Of a stretch of DNA of 64,000 bases, positions 1 through 64,000 are shown piece by piece (positions within the stretch are counted from its first letter, which is position 1; each line of letters begins with the position of its first letter). The translations under genes and the position numbers were made by a program. A model generated the notes under the pieces. The model was not told the DNA's origin, made no database searches, and saw nothing but the letters and a program-made list of their open reading frames with translations. Location: the sequence record KJ019143.1, one strand, 5' to 3'.

Positions 1-930
1 ATGTCATTCGCCAATTTAAAGAAACAGTCCTCCCTTGGTTCTCTCACTGAGAAACTCGTGAAGGAAGTCGAGAAGATGAATAATACACAGTCCGGTGGTG
101 AAGACGACCGTTACTGGAAACTCACATGTGACAAGTCACAGAACGGATATGCAGTTATCCGTTTCCTCCCTGCACCAGACAGTGAGGATATGCCTTTCGT
201 GAAACTATACTCCCACGCCTTCCAATCAAAGGGTGGATGGTTTATCGAAAACAGTCTAACTACACTCAATCAGAAAGATCCTGTATCTGAGTATAACTCT
301 GAACTCTGGAACAACGGAACTGAAGCAGGTAAAGAACAGGCACGTAAGCAGAAACGTAAGCTCACCTATATCGCTAACATCTACGTAGTGAAGGATCCAG
401 CTAACCCCGACAATGAGGGTCGCGTATTCCTCTACAAGTTCGGTAAGAAGATCTTTGACAAACTCATGAGTGCAATGCAACCTGAGTTTGAAGATGAAGA
501 AGCCATCAACCCCTTTGATTTCTGGGAAGGTGCAAACTTCAACCTCAAGGCTAAGAGCGTTGCAGGTTATCGTAACTACGACTCCTCTGGATTCGGTAAG
601 GTTACTGCCCTCAACGATGATGATGAGGTTCTAGAAGGTGTCTGGAAGAAAGAATACTCTCTTGCTGAACTCGTAGCCCCTGATCAGTTCAAGGACTATG
701 AGACACTCAAGAAGCGTATGACTCAAGTTCTAGGACTTGGTGGCACTTCACGTCCCGCTCCACAGGAAGACACTGAAGACGATAACATTGAGTCTCAATT
801 GCGTTCCTCACGTCCTGCATTTGCTAAGGAAGAGTCTTCATACGCAGAACCTGAACTACCTTCTATGAGTTCTAGTGGAGACGATATGGATGAAAGTTTA
901 TCATATTTTCAATCGTTAGCTTCTGACTGA
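1..930 (+). CDS. gp32: Single-stranded DNA-binding protein (T4 gp32 family)
   Basis: N-terminal MSFANLKK basic arm, AVIRFLP, FIENSLTTL..DPV, YRNYDSS and acidic C-terminal tail typical of gp32. Confidence 0.97.
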   Translation: MSFANLKKQSSLGSLTEKLVKEVEKMNNTQSGGEDDRYWKLTCDKSQNGYAVIRFLPAPDSEDMPFVKLYSHAFQSKGGWFIENSLTTLNQKDPVSEYNSELWNNGTEAGKEQARKQKRKLTYIANIYVVKDPANPDNEGRVFLYKFGKKIFDKLMSAMQPEFEDEEAINPFDFWEGANFNLKAKSVAGYRNYDSSGFGKVTALNDDDEVLEGVWKKEYSLAELVAPDQFKDYETLKKRMTQVLGLGGTSRPAPQEDTEDDNIESQLRSSRPAFAKEESSYAEPELPSMSSSGDDMDESLSYFQSLASD

Positions 931-956
931 TATATAACCCAGGAGAATATTTTACT

Positions 957-1280
957 ATGAAAATTGTACTAGCTATCGTAGCTGCCTTCTTTCTTGCACT
1001 TCCTGCTTATGCTGCTGATGTTCAAATGGGTTTCAACGGAAACCTGGTATTTGAACCTAATGAACTCACAATCTCCGCAGGAGATACAGTCCACTTTCTG
1101 AACGATATGCTTCCTCCACATAATATTATTGTGGAGGCTAGACCTGACCTTTCACGAGAGTCGCTTATGTTTAACCCCGGTGAGTCACAAGATATTGTGT
1201 TCGCTGATGTAGGTGACTATGAGTTCTTCTGTGGTCCTCATCAGGGAGCCGGAATGACCGGAGTGATTCACGTTGAGTGA
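957..1280 (+). CDS. petE: Plastocyanin (auxiliary metabolic gene)
   Basis: Signal peptide ending AYA, type-1 copper ligands PHN and CGPHQGAGM. Confidence 0.96.
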   Translation: MKIVLAIVAAFFLALPAYAADVQMGFNGNLVFEPNELTISAGDTVHFLNDMLPPHNIIVEARPDLSRESLMFNPGESQDIVFADVGDYEFFCGPHQGAGMTGVIHVE

Positions 1281-1661
1281 TCAGTTCTGAACAAGATACT
1301 TTAGAGGTAGAGTCAATGCTGTCTTTACCTCTATAGTTTTTAACTCATAATACGAAGTTGCACTCTGGTTCCAGTCATACTGACGAACCTTATTTAAGTG
1401 CATATTATATCCAACAAACCCCCAGTTATACACTGCGTTCACCGATGTAATCGGATACTGATCGTAGAGTAGATTGGGGGTTTTTGCGTAGTAATTATAA
1501 ATATATACCTTTCCTGGTAGGGGGGCGTTGACTTCAGAGTCCTTGAGTCTAGCCATCACCAAGTCCATAATATCATCAGACTTTTCTGTTCCAACTAGAT
1601 TATCTAGAATAGGTTTCAGTCTATTAGAACTCTTCTGTTCAGATCTTTTCTTCCTAGCCAT
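1281..1661 (-). CDS. Hypothetical protein, possibly short DNA end-protector (gp2-like)
   Basis: PGKVYIYNYYAKTP..YDQYP..WGFVGYNMH resembles the gp2-like family; overlaps gp4 in the same operon. Confidence 0.55.
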   Translation of the reverse strand: MARKKRSEQKSSNRLKPILDNLVGTEKSDDIMDLVMARLKDSEVNAPLPGKVYIYNYYAKTPNLLYDQYPITSVNAVYNWGFVGYNMHLNKVRQYDWNQSATSYYELKTIEVKTALTLPLKYLVQN

Positions 1662-2094
1662 TCTTAAATAGATCCTTTTCTGTTAGTATCCTGAACTCTA
1701 ACCCATTATCAAGACAGAACTCTTCTGCCGCCTTCCACTTAGCTGTATTCTGTGCGTAGAGTGACTCAGCAATCATCACATTCTTAGTCCGCTTTGTATA
1801 TTTGGGTGGACTACACTCACGGTGGGGTTTGATTTCAATGAGACACTTCTTAATTCCACCACCCTTCTTCACATACTCCACATAGAAGTCTGGGAAATAC
1901 CTGGCTACTTTTTTCTTCATAGGGTTCCAATACTTGATGGCGATTTCCTCAGAGCCCCAACGTTGGACAGTTTCTCTACTATCCAAATAAACCATGAATT
2001 TTCTTTCCCAGCCTGATCTATACACAATCTGATTGGGATTTCCAATATACTTTTTGGGATTAGAGGGTTTATAAACACCCTTCATACTTGCCAT
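1654..2094 (-). CDS. gp4: Head completion protein (T4 gp4, PD-(D/E)xK nuclease fold)
   Basis: YRSGWERKF, YFPDFY, IEIKP, QNTAKWKAAEEFC, FRILTEKDL. Confidence 0.92.
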   Translation of the reverse strand: MASMKGVYKPSNPKKYIGNPNQIVYRSGWERKFMVYLDSRETVQRWGSEEIAIKYWNPMKKKVARYFPDFYVEYVKKGGGIKKCLIEIKPHRECSPPKYTKRTKNVMIAESLYAQNTAKWKAAEEFCLDNGLEFRILTEKDLFKNG

Positions 2095-2124
2095 ATAAAT
2101 AATAATAGTCCCTAGTAGTATTTA
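2094..2124. promoter_or_regulatory. Divergent T4-type late promoters
   Basis: TATAAATA at 2094-2101 (+) and TAAATA on the - strand at 2119-2124, between divergent starts. Confidence 0.75.
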
Positions 2125-2129
2125 GTAGA

Positions 2130-2876
2130 GTGAGAAGAGATCTAACCCTACAGGATGTTCGTCCTCTAATAGGGAACCTATCACGGACAAATATCTACCA
2201 AGTGCAATTTGGTGGATTGAGTCCTGGTCTTATTGGATATCTAGCTTCTAGGAGTGTTGGTTCCCAGTTTATCGCAGATGGTGCTGGTTTGATGTGCTAT
2301 GAAGCTTCCCTACCAGGATCCTCACTATCACAAGTTCAGAGTTCTAACTTCCACGGAGTGGTAGAGAACTTCGCACATACAAGAGTATTCACACCCATTA
2401 CCTTATCATTCTATTGTGACAGTGGTTATCAAACACTGAGAATGTTGGAACACTGGATGGAGTATGTTGTCAGTGGAAATGGAACAGCAGGAATGGCATA
2501 TGGTGGAAATAACTATAACTATCGTCTAAAGTATCCCAATGACCCATCAGATGGGTATAAGTGTGACTCTACTAGTGTATATAAGTTTGAAGGTGACAGG
2601 GAAAATGGAAGTGTGATGGAGTATTCCTTCATTGGACTGTATCCTTCCAACCTATCCTCAGTCCCTGTTAGATACGGACCCAATAATGAGATTACTAGAG
2701 TAACTTGTAGTTTCTCCTATGATAGATATGTTGCTGGATCTAAACGAAGTTTTGATTGGATTCTTGGTAACTCCAATAACAGAGATCAATCTAACGGTAA
2801 CTTTATTGACCAAACAGTTAGGAATCTTGTGGATGTTGGTGTTGACTTTGTTGGTAACATCCTAAACAGGAGATAA
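2130..2876 (+). CDS. Tail-tube-fold protein (gp19/gp54-like)
   Basis: CYEASLPG, TRVFTPITLSFYCD, YSFIGLYPSNLSSVPV, VTCSFSYDRY are tube-fold motifs; precedes gp48. Confidence 0.75.
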   Translation: MRRDLTLQDVRPLIGNLSRTNIYQVQFGGLSPGLIGYLASRSVGSQFIADGAGLMCYEASLPGSSLSQVQSSNFHGVVENFAHTRVFTPITLSFYCDSGYQTLRMLEHWMEYVVSGNGTAGMAYGGNNYNYRLKYPNDPSDGYKCDSTSVYKFEGDRENGSVMEYSFIGLYPSNLSSVPVRYGPNNEITRVTCSFSYDRYVAGSKRSFDWILGNSNNRDQSNGNFIDQTVRNLVDVGVDFVGNILNRR

Positions 2877-2884
2877 ATAGTAAT

Positions 2885-3844
2885 ATGGCAAAATCTAAGA
2901 AACAACTAAGATACCCACTTACTAGGATTGAGTCCAACTCTGACTATCTATCTATTAATGTGTGTAAATATAATCCACCAGGTTTTGCTGGGGGTAACAC
3001 TTCTGATACTATGTTCGATATCCCATCCAGCACTAGTATAGGTGGTGGTGGTAACTGCTCAAAGAAATCTATTGAGGGTAATATTTTATTGCCCATGCCT
3101 GATTCAATCGTAGACTCAAATATAACTAACTGGGAGAGTAATGAGATTAATAGTGTAGCTGCTTCTGCTATTGGCAGTATCAAACAGGGATTGGAGGAAT
3201 TTACACTAGATAGTATGATAAACAGCCCAGGCAAAAAACTCACAGATGGGTTAGCGCGCGCACAAACTACAGCAAGTAACGCTTTAGACGCCGCAAAGGA
3301 TCCAGCTGTTTCTGCTGCTTTGGAAAACTACTTTATTGGTAATGCTGTTAATCTATTTGGTGCAAACGTAGACGCAACATCACTCCTATCCAGAGAAAAG
3401 GGTTTAGTTCTTAACCCAAACATGGAGTTTCTATTCAAAGGTGTTCAACTTCGATCTTTCGACTTCACCTTTGTCATGAACCCCAGAAGTAGACAGGAGT
3501 CTATCGAGGTTAAATCTATCATCAATACTTTTAAGAAGAGAATGGCAGCTAAGAGTAGTGCTGAAGGATCAGGACCCAGGGGGTTATTTGTCAAAGCGCC
3601 TGATGTATTTGAACTCCAATTTAAGAGGGGTTCTTCCAAACATCCTTTCTTATATACTATGAAGACTTGCGCACTCACAAAGATGACTGTAGATTATATG
3701 AGAACTGGTAATTATATCACATATGAGGATAGTACCCCAGTTCAATTGGCACTGGCTTTGAGTTTCACTGAACTCAACCCAATATACGCAGAGGATTATG
3801 ATATGAATAACCTACCTGGTCCAAATGAAGGAGTTGGATTCTAA
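2885..3844 (+). CDS. gp48: Baseplate tail-tube cap
   Basis: NPNMEFLFKGVQLRSFDFTF, PDVFELQF, CALTKMTVDY, LSFTELNPI; ATAAATA at 2873-2879. Confidence 0.9.
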   Translation: MAKSKKQLRYPLTRIESNSDYLSINVCKYNPPGFAGGNTSDTMFDIPSSTSIGGGGNCSKKSIEGNILLPMPDSIVDSNITNWESNEINSVAASAIGSIKQGLEEFTLDSMINSPGKKLTDGLARAQTTASNALDAAKDPAVSAALENYFIGNAVNLFGANVDATSLLSREKGLVLNPNMEFLFKGVQLRSFDFTFVMNPRSRQESIEVKSIINTFKKRMAAKSSAEGSGPRGLFVKAPDVFELQFKRGSSKHPFLYTMKTCALTKMTVDYMRTGNYITYEDSTPVQLALALSFTELNPIYAEDYDMNNLPGPNEGVGF

Positions 3845-4503
3845 TGACTTATTTTAGAGAGCTACCAAACTTAGAGTACGAAAACTTCCTATCAGATTCC
3901 AATGGATCTGGTGATTATATCCTAATGAAGAATATCTTCGTTAGGGGAAAACTTCGTGATGACTTACAAAATGTATTAACTCTATTCAATAAGTATATTA
4001 TTGAAGAGGATGAGAGGCCAGATCAGATTGCTCTGAAACTATATGGTGATCCCGGTTTAGATTGGGTTGTTCGTATGGTAGGTGAAGTTACTAACATGCC
4101 CAACGATTGGCCAATATCTTCACAACAACTCTATGAGTTCTGTGTGGAAAAGTATGATGGTGAGAAGGGTATGAATGGTGTTAAGTATTATCAAACTACT
4201 GAAGTTAAAGACTCACAGGGTAGAATCTTACTAGCAGGTGGCCTCACAGTTGATAAGAACTTCACAATCCCTGATCCCGATCCAGATCACCAGGGTAATA
4301 TTATTAATCCAACTGAACCAGTTACTAACTACGCATACGAAACCAATCTTAACGATAGTAAGAGGGAACTATATGTATTGAAGAAGTCGTTCATTGGTCA
4401 GTTTGTGAGTGATATGAGAGATATTAATACATATGGATTCAACTCTGAGTTTGTGAATCCCAAAACTCTTCGTGTGGCAAACACTAGGGTAACCAATCCC
4501 TGA
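3844..4503 (+). CDS. gp53: Baseplate wedge subunit
   Basis: YFRELPNLEY, ERPDQIALKLYGDPGLDWVV, YETNLNDSKR. Confidence 0.9.
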   Translation: MTYFRELPNLEYENFLSDSNGSGDYILMKNIFVRGKLRDDLQNVLTLFNKYIIEEDERPDQIALKLYGDPGLDWVVRMVGEVTNMPNDWPISSQQLYEFCVEKYDGEKGMNGVKYYQTTEVKDSQGRILLAGGLTVDKNFTIPDPDPDHQGNIINPTEPVTNYAYETNLNDSKRELYVLKKSFIGQFVSDMRDINTYGFNSEFVNPKTLRVANTRVTNP

Positions 4504-4539
4504 TAAATACAGCATACCTTTCTATATTATTCTTACATC

Positions 4540-5250
4540 ATGGCGTTACCTAAGATTGCCAAGATAACCTATGAACTGGTTATTCCTTCCACTGGCAAAA
4601 AGATTAAGTATAGACCTTTTCTAGTTAAAGAAGAGAAAGTTCTTATTCTTGCACAAGAATCTGGTTCCCAAACGGAAATGACCAGAGCTATTAAAGATGT
4701 TATCTCCGCTTGTGTTCAAACTCGTGGATTTAAGGTCGATCAGATGGCAACCTTTGATATTGAGTATGTCTTCTTAAACATTAGGGGGAGATCTGTCGGT
4801 GAATCTGTGGATGTTATCGTCACCTGTCCAGATGACGAAAAGACTACAGTTCCCGTTACTATTTATCTAGATGAAATTGAGGTTATCTTTGATGAAAACC
4901 ACGAGGCAAACATCAAGTTAGATGATACTTACTCTGTACAGATGAAGTATCCCACTATGGAACAGGTCATGGAAGCAGATGCTGACAACATCTCCATCCA
5001 AGAAAGTCTAGAACTGATTGCCAAGTGTATTGATCAGATTTATAGTGAAGAGGAATCTTTCGCCGCTTCTGATTCTTCACTGAAGGAACTTGTATCATGG
5101 GTAGAGGATCTGGAACCTAAACAGTTTACTAAACTAGAGAACTTCTTCACCACCATGCCTAAGTTATCACACACTATTAATGTGATGAACCCAGAAACAG
5201 ATGTTGAAAGTTCTGTCGTATTGGAGGGACTGGGTAGTTTTTTCGCGTAA
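4540..5250 (+). CDS. gp26: Baseplate hub subunit / assembly chaperone
   Basis: KYRPFLVKEEK, FDIEYVFLNIRGRSVGE, VTCPDD, FFTTMPKL, LEGLGSFF; ATAAATA at 4503-4509. Confidence 0.9.
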   Translation: MALPKIAKITYELVIPSTGKKIKYRPFLVKEEKVLILAQESGSQTEMTRAIKDVISACVQTRGFKVDQMATFDIEYVFLNIRGRSVGESVDVIVTCPDDEKTTVPVTIYLDEIEVIFDENHEANIKLDDTYSVQMKYPTMEQVMEADADNISIQESLELIAKCIDQIYSEEESFAASDSSLKELVSWVEDLEPKQFTKLENFFTTMPKLSHTINVMNPETDVESSVVLEGLGSFFA

Positions 5251-5280
5251 GTATGGCTCACATGGATCTAGAGTCATACT
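5238..5280 (+). promoter_or_regulatory. Putative -1 programmed ribosomal frameshift signal
   Basis: In-frame T TTT TTC (5238-5244), 5-nt spacer, 10-bp hairpin 5250-5280, GGAGGG 9 nt upstream. Confidence 0.75.
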
Positions 5281-5432
5281 ATAAGACCAACTTTGCACTG
5301 ATGCAACACCACAAGTACAACCTCTCCGATATTGAAGATATGATCCCATGGGAGAGGGACATCTATGTTACTCTACTCAAGAACTGGATTGAGGAAGAGG
5401 AACAACGAATCGCACAACAGCAGAAAGGATGA
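5253..5432 (+). CDS. gp51: Baseplate hub assembly catalyst (59 aa, not in ORF track)
   Basis: Manual translation MAHMDLESYYKTNFALMQHHKYNLSDIEDMIPWERDIYVTLLKNWIEEEEQRIAQQQKG. Confidence 0.88.
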   Translation: MAHMDLESYYKTNFALMQHHKYNLSDIEDMIPWERDIYVTLLKNWIEEEEQRIAQQQKG

Positions 5433-7366
5433 GTTTATTCACCTCCGCTACTTCAGGTGTAGATCCCCAAACAGGATCTTACCTCTCTAAGGAACAAAGA
5501 GTTGCGATGTTCCAATCCTCCCGTGGTCGTGGAGGTGGTGGAAGCGCTACGCCTGAAGGTAAAAGAGGTAAAGTTGCACCACAGAATGCCATTGTTGTAG
5601 CAAACAAGATGGCACAGGTGGTTCAGACACTCCAGACAAATACACAGGAGACTGTTCAAGCTGTTAATGTAAAGGTTCAAGAGAACGCACAAAATATTGA
5701 AAACCTCTACAAATCTGTTCAGAATAACAGATCAGCAGAGGCTAAGGAAGAAAAAGCAGAGACAAAACTACTCAGAGGTGAGAGGGAGACAGCCCTAAGA
5801 TCAGGTAAGGAGAAACTTATTGAGGGCATGTCATCAGCTGTTGCTGGTCTTGTCGGTGTAGGTAGGAGTGCAGCTGATGCTGCACTTAAACCCGTTATGG
5901 GTTTCTGGGAAAAGATTAAAGGATTCTTGCTTAATATAGCAGCAGCTTGGGCTATTAAGAATCTCCCAATTATTATGGGTTATGTTGAAGATTTTGTTAG
6001 TTGGTTAGGTGACTTTAAGAGTTGGTTGCCTAAGTCTCTTACAGGTCTTCGTGGTGTATGGTCTATTGCGGATAATATTATCCGAGCAATGTGGCGCGGT
6101 TTCAGTCGTATTGGTGGCACAATATTCCGTATAGCTACATGGTTAACTAGAAAGCTATTTTCACTACTCAAGAGAATATTTGCACCTATTGGTAGATTTA
6201 TTTCAAGAATAGTAGGTGGTATTGTTGACTTCCTGAGACCAATAGTATCTAGAGCACTGAGAGGTTTGGGTGATGCACTTGGTGGAATGGGGAACTCCAT
6301 CAATCGAGCTTTTGGTGGTGGTGGTGGTAGTTCCAGTAGTCTAGGTGGAGTTAAAGGTGGCGCTGGTGTTGATCCTGGTCAGAAGGCAATAGCTGGAGCT
6401 GCCGAAGAAGGTGGCGGTCTTTTTGCAAGGTTCAACAGATTCCTCAAAGGGCTGACGCAGAAAGGCAAGGCTGCTTTTTCTAAAGGTCAAGAGTTATTTG
6501 CGAGTGGTGGTAAAAAGATTCAGCAGGGTATAGGTGCAATACAGGAAACCACCACTGGAATTAAACCGCAACCCGAAAAACATGCGGGGTGGCTTAAAAA
6601 AGCACTAACTCCTATTGGTGACCTTCTTCCCGGTATGAAGGGAGCACTTAGTGGTATAGGTAAACTAGTCAATGGTGTTCTTAAAGTTGTTCCTGGTATT
6701 GGTTTTGCTATTGATTTGGCTCTAAACAAGGGAATCAATGGTGATGACTGGACTACTGCTATTGTAGCCGCTCTTGGTTCCTCTGTCGTTGGTGGTATTG
6801 GTATTGCTGGTGGTGCTAAGATTGGTGGTGGAGTTGGTTTTGCTCTTGGTACTGCTATTCCTGGTATAGGTAACATTGTTGGTGCCGCTATTGGTGCCGG
6901 TCTTGGTGGTATTATCGGTGGTATTGCTGGTGGTGCTCTTGGTGATACTGCAGCCAGAATGGGTCTGGATGCATTAAATATAGGAGAAAGTGCTCAGTCG
7001 GAAAACAAACCAGCTGATGTGAGTTCTCCTGGAGGTGCGATGGATCTTGAGGGTGGTGCTCACGAAACAGTACCTGCTAGTTCTGTGGGAGCTACAACTA
7101 ACAATAACTCAACATCAGGTATGGTTAGTAGTGCAACCAGTGGTAGTAGCACACCAGAAGGTATGTCAGAACCAAACGGTGGTAATACTACTTCTGTTGA
7201 AACCATTAATCTAGCTCCTAATGTTGTAGATAGTGGTAAGGAGGATAGTTCTGGAAAACTTGAAGTGCCGTCTATGATTGATGATAACCCCTTCTGGCAG
7301 ACATCAGATCCAGCTTCTGATATGTACAGGAGTTTCGCTTCAACTGAATATGAGTTGGTACACTAA
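5429..7366 (+). CDS. Tape-measure-like tail/baseplate protein
   Basis: Follows gp26/gp51; coiled-coil N-terminus, amphipathic helices, glycine-zipper segment. Confidence 0.6.
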   Translation: MSLFTSATSGVDPQTGSYLSKEQRVAMFQSSRGRGGGGSATPEGKRGKVAPQNAIVVANKMAQVVQTLQTNTQETVQAVNVKVQENAQNIENLYKSVQNNRSAEAKEEKAETKLLRGERETALRSGKEKLIEGMSSAVAGLVGVGRSAADAALKPVMGFWEKIKGFLLNIAAAWAIKNLPIIMGYVEDFVSWLGDFKSWLPKSLTGLRGVWSIADNIIRAMWRGFSRIGGTIFRIATWLTRKLFSLLKRIFAPIGRFISRIVGGIVDFLRPIVSRALRGLGDALGGMGNSINRAFGGGGGSSSSLGGVKGGAGVDPGQKAIAGAAEEGGGLFARFNRFLKGLTQKGKAAFSKGQELFASGGKKIQQGIGAIQETTTGIKPQPEKHAGWLKKALTPIGDLLPGMKGALSGIGKLVNGVLKVVPGIGFAIDLALNKGINGDDWTTAIVAALGSSVVGGIGIAGGAKIGGGVGFALGTAIPGIGNIVGAAIGAGLGGIIGGIAGGALGDTAARMGLDALNIGESAQSENKPADVSSPGGAMDLEGGAHETVPASSVGATTNNNSTSGMVSSATSGSSTPEGMSEPNGGNTTSVETINLAPNVVDSGKEDSSGKLEVPSMIDDNPFWQTSDPASDMYRSFASTEYELVH

Positions 7367-9327
7367 TGGCACAACCACAAATTGCTGCAAACAAAACTAA
7401 AGCTCTGAGGATTGGTCAGAGGTTGATGACTGGTGCCAAGAGTTTTGGTAAAGGTGTCAGGAATAGTGTTGATACTTCACAACAGGTCATCACTCAGAGT
7501 GCTCGTAAGATCAAATCAGATCAGAAAAGAATCAACACAGAGAATAGGAAGCAGCAAAGGTTTGAGGAAGCAGTACGGGAAGAAACAGAGAGAAGACAGA
7601 AATCCCTAACAAAGGGTGCATATGGTGTTGGTAGTGCTGCCAAGAAGCTAACCGAGAAGGTTGTGGTGGATCCAATGAAAGCTATTTGGAACATTATTGC
7701 TGCTTGGGCTATTAAGAATCTCCCAACTATTGTTGATGAAGTTAGAAAATTTGTAAAGAAAGTGAGGATTGTAATAGCTGCTATTAATAACGCGTTTAGA
7801 GCAACTGGTAACCTATTTAAGGGGTGGTTATCATATGGACAGGCTTGGCTGACAAATATGGTTACCTTTGACTGGGGTGACTCCACAGGTAGGTTGGAAG
7901 ACGCACAGGCTGAAATAGATAATAGTTATGATGAATTAGATGCAAGTTGGAATACTATCTACAATGTATGGGGTAAGGAGGAAGAAGAGTTAGACAAAAT
8001 GCTAACTTGGTTGGATAGTGGTAAGACTGTTAAACAGGCTACTGATGCTATTACACAAGGTATTCCATTGCCACAGACACCTGCTTTTGGTGATGGTAGT
8101 AGGGAAGGTGGCGGAGGTTATGGTGGATCAGGCATCCAAATGAGTGCTGATGAACAGCAACTTACAGAGTCATTGATTGCTGGTGAGGAGGGGGTAAGAA
8201 CCAAAGCATATCAGGATAGTGAAGGTATTTGGACAATTGGTTATGGTCAGACTAGAATTAATGGTAGAGCAGTAAAACCAAGTGATACAATAACAAAAGC
8301 ACAAGCATTGAGTGGTTTTAGAGGTGCTCTCGCAGAACACCAACAAAGGGCAATCAATCAACTTGGTGAGGAGAGATGGTCACAACTGGACGCAAGATCT
8401 AGAGCAGTTCTCACCTCTATAACATACAACTATGGTAGTATTCCTGGTAGAGTTCTACCTGCTGCTAAAACTGGTAATGCTGAAGACATTGCTGTAGCGA
8501 TGAATAGTTTGTATGGAGATAATAGAGGAGTTCTAAAAGGTAGAAGACAGAGAGAGCAATCTATTCTCAGAGGCGGTACTTCTTCCTACTTAGATAAAGA
8601 CTTTATGGCTGGTGGTCAATTTGCAGGCTCTGGTACTGGTCCTCTAGTCATGGGTGGTGGAAATGAATCTACTTCAGGTTCAATATCTTCATCTGGAGGC
8701 ACAACCAACACAACTGCAATGAAGAGAGGTGATATGGTTGGTGGTTTTACTGTTAGTTCTGCATTTGGACGTAGAGCTGCACCTACTGCTGGTGCTAGTT
8801 CTAATCATGGGGGTCTTGATATTGCTACTCCACAAGGAACATACTTAGCTTTTGATGTTGATGTTGAGATTATGTTCGCTGGTTCAGCTGGTGGATATGG
8901 ATATGTCATTGATGCTTGGTCGGCATCATTAGGAATTCAGTTCCGTTGTGCTCACATGTCAGTATTAATGTGTAACCCAGGACAGAAAGTTCGTGCTGGA
9001 ACTGCTGTTGGTAGAACTGGTGGTGCAGTGGGAAGTCGTGGAGCTGGTACATCCACTGGACCTCATCTTCACTTTGAAGTGAGTAATCAGAAGGGTTCTG
9101 CTAACTATGGTGGTTCAAATAGTGCTAGTATGTTAGCCAGATACGCAAAACACTTAATCCTTAGCTCATCTAAACCACAACCACAGTCACTCAGACCAGC
9201 TACAGTGAGTTCTTCCTCACAGCAAACCGCTAATCAACTTAACTCTTCTGCTTCCTCCAGAAGAACTAATGGTAGGAGAACTGATCAAAAAATAATACTA
9301 ATCAAGGAAAATACTATTATTAAATAA
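7366..9327 (+). CDS. Tape-measure-like protein with lysozyme (GH24-like) and M23 peptidase domains
   Basis: EEGVRTKAYQDSEGIWTIGYG lysozyme motif; HGGLDIA...HMS...GPHLHFEV M23 motif. Confidence 0.82.
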   Translation: MAQPQIAANKTKALRIGQRLMTGAKSFGKGVRNSVDTSQQVITQSARKIKSDQKRINTENRKQQRFEEAVREETERRQKSLTKGAYGVGSAAKKLTEKVVVDPMKAIWNIIAAWAIKNLPTIVDEVRKFVKKVRIVIAAINNAFRATGNLFKGWLSYGQAWLTNMVTFDWGDSTGRLEDAQAEIDNSYDELDASWNTIYNVWGKEEEELDKMLTWLDSGKTVKQATDAITQGIPLPQTPAFGDGSREGGGGYGGSGIQMSADEQQLTESLIAGEEGVRTKAYQDSEGIWTIGYGQTRINGRAVKPSDTITKAQALSGFRGALAEHQQRAINQLGEERWSQLDARSRAVLTSITYNYGSIPGRVLPAAKTGNAEDIAVAMNSLYGDNRGVLKGRRQREQSILRGGTSSYLDKDFMAGGQFAGSGTGPLVMGGGNESTSGSISSSGGTTNTTAMKRGDMVGGFTVSSAFGRRAAPTAGASSNHGGLDIATPQGTYLAFDVDVEIMFAGSAGGYGYVIDAWSASLGIQFRCAHMSVLMCNPGQKVRAGTAVGRTGGAVGSRGAGTSTGPHLHFEVSNQKGSANYGGSNSASMLARYAKHLILSSSKPQPQSLRPATVSSSSQQTANQLNSSASSRRTNGRRTDQKIILIKENTIIK

Positions 9328-9361
9328 CCTATAAATACCTAATATAGGTGTGTAAGGTGTA

Positions 9362-10711
9362 ATGTCTAAGAGACCAGCAATATATAGAAAAGTCTCAGTA
9401 GTTACTAAAGATGGTTTTAGGGCAGATATTCGTCTTGCTTGTGTGTCAATTGACTTCTTTCAGGATATAATGTCACCTGCACTAACGGCAAAGATTATTA
9501 TTGCCAATACTATGACTAATATTGAGGATGATCAGGGTGCCACCGTATCTCTCTATGAAGGATTGAAGTTGCGCGGTGGTGAGGCAGTTGAGATTGAAAT
9601 AGAAGCAAATAGTGAAGATAACTTACCTATTGAATTTAATAATCCTGCGTTGTATGTCAGTGGTGTATCTGAAATGAGTAGGAAGTCACTCAAACAGTTC
9701 TTCACTATCAACTTATACACCAAGGAGGCATATGATAATGAGACTAAGTTCCTAGAGAAAGCATATCCAAAAGAATCTAGAGTGAGTGATCATGTTAGTA
9801 CTATAGTTTCTGAGTCTTTTCCTACAACTACTCTCAATAAGGTAGATACTACCTCAAATACTTATGGTTTTTTGGGTAATCAACTCAAGCCATTCTATGC
9901 TCTTATCAGGTTAGCAAGTAAAGCAGTTCCTGAAGGTGCTGGTAGTGGTGGAAATAGTGCGACAGCTGGTTTCTTCTTCTACCAATCTATGAGTGGATTT
10001 AACTTTAGATCCATTGATAAAATGATGGGGGAAGAACCAAAGGCACAATATACTTACACTGAAGTTAGTTCATCTGAAGAGACTGGAGATTTTGAAGCTA
10101 CCCCAGAACTACCTTCTAATAGGTTTAAGATTGAGAAGTTTCACGTCACTAAAAACCAGAACCTCTTGAAGAACCTTAGTCAAGGTGTATATGCCTCTGC
10201 TAAGAAGTTCTTTAACCCTGTAGATTTTACAGTCACCCCACCACAAGAGTTCTTCAGTGGTGATAAGTACATCAGGGGTGTTAGTAACTTGGGTCAGGCT
10301 TTTGATCCACAAGACATCAGCTTAGTGGGTGATTCTTTGAGTTTCACTAATGTACCATCTAGGATTCTTAATGAGGTATATGATATTGGAACTGTTGAGA
10401 AAGAAGTGAATCAGGAACCTACACAAAACCCTGATGAGTTTCTAGCACAGAGAAAGATGAGGTATAATACATTATTCACTCAAGATGTTTATATTCAAGT
10501 TAGTGTTAATACTAATCTTGAGGCTGGTGATCTTGTTAAATGTCTATTCCCTAAAACTCAAGAGTGTCCTACTGATGATATAGATCAGGATCAGTTAAGT
10601 GGTCTATATATGATTAAGGAAATTAGACATCACTTTGATACTAGGGGTTCTTATTCATCTATGAGACTACTTCGTGACACCTTTGGTTTATATGGAGTGA
10701 ATAACAAATGA
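9362..10711 (+). CDS. Baseplate hub protein (gp27-like position)
   Basis: IDFFQDIMSPALTA, FFFYQSMSGFNFRSID, SGLYMIKEIRHHF; TATAAATA at 9330-9337; precedes gp5. Confidence 0.65.
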   Translation: MSKRPAIYRKVSVVTKDGFRADIRLACVSIDFFQDIMSPALTAKIIIANTMTNIEDDQGATVSLYEGLKLRGGEAVEIEIEANSEDNLPIEFNNPALYVSGVSEMSRKSLKQFFTINLYTKEAYDNETKFLEKAYPKESRVSDHVSTIVSESFPTTTLNKVDTTSNTYGFLGNQLKPFYALIRLASKAVPEGAGSGGNSATAGFFFYQSMSGFNFRSIDKMMGEEPKAQYTYTEVSSSEETGDFEATPELPSNRFKIEKFHVTKNQNLLKNLSQGVYASAKKFFNPVDFTVTPPQEFFSGDKYIRGVSNLGQAFDPQDISLVGDSLSFTNVPSRILNEVYDIGTVEKEVNQEPTQNPDEFLAQRKMRYNTLFTQDVYIQVSVNTNLEAGDLVKCLFPKTQECPTDDIDQDQLSGLYMIKEIRHHFDTRGSYSSMRLLRDTFGLYGVNNK

Positions 10712-12765
10712 CAATTAAACTTGGTAGAATCGCTGACATTGAACCACAAAAGGAACAGGTCGATGGTGGTGGATGGGCGTGGAGATACAAAGTACGCATC
10801 CTAGACAAACACTCACAGGATAAGAATGTTCTTCCTGATGAGGATCTACCGTGGGCACAGGTTATTATGCCTGTCACGGCAGGTTCTGGTGCTGCTAACT
10901 ATGCAGTATCGCCTATGATTAACCAGGGTGACACTGTAAGAATTGAGTATTATGATCTAGACGAACAACAACCAGTTATTACAGGTATCCTCCCTAGAAC
11001 TAAAAAGGTTTCTACAGGTCCAGTGGGTGAGAATAACGGATATCTACCACACACTGGTTATACAGAGAGGAGAGAGCCAAACTCCAAACAGGTAAAGGAT
11101 GAGTCACATGAATCTAATAAGGAGAGTCAAGTATCCACAAGGTCAGATAGGTTCTCCAGTGTTTTTGGTGATACAACAGTTCTAGCAGATAGTTGTGATC
11201 CTAATGCTTATAAGATTAACGCAGTAACTTCTGCTATCACTAATCTATTCAACCAGATTAATAACTTTGCTAATCAAGCGTCATACATTGAGACTATCAC
11301 ACAAGCAACTATTGATAGAATTCATGCCATTGTAAATCCATATGTGGGACAAATCTTCAATGGATTGTTTGAGGGATTGGTTCCTATTCTCAACCAGGGT
11401 TTGGCTGCATTATACAAGAAAATATTCGCTCAAGTATTGGCTGCCACTAATGGTAATGTAATTGCTGCCACTGCTGCCGCAGAAGCAGCACTCATCGCAC
11501 TTATGCCAGCTATTATGGCACTACAGGAAGCCATTCAGATGTTGGCATCTCTAACAGTTGAGCAAATGTTAGACGAGATTGATTCCCTAGTTAGGGATGC
11601 AGTTGATAATAATGATGACTTCTCCCGTTGTGCGGCAGAAGACTTCGCTTCTGCTATGATCAACGATATTGTTGATAAGACTGATAATGGTATGCAACCA
11701 CTACTAAACGCAGTCACTATTATTCTAGCACTCGCAAGTGTTGGTAGTGGATTCACCGCTGGTACTGCTATTCGTAGTACTTTGGATGTCCTAAAAGATC
11801 TCACATCTGCTCTACTTGCACCAGGTCAAAGTGGTGGTGGTAATTGTGGTGGAATCACAAAGGAATATGCATTTGGTATAGGTCCTGTGAAGGATGTGGG
11901 TGATGTTATGGATGCTCTTCTAGAGTCAGCAAACATAGCAAAGTCACTAGTAGATGAGGCAAAGAAAACACAACAGGAAGTTGATGGTCTCCTAGACACA
12001 TTTGGTGACTTCCCATTTATGAGTTCCACTACAAATATTATATCTAATCTAGACAAGTGTTCCACACTAGAACCTACTACTTGTTTTGGTCCTGAAGTTG
12101 TATTATTTGGTGGTAGAGGTGATGGTGCTGAAGCTCGTGCTATTATTGGCAACACAAAATCAAAATCAGATGATAGAATTGCTGGTAATGCGCAGGGTGG
12201 CATTGTTGCTATTGAAGTTCTGGATGGTGGTTCAGGTTATGAGTACCCACCATATGTGGATATCAGAGACAATTGTGGTCTAGGTATTGGTGGTGTTGGT
12301 AGAGCAGTCCTAAAGGGTGATAAGGTAGATAAAATCTATATGGTGAATATTGGTGAAGACTATCCTGGAGATGCACCTGGGGACTTTATTGTTGATACTA
12401 TTATCATCGTTGATGGTGGCATAGGATATGAACCAGGTATTACTCCTGGAGGTGAATATGAAGTTATTACTGACCCAGGTGGAACAGTTATTGGTATTAT
12501 TCCCACACAACCAGTACCACTCCCTGGTATCCCAAATATAAATATTCCAGATGTATCTCCACCTATTCCACCAGGAGGTAATATCATTGATGGTAATGTT
12601 GTAGATGAGAATGGTAAAGTAATAGCACCCGCTAAGATTGGTACTGGTTTAGTATTCTATCCAGTTATCAAACAGATACCCCCACTTAAGGACCTCCTTG
12701 AGGGTAATGTTCCTGGATTTACACCGGAAGAAGTTGTATTCATTATTGATTGTATTCAGAGTTAG
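10708..12765 (+). CDS. gp5: Baseplate hub/spike protein, gp5 N-terminal OB-fold part
   Basis: GWAWRYKVRILDKH, DEDLPWAQVIMPVTAGSG, QQPVITG; no lysozyme motif seen. Confidence 0.75.
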   Translation: MTIKLGRIADIEPQKEQVDGGGWAWRYKVRILDKHSQDKNVLPDEDLPWAQVIMPVTAGSGAANYAVSPMINQGDTVRIEYYDLDEQQPVITGILPRTKKVSTGPVGENNGYLPHTGYTERREPNSKQVKDESHESNKESQVSTRSDRFSSVFGDTTVLADSCDPNAYKINAVTSAITNLFNQINNFANQASYIETITQATIDRIHAIVNPYVGQIFNGLFEGLVPILNQGLAALYKKIFAQVLAATNGNVIAATAAAEAALIALMPAIMALQEAIQMLASLTVEQMLDEIDSLVRDAVDNNDDFSRCAAEDFASAMINDIVDKTDNGMQPLLNAVTIILALASVGSGFTAGTAIRSTLDVLKDLTSALLAPGQSGGGNCGGITKEYAFGIGPVKDVGDVMDALLESANIAKSLVDEAKKTQQEVDGLLDTFGDFPFMSSTTNIISNLDKCSTLEPTTCFGPEVVLFGGRGDGAEARAIIGNTKSKSDDRIAGNAQGGIVAIEVLDGGSGYEYPPYVDIRDNCGLGIGGVGRAVLKGDKVDKIYMVNIGEDYPGDAPGDFIVDTIIIVDGGIGYEPGITPGGEYEVITDPGGTVIGIIPTQPVPLPGIPNINIPDVSPPIPPGGNIIDGNVVDENGKVIAPAKIGTGLVFYPVIKQIPPLKDLLEGNVPGFTPEEVVFIIDCIQS

Positions 12766-12767
12766 AC

Positions 12768-13469
12768 ATGGCAGAACAAAATTGGGAAAGAAGAATACTC
12801 CAGAGTTTTGGTGCTAACTTTCGACTAGATGTTAGTAACCCACAGAAGACTGTTGGTGGTGAAGATGTATATAACTTCTACTCTGTTACAGATGAGGAGA
12901 AAGTATGTCTAATGGGACAACAACAGGATGGTCTCTGGCGCCTCTACAATGATGATAAGGTAGAGATTGTAGGTGGTGCCAAAGTTGTTGAGGATGGTGT
13001 ATGTGTAACTATTGTTGGTAAGAACGGTGATGTAGTTATTAACGCTGACAACAACGGGAGGGTTAGAATCCGTGGGCAGAATATCAACCTCCAGGCAGAT
13101 GAGGATGTTAATATCACTGCGGGTAGGAATGTTAATATCAAATCTGGTTCTGGTAGAACTCTCCTTGCGGGCAATACCCTGGAGAAAGACGCACTCAAAG
13201 GTAATCTATTAGACCCAGAGAAACAATGGGCATGGAGAGTATTTGAAGGAACTGGACTACCTGCTGGTATGTTCCCACAACTCATGTCACCCTTCAGTGG
13301 TATTACAGACCTAGCGGGATCTATTGTTGGTGGAGTTGGGTTCGGTGATGCAATCAGTGGGGCTGTGAGTAGTGCAGTCAGTGGGGCAGTCAGTGGTGCT
13401 GTTGGTGGTGTCGCCGGTGGTGTCGCCGGTGATATTGCTGGTGACGCAATTGGTGGTATTATACCCTGA
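12768..13469 (+). CDS. Spike beta-helix protein (gp5 C-terminal-like)
   Basis: Beta-strand repeats GDVVINADNNGRVRIRGQNINLQADEDVNITAGRNVNIKSG; ATG 12768 preferred to TTG 12750. Confidence 0.6.
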   Translation: MAEQNWERRILQSFGANFRLDVSNPQKTVGGEDVYNFYSVTDEEKVCLMGQQQDGLWRLYNDDKVEIVGGAKVVEDGVCVTIVGKNGDVVINADNNGRVRIRGQNINLQADEDVNITAGRNVNIKSGSGRTLLAGNTLEKDALKGNLLDPEKQWAWRVFEGTGLPAGMFPQLMSPFSGITDLAGSIVGGVGFGDAISGAVSSAVSGAVSGAVGGVAGGVAGDIAGDAIGGIIP

Positions 13470-13507
13470 TAAATATAAGAAGCACCTATAACTAGCACCT
13501 ATTAGTA

Positions 13508-16297
13508 ATGGCAAGCATTCAATTCCCAGCAAATCCGAAAGTTGGTGATACTTACTACGACGTAGATACAAATATAACTTACACCTGGGAGGGTGAATAC
13601 TGGTTTGCAACAGGACCAGGCACAGGTATTGGTGCCACTGGAGCAACTGGAGCACAAGGAAATCAAGGTTCTAGTGGTGAAAAGGGTGAGCCAGGAACTC
13701 GCGGAATTAAAGGAGATACTGGATCTACTGGTTCTACCGGTCCCACAGGTCCTGGTGGTTTTATTGGATTAACAGGTGCAACTGGTCCTCAAGGTTCTCC
13801 CGGTGGTGCTACCGGTGCTACAGGTAATATTGGTCCTTTAGGAACTACTGGTGCAACTGGTCCTGATGGTGCTAGTGGTGCTACAGGTATTCAGGGTCCT
13901 ATTGGTACTCCAGGTGGTGCAACTGGCGCTACTGGTTTAGCTGGTCCTCCAGGAAATGTTGGTGCTACTGGTCCTCTCGGTCCTAATGGTACTCCAGGTG
14001 GTGCTACTGGTCCTCTTGGTCCTGTTGGTTCTACTGGAGCCACTGGTGCTGGTGCTACTGGCTCTGATGGTGCTACTGGTTCTACAGGTATTCAGGGACT
14101 ACAAGGTTCCCCAGGTGGTGCAACTGGTGCTACTGGTATTGATGGTTTACTAGGTCCTATTGGTGCCACAGGTACTACAGGAGCTACCGGTGTTGATGGT
14201 CCTATTGGTGCCACAGGTACTACAGGTGCCACAGGTGAGACAGGTGATACAGGTTCAACCGGTGCTGCTGGTCCTACCGGTATTCCTGGAGCCACTGGAT
14301 TTACTGGTCCCGAAGGTGCTACGGGTTCCAAAGGTGATGAAGGTTCTACAGGTAGTACAGGTCCTCAAGGTTCTCCAGGTGGTGCCACTGGTGCTACTGG
14401 TGTTGATGGTCCTGTAGGTTCTACAGGTGCCACAGCTGCTACTGGTGCAACTGGTCCTGACGGTCCTACTGGTCCCGCAGGTCCTACAGGTTTATTAGGT
14501 GCCACTGGTGCTACTGGTGATGATGGTTCTACCGGAGCCACTGGTGCTACTGGTTTTGGTGCTACAGGTGCTGATGGTGCTACTGGTTCTACAGGTTCTA
14601 CAGGTCCTGATGGTCCTCTTGGTTCTACTGGTGCCACTGGTATTGCAGGTGGTGTGAGTCATGTATGGTCACCAGATGTTTCTATCCTAACTGCCAACAA
14701 CTCTTTCCTATTCACCCACGATGTAGACGAAGATATTAAGATCCTAAAGATCTCCAAGTTTAGTTCAACATTCACCAATGAGGAGGCACTACTTAATAGT
14801 TTTGCAATCGGTGATTCACTTAGACTAACATCAGGTCCAGCAACATTCCAATATACTGTTAGAGCCAATGGTGGACTCACAGTATCATCTGGTGTTGACG
14901 TGTTTATGTTACTCGTCAGTGATGGTTTCTTAGCATCTGGTAGTGGAACACTCAATGGTTCAACAGTTGTTCTTCAACGTCCCACATCATCCACCTTCGC
15001 TACATTTAACTTCGGTGTATCCACTATCAACTGGCCTACTACTGATGGTGATGTAACTATTGACTATCCATTCCTAGTAAACAATGGTCCTAGGTATGTT
15101 GCATTCAATCAGAAGGATCTACTAGGTAGGGATGATGAGCAGTTCTTCTTTGAACCTTTAGTATCTACAGACCTAAACTCATTCCAGTTCCAGGTTAAGA
15201 CTACTAACTTCTTCAAATCAGAAATTGAAGGTGGTTACTACTATAGTGATATTGATGCCTATGTGTATCTAACTGATATCACCGAACTATATTCAGATCC
15301 AAGTAATCCAGTAACCAGTGTGGGTTCACCTTGGAATGTTCAGGTTGTAGGTATTGCCTCCGCCATTCCTGGTGTTGCTGGTTCTCCAGGTGGTGCAACC
15401 GGTGCTACTGGTCCTGCTGGTCCTCCAAGTGGTGCAACTGGTGCTACAGGTGATCTTGGTCCTATTGGTCCCGGTGGTCCTACTGGTCCCGTTGGTGTTA
15501 ACGGATCCCCAGGTTCACCCGGTGGTGCAACTGGTGCCACTGGTGCTGATGGTCCTGAAGGTGCTACTGGTTCTACAGGTGCAACAGGTGCATTCGTTAC
15601 TGGTAGTAATCTTGTAGCAGGTATTATCACAGCCACCACATTTGATGGTGATGCCACATCAGCTAATAAGATTAAGACTAACCAATCCACCAGTGCGGCT
15701 GTTAACTATCTAACTTTCGTTTCTGATGATAACACTGGTGGTGCCGTTAGTGAAACCCTCAAGACAAACTTGAATGTAAGTTTCATTCCTTCTTCTGGTG
15801 ATTTTATCGCTAGTAGGATTACAGCAAGTAACAACTTCTACCTGGGTGGTACTGAGGTCAATTCTTCAGCATCTGAACTAAATGTGTTGGTTGGTGTTAC
15901 TGACTTCTTAGATGAAGATAATATGGCATCCGATAGTCCTACGGCTATCCCATCACAACAATCAGTTAAGAGGTATGTTGACGCTAACGCTTTCTCTGGT
16001 ATTACTACAGTTAGTATCCTAGTGGGCGCTGGTTCTAGTGATGTATACTTCGCAAGTTCTATTGTTCCAACTACTAATGAGTCTATTGATTTAGGTAGTA
16101 TTGACTATAAGTTCAGAGACCTCTACCTATCAGACACAACCATATATACTAACACTGGTGAACTTAGTGTAGGTTTGAATACCACAGCACCAACCGCAAA
16201 GGTTGTTCTTGGTCCAGCACTACAAACAATTGTTCAACAGTCCACTGATTTTGATGACTTTAAGATCAGAATCGCAGCACAAAGTTGGGGTGGTTAA
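13508..16297 (+). CDS. Collagen-like virion fibre protein
   Basis: Two G-X-Y tracts (about 13615-14650 and 15365-15595) rich in GAT/GST/GPT; N-terminal FPANP..GD..YTW anchor; ATAAATA at 13469-13475. Confidence 0.9.
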
Positions 16298-16300
16298 TTA

Positions 16301-16723
16301 ATGGGTTATCGTAATGAGAAAGCTCCCCACACTGGGAGCTTATTGGTAGGAACTGGAGGTAAAGTTACATTTACCGGTAGATCCTCTGGTGATATGAATA
16401 AGATTGCCACTTGGGGTGAAGAGGGGGGACAGATAGAATCCACCAACTTTTCTGATCTTCTGGCACTCTATGAGGAAGAATTTGCAGTGTCTATTGTCAG
16501 TGAAGATGAACCTTCGCTAAGACCTTTGGGTGAAGACCTAAAACTAGGAGATTTGTGGTATAGTACGTCAGAACGGAGACAGTATGTTTTTACAAATGGA
16601 ATTGATGACCTTCCAGTCACCTTTAGAGGCTGGACACCTGTTATTTCAGGACTTAGTACGATTGCTAACGGATTTGTTGTATCCAATGGTATCATTGTTG
16701 GTGTGGCAGCAACAACTCCATAA
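16301..16723 (+). CDS. Hypothetical protein, probably fibre-associated
   Basis: GDLWYSTSERRQYVF..W motif; directly follows collagen gene. Confidence 0.6.
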   Translation: MGYRNEKAPHTGSLLVGTGGKVTFTGRSSGDMNKIATWGEEGGQIESTNFSDLLALYEEEFAVSIVSEDEPSLRPLGEDLKLGDLWYSTSERRQYVFTNGIDDLPVTFRGWTPVISGLSTIANGFVVSNGIIVGVAATTP

Positions 16724-16758
16724 TATGGTATAATGGTGGGTAAGTATCTTATACCCAC

Positions 16759-17322
16759 ATGAGCCACGAGCACGAAGATTACGAATTTGAAAAAGATTAT
16801 TGGGGTGATTGTTGTAATACCTTCGATGAGGATCAGAAACACTATGTGTATGCCCGTCTAATGGGATTAGAACAGGCACACTATAGTTTTCGTTTGCCTG
16901 GTATTTCTGTAATTGATATTGGTGGCGGTCCTTCTTCGATGTTATTGAAGACTGAAGGACTTACTAGAGGTTTGGTTGTAGATCCTATTTCATATCCTCA
17001 ATGGACTAAAGATAGGTATTCAGTAAAGAATATTGAAGTCCATGTAGATGTTGGTGAGAATGTAACAGAGACAGGATATGATGAGGTGTGGATATACAAT
17101 TGTATGCAACACGCTATTGATCCAGAGAAGATTATTGCTAACGCAAGGGAAGCAGCACCAGTCCTAAGATTGTTTGAGTGGATTGATATTCCAGCACACG
17201 ATGGTCACCCCCACGAACTAACAGAGCAATCACTAAATAAGTGGATTGGTCAAACCGGTAGTGTTACATCTCTAGCAGAGAGTGGTTGCTATGGTAAAGC
17301 ATATTATGGAGTATTTGAGTGA
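16759..17322 (+). CDS. Class I SAM-dependent methyltransferase-like protein
   Basis: VIDIGGGPSS, LVVDP, YDEVWIYNCMQH..DPEKII. Confidence 0.72.
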   Translation: MSHEHEDYEFEKDYWGDCCNTFDEDQKHYVYARLMGLEQAHYSFRLPGISVIDIGGGPSSMLLKTEGLTRGLVVDPISYPQWTKDRYSVKNIEVHVDVGENVTETGYDEVWIYNCMQHAIDPEKIIANAREAAPVLRLFEWIDIPAHDGHPHELTEQSLNKWIGQTGSVTSLAESGCYGKAYYGVFE

Positions 17323-18410
17323 GTAATAAGTTTCGATTTCATATTCTCGGACTCCCCCATACTGTTACGCATCCAGACTTCTCCGCATGTGCGTACACAT
17401 CTAAAGTCTTAAAGTTCGGTAAGATGATGAAGGCACGTGGGCATGAAATCATTCACTATGGACACGAAGATAGTGAGTTGGTTTGTGATGAACATGTTAC
17501 AGTAACTACCAACAAAGACTTAGAGATTGCTTATGGTGATTATGACTGGAGAAAGAACTTCTTCAAGTTCAATACATCGGACCACGCATATCAAACCTTC
17601 TACAAGAATGCTATTGAAGAAGTAGGTAAGCGCAAACAGAAGAATGATTTCATCCTACCTTTCTGGGGTAGTGGTACTCGTCCAGTTTGTGATGCTCACC
17701 CAGAAATGATTTGTGTGGAACCTGGTATTGGTTATGCTGGTGGTCACTGGTCTCAGTGGAAAGTGTTTGAGAGTTATGCCATTCTCCACGCTTATCAGAA
17801 CCTAACATCAGTAGGAACCTGTAAACAGAGTTGGTATGAGGTTGTAATCCCTAACTATTTTGACTTAGATGATTTCACCTACGCCCCAGAAACTAAAGAA
17901 GACTATTTTCTATTCTTGGGGCGCGTATATAGTGGTAAGGGCATTGATATTGCTGTACAGGTTACTGAACACATAGGTGCTAAACTAAAAGTAGCAGGAC
18001 AGAACCCAGAGAATAGAACTTTCCCACCACATGTGGAGTTTGTTGGATATGCTGATATTGAGATGAGACGGGAGTTGATGTCTAAAGCAAAGGCATCCTT
18101 TGTTGCATCACAATACCTAGAACCTTTCGGTGGTGTTCAGGTGGAGAACTTATTATCAGGAACTCCTACTATCACTACAGACTGGGGTGCTTTCGTTGAG
18201 AACAACCCAGACGGACTAACTGGTTTCCGTTGTCGTACATTCGGTGACTTTGTTGATGCCGCTAATAACATTGACCAGATATCTCCTGCAGTATGTCGCA
18301 CTTTCGGTGAGCAGTTTGCACTGGAGAATATTGCTCCCAAGTACGAGAAGTATTTCCAGGATGTTCTCAATGTATATACTGGAAAGGGATGGTATGAACT
18401 AAATGAATGA
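17319..18410 (+). CDS. Glycosyltransferase (GT-B, family 4-like)
   Basis: FLFLGRVYSGKGIDIA, YLEPFGGVQVENLLSGTPTITTDWGAFVE. Confidence 0.9.
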   Translation: MSNKFRFHILGLPHTVTHPDFSACAYTSKVLKFGKMMKARGHEIIHYGHEDSELVCDEHVTVTTNKDLEIAYGDYDWRKNFFKFNTSDHAYQTFYKNAIEEVGKRKQKNDFILPFWGSGTRPVCDAHPEMICVEPGIGYAGGHWSQWKVFESYAILHAYQNLTSVGTCKQSWYEVVIPNYFDLDDFTYAPETKEDYFLFLGRVYSGKGIDIAVQVTEHIGAKLKVAGQNPENRTFPPHVEFVGYADIEMRRELMSKAKASFVASQYLEPFGGVQVENLLSGTPTITTDWGAFVENNPDGLTGFRCRTFGDFVDAANNIDQISPAVCRTFGEQFALENIAPKYEKYFQDVLNVYTGKGWYELNE

Positions 18411-18996
18411 ACTAATACAAACGATTGATTGTATTACTCAAACTGAAATCAATACAATCAAAGAATATGTCCAAGATGATTGGTGGCAACCTACTACTAT
18501 CTTTGGAATGTCTGGTTGTGAAATTAATACAGATGTTAGATCCAATGATAGAATATCTCTCCATGATGATAGTATTGCCGCTCAGATTATTCATACGGGT
18601 ATGAATAAGGCACTCCTTGAGTATAGAACACAACTCTATAATGTTGATCCATACTTCAACAATTACCCAGTTCCAGGATCATATAGGACTAATTGTCATA
18701 GGGAAGGTATTCAACTCCTTAGATATAAAGAAGGACAACACTACAACTGGCATCACGATACTGCAGCAGAACGTGCAGTAAATGAGTATCACAGAACGAT
18801 CTCTATTGTGTTATACTTATCAGATGACTTTGAGGGTGGTAGAACAGTCTTCCCCCACAGAGCATACAAACCAAAAGCAGGTCAGGCACTAATTTTTCCC
18901 TCTAACTGGTGTTTCCCACATAAGTGTGAACCAATCACAAAGGGTGTGAAGTTAGCATCTGTTTCCTGGTACTATTCACATTATAACTATGACTGA
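18403..18996 (+). CDS. 2OG-Fe(II) oxygenase (prolyl-hydroxylase-like)
   Basis: WHHD, ISIVLYLSDDFEGG, FPSNWCFPHKCEPI, K-x-A-S. Confidence 0.92.
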   Translation: MNELIQTIDCITQTEINTIKEYVQDDWWQPTTIFGMSGCEINTDVRSNDRISLHDDSIAAQIIHTGMNKALLEYRTQLYNVDPYFNNYPVPGSYRTNCHREGIQLLRYKEGQHYNWHHDTAAERAVNEYHRTISIVLYLSDDFEGGRTVFPHRAYKPKAGQALIFPSNWCFPHKCEPITKGVKLASVSWYYSHYNYD

Positions 18997-19165
18997 AAAT
19001 AAGACTACACCACAAACAGTAGAAGAAGCAACTCATGCTGCTTTCACTGGAAAGATGAACATGATCAAGTGTGCAGAACACTGTGGGATGACGATAAAAC
19101 AGTTTAAATTAACCTTCCGTGAGTATCTAAAATACCACCCAATAGACGAAAATTATCCTATCTAA
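18989..19165 (+). CDS. Small hypothetical protein (58 aa, not in ORF track)
   Basis: MTENKTTPQTVEEATHAAFTGKMNMIKCAEHCGMT...; fills gap, overlaps upstream stop. Confidence 0.6.
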   Translation: MTENKTTPQTVEEATHAAFTGKMNMIKCAEHCGMTIKQFKLTFREYLKYHPIDENYPI

Positions 19166-19199
19166 ATATATGTAAGCAAGTATATGATGGTACGGAACA

Positions 19200-22100
19200 T
19201 TGCCCCTTAATAAGTTAGAGAATTTCATTAAGAATACGGATGGACGTACTCTGTATGTTAATCCAAACGATCTTAATGCTACTGATAGTATTACAAACCA
19301 AGGCACTTCCCTTACAGAACCCTTCAGAACTATTCAGAGGGCGTTAATTGAGAGTGCGCGTTTCTCATATGTGCGTGGTGATGATAATGATCTCATCGAG
19401 AGAACCACCATCATGGTGTATCCCGGTGAGCATCCTATCGATAACCGTCCTGGTTTCGGTATTAAGACAGTAGGTAATAGTCCGGTAGCGGTAACTCCTT
19501 CAGGTGAATTGATTGATCCGTTCCAAGCATTTAACCTGACTGATGCTAGTAACTTTGATATTGAGTCTAGTAATAACGTTCTCTATAGATTTAACAGTAT
19601 CTACGGTGGTGTTGTTGTTCCCCGTGGTACTTCTATCGTGGGTATGGACCTACGTAAGACAAAGATTCGTCCGATATATGTTCCCAACCCCACTGATGAT
19701 TCAGTAGATTACTCAGCGATCTTCCGTATCACAGGTACTTGCTACTTCTGGCAGTTCACCATCTTCGATGGTAATGAGAATGGTGTAGTATTCACTGATC
19801 CAAGAGATTTCTCTGAGAATAACCAGTCCAGACCCACTTTCTCACACCACAAACTAACAGCATTTGAATACGCTGATGGTGTTAACCCAGCGGTAGAATC
19901 AGGGTTTGAACTTACTGACCTTGCTATGTATTATAGTAAGTTGTCTAACGCATATAATGAAGCATCTGGTCGTCCTATTGATGAGAAGTATCCATCAGAT
20001 CCTGGTGGTTTTTCACCACAACGTCCTGAGTTTGAGATTGTTGGTGCATTCGCAACTGACCCAATCAATATCACTCGTTTAATCTCTGGTGATGGTTTTG
20101 TCCCTGATGCTGTCATCACAGTAGATACACAGGTCCCACATGAACTAAACACCGGAACACCAATTAAGATTCGTGGTGTTGCCATCAGTGACTATAATAT
20201 CTCTACAAAAGTATCTGCAGTTCTTAGTCCTACTAGGTTTACGTATAACCTATCATTCGTAAGACCTAACCTACCAGCAGAACCTTCAGTATCCTCTGCA
20301 ACTGTAACCGTTGAGACTGATACTGTAACAGGTGCTTCACCATACATCTTTAACTGTTCGATGAGATCAGTTTGGGGTATCAATGGAATGCACGCCGATG
20401 GTGCCAAAGCAACTGGATTCCGTTCCATGGTTGTTGCTCAGTTCACCGCGATCTCCCTTCAAAAAGATGATAGATCCTTCGTTACTTATAATAAACAGGC
20501 ACGTAGATACGATGGTATCAACGTCAATAAGACTGTAAGGGGTGCTGAACTATCTGCACAGTCATCTTCTACTAACTCAGCAACTGTATACCACCTAGAT
20601 CCTGACGCTATCTATCGTCCTGACTGGGGTACAACTCACATCAAGATGAGTAATGATGCAGTCATTCAGATTGTGTCTGTATTCGCTATTGGTTTCAATC
20701 AACACTTTGCTTCTATTGGTGGAGCTGATGCATCAATCACAAACTCTAACTCCAACTTTGGTCAGTTTGCACTGAAAGCTGATGGATTCAAGAATGATGC
20801 TTTCCTCAAAGATGATAAAGGTTTCCTAACATCATTTGTTTCTCCTAAGAGTGCGTATAACCCAGAAACTGATGATATTGAGATCATTGACTGGATCAAC
20901 ATTGACTTTGATCTAACTCGTAGTATTGCCTTTGCTAATCAACTCTATCTAACTGGTTATACTAACGCGGAAGATAAACCACCAGTAGTTAATCAGGGTT
21001 TCCGAATTGGTGCCAACTACAAAGAGAGTCTCATTCAGAGAACAACAGTTGGTGCTGGTGCAGATGTAACCTCATCAGTAAGAATGTGTGATAATATTCT
21101 CGGTCCTGGTAACAATCAAGCCAATGGTAGTAGTGTTGCTAGGAAAGTATATCAAGTTCTAGCAGGACCTATCAACAATACCCTCTCACTGGGTGTTCAT
21201 GGACTACTTAATGGTGAGAGTGTAAGAGTATTCTCATCAACAGGTGACCTACCTGAGAACCTAGAAAGAGGTGCCCTATACTACGCAAATGTGGTTGATG
21301 GTGAGAATATTCGTATTGCTACTTCCGAGTCTAATGCACTCAACAACATCTTCCTCAACATCTATGGTGGTGTTGAACTTCGTGTTGAGTCTAGAGTTAA
21401 TGATAAGGAAGCAGGTGAAAGAGGTCATCCCGTTCAGTATGACTACACTAACCAGAACTGGTTTGTTCATACTGATGCCAATAGTGATATCTATCAGTAT
21501 ATTGTAGCCAACCCAACCTCTACAGATGGTATTGACTTTGTATCCATATTCAAGAGATTTGGTGATAACAGGGCACTAGAAGACAAACTATATCGCCTCA
21601 GGTATGTTATTCCTAAGGAGTCAAGGAACGCAAAACCACCTACCCCTGGTTATGTTCTACAAGCATCAGCAACAACAGGTGCTAGGAATAACGATGACTT
21701 TATCCTACAGGATATTGGTATCAATGACTATGAATATAACAGAAACCCACGTTATGTTGTAAGTTGTACTGTTATTGCTAATGAAGTTGAGGTTCGTAGT
21801 GAGATTCCACACAACTTGAATGTTGGTGATAAGATTAAAATAGTGAATGTTGCCAGTACAAATAACACTGGCGCATCACAAATCAAAGGTTTCAATGGTG
21901 AGTTCCTAGTTACTAGAGTTATCAACTCTCGTGAGTTTAGGTATGATATTACTGATGTAAATGGTTTTAGTAGAAATCCTGGTACCTTCACCAACAACAT
22001 CAATGAAAGAAACATTCTTCTACCTCGTTTTGAGAGAAAGGATCTACAGAGTAATGTATTCGTATATCGTATTGAAACTATCACTGATTTCCTAGAAGGT

Positions 22101-25067
22101 GAGAGAGATGGTATCTACCACTTATTCCTTCTTAATGGTTCTAACCCAGTAACAGAGACATTCACTGATATCCAATACAATCAACCTGTGGAAGATTTAT
22201 ATCCACAGATGGATCCTGATAACCTTATTCAGAACCCCCCTGCAACCACAACGTTTGCTAAGAGGGCACCCCTAGGTGATGTTACTATTGATGAACAACA
22301 GAACTCCATTACTAAAGAGTCTGTTGATAAAATATACAAGACACTTAATGTTGGTATCATTGAGACTGCTACTGATGGCACTGTTGGTGCTGGTGGAACA
22401 CGTACAACCACACTAACATTCCAAAGAGAGCACGAGTTCAACTCTGTGTATAGTTACACCACACTAGTTGGTGGTGGTGGATATACTGATGGTACTTTCT
22501 ATGATGTTAAACTACTCAGTGAGTTTGGCACAGTATGGGGAGGTGCTTCTGCTGTTGTTACTGTTACTGCTGGTACAGTTACCGCAGTTACTATCATGGA
22601 TCCTGGTTCAGGTTATTCTGCAGGTCAGACACTATTCATCGATGGAACTACAATTGGTGGTGGTACTAACGCTACTATTAGTATTACTCAGGCAGACTTA
22701 GAGGATAACAAGCATAGTATCCTACAGATTTCTGGTGGTGCTTTGTATAACCCAGATTCATATGTAGTGATGACCAGTGTTGAGGATCAGTCTTCAGTTG
22801 GTGTTGCTAGAACTTCTGGAAGTCCTGCTATTATTCCTGGTATGTACGCATATCCAGCAGATAGTGGAACAGGTATTTCTTCAACTACATATAACTCCGA
22901 TACAGGTTTAACAACACTAGTATCTACAGGTAGTGCTGGTTTTGGTCTTCAGAGGGGTAACACTTTCGTTGTATTCAGTAGTAACTATAGCTATCTCGGT
23001 AAGTTCTTTGTATCTAATGTTCCAACTCCAGATACATTGGAGTTCTACTCATACCGAGATCTAGGAACTGTATCTATTGTAGGTAAGACAGGTTTAGATG
23101 TAAATGATGCTAACACTGGTTCCTTAGGTGAGAACGTGGGTGTTAGAGCTACACCACTATATGATAACGGTGTATTCTATCTTGAACAGTCTTCAGGTAC
23201 TGGAACACAACTAACAGTTAGGGCTGAAGATGGTGGTGTGGCTGGTAATGTAGACTCTAAGATGTACCTAGGAAGATACTTCCAAATGGGTTCTGAGATT
23301 ATCAGAGTTGCTAGTAAGAACTTTGATGGAGCCAATAACAATATCGTAACTGTTATCCGTGGTGCTCTTGGTACCGTTGTTAGCAACCTTCCCATTAATA
23401 CTAAGGTGAAGGCAATCAGACCTTCCGCACTAGAACTTAGAAGACCTTCTATTCTACGTGCCTCAGGTCACACCTTTGAATATCTTGGTTATGGTCCTGG
23501 TAACTATTCCACTTCATTACCACAACTACAGGTTAAGCAACTCCCAGATGATGAAATTTACCTAGTACAGGCTCAGGAACTATCCTGTGGTCAGGTTGTT
23601 TATACTGGTATGAGTGATAATGGTGACTTCTATATCGGTAATACCAAGTATTCCGCAACCTCAGGAACACAATCAACCTTTGATGTTCCCATCCCAACTG
23701 TTGCTGGTCAACCAGGTAGTTCTAATAATGTTGTGTTTGATGAAGTTATCATCAACCGTCGTCTATTCGTATCTGGTGGTGAAACTAATGAGGTTCAGTC
23801 ACAGTTTGATGGTCCTGTTAAGTTTACCCAGTCTGTTACTATTCAGAACAATCTTTTCGTAACTGGTACAACTCAACTCAATAGAATTGAGATCACCAGT
23901 ACAGAGAACGCAACCAGTTCTGCTAATGGTGGAGCACTAACTATCAGAGGTGGTGCTGCTATTGGTAAAGACTTCTATGTTGGTGGTGAAATGTACACCA
24001 ACGCATATCAAATAGAAGATACAAGTGCAGTTCTTGAAATTGGTACTAACCAGTCATCTAAGGATATCTCTGTTGGTGGTTCAACTGATACAGATAGAGT
24101 TGTTTTTAATACAACTAAACTAGCAACAGGTGAAGGTGCTGAAGAGGTAGTTAACGCAGACGCTGGTGTTGTTGTTGAGGGTGGATTAGTTGTTCGTGAT
24201 GTTATTATCGCGAAAGAGTTTAGAGGTGCTGGAACTGGTGGTGGTCCTGGTACTATCCTACTCTGGGGTGGTTCTACTAGTGCTCTCCCTGACAGATATC
24301 TACTCTGCAACGGAGCTACTCTCAATAAAAACACATATAACAAACTATTCGAAGCCATTGGTTATATCCATGGTGGTAGTGGTAATAGTTTTAAGTTACC
24401 AGATTTGAGAAATAGGTTTATCCCTGGTGCTGGTAGTTCTTATGCGGTAGCTGCAAAAGGTGGGGATGATTCAGTTGTACTAACTGAAACGCAGATGCCA
24501 CGCCACACGCACTCAACTTCAGCAGTCAACGCACCACATACTCACCCAGTATCGTTTACTAGTGGAGCGGCAAATGCACCACATAAACACCCAGCTGGCA
24601 CAGGTGGCGGTGGAAATCATAACCACCCATCAGGTGGCACAGGTGGTGGTGGTAATCACAATCACCCATCAGGTGGCTCTAACAATACAGGCAACCATGG
24701 ACACCCGTATAGTGCTCCGGGGCAATCCAAAACTGATGTTGCTAATTCTAACGAGAAGAATGTAACTAGCAACGTCAATGCCTCAGGTGCAGGAACCGGT
24801 GGTGGTGGAGCACACTCCCACTCTGTTTCAGTTAACAGTACATCCTCAGCTCATAATCACCCAGTAAGTGTCAACTCTGGATCTTCAGCTCATAATCACC
24901 CTGTTAGTGTTAATTCAGCTAATGCACCACATTCCCACCCAATTAGTGGTAATGCAGGTTCTGCAAACGCACCTCACGTTCACCCAATTGGTAATACTGG
25001 TGGTACTGCTTCCTTTGACAATAGACCCAAATACTACGCTCTCTGCTATATTATCCAATCAGAGTGA
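19200..25067 (+). CDS. Large tail-fibre/virion structural protein with C-terminal collar domain
   Basis: MPLNKLENF..LYVNPND..PFRTIQRALIE; collar GTILLWGG..YLLCNG..LFEAIG..FKLPDLRNRF; HxH-rich tip; TTG start; TAAATA at 19163-19168. Confidence 0.85.
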   Translation: MPLNKLENFIKNTDGRTLYVNPNDLNATDSITNQGTSLTEPFRTIQRALIESARFSYVRGDDNDLIERTTIMVYPGEHPIDNRPGFGIKTVGNSPVAVTPSGELIDPFQAFNLTDASNFDIESSNNVLYRFNSIYGGVVVPRGTSIVGMDLRKTKIRPIYVPNPTDDSVDYSAIFRITGTCYFWQFTIFDGNENGVVFTDPRDFSENNQSRPTFSHHKLTAFEYADGVNPAVESGFELTDLAMYYSKLSNAYNEASGRPIDEKYPSDPGGFSPQRPEFEIVGAFATDPINITRLISGDGFVPDAVITVDTQVPHELNTGTPIKIRGVAISDYNISTKVSAVLSPTRFTYNLSFVRPNLPAEPSVSSATVTVETDTVTGASPYIFNCSMRSVWGINGMHADGAKATGFRSMVVAQFTAISLQKDDRSFVTYNKQARRYDGINVNKTVRGAELSAQSSSTNSATVYHLDPDAIYRPDWGTTHIKMSNDAVIQIVSVFAIGFNQHFASIGGADASITNSNSNFGQFALKADGFKNDAFLKDDKGFLTSFVSPKSAYNPETDDIEIIDWINIDFDLTRSIAFANQLYLTGYTNAEDKPPVVNQGFRIGANYKESLIQRTTVGAGADVTSSVRMCDNILGPGNNQANGSSVARKVYQVLAGPINNTLSLGVHGLLNGESVRVFSSTGDLPENLERGALYYANVVDGENIRIATSESNALNNIFLNIYGGVELRVESRVNDKEAGERGHPVQYDYTNQNWFVHTDANSDIYQYIVANPTSTDGIDFVSIFKRFGDNRALEDKLYRLRYVIPKESRNAKPPTPGYVLQASATTGARNNDDFILQDIGINDYEYNRNPRYVVSCTVIANEVEVRSEIPHNLNVGDKIKIVNVASTNNTGASQIKGFNGEFLVTRVINSREFRYDITDVNGFSRNPGTFTNNINERNILLPRFERKDLQSNVFVYRIETITDFLEGERDGIYHLFLLNGSNPVTETFTDIQYNQPVEDLYPQMDPDNLIQNPPATTTFAKRAPLGDVTIDEQQNSITKESVDKIYKTLNVGIIETATDGTVGAGGTRTTTLTFQREHEFNSVYSYTTLVGGGGYTDGTFYDVKLLSEFGTVWGGASAVVTVTAGTVTAVTIMDPGSGYSAGQTLFIDGTTIGGGTNATISITQADLEDNKHSILQISGGALYNPDSYVVMTSVEDQSSVGVARTSGSPAIIPGMYAYPADSGTGISSTTYNSDTGLTTLVSTGSAGFGLQRGNTFVVFSSNYSYLGKFFVSNVPTPDTLEFYSYRDLGTVSIVGKTGLDVNDANTGSLGENVGVRATPLYDNGVFYLEQSSGTGTQLTVRAEDGGVAGNVDSKMYLGRYFQMGSEIIRVASKNFDGANNNIVTVIRGALGTVVSNLPINTKVKAIRPSALELRRPSILRASGHTFEYLGYGPGNYSTSLPQLQVKQLPDDEIYLVQAQELSCGQVVYTGMSDNGDFYIGNTKYSATSGTQSTFDVPIPTVAGQPGSSNNVVFDEVIINRRLFVSGGETNEVQSQFDGPVKFTQSVTIQNNLFVTGTTQLNRIEITSTENATSSANGGALTIRGGAAIGKDFYVGGEMYTNAYQIEDTSAVLEIGTNQSSKDISVGGSTDTDRVVFNTTKLATGEGAEEVVNADAGVVVEGGLVVRDVIIAKEFRGAGTGGGPGTILLWGGSTSALPDRYLLCNGATLNKNTYNKLFEAIGYIHGGSGNSFKLPDLRNRFIPGAGSSYAVAAKGGDDSVVLTETQMPRHTHSTSAVNAPHTHPVSFTSGAANAPHKHPAGTGGGGNHNHPSGGTGGGGNHNHPSGGSNNTGNHGHPYSAPGQSKTDVANSNEKNVTSNVNASGAGTGGGGAHSHSVSVNSTSSAHNHPVSVNSGSSAHNHPVSVNSANAPHSHPISGNAGSANAPHVHPIGNTGGTASFDNRPKYYALCYIIQSE

Positions 25068-25109
25068 TGGTATAAATATCTATAAGGTACTCTAACCATT
25101 TTATAGATA

Positions 25110-27218
25110 ATGGCGAATTTTAATAAGGCGTTTAACTTTAGAGGTGGCTTCCAAGTTGATGAAGACACCTTTTTGGTGCGCGGTTCTAACGTTGGTATCG
25201 GATCTTCTGTTCCATCAGAAAGACTAGATGTTGACGGTGTTATTAAAGCTCGCGGTTTAATTATTGACTCCACTGATGTTGTTGCCATTACTACCGCATA
25301 TGTTGGTGTTGTAAGTGCAACTGAGGTTCAATCCGGTATATTCACTGGAACTCCAAAAAATGGTGGTATTGCTACTTACTATGGTGATGGATCACAACTA
25401 ATCAATCTCCCCACATCTCAGTGGGTTGATATTGATGTAGGATTAGGCTTCACTAGTATCTACGCAGCTGGAAATGTTGGTGTTGATACTGTAGATCCTA
25501 GGTATAAGTTTCAGGTCGGTGGAGTTCCTTTCAAAACCAAAACTGGTCCCCTCTTACAAGCACAAGATGGTGTAGGTGTTGAGGATGGTAACATTTATTT
25601 CTCTGGTATTGCCTCTGCCAGATTCAAACCCGGTCTAGAAAAGCAGGGTTTTGTGGGTTATGGTTCATATATTAATACATTAAATGCAGCTGAACTCACC
25701 ACTGGTGATATTCCTTCATATGCATATGGTGATCTTATTATCACCGAAGAAATTATAGCACCTAAACTAACAGGTATTGCATCAACTGCTATCGGTGTTA
25801 CAACTGATGCTCAGTTATCATTTGATACTGCAGTAGCAAACGAACTTAGAGCAAAGAATAGATTTATCAGTACAGAAGGTTATCTTCAGATTGGTACTGA
25901 TGAAGATGTTGCTGGTGTAGGTGATATTGAAGTAGTAAAAGATACAGATAACTCCAACATCTATTCAATATCTAATACTCGAGCACAAATTCTGGTGGGT
26001 AATGAGAGACCCGGTGGATCTAATCGTGGTATTGGTGGAATAAGGAAGGGCACATTTACTAGTGATCCACTCACATCAGCCACTGATGTAGATTTGGTTA
26101 ACTATGATGTCGGTAACCTAAACTTCTATCTCCATAACGGATCTGGTGGTCAGGGTGCAACAACTGGTAAGTTCCGTTGGATATATGGCCAGAGAGATAT
26201 TTCAGTTATGGAGCTGGATAAAGATGGTCAATTAGTTCTACCTGATAATGTAGTGGTTACAGGTCCACTCCTAAGTGTTGGTGGAAGTGCATATCTCAAG
26301 AATGGTGCTCAGTTAGATGGTGATCTAAATGTTACATCAGGTATTGGTTCTTTCGCTAATGATGTTAATATCTTTGGAGAACTCAGTGTAGGTAGTATCT
26401 CAATATCTGGTGTTGTTACATTTAGTGGTATTGACACAGATATCCTAACTGTAGGATCAGACACAGTTATTCAATCTGGCATTGCAACCATTGCAAGAAT
26501 TATGGTTGTTAATGATACAACCAATTCAGTAGATATCGATGGTTCTCTTGAGTCATCAACATTAGTAACAACTAACGCTAGTTCTTCCACATTAGTATTC
26601 TCACAGAGTTTAACAGGACCGAATGGTTTCACAGTATCATCTGATGGTAGTGTAACAGCCTCTAGTGTGGATGTATCAGGTAATATAGGTGCTGGTGGGA
26701 CTTTTGAAGGTGTTGATATTGTTACAAACACCGGAAGCATCAACGACCTCACTGTTAGTGAATTAATCGGATCTAAAGTCGATGTTAGTGAGGTCGAAAC
26801 TGATAGTCTCAATGTAGCAAACTCATCCACAGTTAATGACCTAAGTGCTACTAGTATTGAGACCACATCCATTCAGGCAGACACCACTGATTTCAATGCC
26901 ATGGAAGCAACTGCCGCAAGTGTGGATAGTTTAGGTTCTAAGAGTGGATCAAAAGTAGATATATCTGATGATCTAGACTTACAGAACAACGATATCGATG
27001 GAGTTAATGAGATAAACGTTGAGAACCTCAACGCAAACGATAGGGTTTCTAGCTCCTTTGGGCGCTATGGTATTACTAACAACAACTACGTTTCTATTGA
27101 TTATGGGGACAGAGGTTTCGGTAGTCAAGATCTTCCAGCTATTACTTTCGAGGTGTTTGATGATAACAACGTTTCCCTAGGACAGACATACTTCAAACTA
27201 TATACCCCTGTCCCCTGA
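25110..27218 (+). CDS. Virion structural/fibre protein
   Basis: MANFNKAFNFRGGFQVD..NVGIGS, beta-repeat character; TATAAATA at 25071-25078. Confidence 0.75.
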   Translation: MANFNKAFNFRGGFQVDEDTFLVRGSNVGIGSSVPSERLDVDGVIKARGLIIDSTDVVAITTAYVGVVSATEVQSGIFTGTPKNGGIATYYGDGSQLINLPTSQWVDIDVGLGFTSIYAAGNVGVDTVDPRYKFQVGGVPFKTKTGPLLQAQDGVGVEDGNIYFSGIASARFKPGLEKQGFVGYGSYINTLNAAELTTGDIPSYAYGDLIITEEIIAPKLTGIASTAIGVTTDAQLSFDTAVANELRAKNRFISTEGYLQIGTDEDVAGVGDIEVVKDTDNSNIYSISNTRAQILVGNERPGGSNRGIGGIRKGTFTSDPLTSATDVDLVNYDVGNLNFYLHNGSGGQGATTGKFRWIYGQRDISVMELDKDGQLVLPDNVVVTGPLLSVGGSAYLKNGAQLDGDLNVTSGIGSFANDVNIFGELSVGSISISGVVTFSGIDTDILTVGSDTVIQSGIATIARIMVVNDTTNSVDIDGSLESSTLVTTNASSSTLVFSQSLTGPNGFTVSSDGSVTASSVDVSGNIGAGGTFEGVDIVTNTGSINDLTVSELIGSKVDVSEVETDSLNVANSSTVNDLSATSIETTSIQADTTDFNAMEATAASVDSLGSKSGSKVDISDDLDLQNNDIDGVNEINVENLNANDRVSSSFGRYGITNNNYVSIDYGDRGFGSQDLPAITFEVFDDNNVSLGQTYFKLYTPVP

Positions 27219-27225
27219 AGAATAA

Positions 27226-27284
27226 TGTGACAGTCGACAAACTGGCACAGGGGGGTTGGCAAACCCCCTTTTTTGTGCTATAAT
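27226..27284 (+). promoter_or_regulatory. First copy: palindrome + hairpin terminator overlapping sigma70-like promoter
   Basis: GGGGGG-TTGGCAAA-CCCCC-TTTTTT; -35 TTGGCA 27256-27261; TG-C-TATAAT 27279-27284. Confidence 0.85.
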
Positions 27285-27317
27285 AACAGGGTAGTCAAAC
27301 AGAGAGGTTAGGTTCTA

Positions 27318-27668
27318 GTGGGTTTCCTGAAGTCTCTGTTTGCTACTGCCTTGGTGGGTATTGTTGGTGTGGTGTCTCCCGCCGAGGCAAGTGTAGGTGG
27401 CAATATGTCTCCAGTCGTAGAGGGTATGTGTATAAAGTACACACCCTTTGGTGATTTGCCCTGTAAGATTAGAGTATACGATAGTGAAGAACTAGTGTAT
27501 ATTACAGATGGTCATAATACTATGACATATACCAAGCACCCATTCATACCATATGCGTGGACAATGTATGTGAATGAACAACGGATATCTAATATGTTAT
27601 GCTCCCTAGATAAGTATAACTTCTCTTGTTTCACCTCAATCCAATTTGTTCCTGATTATGAAAACTAA
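27318..27668 (+). CDS. Hypothetical exported protein
   Basis: Signal peptide ending PAEA; first gene after element. Confidence 0.65.
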   Translation: MGFLKSLFATALVGIVGVVSPAEASVGGNMSPVVEGMCIKYTPFGDLPCKIRVYDSEELVYITDGHNTMTYTKHPFIPYAWTMYVNEQRISNMLCSLDKYNFSCFTSIQFVPDYEN

Positions 27669-27990
27669 ATCATTGATGCTCACCAGTTTGATGGTGGCAA
27701 CGATAACCGCATCACCTGTCATGGCGTACGGATATCGCCAACCATACTATCAACAACCCCCAGTTGTTATTCAACAGCCAGCACCTGTTATCATTCAACA
27801 ACCAAGACCAAGTACCCTAGAAACTGTTTTGGGTATTGCAGTTATTGGTGCAGGTTTATACTGGAATAGTCCAGCATATCAGAACGATCATGGATATTAT
27901 AATGGAAATAGAAACCACCATCACAACCAATACCAAGGTGGCAAAACATATGTAATTTGTAATGATTACGGACGGAGGTATTACTGCTGA
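27646..27990 (+). CDS. Hypothetical exported protein
   Basis: Signal peptide ending VMA, QQPPVVIQQP repeat, one TM. Confidence 0.65.
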   Translation: MFLIMKTKSLMLTSLMVATITASPVMAYGYRQPYYQQPPVVIQQPAPVIIQQPRPSTLETVLGIAVIGAGLYWNSPAYQNDHGYYNGNRNHHHNQYQGGKTYVICNDYGRRYYC

Positions 27991-28199
27991 TGGATTTTGT
28001 GGCATTTATGATTGATAAGGAAAACGCCTTATCACTGATACAATCACTTCACGAATCTGCCGATAAGTGTAGTAAAGATGGAAGACGAATTATGGAAGCA
28101 AACTATACCAAACTAGCAGACATGATGATGGAACAATACCTAGTATCAGAGAGTATCCACAGGAAGAGAAAAAGAAATAACGGAGATTATATCGGCTAA
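27990..28199 (+). CDS. Hypothetical protein
   Basis: Translationally coupled ORF. Confidence 0.6.
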   Translation: MDFVAFMIDKENALSLIQSLHESADKCSKDGRRIMEANYTKLADMMMEQYLVSESIHRKRKRNNGDYIG

Positions 28200-28771
28200 T
28201 GATTGACTATCTTACCATCCCTAATAGCTTATCAGACAAACTTTGTGACGACATCATTCACAAGTTTGACAGTGATGATAGAGTTGATTATGGTAAAATT
28301 AATATGGGAGATGTTGATACTGAGGTCAAAAGATGTAAAGAGTTGTTCATATCAATCCTAGATAACTGGCGAGATCTTGACAATCAGGTATTCAATGCGT
28401 CGGTGAAGGGGTTAAGTCAATACCGTGAGTACATTAATGAGTTATACGATGCCGATTATCTTCTAGGATCAGATAATTCTGATCAAGGTTACCGGGTAAA
28501 GAGATACGATATTGGTGAAGATTACTTTCATTGGCATCATGATCTACGCATAGATGAAAACCGTAGGATGAGATCAGTTGCCTTCATATGGTATCTAAAT
28601 GATGTGGAAGAGGGTGGTGAAACAGAATTTAGTAATGGTCTAAAGATACGTCCAGAGAAAGGTAAACTACTTCTATTTCCATCTACATGGAACAACGTAC
28701 ACAGAGGGAATACACCAATAAGTAATACGAAGTATGCTATTACTAGTTTCCTCTATTCCTCCTACGATTAG
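28199..28771 (+). CDS. 2OG-Fe(II) oxygenase
   Basis: FHWHHD, RSVAFIWYLNDVEEGGETEF, FPSTWNNVHRG. Confidence 0.92.
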   Translation: MIDYLTIPNSLSDKLCDDIIHKFDSDDRVDYGKINMGDVDTEVKRCKELFISILDNWRDLDNQVFNASVKGLSQYREYINELYDADYLLGSDNSDQGYRVKRYDIGEDYFHWHHDLRIDENRRMRSVAFIWYLNDVEEGGETEFSNGLKIRPEKGKLLLFPSTWNNVHRGNTPISNTKYAITSFLYSSYD

Positions 28772-28800
28772 GTGATATATACTAAGTATGGGATACTTCA

Positions 28801-29355
28801 GTGACAAAGGGTTATCGAATCAGGGGAGACTTTATTGCAAGTCTCATTAAACAACACGACTGTAAGATTGGTTATGAAATTGGGGTATCCAATGGTGCAA
28901 CTTTTGGTAAGATCTTAAAGAAATGTGATAATATTGAGTGGCATGGTGTAGATCCATGGGTTGTATGTTCCGAGTATGATAAACGCCCCAATGGTAAGGG
29001 TAAGTGGAATCATGATGGTAACTATAAGAAAGTTCAGGAGATTGTTAGTAAGTATCCAAAGCGTGCATATACCCACCGCATGACCTCTGTAGAGGCTGCA
29101 AAGGAGGTAGAGGATAGAAGTATTGATATTATCTTTATAGACGGTCTGCACACCTACGAGGGGGTGAAGGAAGATCTAGAGGCTTGGGTGCCAAAGATCA
29201 AAATAGGTGGTATAATCTCTGGACATGACTATAAAGGTATGAAGAGACATGAGGGTGTGACTATACGAGTGAATGAAGTATTTGGTGAAGAAAACATTAC
29301 TACTGGTCCAGATGTGACCTGGTGGTTATACAAAACGGAGGAACACGATGACTGA
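28801..29355 (+). CDS. Class I SAM-dependent methyltransferase (Methyltransf_24-like)
   Basis: YEIGVSNGAT, HGVDPW, IDIIFIDGLHTYEGVKEDL, GGIISGHDY. Confidence 0.9.
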   Translation: MTKGYRIRGDFIASLIKQHDCKIGYEIGVSNGATFGKILKKCDNIEWHGVDPWVVCSEYDKRPNGKGKWNHDGNYKKVQEIVSKYPKRAYTHRMTSVEAAKEVEDRSIDIIFIDGLHTYEGVKEDLEAWVPKIKIGGIISGHDYKGMKRHEGVTIRVNEVFGEENITTGPDVTWWLYKTEEHDD

Positions 29356-30109
29356 GGGTTATGTTGTTATTGCACTTGGCGATAAGTATGTTCAACTCGC
29401 CAAGAACTTTGAAGATACACTAAGACAAAACGGTGACAATCGTCCTGTTCATGTTGTCACTGAAGACATGATTGATAAGGATAATGATAAGTACAGGGAC
29501 TGTGATGTTCCCAACGAAAGGTATAACTGCTACCCCAAACTTCACTTCAATGAGTATGCGATATTTGATCATAGTATCCTAATCGATGCCGATGTTCTGT
29601 GCGTAGGTGATACCCAACACGTTTGGGATATGTGTAAAGAACAGGAACAGTTTATTCTTCACCGTGGGTGGGGACAAGTTACTAAATGGAATAGAGAACT
29701 ACAGAAGAAAGTGTGGGACGTTCATGGGTTCGTACCTCCTCGCATTCACGGAGCTTTCTGTTATCTAAGGAAGGCAGATATCAATGAAGACTTCTTTGAA
29801 TTTATCCAAAATAATGTGTGGTTTCAGTATACTGAATGGTGTACGGAAGATGTCAAAGCAAGACATCACAGGTTAAGTAGATCAGACCAGGTGATATATG
29901 CTATTGGTTATGGTAAGTTTGATCTCATGCCCTGTCAGTTAATGGAAGTCCCTATTATGACTCATATATTGACAGCGGCACACGTTAATCCTCCATACGA
30001 TAGAATCACTTTTAAGGATCAAATTGGACCCGATTTACAACATCCAGTGGCATTTGCCCATATCGAACAACTATTTCAGGAGAGCACCCCAGAAAGTTTT
30101 CTAAGGTGA
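29348..30109 (+). CDS. Glycosyltransferase (GT-A, GT8-like)
   Basis: YPKL, ILIDADVL DxD motif, SDQVIY. Confidence 0.7.
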   Translation: MTEGYVVIALGDKYVQLAKNFEDTLRQNGDNRPVHVVTEDMIDKDNDKYRDCDVPNERYNCYPKLHFNEYAIFDHSILIDADVLCVGDTQHVWDMCKEQEQFILHRGWGQVTKWNRELQKKVWDVHGFVPPRIHGAFCYLRKADINEDFFEFIQNNVWFQYTEWCTEDVKARHHRLSRSDQVIYAIGYGKFDLMPCQLMEVPIMTHILTAAHVNPPYDRITFKDQIGPDLQHPVAFAHIEQLFQESTPESFLR

Positions 30110-30189
30110 CAGTCCACAAACTGGCACACAGGGCTTGGCAACCCTCCAAAAAGGTGCTATACTATCCAAGTAACCAAAGGAAATGATTT

Positions 30190-30411
30190 ATGAAACCAGC
30201 AGAAATTCTCTACGAAATGCAATCCATTCGTAAAGTCTGGCATAATAATAATTTCGTTATCAGTCCCGAACTAAACCGTCGCTATTGTGAACTTCTTAAA
30301 CTCCGCCGTGAACGAGTTTCTCAATTCTATAAAGAGGGAAGGGTCGCTACAGGATCACAGACCCCCGACCTCAAAGCCCGAGAAGCCGCAAGACAAGCCG
30401 AGGTTGGTTGA
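30190..30411 (+). CDS. Hypothetical protein
   Basis: Follows element copy 30105 and AAAGGA SD. Confidence 0.72.
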   Translation: MKPAEILYEMQSIRKVWHNNNFVISPELNRRYCELLKLRRERVSQFYKEGRVATGSQTPDLKAREAARQAEVG

Positions 30412-30415
30412 GCCT

Positions 30416-30655
30416 ATGCAGGAACTTCTAGATACTTTCTATACAACTCCCTATGGTGATTTTGCCATTAGAAAGACTCGTTTCGGTGTTCATACCTCAT
30501 ATGATCGAGAGGGAACCGATTTGGTGACAGGTTTAGAGTGGATTGACGTATTCACCACCACACCTTGTCACCTACAATGGGAGAAGGAGGGTTACAAACC
30601 CCCCGAAGGTACAGTTCAAGCAACCTATGATAGTGTAGTCTCTGGAAAACTCTAA
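30416..30655 (+). CDS. Hypothetical protein
   Basis: ATG 30416 avoids overlap; ends YDSVVSGKL. Confidence 0.68.
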   Translation: MQELLDTFYTTPYGDFAIRKTRFGVHTSYDREGTDLVTGLEWIDVFTTTPCHLQWEKEGYKPPEGTVQATYDSVVSGKL

Positions 30656-31002
30656 TGGAAGACCGAAAATCACAACTATACAGCATCATGTATGATGCCA
30701 TCAGTGAATTAACTGAGCATGAGAGTGCTGAGGATATCTTTGACAATATTGTAGAGTATTTTGCTCTACGTGTTGAAGAAGCCCGTACTGAGGTTGATAC
30801 TTACACGGATATGTTAAACGTATTCCGCAAAGACAACCCAGTGAGAGACGTTCCTAGTGCAGATCCATACAAGAGAACTGAATGGGAACACGCATTTGGT
30901 GATATGGATGACATCAATCAAACATACATGCCATCAAACCAACACATCTGGAACGAGTTTCTTAAGAATATCAAATTCACGGACAATCAAGATACTAAAT
31001 AA
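30655..31002 (+). CDS. Hypothetical protein
   Basis: Coupled TAATG start, 115 aa. Confidence 0.7.
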   Translation: MEDRKSQLYSIMYDAISELTEHESAEDIFDNIVEYFALRVEEARTEVDTYTDMLNVFRKDNPVRDVPSADPYKRTEWEHAFGDMDDINQTYMPSNQHIWNEFLKNIKFTDNQDTK

Positions 31003-31022
31003 ACACTATCAGGAGAAAAGAG

Positions 31023-31220
31023 ATGACTACTGACCCAAACGATAAGTACGCTAAGTTCAAAGTACCATTTGGCACTAATGAACATCACGAAGATGATGAA
31101 TGGGATCCCACAACTGAGGGTAAAATCTCTGATTGGCACAACCGACATCAAGATAAACTCTTAGATGAGTTTTGTGACACTCACCCAGGCGCACCCCAGT
31201 GTAAGGTGTTTGACGATTAA
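31023..31220 (+). CDS. Small protein with CP12-like C-terminal motif
   Basis: FCDTHPGAPQCKVFDD matches CP12 C-x8-C-x2-[YF]DD; TAAATA at 30996-31001. Confidence 0.62.
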   Translation: MTTDPNDKYAKFKVPFGTNEHHEDDEWDPTTEGKISDWHNRHQDKLLDEFCDTHPGAPQCKVFDD

Positions 31221-31290
31221 CAAAGTGGCACAAGACCACTTGACAGTACCACATTATTAGGTTACAGTACATTTGTTCAAGAGGTTTCTC

Positions 31291-31461
31291 ATGACTACCG
31301 TTGTTGATTCAGAGGTTATCTTTGCTGACGCTTTCAGTGAAGATGGTATAGACTACGGAACTGGTTATTATGTAACTAAGTTCTATAGCAATGGTATGAC
31401 CGACCTATTTGGACCATACAATTTTGAGGAAGACGCCCTCAATCTTGCCACTGTTTATTGA
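31291..31461 (+). CDS. Hypothetical protein
   Basis: GAGG SD before ATG 31291, after TTGACA promoter. Confidence 0.6.
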   Translation: MTTVVDSEVIFADAFSEDGIDYGTGYYVTKFYSNGMTDLFGPYNFEEDALNLATVY

Positions 31462-31636
31462 TTCCTTCCTTTTTATTATGACTTTTGACACCTACGAAGA
31501 CGAAAGTATCTTCACTATTCTCGGTATTGCCGAAGAAGGTGAAGAAGAAACAGAAAACCCCTATTCCACTGAGGATACTAAAACACTAAAAGAATATGGC
31601 TATTGATTTCTCGTTCATTCTAGGTTTAGTTTTCAT

Positions 31637-31966
31637 TTGGTTGGGACTAAATATCCGTATAGTGAGAGAGGTGGAATAGTGGATTTCAGGGTAACAGTAA
31701 GAACACACACCGGGGCAGTTAGAGTTGTCGAGGTGAGCAACATGCCGAACGAGGAGGCAGCCAGAGCGGAAGCTGTTGGTATGACTTTCGGTAGGGTTCT
31801 GCAGGTTGAGTGTTTAGATGAGATCCCAGAACAATCCAAACCTAAAAAGAAAAGAGGACCAGTTCAAGAGATTGAACGAGAACTTAGACCAGGTGAAACC
31901 GAAACAATTGTAACAGGTTACAATAGCAACCCGTTAGCAGTGTTCTTCACTTTAGATGTTTTTTAG
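31637..31966 (+). CDS. Hypothetical protein
   Basis: 109-aa ORF, start uncertain (GTG 31679 possible). Confidence 0.55.
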   Translation: MVGTKYPYSERGGIVDFRVTVRTHTGAVRVVEVSNMPNEEAARAEAVGMTFGRVLQVECLDEIPEQSKPKKKRGPVQEIERELRPGETETIVTGYNSNPLAVFFTLDVF

Positions 31967-32019
31967 GGGTTGACACACCCCTTTTTTTGTGCTATACTTA
32001 TACCAATCGCAGGAGATCA

Positions 32020-32286
32020 ATGGAAGAAAACATGTCGATTTCGACAGAACTTCTAACCAGCATAAACGACGCCATGTATGTTGCCACTAACAACGCAGCT
32101 ACTTACATGCACGGTGATAGAGGTGCTGACGCTATGTGTCTCCTAAACGAGTGGACTACAGAGGATGGTGAATGTTTACTCACACAATATGCAAAGGGTG
32201 AAGTATGTGAGCACATGGGAACTTTCATGTTTATCAACCTAGAAGAAGAAACATGGGGTGAGTTTATTATATCCGATGATGAGTAA
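32020..32286 (+). CDS. Hypothetical protein
   Basis: AGGAG SD after TTGACA-17-TATACT promoter (31970-31998). Confidence 0.68.
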   Translation: MEENMSISTELLTSINDAMYVATNNAATYMHGDRGADAMCLLNEWTTEDGECLLTQYAKGEVCEHMGTFMFINLEEETWGEFIISDDE

Positions 32287-32533
32287 ACTATATACTACAG
32301 ACAATTATTCAGGTACAATGAACCTAACTGAACATCAAAAGATTCAACTCTCACAATTTATTCATGAGTCGTTCTCTACATTCTATGAGGAGGAACTAAA
32401 GTTTCAAGTAGAAACTCTAAAAGATGATGATAAGTTGGATTGGACTTATACAATCACACCAAGAGACTCAGGGGAGATTTATGATAAGGTTCAGGAATTA
32501 TTCACACTGGAAAGGCGTGTGACAGTAGAATAA
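32276..32533 (+). CDS. Hypothetical protein
   Basis: Ends RRVTVE* inside element 32518. Confidence 0.62.
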   Translation: MMSKLYTTDNYSGTMNLTEHQKIQLSQFIHESFSTFYEEELKFQVETLKDDDKLDWTYTITPRDSGEIYDKVQELFTLERRVTVE

Positions 32534-32599
32534 GTGACACAAGGGGGGTTGGCAAACCCCCTTTTTGCTGCCATAATATACTCATACACACAAAGACCA

Positions 32600-32728
32600 A
32601 TGAACGTCCCCAACTGGCAGAAACACTCCAAGAAAGACCAGAAGGGTCGCGGAGTGAGCAAGGGTCAGATGAGAGCCCGCAAACAGGCTCTACGTGCCCT
32701 AAAGGCAAAGCTCCTTGTGACAGTCTAG
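32600..32728 (+). CDS. Small basic hypothetical protein
   Basis: MNVPNWQKHSKK...LLVTV*, single gene between two elements. Confidence 0.65.
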   Translation: MNVPNWQKHSKKDQKGRGVSKGQMRARKQALRALKAKLLVTV

Positions 32729-32798
32729 GAAGTGGCACAAGCCCCCTAGGCAAGACCCCCAAACCCTGCTATACTAAACACATACAAAGGAAACCACC

Positions 32799-33203
32799 AT
32801 GGCTCGTCACTCTGAAGTTCTCATCCAAGGCACTGAAGTTCCTGGTCTTCGTATGATCGTAACCGTCCCCGTTGACCACACCTGGGCATCAGAAACCGCC
32901 GAGAGTATCTATGGATTTGGTGGCAACACCCAATACATCTGGCGGAAGTCTTGGGAGACTAACCAACCCGCTCGTCGCAGTGGTGGTGGTTCCTCCTCCT
33001 CTGGAATGGGTCCTGGAGCTATCCTGATGGGGATGATTGGTCTTATCCTGGTTGCTGGTATTGGTTCCGCCTTTGAGGATGACTCCCCCTCAGCTCCTTC
33101 CTATGACGCTCCCGCACCTATTGAGCGGACATATGTCCCACAGGCACCCGCAGCCTCCTATGACAATGGCCCTTGTCTAACCGCTAACTTCGAACCTTGT
33201 TAA
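32799..33203 (+). CDS. Hypothetical membrane protein
   Basis: One TM segment, Pro/Ala-rich C-terminus. Confidence 0.7.
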   Translation: MARHSEVLIQGTEVPGLRMIVTVPVDHTWASETAESIYGFGGNTQYIWRKSWETNQPARRSGGGSSSSGMGPGAILMGMIGLILVAGIGSAFEDDSPSAPSYDAPAPIERTYVPQAPAASYDNGPCLTANFEPC

Positions 33204-33370
33204 TATGAAAGACTTTCGTCCTCCGCATCACACCACCACTAAAGAAGAGTGGGAGTTTATTTTCCAAACACAGATACATAACTGCGCCCAACTAAAGAAC
33301 ACAGAACTCCAACGTTTTGTGTGTGTAGATAGTACGGGCAACAAAACTACCAAATACGTTATCGAATACA

Positions 33371-33661
33371 ATGACTGAAAAAGAAGTAGAGCTACACTTT
33401 GGGAGTGAGTATGAGGCTGGCATTGACTATGGGGATAGTGATGATTCAGACATTTTAGACTACACCAAAGAAGTAAGTGTCACACTAACCCGTTCAGATT
33501 GGAATTGGTTTGTTACACTGATGTCAGACTCCGTTAATAAGATGGAGGCTGCAGTTTCTGCACAAGGTATGGATGCTGAGTCCTTCCTTTCTATTGATGT
33601 TCTTCGCACTATTCGTAATGAAATCGCAACTCAGAGTGGGCTCACTCAATACATTGATTGA
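33371..33661 (+). CDS. Hypothetical protein
   Basis: 96-aa acidic ORF in operon. Confidence 0.62.
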   Translation: MTEKEVELHFGSEYEAGIDYGDSDDSDILDYTKEVSVTLTRSDWNWFVTLMSDSVNKMEAAVSAQGMDAESFLSIDVLRTIRNEIATQSGLTQYID

Positions 33662-33662
33662 G

Positions 33663-33935
33663 ATGCCAGTAGTGGCACCTAAAGGTTATCACTATGAGGC
33701 AGTAGAACACAAACAAAACGTAGTGGCTATTTGGTTATGTGGAGGTCCAACATACCTCTACAAGATGGGAGAAACTGCTAGAACTATTCACTCCTTCTAT
33801 AATATTAAGAAGAAAACCTGGTATGCACCTATCAACTGCAAGAAGCCAGGTAAGGAGGTATCAGTGGATAAGATACGACCTTACACATCAATGCAACTGA
33901 ACTACAACCCTCTGGAGATGCTACTATATGGCTAA
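33663..33935 (+). CDS. Hypothetical protein of a cyanophage-type family
   Basis: PKGYHYE..HSFYNIKKK..PINCKKPGKEV..PYTSMQLN. Confidence 0.72.
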   Translation: MPVVAPKGYHYEAVEHKQNVVAIWLCGGPTYLYKMGETARTIHSFYNIKKKTWYAPINCKKPGKEVSVDKIRPYTSMQLNYNPLEMLLYG

Positions 33936-33970
33936 ATATATGTTATAATAACATAACATATATCACGAAT

Positions 33971-34192
33971 ATGAAGTCCAAAGACCAATACAAGAAAGAG
34001 TTTCAATTCACACTGAATACATCTGATGATAAGATCGCGGAAGAGAATATTCTTCACGATTTCGCCAGAGAGGTTTCAGTTATTGATGCTTTCCTACAAG
34101 GTGGGAAGGTATCACTAAAGGAGGCAAAACAGCGTATCAAAGATGTATACAAAGTGTGGAAGAACTCACTGAAAAACAACAACCAAATGTAA
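33971..34192 (+). CDS. Hypothetical protein
   Basis: TAAATA at 33933-33938 upstream. Confidence 0.65.
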   Translation: MKSKDQYKKEFQFTLNTSDDKIAEENILHDFAREVSVIDAFLQGGKVSLKEAKQRIKDVYKVWKNSLKNNNQM

Positions 34193-34579
34193 ATGGAACC
34201 TTTCCTGCTAATGGCTGTTGATGTAGCTGAGTCTTCACCTTCTAGAAAGAAGGTTGGAGCTGTTCTAATGAATAAGAACAAAGTTATAGCAACAGCCACA
34301 AATCATGATTGTAAATCACACCCTCTACAAGCAAAGTGGGCAGAACGTGTGGGACTATCTGAAAAGATATATCTACACGCTGAAATGTCAGCAATGATCA
34401 AAGCTCGTGATGACTCAGACAAAATCGTTGTAGTTAGACTAGGAGGACATTCTGGTCACGAACTACGACAATCTCGTCCTTGTCCTATATGTGAATCATA
34501 CCTGAAACATTCAGGCATTGAACACGTATATTATTCCACTGGGAATAACAAATTTACCTATGAATACTGGGGGAAATGA
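34193..34579 (+). CDS. Zinc-dependent nucleoside/nucleotide deaminase (CDA superfamily)
   Basis: LHAEMSA and SRPCPIC zinc motifs, KVGAVL strand. Confidence 0.88.
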   Translation: MEPFLLMAVDVAESSPSRKKVGAVLMNKNKVIATATNHDCKSHPLQAKWAERVGLSEKIYLHAEMSAMIKARDDSDKIVVVRLGGHSGHELRQSRPCPICESYLKHSGIEHVYYSTGNNKFTYEYWGK

Positions 34580-34776
34580 TGGAAACGTTCACAGCAACTT
34601 GTCCCAAAGACTACGACAGACATCACTATTCAGTTGTCAACAAAGACGGCACGAATAGGATGTTTAGTAGTTGGGAACTCGCACAGAGTTACTGGTGGCA
34701 TACTAACAAACTTGGTACACTATCACACATCGATGTGATAGACTATAAAGAACAATCAAGAGGTTTTGGAGCATGA
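34576..34776 (+). CDS. Hypothetical protein
   Basis: Coupled ORF; CPKDYDRHHY. Confidence 0.65.
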   Translation: MMETFTATCPKDYDRHHYSVVNKDGTNRMFSSWELAQSYWWHTNKLGTLSHIDVIDYKEQSRGFGA

Positions 34777-34991
34777 ACATGTTGGGTAAACAATCAGAGA
34801 CTGGGATGAAAGTAACCTTTCTTGGTTATATCCCAGAACAAGTGAAGTTTGCAGGATCTGACACACCAGACAAACTGAATACCACTACAACATATACCAT
34901 TGAACAGGTAAAACGATTCAACTCGTATACCAAGATCAAACTAGTTGGTGATGATCTGTGGTATAATTCAGTTCACTTTAGAGTTACTTAA
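34773..34991 (+). CDS. Hypothetical protein
   Basis: Coupled ORF. Confidence 0.65.
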   Translation: MNMLGKQSETGMKVTFLGYIPEQVKFAGSDTPDKLNTTTTYTIEQVKRFNSYTKIKLVGDDLWYNSVHFRVT

Positions 34992-35191
34992 TGGATAACA
35001 TCTATGGGCGTGAGTATCACAGACATGCTGTTGATTACGCTCTGATGATAGGTGAGTTAGAAGGAACTTACACTCACCTGAAACGAATGTCTTACTTTGA
35101 GGATGCTGCTATCCTTGAAGAAATGAAGAAACGTTACTACAAGATCTACTTCCGTACCTTACGTGAAGAAAGAGAAAAAGCAGAAAACTAA
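34991..35191 (+). CDS. Hypothetical protein
   Basis: Coupled TAATG start. Confidence 0.62.
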   Translation: MDNIYGREYHRHAVDYALMIGELEGTYTHLKRMSYFEDAAILEEMKKRYYKIYFRTLREEREKAEN

Positions 35192-35209
35192 CCTAATTGA
35201 GGATTTTGA

Positions 35210-35518
35210 ATGGTGTTAACTTGGACCGACGAAGAGAAAGTAAACCTAACCCGTGCAGAGGTTAGTATTCATGGGGAGAATATCACTCCAGATAAACTAG
35301 ACAACAAAACTCTACCAACAGATATTCATGTCATTGAATATGAGATGGAAGGTGTAACTTACTACGACGCGGTTCGTGCCTACAAAATGGTTAGCATCTT
35401 TGATGTATATCACGATAAGCTAAAAGGTGGTGGTAAAGTTGTTAGAATCACCAATGGGTATGGTAGCATTAGACCTAACCTGTGGAACAACAATAAGAGT
35501 GAGAAAGGTGATGAGTGA
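35210..35518 (+). CDS. Hypothetical protein of a cyanophage-type family
   Basis: LPTDIHVIEY..YYDAVRAYKMVSIFDVYHD..GYGSIRPNLW. Confidence 0.72.
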   Translation: MVLTWTDEEKVNLTRAEVSIHGENITPDKLDNKTLPTDIHVIEYEMEGVTYYDAVRAYKMVSIFDVYHDKLKGGGKVVRITNGYGSIRPNLWNNNKSEKGDE

Positions 35519-35690
35519 GAGGAAGTCTGAAGACTGGATTAGTGAGTGGAAAGGAATGAATGATGAGTTCATTGAAGAAGACACTATGTTCAGACTTGAC
35601 ATTCCTTCCACTGAAAAGACACAAGAATGGATGGATAGAGAACCATTAATCTTAAAAGTAGATCACTCGAAGTATTATTTTGATGACTGA
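35511..35690 (+). CDS. Hypothetical protein
   Basis: Coupled ORF. Confidence 0.55.
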   Translation: MSERKSEDWISEWKGMNDEFIEEDTMFRLDIPSTEKTQEWMDREPLILKVDHSKYYFDD

Positions 35691-35886
35691 AGAAGATCCA
35701 ATGATCAACTGGAAACAGAAGATGATGAAACATTGCACCCACGATTGGGAAAAGCAACTATTACGTGAAGGTGCCACATCATCTGTGACAGCAATGGGTA
35801 TAATGTCACTAAAGAAACGATACAAAAGGATTATGGGTATTGATGATGATCCAAAGCCACCTGTAGTTCAGTACGCCTCCTATTGA
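35680..35886 (+). CDS. Hypothetical protein
   Basis: Coupled ORF. Confidence 0.62.
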   Translation: MMTEEDPMINWKQKMMKHCTHDWEKQLLREGATSSVTAMGIMSLKKRYKRIMGIDDDPKPPVVQYASY

Positions 35887-35892
35887 TACTTT

Positions 35893-36297
35893 ATGAATAA
35901 GAACAAGCACAATGAGACTGTAGGATCTACAGTAGAAAGATCAGACGAGAGGATCAAAGACACTGGGGAGGTATTCACTCCCCTAGAACTGTGTCGTGAG
36001 ATGGTGAACGAGATCCCCGAATCTACCCTACAAGATCCCAACTCCACCTTTTTAGATAATTCTGCTGGCTGTGGTAACTTCCTCATCGCCCTCAGGGACC
36101 GGCTATTGGAATATCATGAGTTATCACATATCGTAGACAATATGATCTACTGTGTGGAACTTATGGAGGACAACCATAGGGAAATATGTAAGACAATGGG
36201 TGTATCTACCGATCATCCACACTATGTAAGGGCAAATGCACTGGAATACGATTATAGCTTCGGCAACCCCGTTGGGTTGGAAGGTTTCTTCGTGTGA
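35893..36297 (+). CDS. Short N6-adenine DNA methyltransferase-like protein (SAM-binding half only)
   Basis: TGEVFTP, FLDNSAGCGNFL, VELMEDN; no NPPY motif; stop inside element 36293. Confidence 0.8.
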   Translation: MNKNKHNETVGSTVERSDERIKDTGEVFTPLELCREMVNEIPESTLQDPNSTFLDNSAGCGNFLIALRDRLLEYHELSHIVDNMIYCVELMEDNHREICKTMGVSTDHPHYVRANALEYDYSFGNPVGLEGFFV

Positions 36298-36374
36298 CAC
36301 CTGAATAACTGGCACAAGGGGGGTAGGCACCCCCCTTTTTTTGTGCTATACTACATTCATACCAAACCAATACT

Positions 36375-36551
36375 ATGTTTGAATTGATGTTACTGGCGGG
36401 GGTGGCATTCACACCTCTCCAAGGATCAGAAACTATCAACCAATTTTGTTCTGAAGTTGTTGGTATCCCATACGCCAGTGATAACTTCACTGATGAAGAA
36501 TGGGAACGTTTTACTTATTGTCGTGAATCTATCAAGGTACCTCAAAAATGA
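36375..36551 (+). CDS. Small hypothetical protein (58 aa, not in ORF track)
   Basis: MFELMLLAGVAFTPLQGS..FCSEVVGIPYASDNF..YCR; follows element leader. Confidence 0.6.
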   Translation: MFELMLLAGVAFTPLQGSETINQFCSEVVGIPYASDNFTDEEWERFTYCRESIKVPQK

Positions 36552-36835
36552 AAGAATCAATCATGTCTGGCATCAAAGGCGCTCTAATCGGCACAGGTTC
36601 TGCACTCGTTGTGTTTGCTGGAATTGAGTTCTTCTTCCCTACCCCAGATACATACACAATCGATCTCAACAAAAGAGAAACTATCTCCCTAAAGATGTCT
36701 GTTATTCGCACACCCTGTGGATATGATTATTGTTTCATTCCTGCCATCAAAGAAGGAGAAGCAATTGAGATTGAAACACATAACCCAAACCCTGAGCCCG
36801 GTTTCCTTCGCCCTGTAGAATCTACTGATTACTGA
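36548..36835 (+). CDS. Hypothetical membrane-anchored protein
   Basis: N-terminal hydrophobic segment. Confidence 0.62.
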   Translation: MKESIMSGIKGALIGTGSALVVFAGIEFFFPTPDTYTIDLNKRETISLKMSVIRTPCGYDYCFIPAIKEGEAIEIETHNPNPEPGFLRPVESTDY

Positions 36836-36836
36836 T

Positions 36837-37046
36837 ATGGATTATCAACCCCCAACTCTCTGTATTCGGAGTATTGAACCAGCTGCAACTCCCGGTAGGT
36901 TCCTGTTAGATATGCCTTCACTTTGGAGAGAACCAGGAGCATTAGAGGTGGATCAATATACCATCGATTATGTTACTGGTGGGAAATATGAGGTTCCTAA
37001 ATGTCCCCCAGGTTATCCAAATCCACCAACCCCCGATACACAATGA
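36837..37046 (+). CDS. Hypothetical protein
   Basis: 69-aa Pro-rich ORF in operon. Confidence 0.6.
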   Translation: MDYQPPTLCIRSIEPAATPGRFLLDMPSLWREPGALEVDQYTIDYVTGGKYEVPKCPPGYPNPPTPDTQ

Positions 37047-37233
37047 CACCCGAAGAATTTGAAGAGAACGCAAGAATTATCACGGGTGACCCAACATGGT
37101 CACTAGATGATGATGTGACAGTTGAGGAAGTGTCACAAGCCCCCTTGGCAAACCCCCTGAAACCTGTTATCTTATAGGAGTGGGAGAGATACACCCCCCA
37201 CACCAAACAAACCCCTTACAACCCCTTCTAAGT

Positions 37234-37584
37234 ATGAATCTCAAGGCACTGGCACTCACTTCCGTTCTCGCCGTTGGTGGTATCTTTGGATCAGTTGCAC
37301 CAGCATCAGCTGGCACCTGTTGGTTTGAAAACTACAGTGGTAGTTTGTCTCCAACATATTGTTCCACATATGTTAGGACTAACGCTAACGGACACAGGGT
37401 TGTGGATGTTGTTGACTATGAAGGAACCGCGATGACGTTAGTATTCTGGACTGATAGTTCAGTTGAGATTCTCTACACTAACGGACAATACAATGGTAAC
37501 CGAGTTGTGGCAACTTGGTACTTCGATGATGATGGTGACCGTCGCATCTATGTTGGTGACTTTGAAATGAGTCTCCGAGTTTGA
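37234..37584 (+). CDS. Hypothetical exported protein
   Basis: Signal peptide MNLKALALTSVLAV..APASA. Confidence 0.72.
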   Translation: MNLKALALTSVLAVGGIFGSVAPASAGTCWFENYSGSLSPTYCSTYVRTNANGHRVVDVVDYEGTAMTLVFWTDSSVEILYTNGQYNGNRVVATWYFDDDGDRRIYVGDFEMSLRV

Positions 37585-37591
37585 TAACACT

Positions 37592-37616
37592 GGAGGGTTA
37601 TAAACCCTCCTTTTTT
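37592..37616 (+). terminator. Intrinsic terminator
   Basis: GGAGGGTT-ATA-AACCCTCC followed by T6. Confidence 0.85.
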
Positions 37617-37678
37617 ATGCCATGTTGCCACTACAGTGAATATGTGTTATAATACCTTTGTCAGGATCAGTAGGGATT

Positions 37679-37945
37679 ATGAAACGCAAAGCAACCAGGA
37701 ACTTCGACCTTAGAATAAGGTTAGACGGCAACAAGTGGAAGGTAGTTCAGTTAGAAGAAGGTAAGATTATTACCCCAGCTAAGTTGAAAGAACTGAACGC
37801 TAGACAGATAAGAGATTATACAGAAGAAGTTAAAGAGGTTGACTTAAGTTTTCTATCACCAGAAGATAAGCGTTACTACCGTAAACATAAGTCTAATCCA
37901 GATATGGATTGGGCTCTAGATATTCTCTCCTACCCCTCCAACTAA
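37679..37945 (+). CDS. Hypothetical protein
   Basis: Preceded by TTGCCA..TGTTATAAT promoter-like sequence. Confidence 0.6.
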   Translation: MKRKATRNFDLRIRLDGNKWKVVQLEEGKIITPAKLKELNARQIRDYTEEVKEVDLSFLSPEDKRYYRKHKSNPDMDWALDILSYPSN

Positions 37946-38120
37946 ATGAAAAGCAAGTATGTAGAGCTTATGTCCTTATGGAAAAGAGCTATGTCAATGA
38001 ACAACAAAGAGGAAGCATTCCGTCTAAAGAGTGAGGCTAACCAACTCATTATAGAAGGGAAGGTAACAGATAGGGAGATAACAGCAGGTAAGTTTATTGG
38101 TTGGCGTTGATTGATATAAA

Positions 38121-38262
38121 CTGATTTTCTCATATTCAGGGAGCACGGGGTGACCTGTTCTCCCTTTCTTTATGCCGATATGGATTTTTACGAGTTTGGG
38201 TCTAGTGCCTGACTGGGTTCTCAGGGGGCAACAAACCCCATATCACCCTGATACCACCCCCC
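38121..38262. repeat. Non-coding fixed-spacing element, copy A
   Basis: Blocks CTGATTTT, CCGATATGGATTTTT, GTCTAGTG, ACTGGGTTCTCAG shared with 47950-48071. Confidence 0.8.
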
Positions 38263-38388
38263 TACACAAAACCACAAACCATTGTGCCAGTTGGACTAGT
38301 GGCACAACCCCCCTAGGCAAACCCACAGCAGTCGTGTATTGTATAGAAGTGGAGGGGAGACCCACCACACAAACCATTCACCAAAACA

Positions 38389-38580
38389 ATGACTGAGATT
38401 TACACACAACCAACATTCTCAGTTCATTACTCAAGTGATGAACACGATCAAATCTTAACTGAAACTGATTCTCTCTTTGAAGCAACTTGTGAGTACTACG
38501 AGATGATCGAAGATTTAGAAGATGATGAATGGATTTCAATCTACAATGAAGATTACAAAATCCTCAAGATTTCAGAATGA
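38389..38580 (+). CDS. Acidic hypothetical protein
   Basis: Flanked by 25-nt direct repeats. Confidence 0.62.
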   Translation: MTEIYTQPTFSVHYSSDEHDQILTETDSLFEATCEYYEMIEDLEDDEWISIYNEDYKILKISE

Positions 38581-38615
38581 GGGGAGACCCACCACACAAA
38601 CCACTAACTAACCAA

Positions 38616-38798
38616 ATGAACCGTATCCAAATCAACAAAGAACTCACACAACTTCGCGAAGAACGTGAAAAAGCACAGCGTGAAGTTGATAACATTCAAG
38701 CATGTATGAATGAGTTGATGAAGAAGCGTAATGAGTTGGATATGGAACAAGAAGAGCGTTCAGGTCAGATGTTATTCGACCAGATGTTCGGAGGTTGA
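38616..38798 (+). CDS. Coiled-coil hypothetical protein
   Basis: ATG 38616 after A/C-rich leader. Confidence 0.62.
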   Translation: MNRIQINKELTQLREEREKAQREVDNIQACMNELMKKRNELDMEQEERSGQMLFDQMFGG

Positions 38799-38827
38799 GT
38801 TAGTAACACAAACTATTCACTAAAACA

Positions 38828-39073
38828 ATGAACACAACAACAATCAACATTCTCAAATCACTGGACATTCTTTCCACTTTGATTCAGGCATTCTATGAGA
38901 TTGGATATGAACTTGGCACCTTCTATCGCAACCATCTTCATTCACATGTGAAGTTTGCTATTGAATACTCTGGTCTTGTTATTCGTGAGACCTATGGTAA
39001 CCGTCAAGAGTATTTCACAAAACTGAATAACTTCCGCAACCAAGCTGGTTCATACTTTGTCTATAGCGTGTGA
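38828..39073 (+). CDS. Hypothetical protein
   Basis: Stop is the TGA of element 39069. Confidence 0.65.
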   Translation: MNTTTINILKSLDILSTLIQAFYEIGYELGTFYRNHLHSHVKFAIEYSGLVIRETYGNRQEYFTKLNNFRNQAGSYFVYSV

Positions 39074-39153
39074 CAGTTGAGGAAGTGGCACAACCCCCCT
39101 TGGCAAACCCCTCAGGGGGTGCTATACTATATTCATACCAAAGGGAACCACCC

Positions 39154-39396
39154 ATGACTCACCTTTCCTTCACTCAGACCACACAAAACGCACTCCGTGA
39201 GTTAGATCGTTTAGAGGGAATTAAAGTTAGACTCGCTGGTCTGATTGTTGATCTTAAAGAGACACCATCAGCTAACTCTGAGACTTGGGTCAGGATGTAT
39301 ACTGACCGCCTCGTTTCTAATGTTATCCCAGCCATCAAGGAAGTTAAAGAATATCTCACTAGTCAGGATGCACTAGTTACCAAAGCATCCAACTGA
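39154..39396 (+). CDS. Hypothetical protein
   Basis: ATG after element leader; the ORF-track start at 39070 reads through the promoter. Confidence 0.68.
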   Translation: MTHLSFTQTTQNALRELDRLEGIKVRLAGLIVDLKETPSANSETWVRMYTDRLVSNVIPAIKEVKEYLTSQDALVTKASN

Positions 39397-39473
39397 CAAA
39401 CTGGCACACAGGGGGTTGGCAAGACCCCCCAAAACCCCTATACTAAACACATACCAAACAAAGGGAACAACCC

Positions 39474-39725
39474 ATGGCTCAACAAATCAAAATGAGAACA
39501 CGAGTTTATTCTGATGTGACAGTACGAGATCCACAGAAATATTATGATAGTGTGTTTCAGGGTTATAATGAGTACTGGACACTATTAGATTCAGAAGATC
39601 CACAATGTATCTTAGTTGAGACTACAGCACAATATGATCTAAACCCAGAGGGTTTGGATAACTTATACGACTTGATTACTCCTGAAATGTATCAGTCAAC
39701 ATCAAGGACTTATGTGAAAGTATAA
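39474..39725 (+). CDS. Hypothetical protein
   Basis: Single-gene cassette. Confidence 0.68.
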   Translation: MAQQIKMRTRVYSDVTVRDPQKYYDSVFQGYNEYWTLLDSEDPQCILVETTAQYDLNPEGLDNLYDLITPEMYQSTSRTYVKV

Positions 39726-39807
39726 GGTGTGACAGTTGGAGAAGTGGCACACGCTTCCCCGCAAACCACCCCACACCTGCTATACTATATTCATACCAAA
39801 GGAACCA

Positions 39808-39975
39808 ATGTTTAAGTCACAAGTTCAGCGAATCGTCCGCGACACTGTTATTGGTCAGAGTGCTTCACTCACACGCGAAGAGAAGTGGTCCGTGTTCATC
39901 CAAGTCTGTGATGGTCTCTACAGTGACGGTCGCATCACACTCAAGCAACATGAAAGTTGGACATCCCCTTTCTGA
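39808..39975 (+). CDS. Hypothetical protein
   Basis: Single-gene cassette MFKSQVQRIV..KQHESWTSPF. Confidence 0.68.
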   Translation: MFKSQVQRIVRDTVIGQSASLTREEKWSVFIQVCDGLYSDGRITLKQHESWTSPF

Positions 39976-40068
39976 TCACCCTGATGTGACAGTTGGACTA
40001 GTGGCACAAACCCCCTAGGCAAACCCCTCCACACCTGCTATACTATATTCATACCAAAGGAACCCAAC

Positions 40069-40266
40069 ATGGTTATCGACACTGACAACTATTTCACCAC
40101 TGACAACGATCTTCTTCAGGCAGTATCACAATTCATTCTCTCACTGAATAACAAACTTATCAGTCAGAATGAGAACTTCCAGAGAGATACTGGTATCACT
40201 ACTCTTGATAGTTTCAATGAGTGTCTTATCGCTGAATGTGAAGAATACAAGTGTTATGATGTATAA
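40069..40266 (+). CDS. Hypothetical protein
   Basis: First gene of cassette. Confidence 0.65.
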   Translation: MVIDTDNYFTTDNDLLQAVSQFILSLNNKLISQNENFQRDTGITTLDSFNECLIAECEEYKCYDV

Positions 40267-40426
40267 TGAGATTACTTATTCTCTTCTTGTTTGTTACTGG
40301 GTTTCTAGTCCTTAGATTCGGAGTTGTCCCCCATGACAACTACGTATTCGATTGTGACAACATCCCACAAACAACAATCAACACCATCGCCTGTGGTGGT
40401 TAACACTCAACCTCAACTATTTCATC

Positions 40427-40936
40427 ATGACTGATACTAACAAGGCTCAAACAATTGAAGAGCTGAAAGCTGAAGTTTCTGAACTGAAGGCAGCTAGGAA
40501 GGAAGAACTTCTGGCACAGGCAGAACAACGAAAGCAAGATGAGGAACTTCGTTCACTCGAACTTCAGAAACAAGCTCTAGAAAGTGGTTCCCTCCCCTCC
40601 CCCACAGGCACACCCCAGTCACTACAACGTAGGATGACTGATGTTGAAAACGCACGAGTTCGCACCTGGGCATATGCACTAGGAGCTTATTTCACTGGTC
40701 CTATCATGCCAGCTGTGGTGGCTAATCGTACTAAGAATTGGACACCTTTCTGGGCTGGATTGGGTCTTGGTATTGTATCTCTCCCCCTAGCATTTGCTGA
40801 CCTTGGTATCATCTCCTCTGTTCCTGCAGCTGCTTTAGGAACTGTACTTCAGGCTCAGAAATCTAACAAGAAGCGTGAGGAGTTGGGTATTGTTTCCCCT
40901 GAGGAAGCTGACCTCCTCCGGTTCAAACAGTTCTGA
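40427..40936 (+). CDS. Hypothetical membrane protein with N-terminal coiled coil
   Basis: Coiled coil then 2-3 hydrophobic segments. Confidence 0.72.
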   Translation: MTDTNKAQTIEELKAEVSELKAARKEELLAQAEQRKQDEELRSLELQKQALESGSLPSPTGTPQSLQRRMTDVENARVRTWAYALGAYFTGPIMPAVVANRTKNWTPFWAGLGLGIVSLPLAFADLGIISSVPAAALGTVLQAQKSNKKREELGIVSPEEADLLRFKQF

Positions 40937-41033
40937 TTAAGTTACATCTCTGACCTCCTCAGTTTATACTGACGACTAAACCAACCGAGAGCGCTGGTCC
41001 CCTCTCACAACTCACCTTATCTAACTATCTACT

Positions 41034-41579
41034 ATGGCTATTTTCTCCGAAGAGTTCACCAACAGCATCAAGTCTAAAGTTGATTCAGCAAAGAACAAAA
41101 TCTCTAACATTAACATTGGGAAACAGAGTGTCGTTGCTATTGTGGGAGGTACTTTAGTATTCTCAACCCTCGCAGTTGGTGCAGTTGGTGCTACAGTTCG
41201 TCAGGTTGTTGGTTCTAACATTGGCAAAGAATGTAATGTGGCTGTTGGTGACTATGTGAGGTTGGCTGAAGTTCAAGAGACACAACTACTCAAGGCTAAT
41301 GGATATATTCAATCGGTTCTAGAAAACCCTTGGAGCGCCCTAGTCCTTGGTGCTAGGATGTCTGAGATGGCAGACGAGATGAGTGCTCGTTGGGATGAGA
41401 TTGGTGAAGCTGATGACACTTACCTTGAATCATGTGTTCTTGATGGTGACTTCAAGCGTTGGGTATTTGGTGGATATGTTCAAGAGGATCGTGAAGTGAA
41501 GTGGGAAGCTCAAGCTAACCTAGAGGAAACTCGTCAGGTTACAGTTAAACTCTCTGAGCAACTAGATAGCCGGTACTGA
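41034..41579 (+). CDS. Hypothetical membrane-anchored protein
   Basis: One TM; stop abuts element 41580. Confidence 0.72.
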   Translation: MAIFSEEFTNSIKSKVDSAKNKISNINIGKQSVVAIVGGTLVFSTLAVGAVGATVRQVVGSNIGKECNVAVGDYVRLAEVQETQLLKANGYIQSVLENPWSALVLGARMSEMADEMSARWDEIGEADDTYLESCVLDGDFKRWVFGGYVQEDREVKWEAQANLEETRQVTVKLSEQLDSRY

Positions 41580-41663
41580 TGTGACAGTTGAATAAGTGGC
41601 ACAAGGGGGGTTCGCAACCCTCCTTTTTTATGCTATACTATATTCATACCAAAGGAACCACAC

Positions 41664-41915
41664 ATGCCCAACCCTTTCGAGTCACTGACCCCTGAGGAGT
41701 TTTCGTTTCTATCTGACGCCTGTGCCCTCTCTGAGCAGATGTGGAGGGAGCGCTCCCGTTCTATAAAAGCAGGAGAGTCGCGTTGGTTTCTAGATGGTGA
41801 GCCCATGTTCACTGAAGAGGAATGTCGCTCAGAGATGAAACGATACCGTGAGTTACAGAAGCGAGTTTCCTGGTTCTCCCTCACACCAGAAGAGATGGAG
41901 CGTGTGACAGTCTAG
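41664..41915 (+). CDS. Hypothetical protein
   Basis: Single-gene cassette ending ERVTV* in element. Confidence 0.68.
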   Translation: MPNPFESLTPEEFSFLSDACALSEQMWRERSRSIKAGESRWFLDGEPMFTEEECRSEMKRYRELQKRVSWFSLTPEEMERVTV

Positions 41916-41984
41916 AAACTGGCACAAGCCCCCTAGGCAAACCCCTCCTTTTCTGCTATACTATTCACATACAGACAAAACACT

Positions 41985-42890
41985 ATGGCTAAGAATCTCC
42001 ACCTAGAACACCCAGAAGACCAGCTCCTCACTGGTGATGATAGTGTCATCAGTTGGTTCTATGCAACCTCTAGTTCCTCTGTGAAGATGGATGGTAGTCC
42101 TGCAATAGTTTGGGGAACTAACCCAGAAAATGGTGAGTTCTTTGTGGGAACTAAGTCAGTCTTCAATAAGAAGAAGATCAAGATATGTTATACCCAGAAA
42201 GATATTACAACCTTATATGGTCATCAACCTAATGTGGTTGCTATCCTTACCGCCTGTTTGGCATACCTCCCCCGCACTGATGTAGTGTATCAGGGTGACT
42301 TTATTGGGTTTGGTGGTGATGATACCTACACCCCAAATACTGTCACCTATGTGTTCCCTGAGGTTATTCAGGAACGTGTTATCATGGCACCCCATACTTT
42401 CTATGTGGGTGAGAAGATGACTGAGATGGATGCCTTCCCTATCTTATCCACTCTAGATGAATCACGTCATGTTCACTTTGTTCAACCCACTGTAGATATC
42501 TACAACGATAAGGCAAACTGGGAAGAGTTTCAGCGTTGTTATGATGAAGTGAAAGAGGTAGATGGTTTCCTAGGTATCAAGAGAGCCGCAGAGGCAAAGA
42601 TCATCATCAACCAGTTACTTCGTAACAACAAGTATCTCAGTATCCCACTATTGACTGAGATCTTTGGTACTAAAGAGATGGCTATTCTGTACACCTTCGC
42701 ACTACATGAGAAGTTCAGAATCCTTGAGGATGCTATCTACTACGATGGTCCTCAGTGTTTGTTAGATGGTGATGATGTAGAGTCTGAGGGTATTGTTAGA
42801 ACCAATCAGTTTGGTTCTATGAAACTCGTCAATCGTTACATCTTCAGTGTAGCAAACTTCAACAACAGCAAGTTCAGAGAGGTGAAGTAA
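41985..42890 (+). CDS. Protein with ATP-dependent ligase/nucleotidyltransferase-like motifs
   Basis: KMDG (I), QGDF (III-like), EGIV (IV), MKLV (V). Confidence 0.65.
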   Translation: MAKNLHLEHPEDQLLTGDDSVISWFYATSSSSVKMDGSPAIVWGTNPENGEFFVGTKSVFNKKKIKICYTQKDITTLYGHQPNVVAILTACLAYLPRTDVVYQGDFIGFGGDDTYTPNTVTYVFPEVIQERVIMAPHTFYVGEKMTEMDAFPILSTLDESRHVHFVQPTVDIYNDKANWEEFQRCYDEVKEVDGFLGIKRAAEAKIIINQLLRNNKYLSIPLLTEIFGTKEMAILYTFALHEKFRILEDAIYYDGPQCLLDGDDVESEGIVRTNQFGSMKLVNRYIFSVANFNNSKFREVK

Positions 42891-43084
42891 TGATTGACTT
42901 CGATACTCTAACCCACGAAGAACTAGAGAGACTATCTGATGACTGTGAAGACTTTCTTCTTCATAGAAATATACCTCTAAGGTCACATTCCTATGAGAAT
43001 ATCATCAGACATGCTATCTTGGAAGGATACCAACTCTCTCGGTATCCTGGTGTGACACCTCAGAAACTGGCACAAGACCCCTAG
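42890..43084 (+). CDS. Hypothetical protein
   Basis: Reads through element 43051. Confidence 0.6.
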   Translation: MIDFDTLTHEELERLSDDCEDFLLHRNIPLRSHSYENIIRHAILEGYQLSRYPGVTPQKLAQDP

Positions 43085-43134
43085 ACAGGGACCCCAAACC
43101 CTGATATACTACATTCATACCAAACAAACAACCC

Positions 43135-43392
43135 ATGCAACTCACAGCACAACACGCAAACATCGTTGTTGATTTCTACCCTGTAAAGTATTCTGATGGT
43201 ACTATCAGTGAGCGTCTAATGTATAAAACAGTGAAGTTCGTTGGTTCACCCCCATCCAAGTCATATATCAACAAAGAATCCTTCGAAAAGGAAGTTGATT
43301 CCCGTGTTTATGGTTTTGGTTATGAGGTGACTGCTCTACATACAGAGCCACAACTCTTCAACTCTGCACTTGTTCAAACTCGCTGGTCATAA
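43135..43392 (+). CDS. Hypothetical protein
   Basis: First gene of cassette. Confidence 0.7.
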   Translation: MQLTAQHANIVVDFYPVKYSDGTISERLMYKTVKFVGSPPSKSYINKESFEKEVDSRVYGFGYEVTALHTEPQLFNSALVQTRWS

Positions 43393-43394
43393 GT

Positions 43395-43586
43395 ATGAAT
43401 TACACACAACGGTTGTATGAAGCTGAACAACTCTCCACTATGTGTTACCTCCAGGATATTGATCTAATGGATTGTATCATGGAGGTACGTGATTATCTAG
43501 AGTTGGGTTATAATGAAAGTAAAGATATTGCCTCAGGTACATATAAAGTTCTCTCATCAATGAATCCCAATGAGCCTATCAAATGA
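43395..43586 (+). CDS. Hypothetical protein
   Basis: Operon ORF. Confidence 0.58.
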   Translation: MNYTQRLYEAEQLSTMCYLQDIDLMDCIMEVRDYLELGYNESKDIASGTYKVLSSMNPNEPIK

Positions 43587-43941
43587 ATCAATGAAGAAAC
43601 TTGTGGAAAACGTTGGACCTGATGTTTTCCATCTAATTGCTTCTGACCCATACTATACTGAGACCTTTATGAACCTATTACCTGGTGCAATCACTGAGGT
43701 TATTGGTGACACTTCCCCTGAACTTATTGGTGCTTTGGGTATCAGTATCATGAACAGAATTGAGTTTGTTGGTGACGATGATGGTGGTGATAATAAAGCC
43801 GCTAAAGTATGGGAGGAGAGATATAGATCTCTGTTTCGTTATGTCAAAAACACATACGCATCAGAGTATGTTGATGGGGCAGAATATGGTCAGATGGGTA
43901 CAATGTATGGAGATTTTACTAGTACCTCGGAGTTAGACTGA
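43570..43941 (+). CDS. Hypothetical protein
   Basis: Operon ORF, 123 aa. Confidence 0.65.
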   Translation: MSLSNESMKKLVENVGPDVFHLIASDPYYTETFMNLLPGAITEVIGDTSPELIGALGISIMNRIEFVGDDDGGDNKAAKVWEERYRSLFRYVKNTYASEYVDGAEYGQMGTMYGDFTSTSELD

Positions 43942-44144
43942 TGCCATCATTTACACCCTATGGTAGATACCAACTAACATCAGTTCAGGTAGATTTGATC
44001 CTACACTGCATGAGTGAGTATAAAGGACTCACCACACAGGAAGATAACGAGAGGAGAAAGATTGTAGAAGAACTTAGCAACTCTTTTGCTGATACTGACC
44101 CATCAGATCCTTACCTAGATCATTACTATACTTGTGACTATTGA
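43941..44144 (+). CDS. Hypothetical protein
   Basis: Coupled TGATG start. Confidence 0.62.
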   Translation: MPSFTPYGRYQLTSVQVDLILHCMSEYKGLTTQEDNERRKIVEELSNSFADTDPSDPYLDHYYTCDY

Positions 44145-44518
44145 TGAATGAACTCTTTCCTTTTCCTGGTTTCCAGTATAGGCTAGACTATACAGATAAC
44201 GGAACTCCAAAGCTATGTTGGTTTGAATGTGAGGATCATTTAGCCAAACATATATCTAGATACAAACTAACAAAGAAAACTCACAGGGCAAAGATCCAAA
44301 CCCCTCGCGGTGTGAAGTTGGCGAAAGACCCGCTATCCACCAAACCAGCCAGGAAACGGAAAACCACCCCCCAGAAACCCAGTGATACCAAGGGTTCTAA
44401 AGTATCAAAAACACAAAAATCCATAACGAAGGGCAAGAAGGTAGAAACACCCACCCCCTCCCGTAGGAAAGCGAAGAAATCAGTTTTTAGTACCGTGGAG
44501 GACTTCTTTACCAAATGA
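44141..44518 (+). CDS. Hypothetical protein with Lys-rich C-terminus
   Basis: FPFPGFQYRLDY..CWFECEDHLAKHISRYKL. Confidence 0.68.
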   Translation: MMNELFPFPGFQYRLDYTDNGTPKLCWFECEDHLAKHISRYKLTKKTHRAKIQTPRGVKLAKDPLSTKPARKRKTTPQKPSDTKGSKVSKTQKSITKGKKVETPTPSRRKAKKSVFSTVEDFFTK

Positions 44519-44706
44519 TTGTACCTAACGAATCAGAATTGCTTCACCTAAAGATACAAGCAGCAATGAGGGAGAATGCTTTTCCTCACAATCAGTTGAT
44601 GTATCTGGGTGAGAGAGAAGATCAACACTGGTATCTAATAGCAGGAAAACATGAAGTGCCAGTAACAATGTTAGAAGGATTTGAGAGGATTGATGATGAA
44701 GAATGA
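44515..44706 (+). CDS. Hypothetical protein
   Basis: Coupled ORF; HWYLIAGKHEVP. Confidence 0.65.
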   Translation: MIVPNESELLHLKIQAAMRENAFPHNQLMYLGEREDQHWYLIAGKHEVPVTMLEGFERIDDEE

Positions 44707-44844
44707 TAAACTAAAGACATATCACCTAAAGGTAAAGTTTATGGATGAACTAACCTATGGTCAGTTTATTACAGCACCCAGTGAAGAGGAAGCCATGAGA
44801 CTTTTCATTGAGGAGTATATCTACATCGCATCGGAGAGAGACAC

Positions 44845-45036
44845 ATGAACCACAATAAGGTAGCAGAGGCTCTTCATGAAGAAGTAACTGATTATATCTT
44901 TAAGAACCATTATCGCCATATCAAATCAGTTTATACTGATGTTGTTGAGGAATACATAGAGAGGGAAGTGGGTCCTCTAACTGAGAAGAACCACAAACAA
45001 CTAGTTAAACAACTCGTTAAATTCTACATCTCCTGA
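44845..45036 (+). CDS. Hypothetical protein
   Basis: Operon ORF. Confidence 0.6.
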   Translation: MNHNKVAEALHEEVTDYIFKNHYRHIKSVYTDVVEEYIEREVGPLTEKNHKQLVKQLVKFYIS

Positions 45037-45050
45037 TTGAGCTTTTCGTT

Positions 45051-45260
45051 ATGTCTTCACCATCAGCATTCACACCAGCATTAGGTCTAGAAGTTGAATA
45101 CAGGGGATTTGTGGGTTATATCAAGTTTATAGATGAAGAATATTTAACAGTGTGTGTGAAGAAGAAAGAGCACCAAATGTTTGGTGATGTTTGTATGGTT
45201 GTGTATCCAAGTCAGTGGGAACACATTAAACTAATGGGCGGACCTCACAGAGACCGATAG
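45051..45260 (+). CDS. Hypothetical protein (SH3-like beta pattern)
   Basis: GLEVEYRGFVGYIKFIDEEYLTVCV; stop overlaps element 45258. Confidence 0.65.
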   Translation: MSSPSAFTPALGLEVEYRGFVGYIKFIDEEYLTVCVKKKEHQMFGDVCMVVYPSQWEHIKLMGGPHRDR

Positions 45261-45344
45261 GACAGCTGAGGAAGTGGCACAAGGGGGCTAGGCAAGCCCC
45301 CTTTGTCGTGCTATACTATATTCATACCAAAGGGAACCACCCCC

Positions 45345-45491
45345 ATGACTATCAACCTTAAAAGTCTATTCATCACCACTTGTGTGGGTCTCACCCTAAT
45401 ACTAGGGAGCTTCGCTTTTACCAGTGATTATGGTACTGAGACCGGGCGTGGCGAACAGACTGAGAGCCCTTACTACGGACCCGCTTTCTAA
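45345..45491 (+). CDS. Small membrane protein
   Basis: Single-gene cassette, one TM. Confidence 0.6.
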   Translation: MTINLKSLFITTCVGLTLILGSFAFTSDYGTETGRGEQTESPYYGPAF

Positions 45492-45559
45492 AGTGTCACA
45501 AGGGGGGTTGGCAATACCCTCTACACCTGCTATACTAAACACATACCAAACAAAGAACC

Positions 45560-45736
45560 ATGTTCAAACTTCAACTCAAGTGGCAGAAAGAAGGTGAGTG
45601 GATTGATACAGTATACGCTCCTACAGAATACGCAACAGCTTTCTTTCGTTGGAGACAGTACCAAGAGCTTTGGGGTGATACTCACACCTATCGCCTCCTC
45701 GATGTGACACCTCAGGAAGTGGCACAAGCCTCCTAG
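45560..45736 (+). CDS. Small hypothetical protein (58 aa, not in ORF track)
   Basis: Single-gene cassette MFKLQLKWQKEGEW..., reads into element 45703. Confidence 0.6.
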   Translation: MFKLQLKWQKEGEWIDTVYAPTEYATAFFRWRQYQELWGDTHTYRLLDVTPQEVAQAS

Positions 45737-45785
45737 GCAAACCACCCCACACCTGCTATACTAAACACATACCAAACAAAGAACC

Positions 45786-46067
45786 ATGAATTTCAAGTCC
45801 TTCCTCCTTTCCTCACTCATCGTCACCACCGGGCTAGTAGCCTCAGCACCAGGAGCCAAAGCCGCTGAATGTTTCATGGGTGATGGCTATCGGGTTTGTA
45901 TGGAGAGCTTAGGCATGAATCGTTGGGAAGTATCCTTCGAGAACAACCATGGCTCAGAGTTTATGGAGGTTCAGTGTATTGGCAAGAGTGTGAGTGATTG
46001 GACATCACGAGGTGATTTGAGTCAGTCTGAGGCAAACTATCTCGCAGAACAGTTCTGTTCCTGGTAA
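45786..46067 (+). CDS. Exported 4-Cys protein (paralog of 49473-49790)
   Basis: Signal peptide ending AKA; C..GYRVC..G.E..VQC..W.SRG..A..AEQFC. Confidence 0.75.
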   Translation: MNFKSFLLSSLIVTTGLVASAPGAKAAECFMGDGYRVCMESLGMNRWEVSFENNHGSEFMEVQCIGKSVSDWTSRGDLSQSEANYLAEQFCSW

Positions 46068-46100
46068 GATATAACAACTAACCAACTCTACACTATTATC

Positions 46101-46259
46101 ATGTTTGTATCCTTCACTGAAATCCAAGACTACATTCGCGAAGATCAATACACATATAGTGAGCGCCAGTTCCGCTCACGCAAGTATAAAAAGAACGAAC
46201 GTCGTTATCAGCGTCGTCAGAAGCAACAACAAAGAGAACGCAACTACGATAGCGTGTGA
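46101..46259 (+). CDS. Small Arg/Gln-rich protein (52 aa, not in ORF track)
   Basis: MFVSFTEIQDYIRED..RRYQRRQKQQQRERNYDSV*, stop in element 46255. Confidence 0.58.
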   Translation: MFVSFTEIQDYIREDQYTYSERQFRSRKYKKNERRYQRRQKQQQRERNYDSV

Positions 46260-46338
46260 CAGTTGGAGAAGTGGCACACACTTCTCCGCAAACCCCTCAG
46301 GGGGTGCTATACTATATTCATACCAAAGGGAACCACCC

Positions 46339-46563
46339 ATGACCACCACCACTCCAAACCTCTACAACGAAGCTATCCGTCGTTTGGCTGACGGGTTCTC
46401 CTCAGAGTTCGCTGAGTTCTGTGCAGGAGACGAGAGGGTTCACGAGATCATGATGGACCTCGCTAGTGAGTTCGTAGAAACCAATATCCCTGTAGTGAGT
46501 GAGGATAGCCAGCACGACGTGGCTTCTGAGCTCCTCATGAGTATCACAGTCACCAAGGTGTGA
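46339..46563 (+). CDS. Hypothetical protein
   Basis: Single-gene cassette; stop is TGA of element 46559. Confidence 0.7.
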   Translation: MTTTTPNLYNEAIRRLADGFSSEFAEFCAGDERVHEIMMDLASEFVETNIPVVSEDSQHDVASELLMSITVTKV

Positions 46564-46643
46564 CAGTCTAGGAACTGGCACAAGGGGGGTTGGCAACACC
46601 CCCCAAAACCTCTATACTAAACACATACCAAACAACCCAGACC

Positions 46644-47192
46644 ATGAACTTCAAGAAACTCCTCCTTTCCACCCTCGCACTTGGTTCAGTTGTAGCCCCT
46701 TCAGCAAACGCTGGTTATACCTATGAGGGTTACCACTTGATGGATGGTTCTGACTTTCCTGGTTATGAGAGAGTGGCAACCCCAATGATTCAGGCTCTCA
46801 ATGAAATGGGTGTTCCTGTTGTTGATGGTGGTAAGAATAACGTAGAAATGTGTATTCCTGAAGAGGAAAAGATGACTCTTGGTTTCTACGTTCCAGCATC
46901 CAATGTGATGGTTATCTGTACCAAGTCTATCCCAGGTTGGCTTCAGATGGAGACACTTACCCACGAAACAGTTCACGTTATCCAAGACGCAAGAGCTGGT
47001 ATTGATAACGGAGATTTGGGAGAGGCACCAACCGATCACCTTATCACCCTCGCTAATGAGATGGATCCCGATAAGATGAATATCATCTACAGCCTCTACG
47101 ATGAGTCTGATTACGCAGTAGAGATTGAAGCTTTCTACTTTGAAACAGAACCCCAGGTGGTTATGAATGAGATCCAACGTTGGGCATTCTGA
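46644..47192 (+). CDS. Exported zincin-like metallopeptidase
   Basis: Signal peptide MNFKKLLLSTLAL..PSANA; HETVHVIQD HExxH; downstream EIEAF. Confidence 0.75.
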   Translation: MNFKKLLLSTLALGSVVAPSANAGYTYEGYHLMDGSDFPGYERVATPMIQALNEMGVPVVDGGKNNVEMCIPEEEKMTLGFYVPASNVMVICTKSIPGWLQMETLTHETVHVIQDARAGIDNGDLGEAPTDHLITLANEMDPDKMNIIYSLYDESDYAVEIEAFYFETEPQVVMNEIQRWAF

Positions 47193-47234
47193 TACACTAA
47201 GTAACACTCACCAAACACACTAACTAACAACATC

Positions 47235-47621
47235 ATGGGCACACGTTCACGCATCGGTTATCAACTTCCAACTGGCAATATCGTTTCTGTGTATCATCAT
47301 TGGGATTCCTATCCTACGTGGTTGGGTAAGAGACTCACCAAAAACTATATCACTGATAAAACTATCACCGAACTGATTGATGGTGGTGATATGTCATCTA
47401 TCGAGAGTAATCGCGACTGGGATCTTAATGAAGTTGCCCCACATGTTCAGTATTATTCACAACGTGGTGACACTGGATGTGAACCCCTCCTTCACAAAAA
47501 CCAAAGAGAGTTTATCAAAACCACTGTAGATTGTTGGGGTGAGTATTCCTACTTATACAGGAATGGACGTTGGTTCTGTTATGATGAGAAGGGTAAGTCT
47601 GTTTCACTGAAGAACTTATGA
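47235..47621 (+). CDS. Phage hypothetical protein
   Basis: MGTRSRIG..SVYHHWDSYPTWLG..GGDMSSI..EYSYLY..W. Confidence 0.75.
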   Translation: MGTRSRIGYQLPTGNIVSVYHHWDSYPTWLGKRLTKNYITDKTITELIDGGDMSSIESNRDWDLNEVAPHVQYYSQRGDTGCEPLLHKNQREFIKTTVDCWGEYSYLYRNGRWFCYDEKGKSVSLKNL

Positions 47622-47953
47622 TTAGCAAACTGTTTTCACTATCTCTTGTTCTTGCGGGTTCTATCTTACCCGCACAGTCATACCCCAATATCGTATATTG
47701 GGAACGCATTGATTGTAACCTCATCACCGAAACTATCCAGAAGTGTGATAGGTACAATGGGCAGAATGGAGTTTTCATCGAATCATACTACCTGGACATA
47801 TACACAAACGAACATAGCTTTATAGATCCACGAGGACCTGAAATAGTTGTACCTGATGTAATAGAAGAAGAGACACTAGATGATATCCAACCTGATGTAG
47901 AATACAACGAACCGATAACAACAACAGACCCACTCCTGAATGATAGTTACTGA
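47618..47953 (+). CDS. Hypothetical exported protein
   Basis: Signal peptide, acidic tail. Confidence 0.6.
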   Translation: MISKLFSLSLVLAGSILPAQSYPNIVYWERIDCNLITETIQKCDRYNGQNGVFIESYYLDIYTNEHSFIDPRGPEIVVPDVIEEETLDDIQPDVEYNEPITTTDPLLNDSY

Positions 47954-48071
47954 TTTTTCCATATTCCTGTCGGCAACCACCTCCTACCATACCCCCTGCC
48001 AAACCGATATGGATTTTTCACCTTTTCCGTCTAGTGACTCACTGGGTTCTCAGTGGGACCAAAATGAGAAT
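47950..48071. repeat. Non-coding fixed-spacing element, copy B
   Basis: Same four blocks and offsets as 38121-38262. Confidence 0.8.
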
Positions 48072-48191
48072 CCACCCCCATACCCCCAGACAGAGCAAAA
48101 CTCATAACCATGTGACAGTTGGATTAGTGGCACACGAAAGCCCGCAAACCCCTCAGGGGGTGCTATACTAAACCCATACACAACAAAACCA

Positions 48192-48548
48192 ATGATCTAC
48201 TCTATCACTCACCAGGAGACTGGCATTACGTATTCAGTTAGCACTGAAGATATTCGTAAAGTTGCTAACATCCTCCCAATGAACTCTGAGGAGTTGGCTG
48301 ACATGATGACAGGTCTGAATTGTGACTCATATGCAGATATGGCAGAAGAGTATATTGAAGAAGTTGCGGATATGTATGATGATGTGGCACTGGCAACTGA
48401 TAAGTTTATGAGTAGCACTGATGAAAGGGCACAAACAACGTTCGCCTACTATCGTATCATGAACTGTGATAACTCTGATGAAGTGACTACACAATATTGG
48501 CGTGATGACGCTATGGCTATGATCACTGACTACAATGATCGCAAATGA
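48192..48548 (+). CDS. Acidic hypothetical protein
   Basis: First gene of cassette. Confidence 0.68.
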   Translation: MIYSITHQETGITYSVSTEDIRKVANILPMNSEELADMMTGLNCDSYADMAEEYIEEVADMYDDVALATDKFMSSTDERAQTTFAYYRIMNCDNSDEVTTQYWRDDAMAMITDYNDRK

Positions 48549-48856
48549 AACGCTACGGACTTTATTGGCTGAGAGCTATCACCCTAGGTGCTGGTCTAAA
48601 CTTTGTTTTGACTGGTTACCTTATGGGCCACCAAAAGTGGAAGTTTCAACATGCAGCTCCACTCTCAGCGTTTATCTGTGTGAATCTATCGTATGTGGCG
48701 GATCGTCTCATCTTTGGTGATAAGAAGGAACCTGAAGATTTAGATCCAGATACTATTGTTATATCAACCCCACATTGTTGCCCCGTATGTTCAGAGTATC
48801 CTTGCACTTGTGACAGTTGGGAAAGTGGCACAACCCCCCTAGGCAACACCCTCTGA
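48545..48856 (+). CDS. Hypothetical membrane protein
   Basis: Two hydrophobic segments, CCPVCSEYPCTC; reads into element 48809. Confidence 0.58.
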   Translation: MKRYGLYWLRAITLGAGLNFVLTGYLMGHQKWKFQHAAPLSAFICVNLSYVADRLIFGDKKEPEDLDPDTIVISTPHCCPVCSEYPCTCDSWESGTTPLGNTL

Positions 48857-48892
48857 ACCTGCTATACTAAACACATACCAAAGGAACCAACC

Positions 48893-49090
48893 ATGAAAGT
48901 CTCTCAGGAAGTTTTCAAGAGTTACATTCAGATACTGGATGAAAACACACAAACATCATGGGATATCCTAAATGTTTTGAATGATATTGTTAGAGGTGAC
49001 TGGGATAACTCAGTCCAGTATTGTTTGGAAAATCCATCAGGCGACCCTATGGATGATTTCAACTACGCAGGCAGTCGCCACCACTATTGA
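48893..49090 (+). CDS. Hypothetical protein
   Basis: First gene of cassette. Confidence 0.65.
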   Translation: MKVSQEVFKSYIQILDENTQTSWDILNVLNDIVRGDWDNSVQYCLENPSGDPMDDFNYAGSRHHY

Positions 49091-49119
49091 TCACTAACTC
49101 ACCACACTAACTAACAACT

Positions 49120-49404
49120 ATGACACGCACTCCAATGACAGTCACCCTCAAGCGTAGCGACTGGGAATGTTATACAGACACCCCCGATACTATCATCGAA
49201 ACTATCAACTCATACTTCTCTTATGTGTTATCAACTAAAGATAACGCGTTTGATGCACAGTCTGAGATATTCAAGTTTCTGAATATGTTTAGTGAGTTTG
49301 GGTTTATGGATAGTGAGTGCCTAGAATGTGCAACTAGAGTCATCAACAGATATTTCGATTCATACCTCTCCCGATGGAGCCAGGTGGGTGATGTGACAGT
49401 CTAA
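49120..49404 (+). CDS. Hypothetical protein
   Basis: Ends DVTV* in element 49392. Confidence 0.65.
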   Translation: MTRTPMTVTLKRSDWECYTDTPDTIIETINSYFSYVLSTKDNAFDAQSEIFKFLNMFSEFGFMDSECLECATRVINRYFDSYLSRWSQVGDVTV

Positions 49405-49472
49405 GAAGTGGCACACGCTTCTCCGCAAACCCCTCAGGGGGTGCTATACTATATTCATACCAAAGGAACCAA

Positions 49473-49790
49473 ATGAATTTCAGAACACTAGCACTCACCA
49501 CCACCCTGGCTCTCTCCACTGTCCTAGGTGGTTTGGCTCCTGAAGCTAAGTCAGCTGACTTTTGTGACAACATCCCCGGCAACTCGGGATACGTTTGTGT
49601 TACCATGGGTCTCTGGTTCGACTTGGTTGAGGCAGACATACCCGCCTTTGGTGGTAAAGAGTCATTACACATCACCTGTGACAATGGCTGGTCATATCGA
49701 TCTAATGGTAACTGGAACAAAGACGCCGCTTCCCTTGTGGCTAAGGAATACTGTGAAGGTGCTGGCTGGAACAGCCACTCCGAGGTGTGA
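49473..49790 (+). CDS. Exported 4-Cys protein (paralog of 45786-46067)
   Basis: Signal peptide ending AKS; C..GYVC..GKE..ITC..W.YRSNG..A..AKEYC. Confidence 0.75.
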   Translation: MNFRTLALTTTLALSTVLGGLAPEAKSADFCDNIPGNSGYVCVTMGLWFDLVEADIPAFGGKESLHITCDNGWSYRSNGNWNKDAASLVAKEYCEGAGWNSHSEV

Positions 49791-49869
49791 CAGTCTAGGA
49801 AGTGGCACAAGCCCCCTAGGCAAGACCCCTCGGGTCTGCTATACTATATTCATACCAAACAAAGAAACC

Positions 49870-50136
49870 ATGTTCCCACACCTCCACATCTCTGAATCAA
49901 ACCTCGGACCTCACACCTCCATGTTTTTCAAAGTATCATCACAACCACAAGATGAGTGGCAGAATGGCATTTTCCATAACTCACCTTATGGCATCTTTCA
50001 CCTTCATTCTGAGAAAGGTGTTTATAAGTTGGAACTATCTTCCTCAGGTTTGAATACACCTAAGTTTCGCAAGTGTAAGTGTGAAGATGAACTTACCGCA
50101 CTCACTAAGATTCGTCAGTGGATGGATAAGTTCTGA
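49870..50136 (+). CDS. Phage hypothetical protein
   Basis: SSQPQDEWQNGIFHNSPYGIF..FRK; ATG after element leader. Confidence 0.72.
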   Translation: MFPHLHISESNLGPHTSMFFKVSSQPQDEWQNGIFHNSPYGIFHLHSEKGVYKLELSSSGLNTPKFRKCKCEDELTALTKIRQWMDKF

Positions 50137-50171
50137 TATTATCTAACACAAACCACTCACAACAAACTATC

Positions 50172-50345
50172 ATGAACCGACTAGAACTACTGACCCAACG
50201 TGAACAACTGATGGAGAGGATTGACTCTATCTGTGATGAATTCTTTTATAAGAACTATAATGGAGATACATCAGAAGCAGACGAATTAGTTCGTATTCTA
50301 TGTGATGCTGTTTGTGAAACCATAGACCCAGCGGGCATGGTGTGA
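50172..50345 (+). CDS. Small hypothetical protein (57 aa, not in ORF track)
   Basis: MNRLELLTQREQLMERID..LCDAVCE; stop in element 50341. Confidence 0.62.
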   Translation: MNRLELLTQREQLMERIDSICDEFFYKNYNGDTSEADELVRILCDAVCETIDPAGMV

Positions 50346-50424
50346 CAGTTGGAGAAGTGGCACACGCTTCTCCGCAAGACCCGCCTCACCTGCTATACTA
50401 TATTCATACCAAAGGAAACCGACC

Positions 50425-50688
50425 ATGTTCCAAGTCTGTACCGAAGACGCTCTAGATCACCGCTACACAATTGATGAGTTTGAGACACTGGAAGAAGCCC
50501 AATCTTGTTATAACGAGTGTGTGAAGGTTGGAGCTGAGGGTTATGAGATTTCGGTTGAGTTAGAGGAAATCATTGGCGATCATGATGATTACGTTTCCAT
50601 CGAGTTCACCGAGTGGTTTACACAAGAGAGTTGGGAGGAAGCTCATCCCTGGAATGAGAAGGAAGGAGTATGGGAAAACATAGACTGA
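50425..50688 (+). CDS. Acidic hypothetical protein
   Basis: Single-gene cassette. Confidence 0.68.
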   Translation: MFQVCTEDALDHRYTIDEFETLEEAQSCYNECVKVGAEGYEISVELEEIIGDHDDYVSIEFTEWFTQESWEEAHPWNEKEGVWENID

Positions 50689-50775
50689 TGTGACAGTTGG
50701 AGAAGTGGCACAAGCCCCCTAGGCAAACCCCTCCATACCTGCTATACTAAACACATACCAAACAAAGGAAACCAC

Positions 50776-51117
50776 ATGACCACCACCCAAACCAAAACCG
50801 AGTTCCTCACCGAGGCAATGATCGAACAGGTGAACAACCTCTGGAAGGTTTATAACGTGGAGTCAGGTCACACCATCACCCCACTTCTTAAGTATGAAGT
50901 GGCTAAGAAGTACATCAAGGTCTATCGTTTAGACGTTGTGAATGGTGAGATTCGTGACGGTCGTTCAGTGTTTATGTTTATCGATAAGGAGACTGGTGCA
51001 GTTCTGAAACCAGCCTCATGGAGAGCACCCGCTAAGGGTATCCGGTTCTACATTGAGTCGTTGGCTGAGAATCCTGAGCTGGTTGATCAGTATGGTAGTT
51101 TCCTCTACCGTCGCTGA
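50776..51117 (+). CDS. Phage hypothetical protein
   Basis: KKYIKVY..RSVFMFIDKETGAVLKPASWRAPAKGIRF. Confidence 0.78.
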   Translation: MTTTQTKTEFLTEAMIEQVNNLWKVYNVESGHTITPLLKYEVAKKYIKVYRLDVVNGEIRDGRSVFMFIDKETGAVLKPASWRAPAKGIRFYIESLAENPELVDQYGSFLYRR

Positions 51118-51199
51118 TGTGACAGCCACCAAGGTGGCACAGGGGGGCTAGGCAGCTCCCCTTCTTTATGCTATACTATATTCATACCAAAGGACCCCG

Positions 51200-52453
51200 A
51201 TGACCCTCACTCTCCGCCCCCACCAACTAGAAGCACTTCAGGTGATGGCTGAGACTCGTCTTGGTCAGATATTAGTTCCTACTGGTGGTGGTAAGACATT
51301 GATTGCCATCATGGACGTTGTGAGGACTCTAGAGAACGCAGGAACCCCTCAGACCATCGTTGTGGTGGCACCTAGGATATTGTTAGCCCAGCAACTCTGT
51401 AGTGAGTATATGGAGGTTCTGAGCGATAGGTTCGCCAACGTTATCCCCGCCCATATTCACTCAGGTCATACACCTCACTTTTCTACCACTAATATTCAGA
51501 AGATCCATCTTTTCGAGAAGATGATGGATACCGCCAACCTCCACCGCATATATTTCACCACATACAACTCACTTCCACGTTTAGCAGAAGCAGGTGTAAG
51601 TGTCGATACTATTATGTTCGACGAAGCTCATAACTCCACTCGTAATGACTTCTATCCCGCTACCAAGTATTTCTCACAGACCGCTAGTCGTTGTTACTAC
51701 TTTACAGCAACTCCCCGTCACTCAGTAACATCCAAGAGACACGGAATGAACGAGTCTGATGTATACGGACAGGTTATCTACAATGTTCCTGCCCCTACAC
51801 TTGTACAGGGTGGGTTTATCATCCCTCCTCAGGTTCGTGTTAAAGAGATGGAGTTCGTAGCTAAACATGAGCTCATCTCACAACGTGACACAAACCACCT
51901 CATCTCTTGTATTGATGACAACAACACGAGCAAAGTTCTAGTTTGTGCTAAGTCAGTCAAACAGATCATGCGTATGTTTAGTGAGACCGATATCAGCCAA
52001 CAACTTGATGATCGTGGTTTCTCCTATATGTACATCTCAGCTAAGACTGGTGGTGTTATCAATGGTAAGAAAGTATCACGTACTATGTTCTTCGATACTC
52101 TAAACGAGTGGGGTAAGGATAACAACAAGAAGTTCATTGTTCTTCATCATTCTATTCTCTCTGAGGGTATCAATGTAAGTGGTCTAGAGTCCGCTATCTT
52201 CTTACGTACTATGGACCACATTACTATCTCCCAAACGATTGGACGTGTCATTCGATTACATAAGGATGATGCTAAAGCTATGAGAGATGGTTCGATTCGC
52301 CCCGGTGATCTTAACTCCTATACTAAGTCCTTTGGTTTGTGTATTGTTCCAGTTTATTCTAAAACACAACAAACAGTTGCTAAGTCTCTTCAGGCAGTTG
52401 TTAATACCGTCTTTGTGGAAGGTGAAGCAGCAACCACAGTTGTGAGGCGTTAG
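51200..52453 (+). CDS. Superfamily 2 helicase (DExH, type III restriction Res-like)
   Basis: VPTGGGKT Walker A, FDEAH, FTATP, ILSEGINV, QTIGRVIR. Confidence 0.92.
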   Translation: MTLTLRPHQLEALQVMAETRLGQILVPTGGGKTLIAIMDVVRTLENAGTPQTIVVVAPRILLAQQLCSEYMEVLSDRFANVIPAHIHSGHTPHFSTTNIQKIHLFEKMMDTANLHRIYFTTYNSLPRLAEAGVSVDTIMFDEAHNSTRNDFYPATKYFSQTASRCYYFTATPRHSVTSKRHGMNESDVYGQVIYNVPAPTLVQGGFIIPPQVRVKEMEFVAKHELISQRDTNHLISCIDDNNTSKVLVCAKSVKQIMRMFSETDISQQLDDRGFSYMYISAKTGGVINGKKVSRTMFFDTLNEWGKDNNKKFIVLHHSILSEGINVSGLESAIFLRTMDHITISQTIGRVIRLHKDDAKAMRDGSIRPGDLNSYTKSFGLCIVPVYSKTQQTVAKSLQAVVNTVFVEGEAATTVVRR

Positions 52454-52561
52454 TATGAATTATCAAAACCAAGCTCTTGTGATACTTCTAGGTCTAATGT
52501 TCATAGCTGGTATTAACGTACTTCACTATGAACAACAATGGCAATGTAGGATGCATCAAAC

Positions 52562-53272
52562 CTATTGTTTTGTTTCTGAATAATACCATAAGTATCCTTT
52601 CCAACGCGAACCCCATTTGATAGAAGTACAAATACCCTTCCCACGATCCTCCTCATTAAAGGATCTCATCGCATCACTAATAGAGTCAAACACGGGAGTA
52701 ACATGACCAGTCTTATGAACTCCATAGACTTGTTTCTTATTCTTAGCGTGTTTATGAATCCACCATTTATAACCATATGCCGAACCCTCTCTTGTGATAC
52801 TTCTCCTGATATTTGATGGCCTACCATTCACAAACTCAGCGGCAGCAACCCAACCATGAAAGGTCTTAATCTTACCCGTTTCCAAGCACCTACACTTGAT
52901 GACGTTCTTATCATGTTTCTTAGGTTTCTTCTTTCGTTGATAACCCCATCTCCTATCCCCGTTATGATATGACTCTTTATTATTCAGCTTCCTAGTCTTA
53001 TGTTCTAACACCAAATTGTTATACTCAGGGTTATACTTATTCATCCAATATTCCACTCGTTCAGTAAGCTTATTCTCATTCACTTCTTCTAGTATACGTA
53101 TAGTAAAGTCATCGGAGTTATAGTAAGATAAGGCATTCGACAGAGGAGTATTTTCCTCCTTATGATTTTCCAATATCCCAGCCCAAACTTTATTCAGGGG
53201 AAGCGTATCATAACCGATGTATTTGTGAGAGGTTTGTCTATTCAAGATGATGTAGATGTTTGTGATGCTCAC
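52562..53272 (-). CDS. GIY-YIG homing endonuclease-like protein with NUMOD-type DNA-binding repeats
   Basis: NIY-x10-YIG, FTIRILEE, YNPEYN; FHGWVAAAEFV..AYGYKW and FDSISDAMR..WKGYLW. Confidence 0.8.
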   Translation of the reverse strand: MSITNIYIILNRQTSHKYIGYDTLPLNKVWAGILENHKEENTPLSNALSYYNSDDFTIRILEEVNENKLTERVEYWMNKYNPEYNNLVLEHKTRKLNNKESYHNGDRRWGYQRKKKPKKHDKNVIKCRCLETGKIKTFHGWVAAAEFVNGRPSNIRRSITREGSAYGYKWWIHKHAKNKKQVYGVHKTGHVTPVFDSISDAMRSFNEEDRGKGICTSIKWGSRWKGYLWYYSETKQ

Positions 53273-53351
53273 GGGAAATAGTCTCTATTCTGGTTGTATA
53301 TATAAACATTATCTTTTTTTATCACATGTGTTTGTTTATCTCCCTATTGGA

Positions 53352-53644
53352 TGTTATAATAGAAAGGAAGAGATCAACGTATATAACCAATGGAATTACC
53401 TAGGTAAGGATGAATAGAATAACCAATAGATTAACCTAGTAAGAAGTGATCTAATAGAAGGTAATCATATAGAGGAAGGTGAATAGAAAGCCCTATAGAA
53501 AGACCCAATAGAATGTAATCTAATCCATTGTAATCACCTATAGGATAGTATCATATAACGAGGTCTTTACAGCTCACTAAGCTCCTCCTAAACTCCACTG
53601 CCCGTTGCATATAAAGATCCATAGAAAGGTCTCTGCCCGTTGCA
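53352..53644. repeat. Non-coding tract with ~9 ATAGA(A) repeats and a 12-bp direct repeat
   Basis: ATAGA near 53359, 53414, 53426, 53454, 53469, 53483, 53495, 53508, 53621; CTGCCCGTTGCA at 53598-53609 and 53633-53644. Confidence 0.75.
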
Positions 53645-53807
53645 ACCTAAGCCCACCCTACCACGGGATTCCATTTTTGCCAAGGGATCTCCGAAAAACT
53701 TAATATTTCCGAGACACCCCAGACACCCACGGAACTGGCACAAACCCCCTTGGCAAACCCCCCGAAATGGCATATACTATATTCATACAAACAAAGGGAA
53801 CCGACCC

Positions 53808-54041
53808 ATGGAATTCATCCAAACTGACTACCCCGCTAACATGGCTCCCAATGTTATGGAGAGGAACTATGGTCGGGGTATCATCCTGACTCAGGTCAAT
53901 GAGGATGGTGTCATTCCATTCTCAGTATTCAATTTCAAAAAAGAGGATTGGAACTGGGGAGCTGACTACTACATGACCGAGCATAACTTCTATACACTAG
54001 AGGAGGCAGAGGCGGTAGTGACTCAGCTCGTAGCCAGCTGA
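53808..54041 (+). CDS. Hypothetical protein
   Basis: Single-gene cassette. Confidence 0.68.
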   Translation: MEFIQTDYPANMAPNVMERNYGRGIILTQVNEDGVIPFSVFNFKKEDWNWGADYYMTEHNFYTLEEAEAVVTQLVAS

Positions 54042-54114
54042 ACCACTGGCACATGGGGGCTAGGCACAGCCCCCTCTATACCCTATACTATATTCATACC
54101 AAAGGGAACACCCC

Positions 54115-54273
54115 ATGACCAAAGCAACTCAGAGACCTTCCACCCAGAGCCGTTACACCAGCCAGGTAGCCCAGGACCGTAAGGCAGCGGCACTCCAGAG
54201 GGCAGAGGAGCGTCGCCTCACGGGTTCTGCCGACGTGGATCAGGTGAACCGCCTCTACACTGTGACACTCTGA
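54115..54273 (+). CDS. Small hypothetical protein (52 aa)
   Basis: Single-gene cassette ending YTVTL* in element 54261. Confidence 0.58.
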   Translation: MTKATQRPSTQSRYTSQVAQDRKAAALQRAEERRLTGSADVDQVNRLYTVTL

Positions 54274-54344
54274 TAACTGGTACACAGGGGGTTGACAATA
54301 CACCCCCATGGCTCTATACTACACTCATACACAGATCCAACCCC

Positions 54345-54506
54345 ATGAACAGCCAACAGCATCTAGACTCCCTGGTATCCTCACTAGCCCAGGACGGTTG
54401 CCAAGAGATCGCAGTTATCAAGCTCCCTTCCCAAGCGAAGAGGAACCACAAGACCCTGTTCAGCCCACCCAACCGTAAAGGACCCCGGGCTAAGGTTTCA
54501 GCCTAA
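54345..54506 (+). CDS. Small hypothetical protein (53 aa)
   Basis: MNSQQHLDSL..IKLPSQAKRNHK; first gene after last element. Confidence 0.58.
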   Translation: MNSQQHLDSLVSSLAQDGCQEIAVIKLPSQAKRNHKTLFSPPNRKGPRAKVSA

Positions 54507-54545
54507 CTCCCCCATTCACTCATCCCCCCCTACACTCTGAGAACT

Positions 54546-54737
54546 ATGAACAACATCGACAATCTCGCCATGGACCGTTTGGATCAGTTGGCTTCTATGG
54601 TTATCCATCACACGGCGAATGGAAACGAATCACTCGCCGAACTCTGTGACCAGGAGGCAAGGGACCTACTGAACGAACTGGAATCCGAGGACTACACTTT
54701 CTGGACAATGCAAGACCTCAGCGGGCTGGAAGCCTAG
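54546..54737 (+). CDS. Hypothetical protein
   Basis: Last ORF of early array. Confidence 0.6.
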   Translation: MNNIDNLAMDRLDQLASMVIHHTANGNESLAELCDQEARDLLNELESEDYTFWTMQDLSGLEA

Positions 54738-54747
54738 GGACAGGTTA

Positions 54748-54951
54748 GGGGGCTGATCGACAGTCCCCCGTTTCGACAGTTGTTGGCGGCGGTCCCCCGA
54801 TACCCCCGGATCGCGATACCAAAAGCAATAGGGGACCCAACTCGAAACCTACAAACGTTTCCCAGCGGGCTATAATTATCGATCTCAATTTATTTTTCCC
54901 AGGTAGAAACCCCCCTACCCCCAATTTTTTTCCCAGGTAAAATTGTGCCAC
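54748..54951. other. Structured non-coding region closing the early array
   Basis: Three hairpins plus TTTTTCCCAGGTA twice (54893-54905, 54927-54939). Confidence 0.6.
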
Positions 54952-54959
54952 AAACCCCG

Positions 54960-55382
54960 CTAGGGGTTTTTCTTTGTATGAACTCCGAGATCCACTAAGT
55001 GTTTCCACACGGTCTTAAAGGGTCTCCCATACTCCTCCGATATCTCCCTGATACTCTTACCTTCCCTATAGAGGTTTCCCCAGGTCTCCGAAACCTCCGA
55101 GCTAATACAATATCTTCTGTTTCTCTGTTGCGTAGTCGCCGACGCCCAACGGCAGTTATCCTTTGAGTAACCTCGGTTATTATCGATACGGTCCAGGGAG
55201 TAACCTTGAGGACACTCTCCCATATCTGAGATAAAGTTTTCTACAGAGAACCAGAGAGGATCTTCAATAACTATCCCCCGTTCATAGTATCTCTCTGAGA
55301 AGGGGGAGGTTGGTGAAGTCCTACTGAGCATGTGTCTCCATATCTTATACTCTCTGGTGTGGGACAGTCCGTGGGTCTTCAT
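54960..55382 (-). CDS. HNH homing endonuclease
   Basis: EYKIWRHMLSR..RYYERGIVI..FISDMGECPQGYSLDRIDNNRGYSKDNCRWAS..QQRNRR, C-terminal HTH-like. Confidence 0.9.
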   Translation of the reverse strand: MKTHGLSHTREYKIWRHMLSRTSPTSPFSERYYERGIVIEDPLWFSVENFISDMGECPQGYSLDRIDNNRGYSKDNCRWASATTQQRNRRYCISSEVSETWGNLYREGKSIREISEEYGRPFKTVWKHLVDLGVHTKKNP

Positions 55383-55463
55383 ATTATACTTACCTACACA
55401 CTACCTATTATAACATAGAAAAGTGGTATAATGCTATATACAACAGTTGTTACCCCTATATGA

Positions 55464-55628
55464 ATGAAAAAGGAAAACACGTTTATCACTGAGTTACAAG
55501 AGAATGTCTCCACGGGAGATCTAATGGCTTCTATTCCTCCACAGGTCCTCTCAGAGATGGGATGGTATGAGGGCACAGAGTTACGTTGGGTCATCGATGG
55601 AAACGAGTTAGTTCTTATGGAGTCTTAG
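55464..55628 (+). CDS. AbrB/MazE-like swapped-hairpin small protein (54 aa, not in ORF track)
   Basis: TGDLMASIPPQVLSEMGWYEGTELRWVIDGNELVL; TG-G-TATAAT at about 55424-55432. Confidence 0.65.
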   Translation: MKKENTFITELQENVSTGDLMASIPPQVLSEMGWYEGTELRWVIDGNELVLMES

Positions 55629-55639
55629 AGACTAAAAAA

Positions 55640-55831
55640 ATGGCACAAAAAACATCCCTGTATCATATCTACGTCAACAAAGAGCCCATCTATGTCAATC
55701 TAGATGAGGATGATTTTAAGCGAGAATATAGTTACCTGTTGGGGTTTTTGGAGTTGACTAATCTAAAGAAAGATGCTACAATAGAGTATGAGGAATGTGA
55801 GACTATTCTTGGTTTAGAATCGTCTTACTAA
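55640..55831 (+). CDS. Hypothetical protein
   Basis: YHIYVNKEPIYVNLDEDDF. Confidence 0.68.
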   Translation: MAQKTSLYHIYVNKEPIYVNLDEDDFKREYSYLLGFLELTNLKKDATIEYEECETILGLESSY

Positions 55832-55872
55832 TCCTCTACATACTAGTATGAACACATTAATGGAGTATTGAA

Positions 55873-56640
55873 ATGGCAAAGGGTTTCACCGTGAAGGCGA
55901 AGACACCCCCTAAAGGAACCGAAGCTAAAAAGGCATCGGAATGGGATTATGATAAGGCTAAGGAGATTATGCGTGGTAAGAGCGTAGTATTCTGTCTCCC
56001 TGGTCGTGGCGTTAGTTATACGTATCTAAAGAACTTTGTTCAACTATGTTTTGACTTAGTTCAAATGGGAGCTTCGATTCAGATCTCTCAAGACTACAGT
56101 TCAATGGTTAACTTTGCACGTTGTAAGTGCTTAGGTGCCAACGTCCTACGGGGTCCTGATCAGATTCCATGGGATGGTCGACTTAAGTACGATTACCAAC
56201 TCTGGATTGATAGTGATATCGTATTCAACACTGAGAAGTTCCTACAACTTGTTCTAATGGACAAGGACATCGCTTCTGGTTGGTATTGTACTGAAGACGG
56301 ACGTACCTCCTCTGTAGCCCACTGGCTAGAGGAAGATGACTTTGCCAAGAATGGTGGTGTCATGAACCATGAGAACCTAGAAACAATGGCTAAGCGTAAG
56401 AAGCCTTTCACGGTTGATTACACTGGCTTCGGTTGGGTTCTTATCAAGAATGGTGTATTCGAACATCCTGAGATGAAGTATCCATGGTTCGCACCTAAGA
56501 TGCAGATCTTTGAATCTGGTGATGTACAGGATATGTGTGGTGAAGACGTTAGCTTCTGTTTAGATGCTATCGAAGCTGGATTTGAGATCTGGTGTGATCC
56601 CCGTATCCGTGTTGGACATGAGAAGTCACGAGTGATCTAA
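55873..56640 (+). CDS. Glycosyltransferase family 2-like protein
   Basis: MVNFARCKCLG, QLWIDSDIVF, VDYTGFGWVL, GEDVSFC, DPRIRVGHEK. Confidence 0.82.
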   Translation: MAKGFTVKAKTPPKGTEAKKASEWDYDKAKEIMRGKSVVFCLPGRGVSYTYLKNFVQLCFDLVQMGASIQISQDYSSMVNFARCKCLGANVLRGPDQIPWDGRLKYDYQLWIDSDIVFNTEKFLQLVLMDKDIASGWYCTEDGRTSSVAHWLEEDDFAKNGGVMNHENLETMAKRKKPFTVDYTGFGWVLIKNGVFEHPEMKYPWFAPKMQIFESGDVQDMCGEDVSFCLDAIEAGFEIWCDPRIRVGHEKSRVI

Positions 56641-56804
56641 TGGACCACTTGTATGATATAATCATAGAAGGTCAGGTTATTCATAGGGGAGTATGTGAAG
56701 AGGAGTTTCTAGATCTTATGGAGATCTTCTCTTCCAACTATTATGAATGTGGGTTCCCCCATCCTGACACCATCTCACACAAAATGTATAGTAAGGAGAA
56801 CTAA
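56640..56804 (+). CDS. Small hypothetical protein
   Basis: Coupled TAATG start and end. Confidence 0.6.
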   Translation: MDHLYDIIIEGQVIHRGVCEEEFLDLMEIFSSNYYECGFPHPDTISHKMYSKEN

Positions 56805-56935
56805 TGTACGGAAACACTAAGACTCAGGATGCGGCAAGACCTAAGAGAACCTCTCAAGGTCGTTCAGCAAACACTAAGATGAGTGCTACCTCACGAAACT
56901 CTCGTAAGAAGCGTTACCGCGGACAAGGTAGATAA
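56804..56935 (+). CDS. Small basic protein
   Basis: PKRTSQG..SRNSRKKRYRGQGR. Confidence 0.68.
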   Translation: MYGNTKTQDAARPKRTSQGRSANTKMSATSRNSRKKRYRGQGR

Positions 56936-56942
56936 GATATCT

Positions 56943-56973
56943 AACCACCTCTAAATACTAGGGGTGGTTTTTT
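56943..56973 (+). terminator. Intrinsic terminator with late promoter in its loop
   Basis: AACCACCTCTA-AATAC-TAGGGGTGGTT then T-run; TAAATA at 56952-56957. Confidence 0.75.
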
Positions 56974-56987
56974 AGTGCTATTTCTTT

Positions 56988-57596
56988 ATGGAAGTGTTGC
57001 ATGAGTTTTTGAATGTACATCCAGATGACATGTGGGTGTATAACAAACTACAACTTTGTCGTAAGTTGGAGTATATCTGTGGACCTCTAGGGGCACCAGT
57101 ACCCTTTCCTGGTTGGTATATCCTTAAGCCTGCTATAAACTTCCTTGGTATGGGAAGGAACTCAAGAAAGATATGGTTAACTCCTGAAGATAAGACAGAA
57201 AACTTTGGAATACCGGGTGAGTTTTGGTCTGAGTTCTTTGTAGGGGAACATATTAGTATAGATTATCACAAAAGACATCAGATATTAACTGTCAAGGGAT
57301 ACCCAGAGGATAAGAAACACATCTCTGAGTGCTCTAGATGGAAGAAGTGGACTAAAGTTGATAGAGAAGTACCATTCCCAGAAGTATTAGGGGATGTATG
57401 GAGGAACTATGCTACTATTAACATTGAATGCATTGGTGGAAATATGATTGAAGCCCATGTTAGAGGTAACCCTGACTTTGTTTGGGGTAATGAAGAGGCT
57501 ATTCCAGTGTGGAAAGGTGATAGAATAGATCCACCGGATGGTTATACATATGTCAAGAGTCCAGATTACGAAAGAGTTGGGTTCTACATCAAGTAA
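56988..57596 (+). CDS. Hypothetical protein, possibly ATP-grasp-like
   Basis: WVYNKL, YILKPAINFLGMG, FWSEFFVGEHISIDY, INIECIGGNMIEAHVRGNPDF. Confidence 0.68.
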   Translation: MEVLHEFLNVHPDDMWVYNKLQLCRKLEYICGPLGAPVPFPGWYILKPAINFLGMGRNSRKIWLTPEDKTENFGIPGEFWSEFFVGEHISIDYHKRHQILTVKGYPEDKKHISECSRWKKWTKVDREVPFPEVLGDVWRNYATINIECIGGNMIEAHVRGNPDFVWGNEEAIPVWKGDRIDPPDGYTYVKSPDYERVGFYIK

Positions 57597-57663
57597 ATAA
57601 AGTATCAGGGGATAGAAACCCCCTTAAAAGTTCTATAACTGTTGTTTTTAGGACTATAGTACT

Positions 57664-57801
57664 ATGGGAAGACCAGTAGATCGTTCAGAAGGAGTTCTTT
57701 TAGTCACCGATTATGGTGCTCTTGAGTGGGCATTGAAGAAAAAGAAGGAAATGTCTAAGAGATGTCCGTCATGTTCTTGTCAGACAAAGGCAACTTCCTG
57801 A
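57664..57801 (+). CDS. Small hypothetical protein (45 aa)
   Basis: MGRPVDRSEGVLLVTDYG; after TAAATA 57594-57599. Confidence 0.5.
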   Translation: MGRPVDRSEGVLLVTDYGALEWALKKKKEMSKRCPSCSCQTKATS

Positions 57802-57835
57802 TAATACACTAAATACAACTAAATACGCAACAATA

Positions 57836-58240
57836 ATGGCAGAAGTCACACGTATTTCTAGGGCATTTAAGGACATTAGTCTCTCGTTCAAACCTCATCC
57901 GGTTACGGGAGATATTTCTGTGCTCAAAAACGAGAGAGCGATCAACAAATCTGTACAGAATATCGTCGAAACCATTCCTGGTGAGAAGTTTTTCAATCCT
58001 AACTTTGGTTCTGACGTTAGATCAATGCTTTTTGAGTTAGTTGACTTTGGTAGTTCCGCATTAATTGAGGATCAGATCCTAACTTCCATTAATAACTACG
58101 AACCAAGAGTTAATAAAGTAAAAGTATCGGTAGATCCGAGACCTGATACTAATGAATTCGAGGTTACTGTTAATTATGAAATCATAGGACAACCATTTCC
58201 TTCCCAAACATTCACATTCATCTTAGAGGCAACTAGGTAA
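57836..58240 (+). CDS. gp25: Baseplate wedge subunit
   Basis: FKDISLSFKPHPVTGD, IPGEKFFNPNFGSD, INNYEPRV; tandem TAAATA at 57810 and 57820. Confidence 0.95.
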   Translation: MAEVTRISRAFKDISLSFKPHPVTGDISVLKNERAINKSVQNIVETIPGEKFFNPNFGSDVRSMLFELVDFGSSALIEDQILTSINNYEPRVNKVKVSVDPRPDTNEFEVTVNYEIIGQPFPSQTFTFILEATR

Positions 58241-60165
58241 TGGCATTTACTAAGTTCACTAACCTAGATTACGACCAGATTAAGGCGTCTATTAAGGATT
58301 ATCTAAGAGCAAACTCAGATTTCACTGGGTTTGACTTTGATGGTTCTAACTTTTCTGTGCTAATTGATACTTTAGCATACAACGCCTACATCAACTCAGT
58401 AAATGCCAACATGATTGTCAATGAATCCTTTTTGGATTCAGCAGTCGTTAGGAGAAACGTGGTTTCTCTTGCTGGAAATATCGGATATCTACCAAGATCA
58501 AAGAAAGCAGCACAAGCAAAGATTACACTTACTATTGCAACCGCCTCAGATACTCCTACGCTCACCCTGAAGGCGGGTTTGGTGTGTGTTGGGGCACAAG
58601 ATAACACAAACTATGTGTTCTCCATTCCAGAGGATATTACGACACTAGTAAATGATGGGGTTGCTCAGTTTGGAACTACTGAAGATCCCATTACTGTCTA
58701 CCAAGGAACATATTTACAGAACTCCTTTACCTATGATGGGTCCTTAGATCAGAGATTCATCATTACCAACTCCAATATGGACTACAGTACCCTTGTGGTG
58801 CGTGTTAAAGATCAAAATGAACAGACTCCTGGTAAAGTCTGGAACAGGGTAGAGAATATTATCAAGATCAATAGGGATAGTGAGATATATTTCTTAGCAG
58901 AAGTTGAAAAGGAGTACTATGAACTCCTATTTGGTGATGGAATCTTTGGTAAGAAGCTAAAACAGGGACAACAACCTGTTGCAAGTTACATTTTGACTGA
59001 TGGGTCATCAGGAAATGGACCTTCTAAGTTCAGTTATTCGGGTTCTGTGGTTAGTTCGACTGGTGGAGTGATAATCCCTACCAATACCATCGATATAACC
59101 ACTGTAGAGAGTGCTAGGAATGGTGCAAATATTGAATCTGTTGACTCTGTAAGGTATTATGCACCCAAACTCTATGGTGCTCAGTATAGAAGTGTAACTG
59201 CTCGTGATTACGAGGGTATTATTAAGGAAATTTACCCAAATACGGAGTCTGTCTCTGTTGTTGGTGGTGAAGAACTCGATCCACCCCAGTTTGGTAACGT
59301 TTTAATCAGTATCAAACCGGTAAATGGTACCGAAGTCTCTGATTTTGACAAAAAGAACATATTGGAGGGGTTGAAACAGTACACAATCGCTGGAATCAAC
59401 CAACAACTAGTGGATCTTAAGATTCTATTCGTCGAATTGGACTCTTATGTCTATTATGATGTAACTAAAGTGGCATCTGCTGACTCTTTGAAGACAGAAG
59501 TCATTGGTTCACTCAATACTTACGCAAAATCAGTCGATCTTAACAAGTTTGGCGGTAGATTCAAGTATTCAAAGGCACAGAAGGTAATTGACGACACCAG
59601 TATCGCTGTTACCTCCAATATTACTCGTGTTGTTATCCGTAGAAACCTATCTGCAGCGATTGGGCAATTTGCACAGTATGAATTGTGCTTTGGTAACGGT
59701 TTTCACATCAAAGCATCAGGTGGAAACATCAAAACCACTGGTTTCCGCATTACTGGGTTGAATGATGTTGTATACTTAACAGATACACCAAATAAAGATG
59801 CAAATGGAAATGTAGATAACTCAGGGAAGGGTAAGATTTCCGTAATTACTGGAATTGCCGATGATAATGGTAGTTTCCGATATACTGTTGTTATTGATAA
59901 GGCAGGAACAGTGGATTATACAAAAGGAGAGATAATGTTGAACACTTTACAGATAAGTTCTACTGTTAAACCCAATAGAATTGTTGAAGTGCAGGCATAC
60001 CCAACATCTAATGATATTATTGGTTTGAAGGACCTTTATGTGTCACTAGCTGTTCCTGATAGTGAGATAAATATGGTTAAGGATACTATTACCAGTGGTG
60101 AGCAAATCTCTGGTGTAGGATTCAAAGTAACCTCCAGTTACGGCAACGGCAAGTTAACACGGTAA
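58240..60165 (+). CDS. gp6: Baseplate wedge subunit
   Basis: NLDYDQIK, FTGFDFDGSNFSVLIDTLAYN, FGDGIFGKK, QYRSVTARDY. Confidence 0.95.
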   Translation: MAFTKFTNLDYDQIKASIKDYLRANSDFTGFDFDGSNFSVLIDTLAYNAYINSVNANMIVNESFLDSAVVRRNVVSLAGNIGYLPRSKKAAQAKITLTIATASDTPTLTLKAGLVCVGAQDNTNYVFSIPEDITTLVNDGVAQFGTTEDPITVYQGTYLQNSFTYDGSLDQRFIITNSNMDYSTLVVRVKDQNEQTPGKVWNRVENIIKINRDSEIYFLAEVEKEYYELLFGDGIFGKKLKQGQQPVASYILTDGSSGNGPSKFSYSGSVVSSTGGVIIPTNTIDITTVESARNGANIESVDSVRYYAPKLYGAQYRSVTARDYEGIIKEIYPNTESVSVVGGEELDPPQFGNVLISIKPVNGTEVSDFDKKNILEGLKQYTIAGINQQLVDLKILFVELDSYVYYDVTKVASADSLKTEVIGSLNTYAKSVDLNKFGGRFKYSKAQKVIDDTSIAVTSNITRVVIRRNLSAAIGQFAQYELCFGNGFHIKASGGNIKTTGFRITGLNDVVYLTDTPNKDANGNVDNSGKGKISVITGIADDNGSFRYTVVIDKAGTVDYTKGEIMLNTLQISSTVKPNRIVEVQAYPTSNDIIGLKDLYVSLAVPDSEINMVKDTITSGEQISGVGFKVTSSYGNGKLTR

Positions 60166-60177
60166 TAGGTATTAAAC

Positions 60178-63100
60178 ATGATCGGTACTGAGCTAGGTAT
60201 TGACGTGAGAGTTAAGATTCAGGATGTGGTTTCCTCACAACTTCCTGATTATATTTTAAGTGAAGCTCCACTCACCGACGATTTTCTAAAACAGTTTTAC
60301 ATATCTCAGGAATACCAAGGCGGTACTGTAGATTTTGCGTCAAACCTAGATCAATACCTCTCTCTGACAACACTTGGCAGTGAGAATCTTTATACTGCCT
60401 TTGAACTTACACAAGATGTAAGTATTGATGATACTATTATTCATGTTAATACTACAAGTACTTTCCCCAATGAATGGGGTCTTCTAAAGATTAATGATGA
60501 GATTGTCACCTATACCGGTCTCACCACAAACACCTTCACTGGAGTTGTAAGAGGTTTCAGTGGTATTTCTAGTTACAGAGATTCTGATAATCCTTCCGAA
60601 CTTGTATTTGAAACCACAACCGCTGCCACTCACACTACAGAAACCAATGTTGAGAATCTATCAACACTCTTCCTAAAGAATTTCTACGACAAACTCAAGT
60701 ATACCTTTGCTCCTGGTTTTGAGAACCTAGAGTTCAATAGTGAAGTTAGTGTTGGTCAGTGGATTCGTCAGGCAAGATCATTCTACCAATCTAAGGGTAG
60801 TGAAGAGTCCTTCAAGATTCTATTCAGAGTATTATATGGTGAAGATCCTCTAGTTATTGATCTAGAGCAGTTCCTTATCAAACCTTCCCAAGCAGAGTAC
60901 TCTAGAAGGGACTATGCGGTTGCTATTCCAGTCAGTGGTAACCCTATAACCCTCAAGGGTAAGACAGTGTATCAGAGTGATGCAGAGGACGTGTTTGGTG
61001 CCATCTCAGAGATTGAGACATTTACTAGAGATAACAAATTATATTACAGAATCTACTTCTTTGTTAGTAATGATGAAATTGCTAATGAGAGAAAACTATT
61101 CACTATCCCTGGTAGATCAAGAACACAGAGAGGATGGAATCAGGGTGACACTACAATCACTGTAGATACTACTCTTGGGTTTAGGGATAACAACGAGTTT
61201 ATCACTGAAGATGGAACTAAGTTTACATACTTGGAGAGAACTGTTAATCAGTTCCTAGGTGTTGAGTGTAGTGATACAGAGAAAACACTAGGTACTAATG
61301 AAGATATCATTGATGATATTACTATCTTTGGTATTAATGATGCTGGTGAGACTGTCTCACTACGTATGACTGGTGTTATCTCTGATATTGAGTTCCCCGA
61401 TGAAGTCCCATTCACTACACCTGGGGAGAAGATATCTGTAGATACCTTAGGTGAGAATATCATCTCTGCTGATGTAACTAGAAGTGAGCCTACACAGAGA
61501 CAGATCATTGCTAATAGTTTCATCTATAACACTTCAGTAAGAATGGAAGTAGATGAACTCAATGGTTCTGATTTCCAAATCAATACTGCCTACTTAGATA
61601 AAGCTTTCATTTCTCCTGGTGACTCTGTTGATATTCTCCAAAGAGGCTCGCAGCTTGTCTATGTCGCTAATCGCAAAGTAACCTCAGTTGACTATCTCAA
61701 TAGTATTATAACAATCAATGACTCATTTGGCATCCCTTTAGATCAATCACTTGATATCAGAAGGAATCAGAACTATGCAAAGAGTAGCACTACAGATATT
61801 GAGTATGGTCAGAACTCTGTTCTATCCAATGTTCTGAACCTTTATGATGCAACAGAGTTTGATGGTAACTTCTATGTTGCAACTAACTCCCTACCTTCCT
61901 ATGATATGGAAGTTAAAGTTGTTGAGAGTATTCTTACTGGAGTTACTACTTCTAACTTTGAAGGATATAACTCATTCACTGATCAGTACTCAACAATTAT
62001 CTTTGATTCTGCCACTTCATTCATAACTGGTGATCTAATTTCATATAGAGTTATCTCAGTAGAAAGAACAGGTATTCCCCTTATCACTGAAGGTGAATAC
62101 TTTGTAGAGGTTCTCAGCAACCCCAGAAAGATTAAACTATATGTATCACCTTCCTTTATTGGAAGTGATAACTTTGTTGGATTCGTGTATAACGATGCAG
62201 TAGGTGCTCATGCATTCACTCTAGAGGAACAGAAAGATAGAAGAATCAATACTAAGAATGTATTCAAGAAGATTCCCTTCACAGCAACCAAACAGAATAT
62301 CACTATCCCTAGAACACCCGATGTAACCCCCTCAGGTTCCCCTGTGGCAGTTCTTACTAATGGTGTAGAGGTATTGTCATATAAGTCACCAGATAAGGTG
62401 TTCTTGGGTCCTTTAGAAGAAGTTGTTCCTGTTGCTTCTGGTGAGGGTTATAGTGTTATTGGACCACCCAATATCCTAATCACACCACCTAATATTCAAG
62501 TTACAGATCCAACTGGTATTCCTACTGATGGTGGTGTTGCTAGAGTATCACCAGTTATCTCTGGTAGGTTGAAGAAGATCTATATCGATCCACAAGACTT
62601 TGATATTGAGGAAGTATTCTCAATCACTGTTGTTGGTGGTAACAGTCGTGGTGCCACAGCAAAACCACAGATTTCTAAGAGAACTCGTTCTATCCCCTTT
62701 GATACGAGACTTGATATCTACGGTGGTGGTATTAATCCAAATGAAGAGACCATCCTATTCTTAACTGAACACAAACTCGCCAAGGGTGATGCAATTATCT
62801 ACGAAAACAACGATACACAAAGTATTGGTGTTAATGTTGCTGGTGGTAGTAACATCTATAATGGCCAGACACTATCTAACGGTGCTGTGTATTTTGCAGA
62901 ACCCCTTAATAATGTAACCATTAAGATCTATGAGACTCTAGAAGATTTGAACTTGGGTATCAATACCGTTGGGTTCACTTCAAGTCAAACTGGGTTTGGT
63001 GTTCAGGACTTTACTACTATTCCTAGAAACCAACTCACTGGTGCTCTCATCACAGATGATGGTGGTGAGTTTGTATATCGTAAGATGGAGTTCCAACCAG

Positions 63101-64000
63101 AGAACATCTATCCTGAGTATGATGAGTTGAGATACGACGGTCATGGTTTCTCCAGTGGTGATTTGGTGGAGTATGGAACCTTTGGTTCTGTTGTTGGTGG
63201 TCTATCTACTGAGAAGCAATACTATGTTGATGCTTTAGATGAAAATATCATCAAACTATCTGATGCCGGTATTGGTGGAACAAGTAGGTTTGACTATGAT
63301 AGGAAGGACTATGTTGATTTCACCAACATTGGTGTTGGAACACAGTTTATCAAGTACCCTGATGTCACTGTCAATGTTGTAGTATCCTATGCCTCGTCTA
63401 TCACTGGTATCATTACAGCAACACCTATTATCCGCGGTGGTATTATTCAAACTTATGTTGATACTGGAGGATACTATGGTTCTGATATTCTCAACTTCGC
63501 CAAGACACCAGAAGTAACAGTTCAGACTGGTGAAGGTGCTAGAATCAAACCAGTTATTGTTAATGGTAAGGTTACCACAGTTCAGATTCTAAGTAAGGGT
63601 ATCAACTACCCACCCACACCAGATCTTCGTGTTATTGATAAGTCTCGTAAAGGTGCTGGTGCTCTTCTTCGCCCAGTAGTTATTGATGGTGCTATCCAGA
63701 GTGTTGTTGTTATTAGCACTGGTGAAAACTATGATCCATTGAATACTGATATTACAGTAATTGATACTGCTAGACGATGTATTCTTGTTCCTAGAATTAC
63801 ACCTCTCACAGTTAATACCTTTGCTAGATTTGGATTCGAAGGTCTATCTAATAATGACTACTCGGTTGTTGCCTATGACAGAAAGATTCGTGAGGATGTA
63901 TATGGTGACCTAGGTGCTTCCCACTCACCCATCATTGGTTGGGCAAACGATGGTAACCCCATCTATGGTGGTTTTGGTTTCGATGATCCAGAGAACTCCA
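60178..64000 (+). CDS. gp7: Baseplate wedge initiator, 3'-truncated by window end
   Basis: Not in ORF track (no stop). MIGT..SQLPDYI..FLKQFYISQEYQGG, FYQSKGSEESFKILFRVLYG, HSPIIGWANDGNPIYG in frame at window end. Confidence 0.9.
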   Translation, partial: MIGTELGIDVRVKIQDVVSSQLPDYILSEAPLTDDFLKQFYISQEYQGGTVDFASNLDQYLSLTTLGSENLYTAFELTQDVSIDDTIIHVNTTSTFPNEWGLLKINDEIVTYTGLTTNTFTGVVRGFSGISSYRDSDNPSELVFETTTAATHTTETNVENLSTLFLKNFYDKLKYTFAPGFENLEFNSEVSVGQWIRQARSFYQSKGSEESFKILFRVLYGEDPLVIDLEQFLIKPSQAEYSRRDYAVAIPVSGNPITLKGKTVYQSDAEDVFGAISEIETFTRDNKLYYRIYFFVSNDEIANERKLFTIPGRSRTQRGWNQGDTTITVDTTLGFRDNNEFITEDGTKFTYLERTVNQFLGVECSDTEKTLGTNEDIIDDITIFGINDAGETVSLRMTGVISDIEFPDEVPFTTPGEKISVDTLGENIISADVTRSEPTQRQIIANSFIYNTSVRMEVDELNGSDFQINTAYLDKAFISPGDSVDILQRGSQLVYVANRKVTSVDYLNSIITINDSFGIPLDQSLDIRRNQNYAKSSTTDIEYGQNSVLSNVLNLYDATEFDGNFYVATNSLPSYDMEVKVVESILTGVTTSNFEGYNSFTDQYSTIIFDSATSFITGDLISYRVISVERTGIPLITEGEYFVEVLSNPRKIKLYVSPSFIGSDNFVGFVYNDAVGAHAFTLEEQKDRRINTKNVFKKIPFTATKQNITIPRTPDVTPSGSPVAVLTNGVEVLSYKSPDKVFLGPLEEVVPVASGEGYSVIGPPNILITPPNIQVTDPTGIPTDGGVARVSPVISGRLKKIYIDPQDFDIEEVFSITVVGGNSRGATAKPQISKRTRSIPFDTRLDIYGGGINPNEETILFLTEHKLAKGDAIIYENNDTQSIGVNVAGGSNIYNGQTLSNGAVYFAEPLNNVTIKIYETLEDLNLGINTVGFTSSQTGFGVQDFTTIPRNQLTGALITDDGGEFVYRKMEFQPENIYPEYDELRYDGHGFSSGDLVEYGTFGSVVGGLSTEKQYYVDALDENIIKLSDAGIGGTSRFDYDRKDYVDFTNIGVGTQFIKYPDVTVNVVVSYASSITGIITATPIIRGGIIQTYVDTGGYYGSDILNFAKTPEVTVQTGEGARIKPVIVNGKVTTVQILSKGINYPPTPDLRVIDKSRKGAGALLRPVVIDGAIQSVVVISTGENYDPLNTDITVIDTARRCILVPRITPLTVNTFARFGFEGLSNNDYSVVAYDRKIREDVYGDLGASHSPIIGWANDGNPIYGGFGFDDPENS

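Follow-up and report, generated by a model that had tools for sequence, protein, structure and literature searches.

Upstream genes abut or enter a conserved palindrome in a predicted array of PeSL-type early-promoter cassettes of a T4-like cyanophage

RESULTS

An array of repeated elements in the hyperplastic region

The window analyzed here (bases 1 to 64,000 of KJ019143.1) derives from Synechococcus phage ACG-2014f, a T4-like cyanomyovirus of the Kyanoviridae. Between 27 and 55 kb, it contains 24 full and 6 degenerate copies (~30 in total) of an ~85-bp element, no copy of which was found in the rest of the 64-kb window. The motif GTGACA-N10-TGGCAC matches 24 times on the plus strand, between positions 27227 and 54262 (chance expectation, <0.01); GTGACA by itself is not enriched within the window. 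Together, the elements form an array (27226..54345, plus strand) that occupies the hyperplastic region, from a tail-fibre-like gene to genes beyond a helicase gene. Judged by its sequence features, this region is an array of ~30 cassettes of the promoter-early stem-loop (PeSL) type, with predicted early timing.

Each element consists, in order, of a palindrome, a sigma70-like promoter, and a conserved leader with a Shine-Dalgarno sequence, followed by an ATG that opens one small open reading frame (ORF) or a group of a few. The palindrome spans 24 bp (TGTGACAGT-N6-A[C/G]TGGCACA) and lies at about -66 to -43 relative to the predicted transcription start; its left edge is sharp, with conservation starting abruptly at the T before GTGACA (position 0 in our numbering, such that the G is +1). 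The promoter consensus comprises a -35 hexamer of TTGGCA or TAGGCA, a 17-nt spacer, and a TG-extended -10 hexamer of TATACT, and scanning for sigma70 sites gives at least 19 predicted element promoters that score 9 to 11 out of 12 with a 17-nt spacer, most of them having TG before the -10. The palindrome is common to >100 cyanophage-like viral contigs and >100 otherwise dissimilar promoters, and of 85 elements in other viral contigs, 72 have a -35 hexamer whose first base is +30 or +31. In the six degenerate copies, the left arm has decayed and the right arm and promoter are retained. The A at +4 is preserved in 23 of the 24 full copies in the window although only 7 use the resulting TGA as a stop codon; the arm TGA is thus intrinsic to the motif.

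Where upstream genes end

Stop positions were taken from the GenBank CDS table, and all elements described below lie on the plus strand. Twenty-two of 27 upstream ORFs stop within -3 to +61 of the palindrome, and upstream ORFs as a whole fall into several classes, most of which the earlier note had already listed correctly. (i) The arm TGA (+2) terminates seven genes: CDS 29348-30109 at element 30105..30189 (GGTGACA...ACTGGCACA), CDS 35893-36297 at 36293..36374 (with a canonical terminator hairpin over the -35), CDS 38828-39073 at 39069..39153 (with ATG 39154 as the true start of the gene that follows), CDS 46101-46259 at 46255..46338 (whose spacer can pair with bases past the right arm, placing that arm in a hairpin loop), CDS 46339-46563 at 46559..46643, CDS 49473-49790 at 49786..49869, and CDS 50172-50345 at 50341..50424. 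(ii) Five genes read V-T-(V/L) through the left arm and stop in the spacer: CDS 32279-32533 at 32518..32599 (V-T-V-E, stop at +13; right arm TGACACA and a terminator-like hairpin), CDS 32600-32728 at 32716..32798 and CDS 41664-41915 at 41903..41984 (both V-T-V, with TAG at +10), CDS 49135-49404 at 49392..49472 (V-T-V, TAA at +10), and CDS 54115-54273 at 54261..54345 (V-T-L, TGA at +10; right arm TGGTACA and -35 TTGACA). The counterpart of CDS 41664-41915 reads V-P-V where the genome's left arm is TGTGCCA. CDS 32279 and 49135 appeared in the earlier note as ORFs 32276 and 49120, which are the same genes with alternative starts.

(iii) Flush stops, with TGA at -3 to -1 against the T, end CDS 41034-41579 at 41580..41663 (with a terminator hairpin), CDS 50425-50688 at the mosaic element 50689..50775, and CDS 50776-51117, which keeps a native C-terminus, at 51118..51199 (with a terminator hairpin, ahead of the helicase gene). 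(iv) Read-through extends to +31 for CDS 42890-43084 at 43051..43134 and CDS 45560-45736 at 45703..45785, and to +45 for CDS 48545-48856 at 48809..48892, which is translated through the palindrome (CDSWESGT...), as is its S-CAM7 homolog. To these we add CDS 37043-37177, which runs to +61 at 37114..37233 (a perfect palindrome with right arm TGTCACA and a decayed -10) and whose tail varies between genomes.

(v) Also missing from the earlier list are stops slightly upstream of the palindrome, at the elements anchored at 27227, 39729, and 39986: the tail-fibre-like CDS 25110-27218 stops at -10 of 27226..27317 (with a complete palindrome, a G6/C5 hairpin that covers the -35, a T-run, and -10 TATAAT), CDS 39474-39725 stops at -5 of 39728..39807, and CDS 39808-39975, with a native C-terminus, stops at -12 of 39985..40068. 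(vi) At five degenerate copies (anchors 31210, 39386, 45259, 45478, and 54031), stops lie 5 to 9 nt (for one copy, 2 nt) before the right arm: CDS 31023-31220 stops at +9 of 31209..31290 (left arm TTTGACG), a CDS ending at 39396 stops 5 nt before the right arm of 39385..39473 (no left arm), CDS 45051-45260 uses the TAG of the left arm TAGGACA in 45258..45344, CDS 45345-45491 stops 2 nt before the right arm (TGTCACA) of 45477..45559 (no left arm), and CDS 53808-54041 stops 5 nt before the right arm of 54030..54114. The sixth degenerate copy, 53719..53807 (left arm CAGACA), has no upstream ORF on the plus strand. There is likewise no annotated ORF within 150 nt of the elements anchored at 38284 (38283..38388; left arm TGTGCCA, making a perfect palindrome, and a decayed promoter) and 48112 (48111..48191, where the 158 nt upstream contain no annotated ORF).

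Other viral contigs supplied 86 distinct elements, which de-duplication reduces to 70; of the 86 upstream stops, 67 fall at -3 to +15, 9 are located farther upstream, and 10 are past +15. The palindrome directly follows or surrounds the stop in ~80% of cases. Both the repeat and the lack of spacer DNA are non-random.

Hairpins and the palindrome

G-tract/C-tract hairpins are frequent in the elements: stable GC hairpins (z < -2) occur in 16 of 30, at positions that vary as in PeSL subclasses (covering the -35, in the stretch from the -35 to the -10, or surrounding the right arm). Only five elements contain look-alikes of canonical intrinsic terminators, whose terminator role is predicted from sequence, and the remaining hairpins are weak.

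The palindrome itself could act as a 3′ RNA hairpin of the upstream gene (a terminator, stabilizer, or processing site), with the terminating ribosome controlling its folding. Its placement at the stop codon would suit such a role, the stem-loops of coliphage PeSLs do terminate transcription (PMC2839356), and copies with ACTGGCAC can make an 8-bp stem; however, folding of the palindrome by itself is weak (median, -4.6 kcal/mol), z-scores are near zero in four of the six copies folded in a 61-nt context, and a conserved A.G mismatch sits in mid-stem. Nor does it resemble an intrinsic terminator, as no T-run (U-tract in the RNA) follows it after +23. Across divergent phages, it is the sequence that is conserved and not the pairing, the palindrome keeps a fixed phase with the -35, and matches to Rfam families numbered zero. 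On balance, a function as an RNA hairpin is unlikely.

C-termini and genome compaction

As the earlier note had observed, unrelated proteins share ends encoded by the element, including a terminal VTV, a final V from GTG-TGA, and the tails VTPQKLAQDP and CDSWESGTTPLGNTL. Replacement of native C-termini, which the note had named as a point to check, finds no support where it could be assessed: homologs lacking the element end at the same residue or within 1 to 6 residues of it, the outcome that the note had said would indicate simple genome compaction. The end of ORF 50776 (...YLYRR/MR/AR) is kept in >10 element-less homologs; ORFs 39808 and 31023 stop at the residue where their homologs stop (element-less ones in the case of ORF 31023); and ORF 46339 equals in length four element-less homologs, whose stop codon is likewise TGA. 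In cases of differing tails, the protein from the window has 1 to 6 additional residues, roughly the element-encoded portion. These C-termini suggest that genes in a compact genome have run on into the element, and not that their ends were replaced.

The 49 junctions without an element in this window are also tight, with a median gap of 1 nt and overlap in 49% of them; in S-PM2d, the median intergenic length is 6 bp (PMC5931967). Between genomes, indels of one codon or one nucleotide are seen precisely where the ORF meets the arm, and the same arrangement of stop and element is found in S-CAM7 and S-PM2d. Upstream genes most probably enter the palindrome through a lack of spare DNA and not through splicing-in at that spot.

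Recombination between elements

Elements form the borders of cassette indels and replacements, with crossovers inside the elements. In KJ019151, a 3-kb cassette is inserted at element 36293..36374, the cassette at 39985..40068 is missing from several genomes, element 45258..45344 is recombinant relative to KJ019151, and ORF 49473-49790 is swapped for another ORF between the same two elements in KJ019151. We compared recombinant elements with both parental elements across nine ACG-2014f genomes (the window and eight relatives), a small sample of ~7 independent events, for which the crossover intervals are +9 to +11, +14 to +61, +17 to +30, +33 to +42, +35 to +45, +42 to +76, and about +63.

These positions bear on the resemblance to integron cassettes raised by the earlier note, which had further placed the junctions at the left arm. 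The comparison is apt as a likeness and was already drawn by the authors who described PeSLs (PMC2839356): both systems present arrays of small unrelated ORFs between imperfect palindromes, and stop codons may overlap the repeat. The left-arm junctions, in contrast, find no counterpart in the data, as all crossovers fall within +9 to +76 and none in the arm. Under site-specific capture at an attC-like palindrome, genes would be joined at the left arm and the junction itself would create their stops and C-termini. Several observations speak for such a process, namely the abrupt onset of conservation at the arm, the accumulation of stops at -3 and +2, and an allele that apparently has a whole element (T0 to ATG) inserted after TGA: element 41580..41663 is entirely missing in KJ019151 and KJ019101, where the two flanking genes overlap as ATGA. 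The geometry of the palindrome (9-nt arms and a 6-nt centre) is also akin to that of recombinase core sites. However, the flank left of T0 in that allele is not cleanly conserved, crossovers are spread over ~70 bp rather than at a fixed point, and a single cassette indel has three distinct junctions among genomes. A Pfam scan of the 10 larger ORFs (at least 128 aa) yielded no integrase or recombinase domain. Every cassette has its own promoter-like site, unlike integron cassettes, which are promoterless and share one promoter; the repeat is conserved in sequence and not in structure only; and native C-termini are kept in element-less homologs. Capture of this kind is therefore very improbable.

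Reading frames into the element

In the 86 elements from other contigs, upstream ORFs enter in the three frames uniformly (27:30:29; chi-square P = 0.92), so that the share of ORFs using the arm TGA (7 of 22 in the window and 25 of 86 in other contigs, i.e., about one third) is that expected by chance. Stops at -3 occur in 17 of 27 frame-0 ORFs versus 4 of 59 others (P = 7e-8), and spacer stops occur for 20 of 30 ORFs that need them versus 19 of the 56 without such a need (P = 0.006); the stops belong to the ORF and are not built into the element. The idea that the overlap itself was selected, with the element having evolved stops in three frames to insulate cassettes, draws on a common spacer (GTTGAATAAG) that supplies stops at +2, +9, and +13, one per frame, but is scarcely tenable when unused -3 stops are at background (the above 4 of 59 versus 7%), unused spacer stops amount to 34% versus the ~30% that we estimate from the fixed AA at +14/+15, and ~12% of ORFs extend at least 25 nt into the element.

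The flush class has a very narrow distribution, 17 of its stops lying at -3 and none at either -6 or -9, which simple random deletion does not obviously predict. Moreover, none of the 30 frame-1 ORFs stops just ahead of the arm, at -5, so the spacing between stop and palindrome may be under some form of selection.

DISCUSSION

We consider it highly probable that this region belongs to a maximally compact genome in which PeSL-type cassettes are shuffled by homologous recombination. Genes end in the element because the genome keeps no free intergenic DNA: with compaction presumably driven by deletion, each upstream ORF would come to abut or enter the following element at its first constrained base. 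An ORF arriving in frame 2 would meet the TGA intrinsic to the left arm; one in frame 0 would keep its own stop flush at -3 or use the stop at +9; and one in frame 1, for which the fixed arm (GTG ACA GTN) offers no stop, would read V-T-x to a spacer stop at +10 or +13, or further. With stop position set by frame alone, the element-encoded residues would be incidental C-terminal additions. Through homologous recombination among elements, or through gene conversion, cassettes would be gained, lost, and swapped, with crossovers that may fall anywhere in the ~80 bp right of the arm, and each ORF would thus remain linked to its own left arm.

PeSLs were described in the T4-like phages RB49/phi1, T4/PST, and KVP40/nt-1 (Arbiol 2010, PMC2839356; Comeau 2014, PMC4122927). 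By definition, they open with the upstream gene's stop codon and end with the Shine-Dalgarno sequence and the next start codon, and their crossovers map to the interval from the -10 to the ATG, to that from the Shine-Dalgarno sequence to the -10, or to the loop (PMC2839356). Their stem-loops, often polyG/polyC, take one of several positions and serve as terminators or attenuators, and PeSLs also give rise to excised mini-circles. The present elements match this pattern in being dense intergenic repeats in the hyperplastic region of a T4-like phage, in extending from the upstream gene's stop codon as far as the Shine-Dalgarno sequence and ATG, in their sigma70-like promoters with a 17-nt spacer, in their variably positioned G-tract/C-tract hairpins, and in flanking indels and replacements of small ORFans with crossovers within the element. 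They differ in the cyanobacterial host of the phage, in having canonical terminators in only a minority of copies, and in that the AT-rich upstream region is replaced by the conserved 24-bp palindrome (TGTGACAGT-N6-ANTGGCACA) in fixed phase with the -35. The one cyanophage study that we found to have looked for PeSLs, on S-PM2, reported few (PMC4503421).

Other systems share single aspects of this arrangement. In halovirus HF2, intergenic repeats carry promoters (PMC8707807), and these repeats are not known to include a stop-overlapping palindrome. In the stop/start overlaps of compact phages (ATGA, -4, and -8), a gene end shares bases with the next signal and sharp preferred offsets are set by sequence compatibility, whereas the shared signal here is an upstream promoter module and not a start codon or Shine-Dalgarno sequence. 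The morons of lambdoid phages are small genes that travel with their own promoters, but are not known to have conserved flanking repeats mediating exchange or a palindrome overlapping stop codons.

The part that may be new is the sequence-conserved palindrome, held at a fixed distance from the -35 in >100 cyanophage-like contigs. Its fixed position upstream of >100 dissimilar promoters suggests a putative operator for a dimeric DNA-binding factor, of phage or host, that might act on the whole set of predicted early promoters of T4-like cyanophages, a possibility that we advance tentatively and regard as somewhat doubtful. If it is correct, the packing of stop codons would simply mark the hard left boundary of the palindrome. 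T4-like cyanophages are reported to lack MotA and AsiA; if that holds, such a site could represent the absent switch by which early transcription is turned on or off.

Architecture of the repeat element

The window is bases 1-64000 of KJ019143.1, from isolate Syn7803C12 of Synechococcus phage ACG-2014f, a T4-like cyanomyovirus (Kyanoviridae, Atlauavirus), and its coordinates coincide with those of the record; the phage collection holds 44 more records of the same species, which are 95 to 99% identical and differ in gene content across the array region. The ~85-bp repeat element of this array runs from a 24-bp palindrome (left arm GTGACA, right arm TGGCACA) through a promoter and a leader to an ATG; positions are counted here with the T before GTGACA as 0. 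By itself, GTGACA shows no enrichment across the window (55 observed versus 54 expected); GTGACA-N10-TGGCAC has 24 copies, on the + strand and clustered at 27 to 55 kb, and 6 extra copies keep the right arm and downstream part but have a decayed left arm. The left edge of conservation is sharp and falls at the T before GTGACA, with positions -1 and -2 carrying <0.6 bit. The -35 (TTGGCA or TAGGCA) lies 7 bases 3′ of the right arm, a TG-extended -10 (TGCTATACT) follows 17 bases beyond the -35, and a conserved leader (ATATTCATACCAAAGGAACC) precedes the next ATG at about +80 to +86. A consensus promoter scan recovers at least 19 of the element promoters as predicted sites.

The palindrome is conserved as sequence, not as structure: its predicted RNA fold is weak (median, -4.6 kcal/mol), an A.G mismatch is kept in 22 of the 24 copies, no T-run follows it, and an Rfam scan of 27 to 56 kb at E ≤ 1 matched no family. 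A role as an RNA hairpin or terminator was rejected because the folds are weak and inconsistent. In 16 of the 30 copies, a predicted stable G-tract/C-tract hairpin overlies the -35, falls between it and the -10, or surrounds the right arm; canonical-looking terminators are predicted in 5. The fixed phasing to the -35, the conservation of sequence rather than pairing, and the acceptance of either A or C at the corresponding position of each arm would all fit a putative dimeric DNA-binding protein at the palindrome.

Two further features of the element can be recorded. The spacer can pair with the bases just after the right arm, in two types only (GGAGAAG...CTTCTCC or CTAGG...CCTAG), at 46262-46290, 50348-50376, 39735-39763, 32722-32750, and 49792-49820; this pairing would place TGGCACA in a hairpin loop and is broken in the mosaic element 50690. 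With two types, either linkage or selection may account for it. In addition, TGGCAC followed by TTGCA or TTGGCA at +17 to +36 resembles a sigma54 -24/-12 promoter. Judged on sequence, this candidate was rejected, and the likeness is probably coincidental, since the spacing is 3 nt longer than canonical; cyanobacteria are not known to have sigma54.

Distribution of the palindrome in other phages and genomes

A search of viral contigs with the exact pattern TGTGACAGT-N5-AAN-TGGCACA matched at least 120 stretches. The promoters downstream of these matches are very diverse. In 72 of the 85 cases that could be scored, the -35 begins at +30 or +31, so that the palindrome would span approximately -66 to -43. 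S-CAM7 (Mazuvirus) and S-PM2d (Nodensvirus) carry the same cassettes, sometimes without the left arm, and S-PM2d gene 054 stops at the TGA of a TGTGACA arm. Among S-CAM7-like relatives (L163 1356-1440; S-CAM7 ~33.8 to 39 kb), the right arm is often GTGTCCAC rather than GTGGCACA and the -10 is TACAAT or TATATT, with the position of the upstream stop unchanged. In one group of viral contigs (L014 649-672, L031, L027, L057, L089, and similar), the palindrome sits in the conserved context gtcaacccccct TGTGACAGTTATACAACTGGCACA ctagttcaag, with no recognizable promoter after it and no long ORF overlapping it.

GTDB contains exact matches to the palindrome in 30 bacterial contigs (e.g., L130 1420-1443), 11 to 12 of them cyanobacterial, representing ~4 independent loci. 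Cyanobacterial matches are from Nodularia (four), Xenococcaceae (three), Lyngbya/Limnoraphis, and Cyanothece; in Nodularia, the site is flanked by the 3′ ends of convergent genes, of which one is purH-like. Four matches in noncyanobacterial MAGs look like cyanophage contamination. Because none of the 30 contigs belongs to marine Synechococcus or Prochlorococcus, these matches are uninformative as to a host regulator. A search of IMG/VR for further relatives with a helicase query returned one locus only.

Stop codons at the palindrome

The stop classes that the earlier note had read from the sequence agree exactly with the GenBank CDS table: 7 CDS end at the TGA of the left arm (+2), 5 read V-T-(V/L) and stop in the spacer (+10 or +13), 3 end flush against the palindrome with a TGA at -3, and 3 read through it, as does a fourth, ORF 37043 (ORFs are named by their start coordinate), to +61. 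Outside that list, upstream stops lie at -5, -10, and -12, stops at the degenerate copies (those with a decayed left arm) precede the right arm by 2 to 9 nt, and two elements have no nearby annotated ORF.

For comparison, we assembled 86 distinct elements from other viral contigs, each required to have a -10-like site, an ORF on its downstream side, and a frame open for 30 codons or more on its upstream side. Upstream ORFs enter these elements in frames 0, 1, and 2 at a ratio of 27:30:29 (chi-square P = 0.92), and the arm TGA is the stop in 25 of 86 (7 of 22 in the window); with frames uniform, this usage is what a random frame gives. The nonrandom feature is that upstream ORFs reach the element: 67 stops fall at -3 to +15, with 9 upstream of -3 and 10 beyond +15, and after related junctions are collapsed (leaving 70), the corresponding numbers are 51, 9, and 10.

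Stops at -3 are found in 17 of 27 frame-0 ORFs versus 4 of 59 others (P = 7e-8), the latter fitting a 7% background. Likewise, frame-1 spacer stops are present behind 20 of the 30 ORFs that need them versus 19 of the 56 that do not (P = 0.006), and this second proportion is near the ~30% that we estimate from the fixed AA at +14/+15. Since both kinds of stop are at background when unneeded, they belong to the ORFs, the exception being the arm TGA, an inherent part of the motif. A little room is left for selection on the distance between stop and palindrome, because simple compaction does not account for the absence of stops at -6 and -9 (none, versus 17 at -3) or for frame-1 ORFs almost always entering the arm and rarely stopping at -5. 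A designed three-frame stop was rejected, unused stops occurring at background frequency, as was retention of the left-arm A to supply the TGA: this A (+4) persists in 23 of the 24 copies in the window, whether or not the TGA serves as a stop, and the stop is used in 7.

Compaction and the C termini of upstream proteins

Gene junctions without an element are tight as well. Across 49 of them at 27 to 52 kb, the median stop-to-start gap is 1 nt; in 49% the two genes overlap, and in 61% the gap is no more than 12 nt; the median intergenic length in S-PM2d is 6 bp (PMC5931967). Ending inside or flush with the next signal is thus the rule of the genome and not a peculiarity of the palindrome.

Local tblastn comparison of window ORFs with S-CAM7, ACG-2014b, and ~120 viral contigs shows that, overall, native C termini are kept or are extended by a few element-encoded residues. 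The flush ORF 50776 (...FLYRR) has the same end as more than 10 homologs without the element (...YLYRR, ...YLYMR, ...YLYAR), ORFs 39808 and 31023 finish at the residue position of their homologs, and ORF 46339, stopped by the arm TGA, equals in length four element-less homologs that are also TGA stopped. Extensions amount to 1 residue in ORF 35893 (the V of GTG-TGA), ~3 in ORF 50172, 2 and 3 to 6 in the V-T-V ORFs 32600 and 49135, and ~5 in the read-through ORF 42890. Translation of ORF 48545 continues across the palindrome (CDSWESGT...), and since its S-CAM7 homolog likewise reads through (CDAWKSGS, then stop), this arrangement is old. For ORF 29348, the database search returned close homologs (down to 74% identity) that all share the TGA-in-arm junction, and hence no element-less comparison; its sole distant homolog has a different, longer tail. 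Near-identical genomes differ in such tails: that of ORF 37043 switches with the element variant (…VTVEEVSQAPLANPLKPVIL versus …VTVEEVAHTSPQTP, each followed by the stop), and one-codon or one-nucleotide indels fall exactly at the boundary between ORF and arm in ORFs 46101, 49135, and 50425. The earlier note had raised replacement of C termini, with compaction as the reading if homologs kept the same ends; ends that are kept or slightly extended speak for compaction.

Cassette exchange along the repeat

When the window is aligned with eight further ACG-2014f genomes, cassette insertions, deletions, and replacements are seen to be bounded by elements, with a zone of ambiguity spanning the whole element (about -2 to +78). 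In KJ019151, for example, 3 kb is inserted at element 36294, the cassette of ORF 39808 is missing, and a different ORF stands in place of 49473, exchanged exactly from the ATG to position -4 of the next element. Crossovers were mapped in 12 distinct recombinant elements (~7 independent events) for which both parental elements are present in another genome. The best single crossovers fall at positions 9 to 11, 14 to 61, 17 to 30, 33 to 42, 35 to 45, 42 to 76, or near 63, and a 702-bp cassette unique to KJ019151 is absent from the remaining genomes with three different junctions. Exchange is homologous along the repeat, with no fixed junction. The earlier note's proposal that junctions are made at the left arm is not borne out: among ~7 events in nine ACG-2014f genomes, no mapped interval includes it. 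Consistent with this, an ORF does not change its arm, frame, or stop from one genome to another, while variation is seen in the spacer, right arm, and promoter that follow. A Pfam scan of ten larger ORFs (128 aa or more) in the region found no integrase or recombinase domain.

Whole elements can also be present or absent. KJ019151 (L124 7685-7692) and KJ019101 (L125 15686-15693) lack an element between ORFs 41034 and 41664, which overlap there as ATGA (window 41564-41668); the element-less allele of ORF 41034 ends ...SEQLG, versus ...SEQLDSRY with the element. In its promoter part, this element matches another element of KJ019151 (L124, ~11972) exactly, which suggests that elements are copied to new junctions.

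Gene content and annotation

Genes resembling those of homing endonucleases are located within or next to the array, one in the window (52562-53272, - strand; “cox1-i7 protein,” weak NUMOD1 match) and, as HNH endonucleases, others at different sites in other ACG-2014f genomes (L126 11185-11652; L161 18724-19119); one HNH gene is inserted in the gap before element 38284. Unusually long stretches upstream of elements are annotated as gene free, namely, 38111-38283 (173 nt) and 47954-48111 (158 nt), the latter with a possible ORF of ~33 codons, absent from the annotation, whose start is near 48010 and whose end lies 6 nt short of the palindrome. The GenBank CDS 39085-39396 takes as its start a GTG within the right arm of element 39070 and extends across the promoter; its KJ019151 ortholog starts at an ATG after a Shine-Dalgarno sequence, and an identical ATG is present at 39154, such that the annotated start looks overextended. 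Pfam matches in cassette genes (41985-42890, 28199-28771, 28801-29355, and 35893-36297) are to DUF6267, 2OG-Fe(II) oxygenase, Methyltransf_24, and, weakly, N6 DNA methylase; the annotated “two-component sensor histidine kinase” (CDS 40427-40936) has no Pfam match.

Relation to known systems

Promoter-early stem-loop cassettes (PeSLs) of T4-like coliphages and vibriophages begin at the stop codon of the upstream gene, contain a sigma70 promoter, and end in a Shine-Dalgarno sequence and ATG, with a polyG/polyC stem-loop in one of five positions (PMC2839356; PMC4122927). The cyanophage element shares this stop-to-ATG anatomy and a predicted sigma70-like promoter, and its crossovers lie along the repeat, as measured for PeSL mini-circles; predicted stable G/C hairpins occur in about half of its copies. 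It differs in having a palindrome where PeSLs have an AT-rich upstream stretch. The array is a PeSL-type system in a cyanophage, with a distinct and widely conserved palindromic upstream module. The overlap with stop codons is ordinary and already implicit in the description of PeSLs; like ATGA overlaps between genes, it is the promoter-side equivalent in a genome without spare DNA.

We propose that small deletions would erode the stretch that separates a gene from the cassette that follows, removing every base free of constraint until the first constrained position of the palindrome is reached. Any upstream frame would be tolerated because each meets a nearby stop: frame 2 would use the intrinsic arm TGA, frame 0 would keep a flush native stop or end at +9, and frame 1 would read V-T-x before a stop in the free spacer. 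Thereafter, the element would serve as homology for cassette shuffling.

One cyanophage study reported few PeSL-type elements (PMC4503421), and we found no description of the palindrome in the literature searched, the Syn9 transcriptome (Doron et al. 2016) and Syn9 genome (Weigele et al. 2007) lying outside that search, so that an earlier description may exist. The present analysis documents a dense PeSL-type array in a cyanophage, for which population genomes resolve crossovers to 2 to 50 nt, and brings to light a conserved palindromic upstream module of cyanomyovirus promoters. The element-encoded tails (VTV before the stop, and longer read-through) are incidental and vary between near-identical genomes, which bears on the annotation of these phages and on the interpretation of ORFan families.

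Follow-up and report, generated by a model that had tools for sequence, protein, structure and literature searches.

Two look-alike stretches in the genome of Synechococcus phage ACG-2014f (KJ019143.1), a T4-like cyanomyovirus, are, as judged from their sequences, true copies of one non-coding element of ~125 nt, whose family in T4-like cyanophages (Kyanoviridae) had not been described before; the element probably shapes the ends of phage transcripts, a role that we propose on the same basis. The window analyzed here comprises bases 1–64000 of this genome. A covariance model built from relatives (R1) was run over the whole 64 kb and matched both copies over their full length; beyond these two, no comparable R1 score was obtained elsewhere in the 64 kb.

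38120–38245, plus strand: element copy 1, full-length covariance-model match (R1, 87 bits, E 8.5e-21)
47949–48074, plus strand: element copy 2, full-length covariance-model match (R1, 91 bits, E 6e-22)

Among the intergenic gaps of the small-ORF region, the two longest house these copies. Genes 58 and 59, which are 278 nt apart, flank copy 1, present in 45 of 45 ACG-2014f genomes; genes 88 and 89, which are 238 nt apart, flank copy 2, in which the gene 88 stop codon (47951–47953) falls within block 1 and which is present in 44 ACG-2014f genomes. A preliminary description of this DNA had assigned four sequence blocks to each copy, with identical offsets of +54, +25 and +12, and the positions confirm this arrangement.

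Starts 38121 and 47950, plus strand: block 1, CTGATTTT..CATATTC, in both copies
Starts 38175 and 48004, plus strand: block 2, CCGATATGGATTTTT, +54 from block 1
Starts 38200 and 48029, plus strand: block 3, GTCTAGTG, +25 from block 2
Starts 38212 and 48041, plus strand: block 4, ACTGGGTTCTCAG, +12 from block 3

Within the window, the 15-mer is found at exactly two places, as is the 13-mer, and the fill between the blocks is indeed divergent (75% column identity between copies 1 and 2 over the whole gap). The element does sit at junctions of the cassette array. The palindrome said to follow the blocks does start 71 and 70 nt past block 4, but it belongs to a promoter cassette, as its upstream box, and not to the element. 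The repeat is not strictly twofold, since the window contains a probable third, degenerate copy.

44391–44484, minus strand: probable degenerate third copy, inverted, in the 3' two thirds of annotated gene 76 (R1, E 0.22)

In this third copy, TCGTTATGGATTTTT is the very sequence that block 2 has in ACG-2014d, the block-1-like CTGATTTC lies 55 nt upstream, the spacing between blocks 1 and 2 is unchanged, and a hairpin GAACCC..GGGTTTC is present. The match of gene 76 to the short family phrog_1609 is limited to the N-terminal 47 aa.

Phage ACG-2014d, which belongs to another genus, and uncultured cyanomyovirus contigs yielded more than 60 distinct homologs, as against none from cellular genomes, Rfam or the literature searched. 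With Rfam 15 at gathering thresholds, neither the whole window nor the loci of 14 relatives gave a match, and at E up to 10 only chance-level hits (E 1–10) appeared around the copies and one canonical member. The element resembles the cyanophage and cyanobacterial motifs of Rfam (PhotoRC-I/II, manA, wcaG, glnA/Downstream-peptide, Yfr RNAs, IMES RNAs) in being conserved, non-coding and borne by marine cyanophages, but no Rfam family matches the window copies or canonical element members. In most relatives (at least 30 loci), the element lies 13–51 nt past the stop codon of a conserved SF2 helicase gene, and it may be oriented either way round relative to its neighbours.

51200–52453, plus strand: SF2 helicase gene (phrog_16; ResIII/DEAD/Helicase_C), the ortholog of which precedes the element in most relatives

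Several genomes (L066, L067, L118 and the window) carry multiple copies. Homing endonuclease genes adjoin the conserved core in several lineages.

In every pair compared, the element is more conserved than the third codon positions of the helicase gene: between L059 and L072, identity is 0.89 in the element, 0.73 in helicase nucleotides and 0.54 in helicase third codon positions, and between ACG-2014f and ACG-2014d it is 0.65 in the element and 0.36 in third codon positions. The existence of homologs elsewhere, together with this slower change than at helicase synonymous sites, indicates that the element is functional or horizontally maintained, as the preliminary description had suspected. 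A functionless, decaying segmental duplication would account for the divergent fill between the blocks of copies 1 and 2 and for the clearly degenerate third copy; we consider it highly improbable, because the same architecture occurs in another genus and in many uncultured phages, both copies are retained in all 44–45 ACG-2014f genomes, and the element outlasts helicase third codon positions. Such decay had been expected to leave no homologs and no conserved spacing, whereas ACG-2014d and the more than 60 uncultured cyanomyovirus sequences keep block order and spacing.

The element is non-coding, since no reading frame stays open on either strand in 58 relatives: the frames of the element strand are stop-free in 20, 2 and 15 of the 58, and those of the opposite strand in 4, 0 and 2. 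The earlier statement that no open reading frame explains the repeat therefore holds, although frames overlapping the copies do exist (38172–38396 and 48034–48171). Block 2 could be read as the start of a short protein gene or leader peptide (ATG GAT TTT, MDF...), and by eye several lineages show synonymous variation of codon 4 (TCA/TCG/TCC), and GAGGG stands six nt upstream in one lineage. This reading is extremely improbable, because in this frame codon 11 of copy 1 and codon 4 of L038 are stops, a 1-nt indel shifts it in ACG-2014d while the downstream nucleotides are still conserved, the ATG is missing from most of the wider family, and no frame is stop-free.

The predicted structural parts of the two copies are as follows.

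38121–38137, plus strand: block 1 of copy 1 (CTGATTTTCTCATATTC), first T tract and CATAT, the 5' arm of helix P1 (38131–38135)
38138–38165, plus strand: variable inner hairpin of copy 1, AGGGAG (38138–38143) / CTCCCT (38160–38165), then a T-rich tail (MFE structure)
38175–38189, plus strand: block 2 of copy 1 (CCGATATGGATTTTT), with ATATG as the 3' arm of P1 (38178–38182) and the GATTTTT tract directly after it
38198–38220, plus strand: hairpin P4 of copy 1, GGGTCTAGT / loop GCCTG / ACTGGGTTC, including blocks 3 and 4
47958–48013, plus strand: helix P1 of copy 2, TCCATAT (47958–47964) / ATATGGA (48007–48013), around a weak GGCA/TGCC stem, then TTTTT
48030–48046, plus strand: hairpin P4 of copy 2, TCTAGT / loop GACTC / ACTGGG
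48044–48073, plus strand: lineage-specific helix of copy 2, GGGTTCTCA / TGAGAATCC, overlapping the 3' arm of P4

Of the predicted helices, P4 alone is kept family-wide. It forms in 91–94% of cells across the alignments of relatives, it is all that RNAalifold retains in the family-wide consensus, and it shows one compensatory double change from A-U to C-G (GAACCC/GGGTTC to GACCCC/GGGGTC); in copy 1 it has 9 pairs, 4 of which are G-T. Blocks 3 and 4 had gone unrecognized as the two arms (GTCTAGTG, ACTGGGTTC) of this best-conserved hairpin. The fold proposed earlier fares unevenly: CATAT/ATATG (P1) largely pairs (78% of cells in 24 relatives, with one compensatory change, in ACG-2014d), but the inner hairpin is weak in copy 2 or replaced in sister strains by unrelated stems (GGATGG/CCATCC, or GGGATGG/CCGTCCC followed by T6), and the third helix (TCAGGG/CCCTGA or TTCTCA/TGAGAA) pairs in 56% of cells, with uncompensated breaks in sister strains. 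Taken together, the helices other than P4 are paired in 56–78% of cells with modest covariation (score 0.251 vs 0.10–0.17 when slid), and in the narrow set 61 of 500 shuffles score as high as was observed. Folded as single sequences, the two window copies do not stand out (z about -1). The lineage-specific helix of copy 2, in which one pair alternates among T-A, A-T and G-T between strains, also forms in ACG-2014d, but is not conserved family-wide (56% paired). A strand asymmetry in P4, with C or U opposite G, proved to be an ascertainment artefact of the search pattern and was mirrored once the other arm was fixed.

Each copy lies directly upstream of a cassette resembling the promoter early stem-loops (PeSLs), which have been described as composite terminator/promoter cassettes of T4-like phages that double as recombination points (Arbiol et al. 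2010, PMC2839356; Comeau et al. 2014, PMC4122927).

38283–38347, plus strand: PeSL-like early promoter cassette past copy 1, box TGTGCCAGTTGGACTAGTGGCACA, TAGGCA (38314–38319), 17 nt, TATTGT (38337–38342)
48112–48169, plus strand: PeSL-like early promoter cassette past copy 2, box TGTGACAGTTGGATTAGTGGCACA, CCGCAA, 16 nt, TGCTATACT

The hexamers past copy 1 were read by eye, and sigma-70-type matches were found for sister cassettes. Box TGTGCCAGTTGGACTAGTGGCACA, the palindrome of the preliminary description, occurs 10 times in the window, such cassettes stand in ~25 intergenic gaps, and relatives likewise have a PeSL-like promoter downstream of the element. Like the PeSLs, the element is short, repeated and conserved in sequence, would be a regulatory module and stands at a gene junction within a hyperplastic region of a T4-like phage genome; the small-ORF region of the window is rich in the cassettes. 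Nevertheless, the element is a separate ~125-nt unit, with 2–3 copies per genome as against ~25 cassettes, a preference for the site behind the helicase gene and either orientation, and its window copies have no sigma-70-type promoter of their own with -35 and -10 hexamers 16–18 nt apart: a promoter scan found no promoter-like site within 38120–38245 or 47949–48074, and the element hairpins (P1, inner stem, P4) overlap no -35 element. The window's true examples of such a composite, a stem-loop over the -35 region that often has a T tail, lie at 36298–36374 and 41580–41663.

The explanation that we consider best, with a probability of about 45%, is that the element is a transcript-boundary module that would act at the RNA level, in cis and on the mRNA-sense strand, through termination or processing. 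An irregular long hairpin (P1 with its variable inner stem) and the short conserved hairpin P4 would form in the mRNA, each adjoining a GAUUUU(U) tract, and together they would end or cut the upstream early transcript just ahead of the next PeSL-like early promoter. Intrinsic termination could bring this about, as could an RNase E-type cut at the GA|UUUU tracts or the two together, and the hairpins might then shield the new 3' ends; the assignment of tracts and hairpins as termination or processing signals is the part of the model that we infer. In enterobacteria, RNase E follows an RN|WUU rule, with which GA|UUUU agrees. The long invariant stretches (ACTGGGTTCTCAG, GGATGACC-type and GCAGTAGAAT-type) imply a putative sequence-specific partner, which the model leaves unnamed.

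The preliminary description had offered a phased multi-protein DNA site and a structured ncRNA as readings. The polarity of the tracts favours action at the RNA level on the mRNA strand, a DNA-level role being less likely. GATTTT occurs on the mRNA-sense strand 43 times vs 15, the 15 being nearly all from one lineage, and GATTTT(T) tracts stay mRNA-sense even where the rest of the element is inverted; relative to the flanking genes, the T-run types are sense and the A-run types antisense. Three lineages violate this polarity (the D family, the L060 type and, in its second run, the L061 type). On the gene strand of the helicase-adjacent group, a terminator scan found a terminator-like hairpin followed by T6–7, which in L092 is TGGGTT-CAA-AACCCG with ATTTTTT, composed of a P4 arm and the second tract. 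ACG-2014f strain alleles, inspected by eye, have the inner hairpin followed by T6 (as in the GGGATGG/CCGTCCC stem) or by a T-rich tail. The scan made no call within either window copy, and in copy 2 only a weak, AT-rich P1 stem precedes the T tract. All four GATTTTT heptamers of the window fall within the three copies, which is weak evidence because T5 runs are rare genome-wide. The element is like an intrinsic terminator or RNase E site in its U tract after a hairpin on the mRNA strand and in its position between stop codon and promoter, but it is far longer, its primary sequence is far more conserved and the stems of copy 2 are weak. Further points weigh against a boundary module: terminators and cleavage sites rarely need ~125 nt with invariant 10–13-mers across genera, and high similarity in distant phages could stem from horizontal spread of a mobile cassette instead of purifying selection.

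An unlikely alternative is an independent small RNA transcribed from the element's own strand (the ACUGGGUUCU strand), with a rod-like 5' domain and P4, acting in trans or, in the ancestral place, as an antisense transcript that runs towards the helicase mRNA and meets its 3' end. The element takes its orientation without regard to the flanking genes and in most cases converges with the helicase gene, which would suit such an RNA, and nested helices (Ha, Hb, Hc) together with P4 pair in 74% of cells vs 30–52% in slid controls, with AU/GC/GU alternation at several pairs. However, Ha–Hc are missing or unalignable in the ACG-2014f type, and the P4 wobble asymmetry came from the search pattern. 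In two of three subgroups, the element strand gives the energetically more favourable consensus fold (-25.7 vs -17.5; -28.2 vs -13.0), but that strand is G+U-rich, which in itself favours folding, and composition-corrected z-scores are alike on both strands (L092, -3.0 vs -2.6; L059, -1.3 vs -1.9). The element strand also carries a -35/-10-like pair (ATGACC, 16 nt, TAGAAT) and a TAYACT box, identified partly by eye; the box coincides, however, with the upstream box of a divergent PeSL promoter. Moreover, GATTTT polarity flips relative to P4, which is hard to square with one fixed RNA.

The same doubt applies to a site acting in DNA, either a replication origin (promoter- or hairpin-type, beside the helicase gene) or an array of binding sites for phage or host proteins. 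The preferred place beside the helicase gene, the use of either orientation, the multiple copies in the genomes named above, the neighbouring homing endonuclease genes and three direct CAGTRG-type repeats all point to such a site. So does the P4 loop, which occurs both ways round (GGTGG/CCACC, GCTGG/CCAGC, GGTAG/CTACC, CCCTG/CAGGG), as would be the case for an extruding DNA palindrome or for a site of which the double-stranded sequence alone counts, and a spacer-less palindrome (TCTCAGTGAGA) would be impossible as an RNA hairpin. Against these features, the element, with a GC of 0.47–0.48 vs 0.42–0.45 in its surroundings, is not AT-rich and so offers no obvious unwinding element, its repeats lack length and exactness, a skew signal is absent, and the GATTTT tracts track the direction of transcription, which is not required of a pure DNA site. 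In T4, oriF is located beside uvsW/uvsY, oriF and oriG each consist of a promoter and an unwinding element, and UvsW removes the R-loop primer. A non-coding element that stands, in a phage of the T4-like group, by an SF2 helicase gene resembling uvsW recalls this arrangement in position only, and has no AT-rich unwinding element, MotA-type promoter or sequence similarity; T4 origins need MotA-type middle promoters, which cyanophages are not known to have.

A broader proposal, which we regard as rather improbable, is that the element is a cyanomyovirus regulatory nucleic acid of a new class that has a sequence-specific partner, being either a small RNA processed out between two GA|UUUU sites or the long-sought origin of T4-like cyanophages beside the UvsW-like helicase gene, with the invariant ACTGGGTTCTCAG hairpin as the recognition site. 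REP/MITE-like repeats resemble the element in being intergenic and hairpin-containing and in occurring in both orientations and several copies per genome, but the element is very low-copy, is free of terminal inverted repeats, target duplications and an associated transposase, and occupies a position that is orthologous across genera.

Synechococcus phage ACG-2014f, isolate Syn7803C12 (KJ019143.1; 224.5 kb; Kyanoviridae, Atlauavirus), is the source of the window, which is identical with its bases 1-64000. Between 30 and 51 kb it carries a hyperplastic stretch of ~70 small genes of unassigned function, all on the + strand, which terminates at an SF2 helicase gene. The two copies of the ~125-nt element, both on the + strand, occupy this stretch as follows.

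38111-38388: gap holding copy 1, one of the two longest intergenic gaps in the hyperplastic stretch
47954-48191: gap holding copy 2, the other of these two gaps
38121 and 47950: block 1, copy 1 and copy 2
38175 and 48004: block 2 (ATGGATTTTT), copy 1 and copy 2
38200 and 48029: block 3, copy 1 and copy 2
38212 and 48041: block 4, copy 1 and copy 2
38198-38220: hairpin P4 in copy 1, nine pairs
51200-52453: SF2 helicase gene (ResIII/DEAD/Helicase_C, phrog_16)

The arrangement claimed in the preliminary description was borne out: block offsets are identical in both copies (+54, +25 and +12), the inter-block sequences of the two copies are unrelated, and a palindrome starts 71 nt (copy 1) or 70 nt (copy 2) after block 4. 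The 15-mer and the 13-mer occur twice each in the window. The palindrome does not belong to the element; it is the upstream box (TGTGACAGTTGGAGAAGTGGCACA type) of a separate promoter cassette.

All 44-45 sequenced genomes of ACG-2014f retain both copies. Among these strains, several unrelated alleles occupy the stretch from block 1 to block 2, and every one of them can still form a hairpin. A homolog lies 676 nt behind the helicase gene of ACG-2014d, which belongs to a different genus (Lowelvirus), and pattern scans recovered three more lineages from metagenomes. A pattern anchored on blocks 3 and 4 revealed a much wider family in IMG/VR, and a search anchored on the opposite P4 arm added further members, giving more than 60 distinct sequences; this wider family was gathered by searches that each fixed one P4 arm. 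When canonical members were run by BLASTN against 50,697 phage genomes, no match appeared beyond ACG-2014f and ACG-2014d, and the element is absent from cellular genomes, where the single match, in a Prochlorococcus SAG, is due to chance. A looser DNA pattern, ATGGATTTTT..CTGGGTTC, yielded on viral contigs only chance matches in coding DNA besides the known members. The window and the relatives had no match in Rfam at gathering or permissive thresholds, a tRNA/tmRNA scan found none, and literature searches on the motif, ACG-2014f, and cyanophage origins or ncRNAs turned up no mention of the element. The analysis confirms a real, conserved, non-coding and so far undescribed element family, whose function we infer.

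Family alignments show that block 3 forms one arm of P4 and block 4 the other (YYAGT, a 5-nt loop, ACTGGG(TTC)). P4 is the sole helix that RNAalifold keeps family-wide and the sole stack of at least 4 pairs with at least 85% canonical pairing in an all-against-all column scan; it is paired in 91-94% of cells. With the 3' arm fixed in the search, the 5' arm alternates C/T opposite an invariant G; with the 5' arm fixed, the 3' arm shows the mirror G-to-A changes as well as a compensatory switch from GAACCC/GGGTTC to GACCCC/GGGGTC. P4 therefore does pair. The wobble asymmetry, at one time taken as proof of the transcribed strand, was withdrawn as pattern-derived: it mirrors whichever arm the search fixed, so the strand is not readable from P4. 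In several lineages, the loop of P4 is seen in either orientation (GGTGG/CCACC, GCTGG/CCAGC, GGTAG/CTACC and CCCTG/CAGGG). Of the fold originally proposed, the third helix lacks conservation, being paired in 56% of cells.

The part of the element upstream of P4 comprises a long, irregular hairpin and two runs of A or T. The long hairpin of ACG-2014f consists of the outer helix P1 (CCATAT/ATATGG), which joins blocks 1 and 2 and closes a variable inner stem; block 2 is the lineage-specific form of the second run. Each run reads GATTTT(T) or, as the exact complement, AAAA(A)ATC, with T runs in elements pointing with the flanking genes and A runs in those pointing against them. GATTTT is on the mRNA-sense strand 43 times versus 15 on the opposite strand, nearly all of the latter from one lineage (the D family); by this count, the tracts stay in the same polarity relative to transcription even as the remainder of the element inverts. 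On the gene strand, the order in the helicase-adjacent group is hairpin, U6-7, long hairpin, U6, and a scan flagged the first hairpin with its U6-7 as terminator-like; the order in ACG-2014f is U tract, long hairpin, U tract, P4, and several inner-stem alleles are textbook stem-plus-T6 terminators. Within the 64 kb, GATTTTT occurs only four times on both strands, always inside one of three element copies:

38183 (+): GATTTTT
47952 (+): GATTTTT
48012 (+): GATTTTT
44415 (-): GATTTTT

This exclusivity is a weak point, since T5 runs are rare throughout the genome (40 on the + strand of the window).

In at least 30 loci, found by tblastn with the window's helicase as query, the element's end lies 13-51 nt downstream of the orthologous helicase's stop codon, and in such loci the element is usually convergent with the helicase gene. 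In other loci it lies 216-676 nt downstream of the helicase or, in L066, L067 and L118, is a second copy kilobases away. These three contigs of uncultured cyanomyoviruses carry two copies, one behind the helicase gene and the other elsewhere (L066 at 3575 and 4039; L067 at 2450 and 9051; L118 at 3428 and 10029). The ACG-2014f copies have moved away from the helicase, being 4.4 and 14.2 kb upstream of it and in the same direction as the genes. In isolates S-SCSM1, S-CAM9 and S-RIM2, which lack the element, the helicase gene is not followed by a gap. This helicase gene belongs to the cyanomyovirus core; 419 phage records contain it, some with the annotation UvsW. Its identification as T4 UvsW by sequence against the PDB was rejected, with only weak matches to MDA5 helicase domains.

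The hyperplastic stretch also contains promoter cassettes in ~25 intergenic gaps, in which a TGTGACAGTTGGAGAAGTGGCACA box (10 occurrences by pattern) is followed by a -35-like TTGGCA/TAGGCA, TGCTATACT and a conserved leader ATATTCATACCAAAGGAACC. The -35-like sequence frequently sits within the loop of a T-tailed G/C hairpin, and a consensus scan recognised many cassettes as sigma-70-type promoters and some as terminator-like hairpins. They lie between small ORFs at 30110-51199, for example:

36298-36374: PeSL-like cassette
39976-40068: PeSL-like cassette
41580-41663: PeSL-like cassette
50689-50775: PeSL-like cassette

These cassettes share the architecture of the promoter-early stem-loop (PeSL), a composite terminator/promoter cassette of T4-like phages (PMC2839356, PMC4122927); we found no cyanophage cassettes of this type described in either paper. 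In four relatives' loci (L092 at 3718-3746, L063, L071 and L093), a short ORF-like stretch after the element, MGLDIPTQRC*, is a perfect promoter, with TTGACA in the loop of GGGGC..TCCCC, a 17-nt spacer and TAAACT. Relatives too therefore have a PeSL-type promoter beside the element.

What kind of element is this? The suspicion that it is a decaying duplication without homologs is contradicted by the relatives and by the retention of both copies in ACG-2014f, and neutral duplication is effectively excluded. A small ORF is likewise effectively excluded: as first stated, no ORF explains the element, since every frame of both strands contains stops when 58 members are compared. A candidate MDF... 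peptide from block 2 is broken by stop codons and a frameshift in nucleotides that themselves remain conserved, and a reverse-strand EPS... peptide was rejected for want of an open frame. In every pair tested, divergence of the element is slower than that of helicase third codon positions, and in the main subgroup it is also slower than that of the whole helicase gene. Between two relatives' loci, L059 and L072, identity reaches 0.89 in the element, compared with 0.73 in helicase nucleotides and 0.54 at third positions; between ACG-2014f and ACG-2014d it is 0.65 for the element and 0.36 for third positions. This slow divergence indicates purifying selection, horizontal cassette spread, or both.

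The best-supported reading, to which we give a probability of roughly 0.45, is a cis-acting transcript-boundary module that operates at the RNA level on the mRNA strand. Together, its hairpins and GAUUUU tracts would cause the upstream transcript to be terminated or cut shortly before the next early promoter of the PeSL type. The earlier general idea, a phased functional element linked with the cassette array, finds partial support; the specific fold, too, is supported only in part. This boundary module leaves the invariance of 10-13-nt stretches across genera unexplained; for that reason, a sequence-specific partner of ACTGGGTTCTCAG is likely. An independently transcribed small RNA on the element strand seems unlikely. 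RNAalifold proposes nested helices on that strand for the A-run subgroup, the consensus energy favors that strand over its complement in two of three subgroups, and pair counts reach 74% versus 30-52% in slid controls; the choice of strand from folding energies was nevertheless not robust under composition control, and single-sequence z-scores are alike on both strands and unremarkable for both window copies. An internal promoter candidate (ATGACC-16-TAGAAT) fails in spacing in the ACG-2014f and ACG-2014d types, and a late promoter TATAAAT upstream of block 1 is perfect in some lineages only and absent at copy 2. A site acting at the DNA level, for example an origin next to the helicase gene, is improbable to a similar degree; GC and AT skew gave no origin signal.

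T4-like cyanophages are among the most abundant viruses of the ocean, and to our knowledge their non-coding regulatory repertoire is almost unmapped. The element is conserved between genera, phage-specific, missing from Rfam and tied to a core replication gene and to gene-shuffling junctions. Should it end or process early transcripts, it would set the limits of transcription units in the hyperplastic region; as a boundary module it would be the terminator/processing partner of PeSL cassettes, which are credited with driving gene shuffling. If instead it proves to be an origin or a small RNA, it would open cyanophage replication or host takeover to direct experiment. Whichever reading holds, the covariance model is a new annotation feature for these genomes.

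The covariance model built from relatives (R1) also gave a weak match (E 0.22) at 44391-44484 (-), which contains the exact ACG-2014d form of block 2, a block-1-like CTGATTTC 55 nt upstream of it and a hairpin GAACCC..GGGTTTC. This is probably a degenerate, inverted third copy. It lies inside annotated gene 76 (44144-44518; phrog_3790), of which only residues 2-47 match a short family (phrog_1609); the C-terminal two thirds may be read-through over the inverted, decaying element.

Homing-endonuclease-type genes cluster around the element and the helicase. A 'cox1-i7 protein' gene lies just behind the helicase on the opposite strand (52562-53272, -), strain US40 has an HNH gene in place of gene 58, directly upstream of copy 1 (L054, KJ019100.1 38189-38656), and in one metagenomic lineage a GIY-YIG-like gene (phrog_314; L036 4835-6076, -) ends 0-4 nt from the conserved core. 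Some strains of ACG-2014f possess, in a block that Syn7803C12 lacks, a DNA methyltransferase gene and a second, 484-aa helicase gene (L008, KJ019150.1 37031-39748); as a neighbor of the element this insertion was rejected, because it ends ~1.8 kb upstream of copy 1.

Elsewhere in the window, TATAAAT, the T4-type late promoter core, occurs at 2094, 9330 and 25071 (+), ~30-40 nt upstream of the late structural gene starts at 2130, 9362 and 25110; from this placement, the phage apparently uses T4-like late promoters. About 1 kb from the helicase gene, six WATAGAA heptamers (+) fall within 156 bp (53358-53513; 40 in the window on both strands), together with several 19-25-nt imperfect direct repeats, in the gap of 535 nt that separates the cox1-i7-like gene and gene 100. 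This cluster looks iteron-like and is a candidate binding array or origin.
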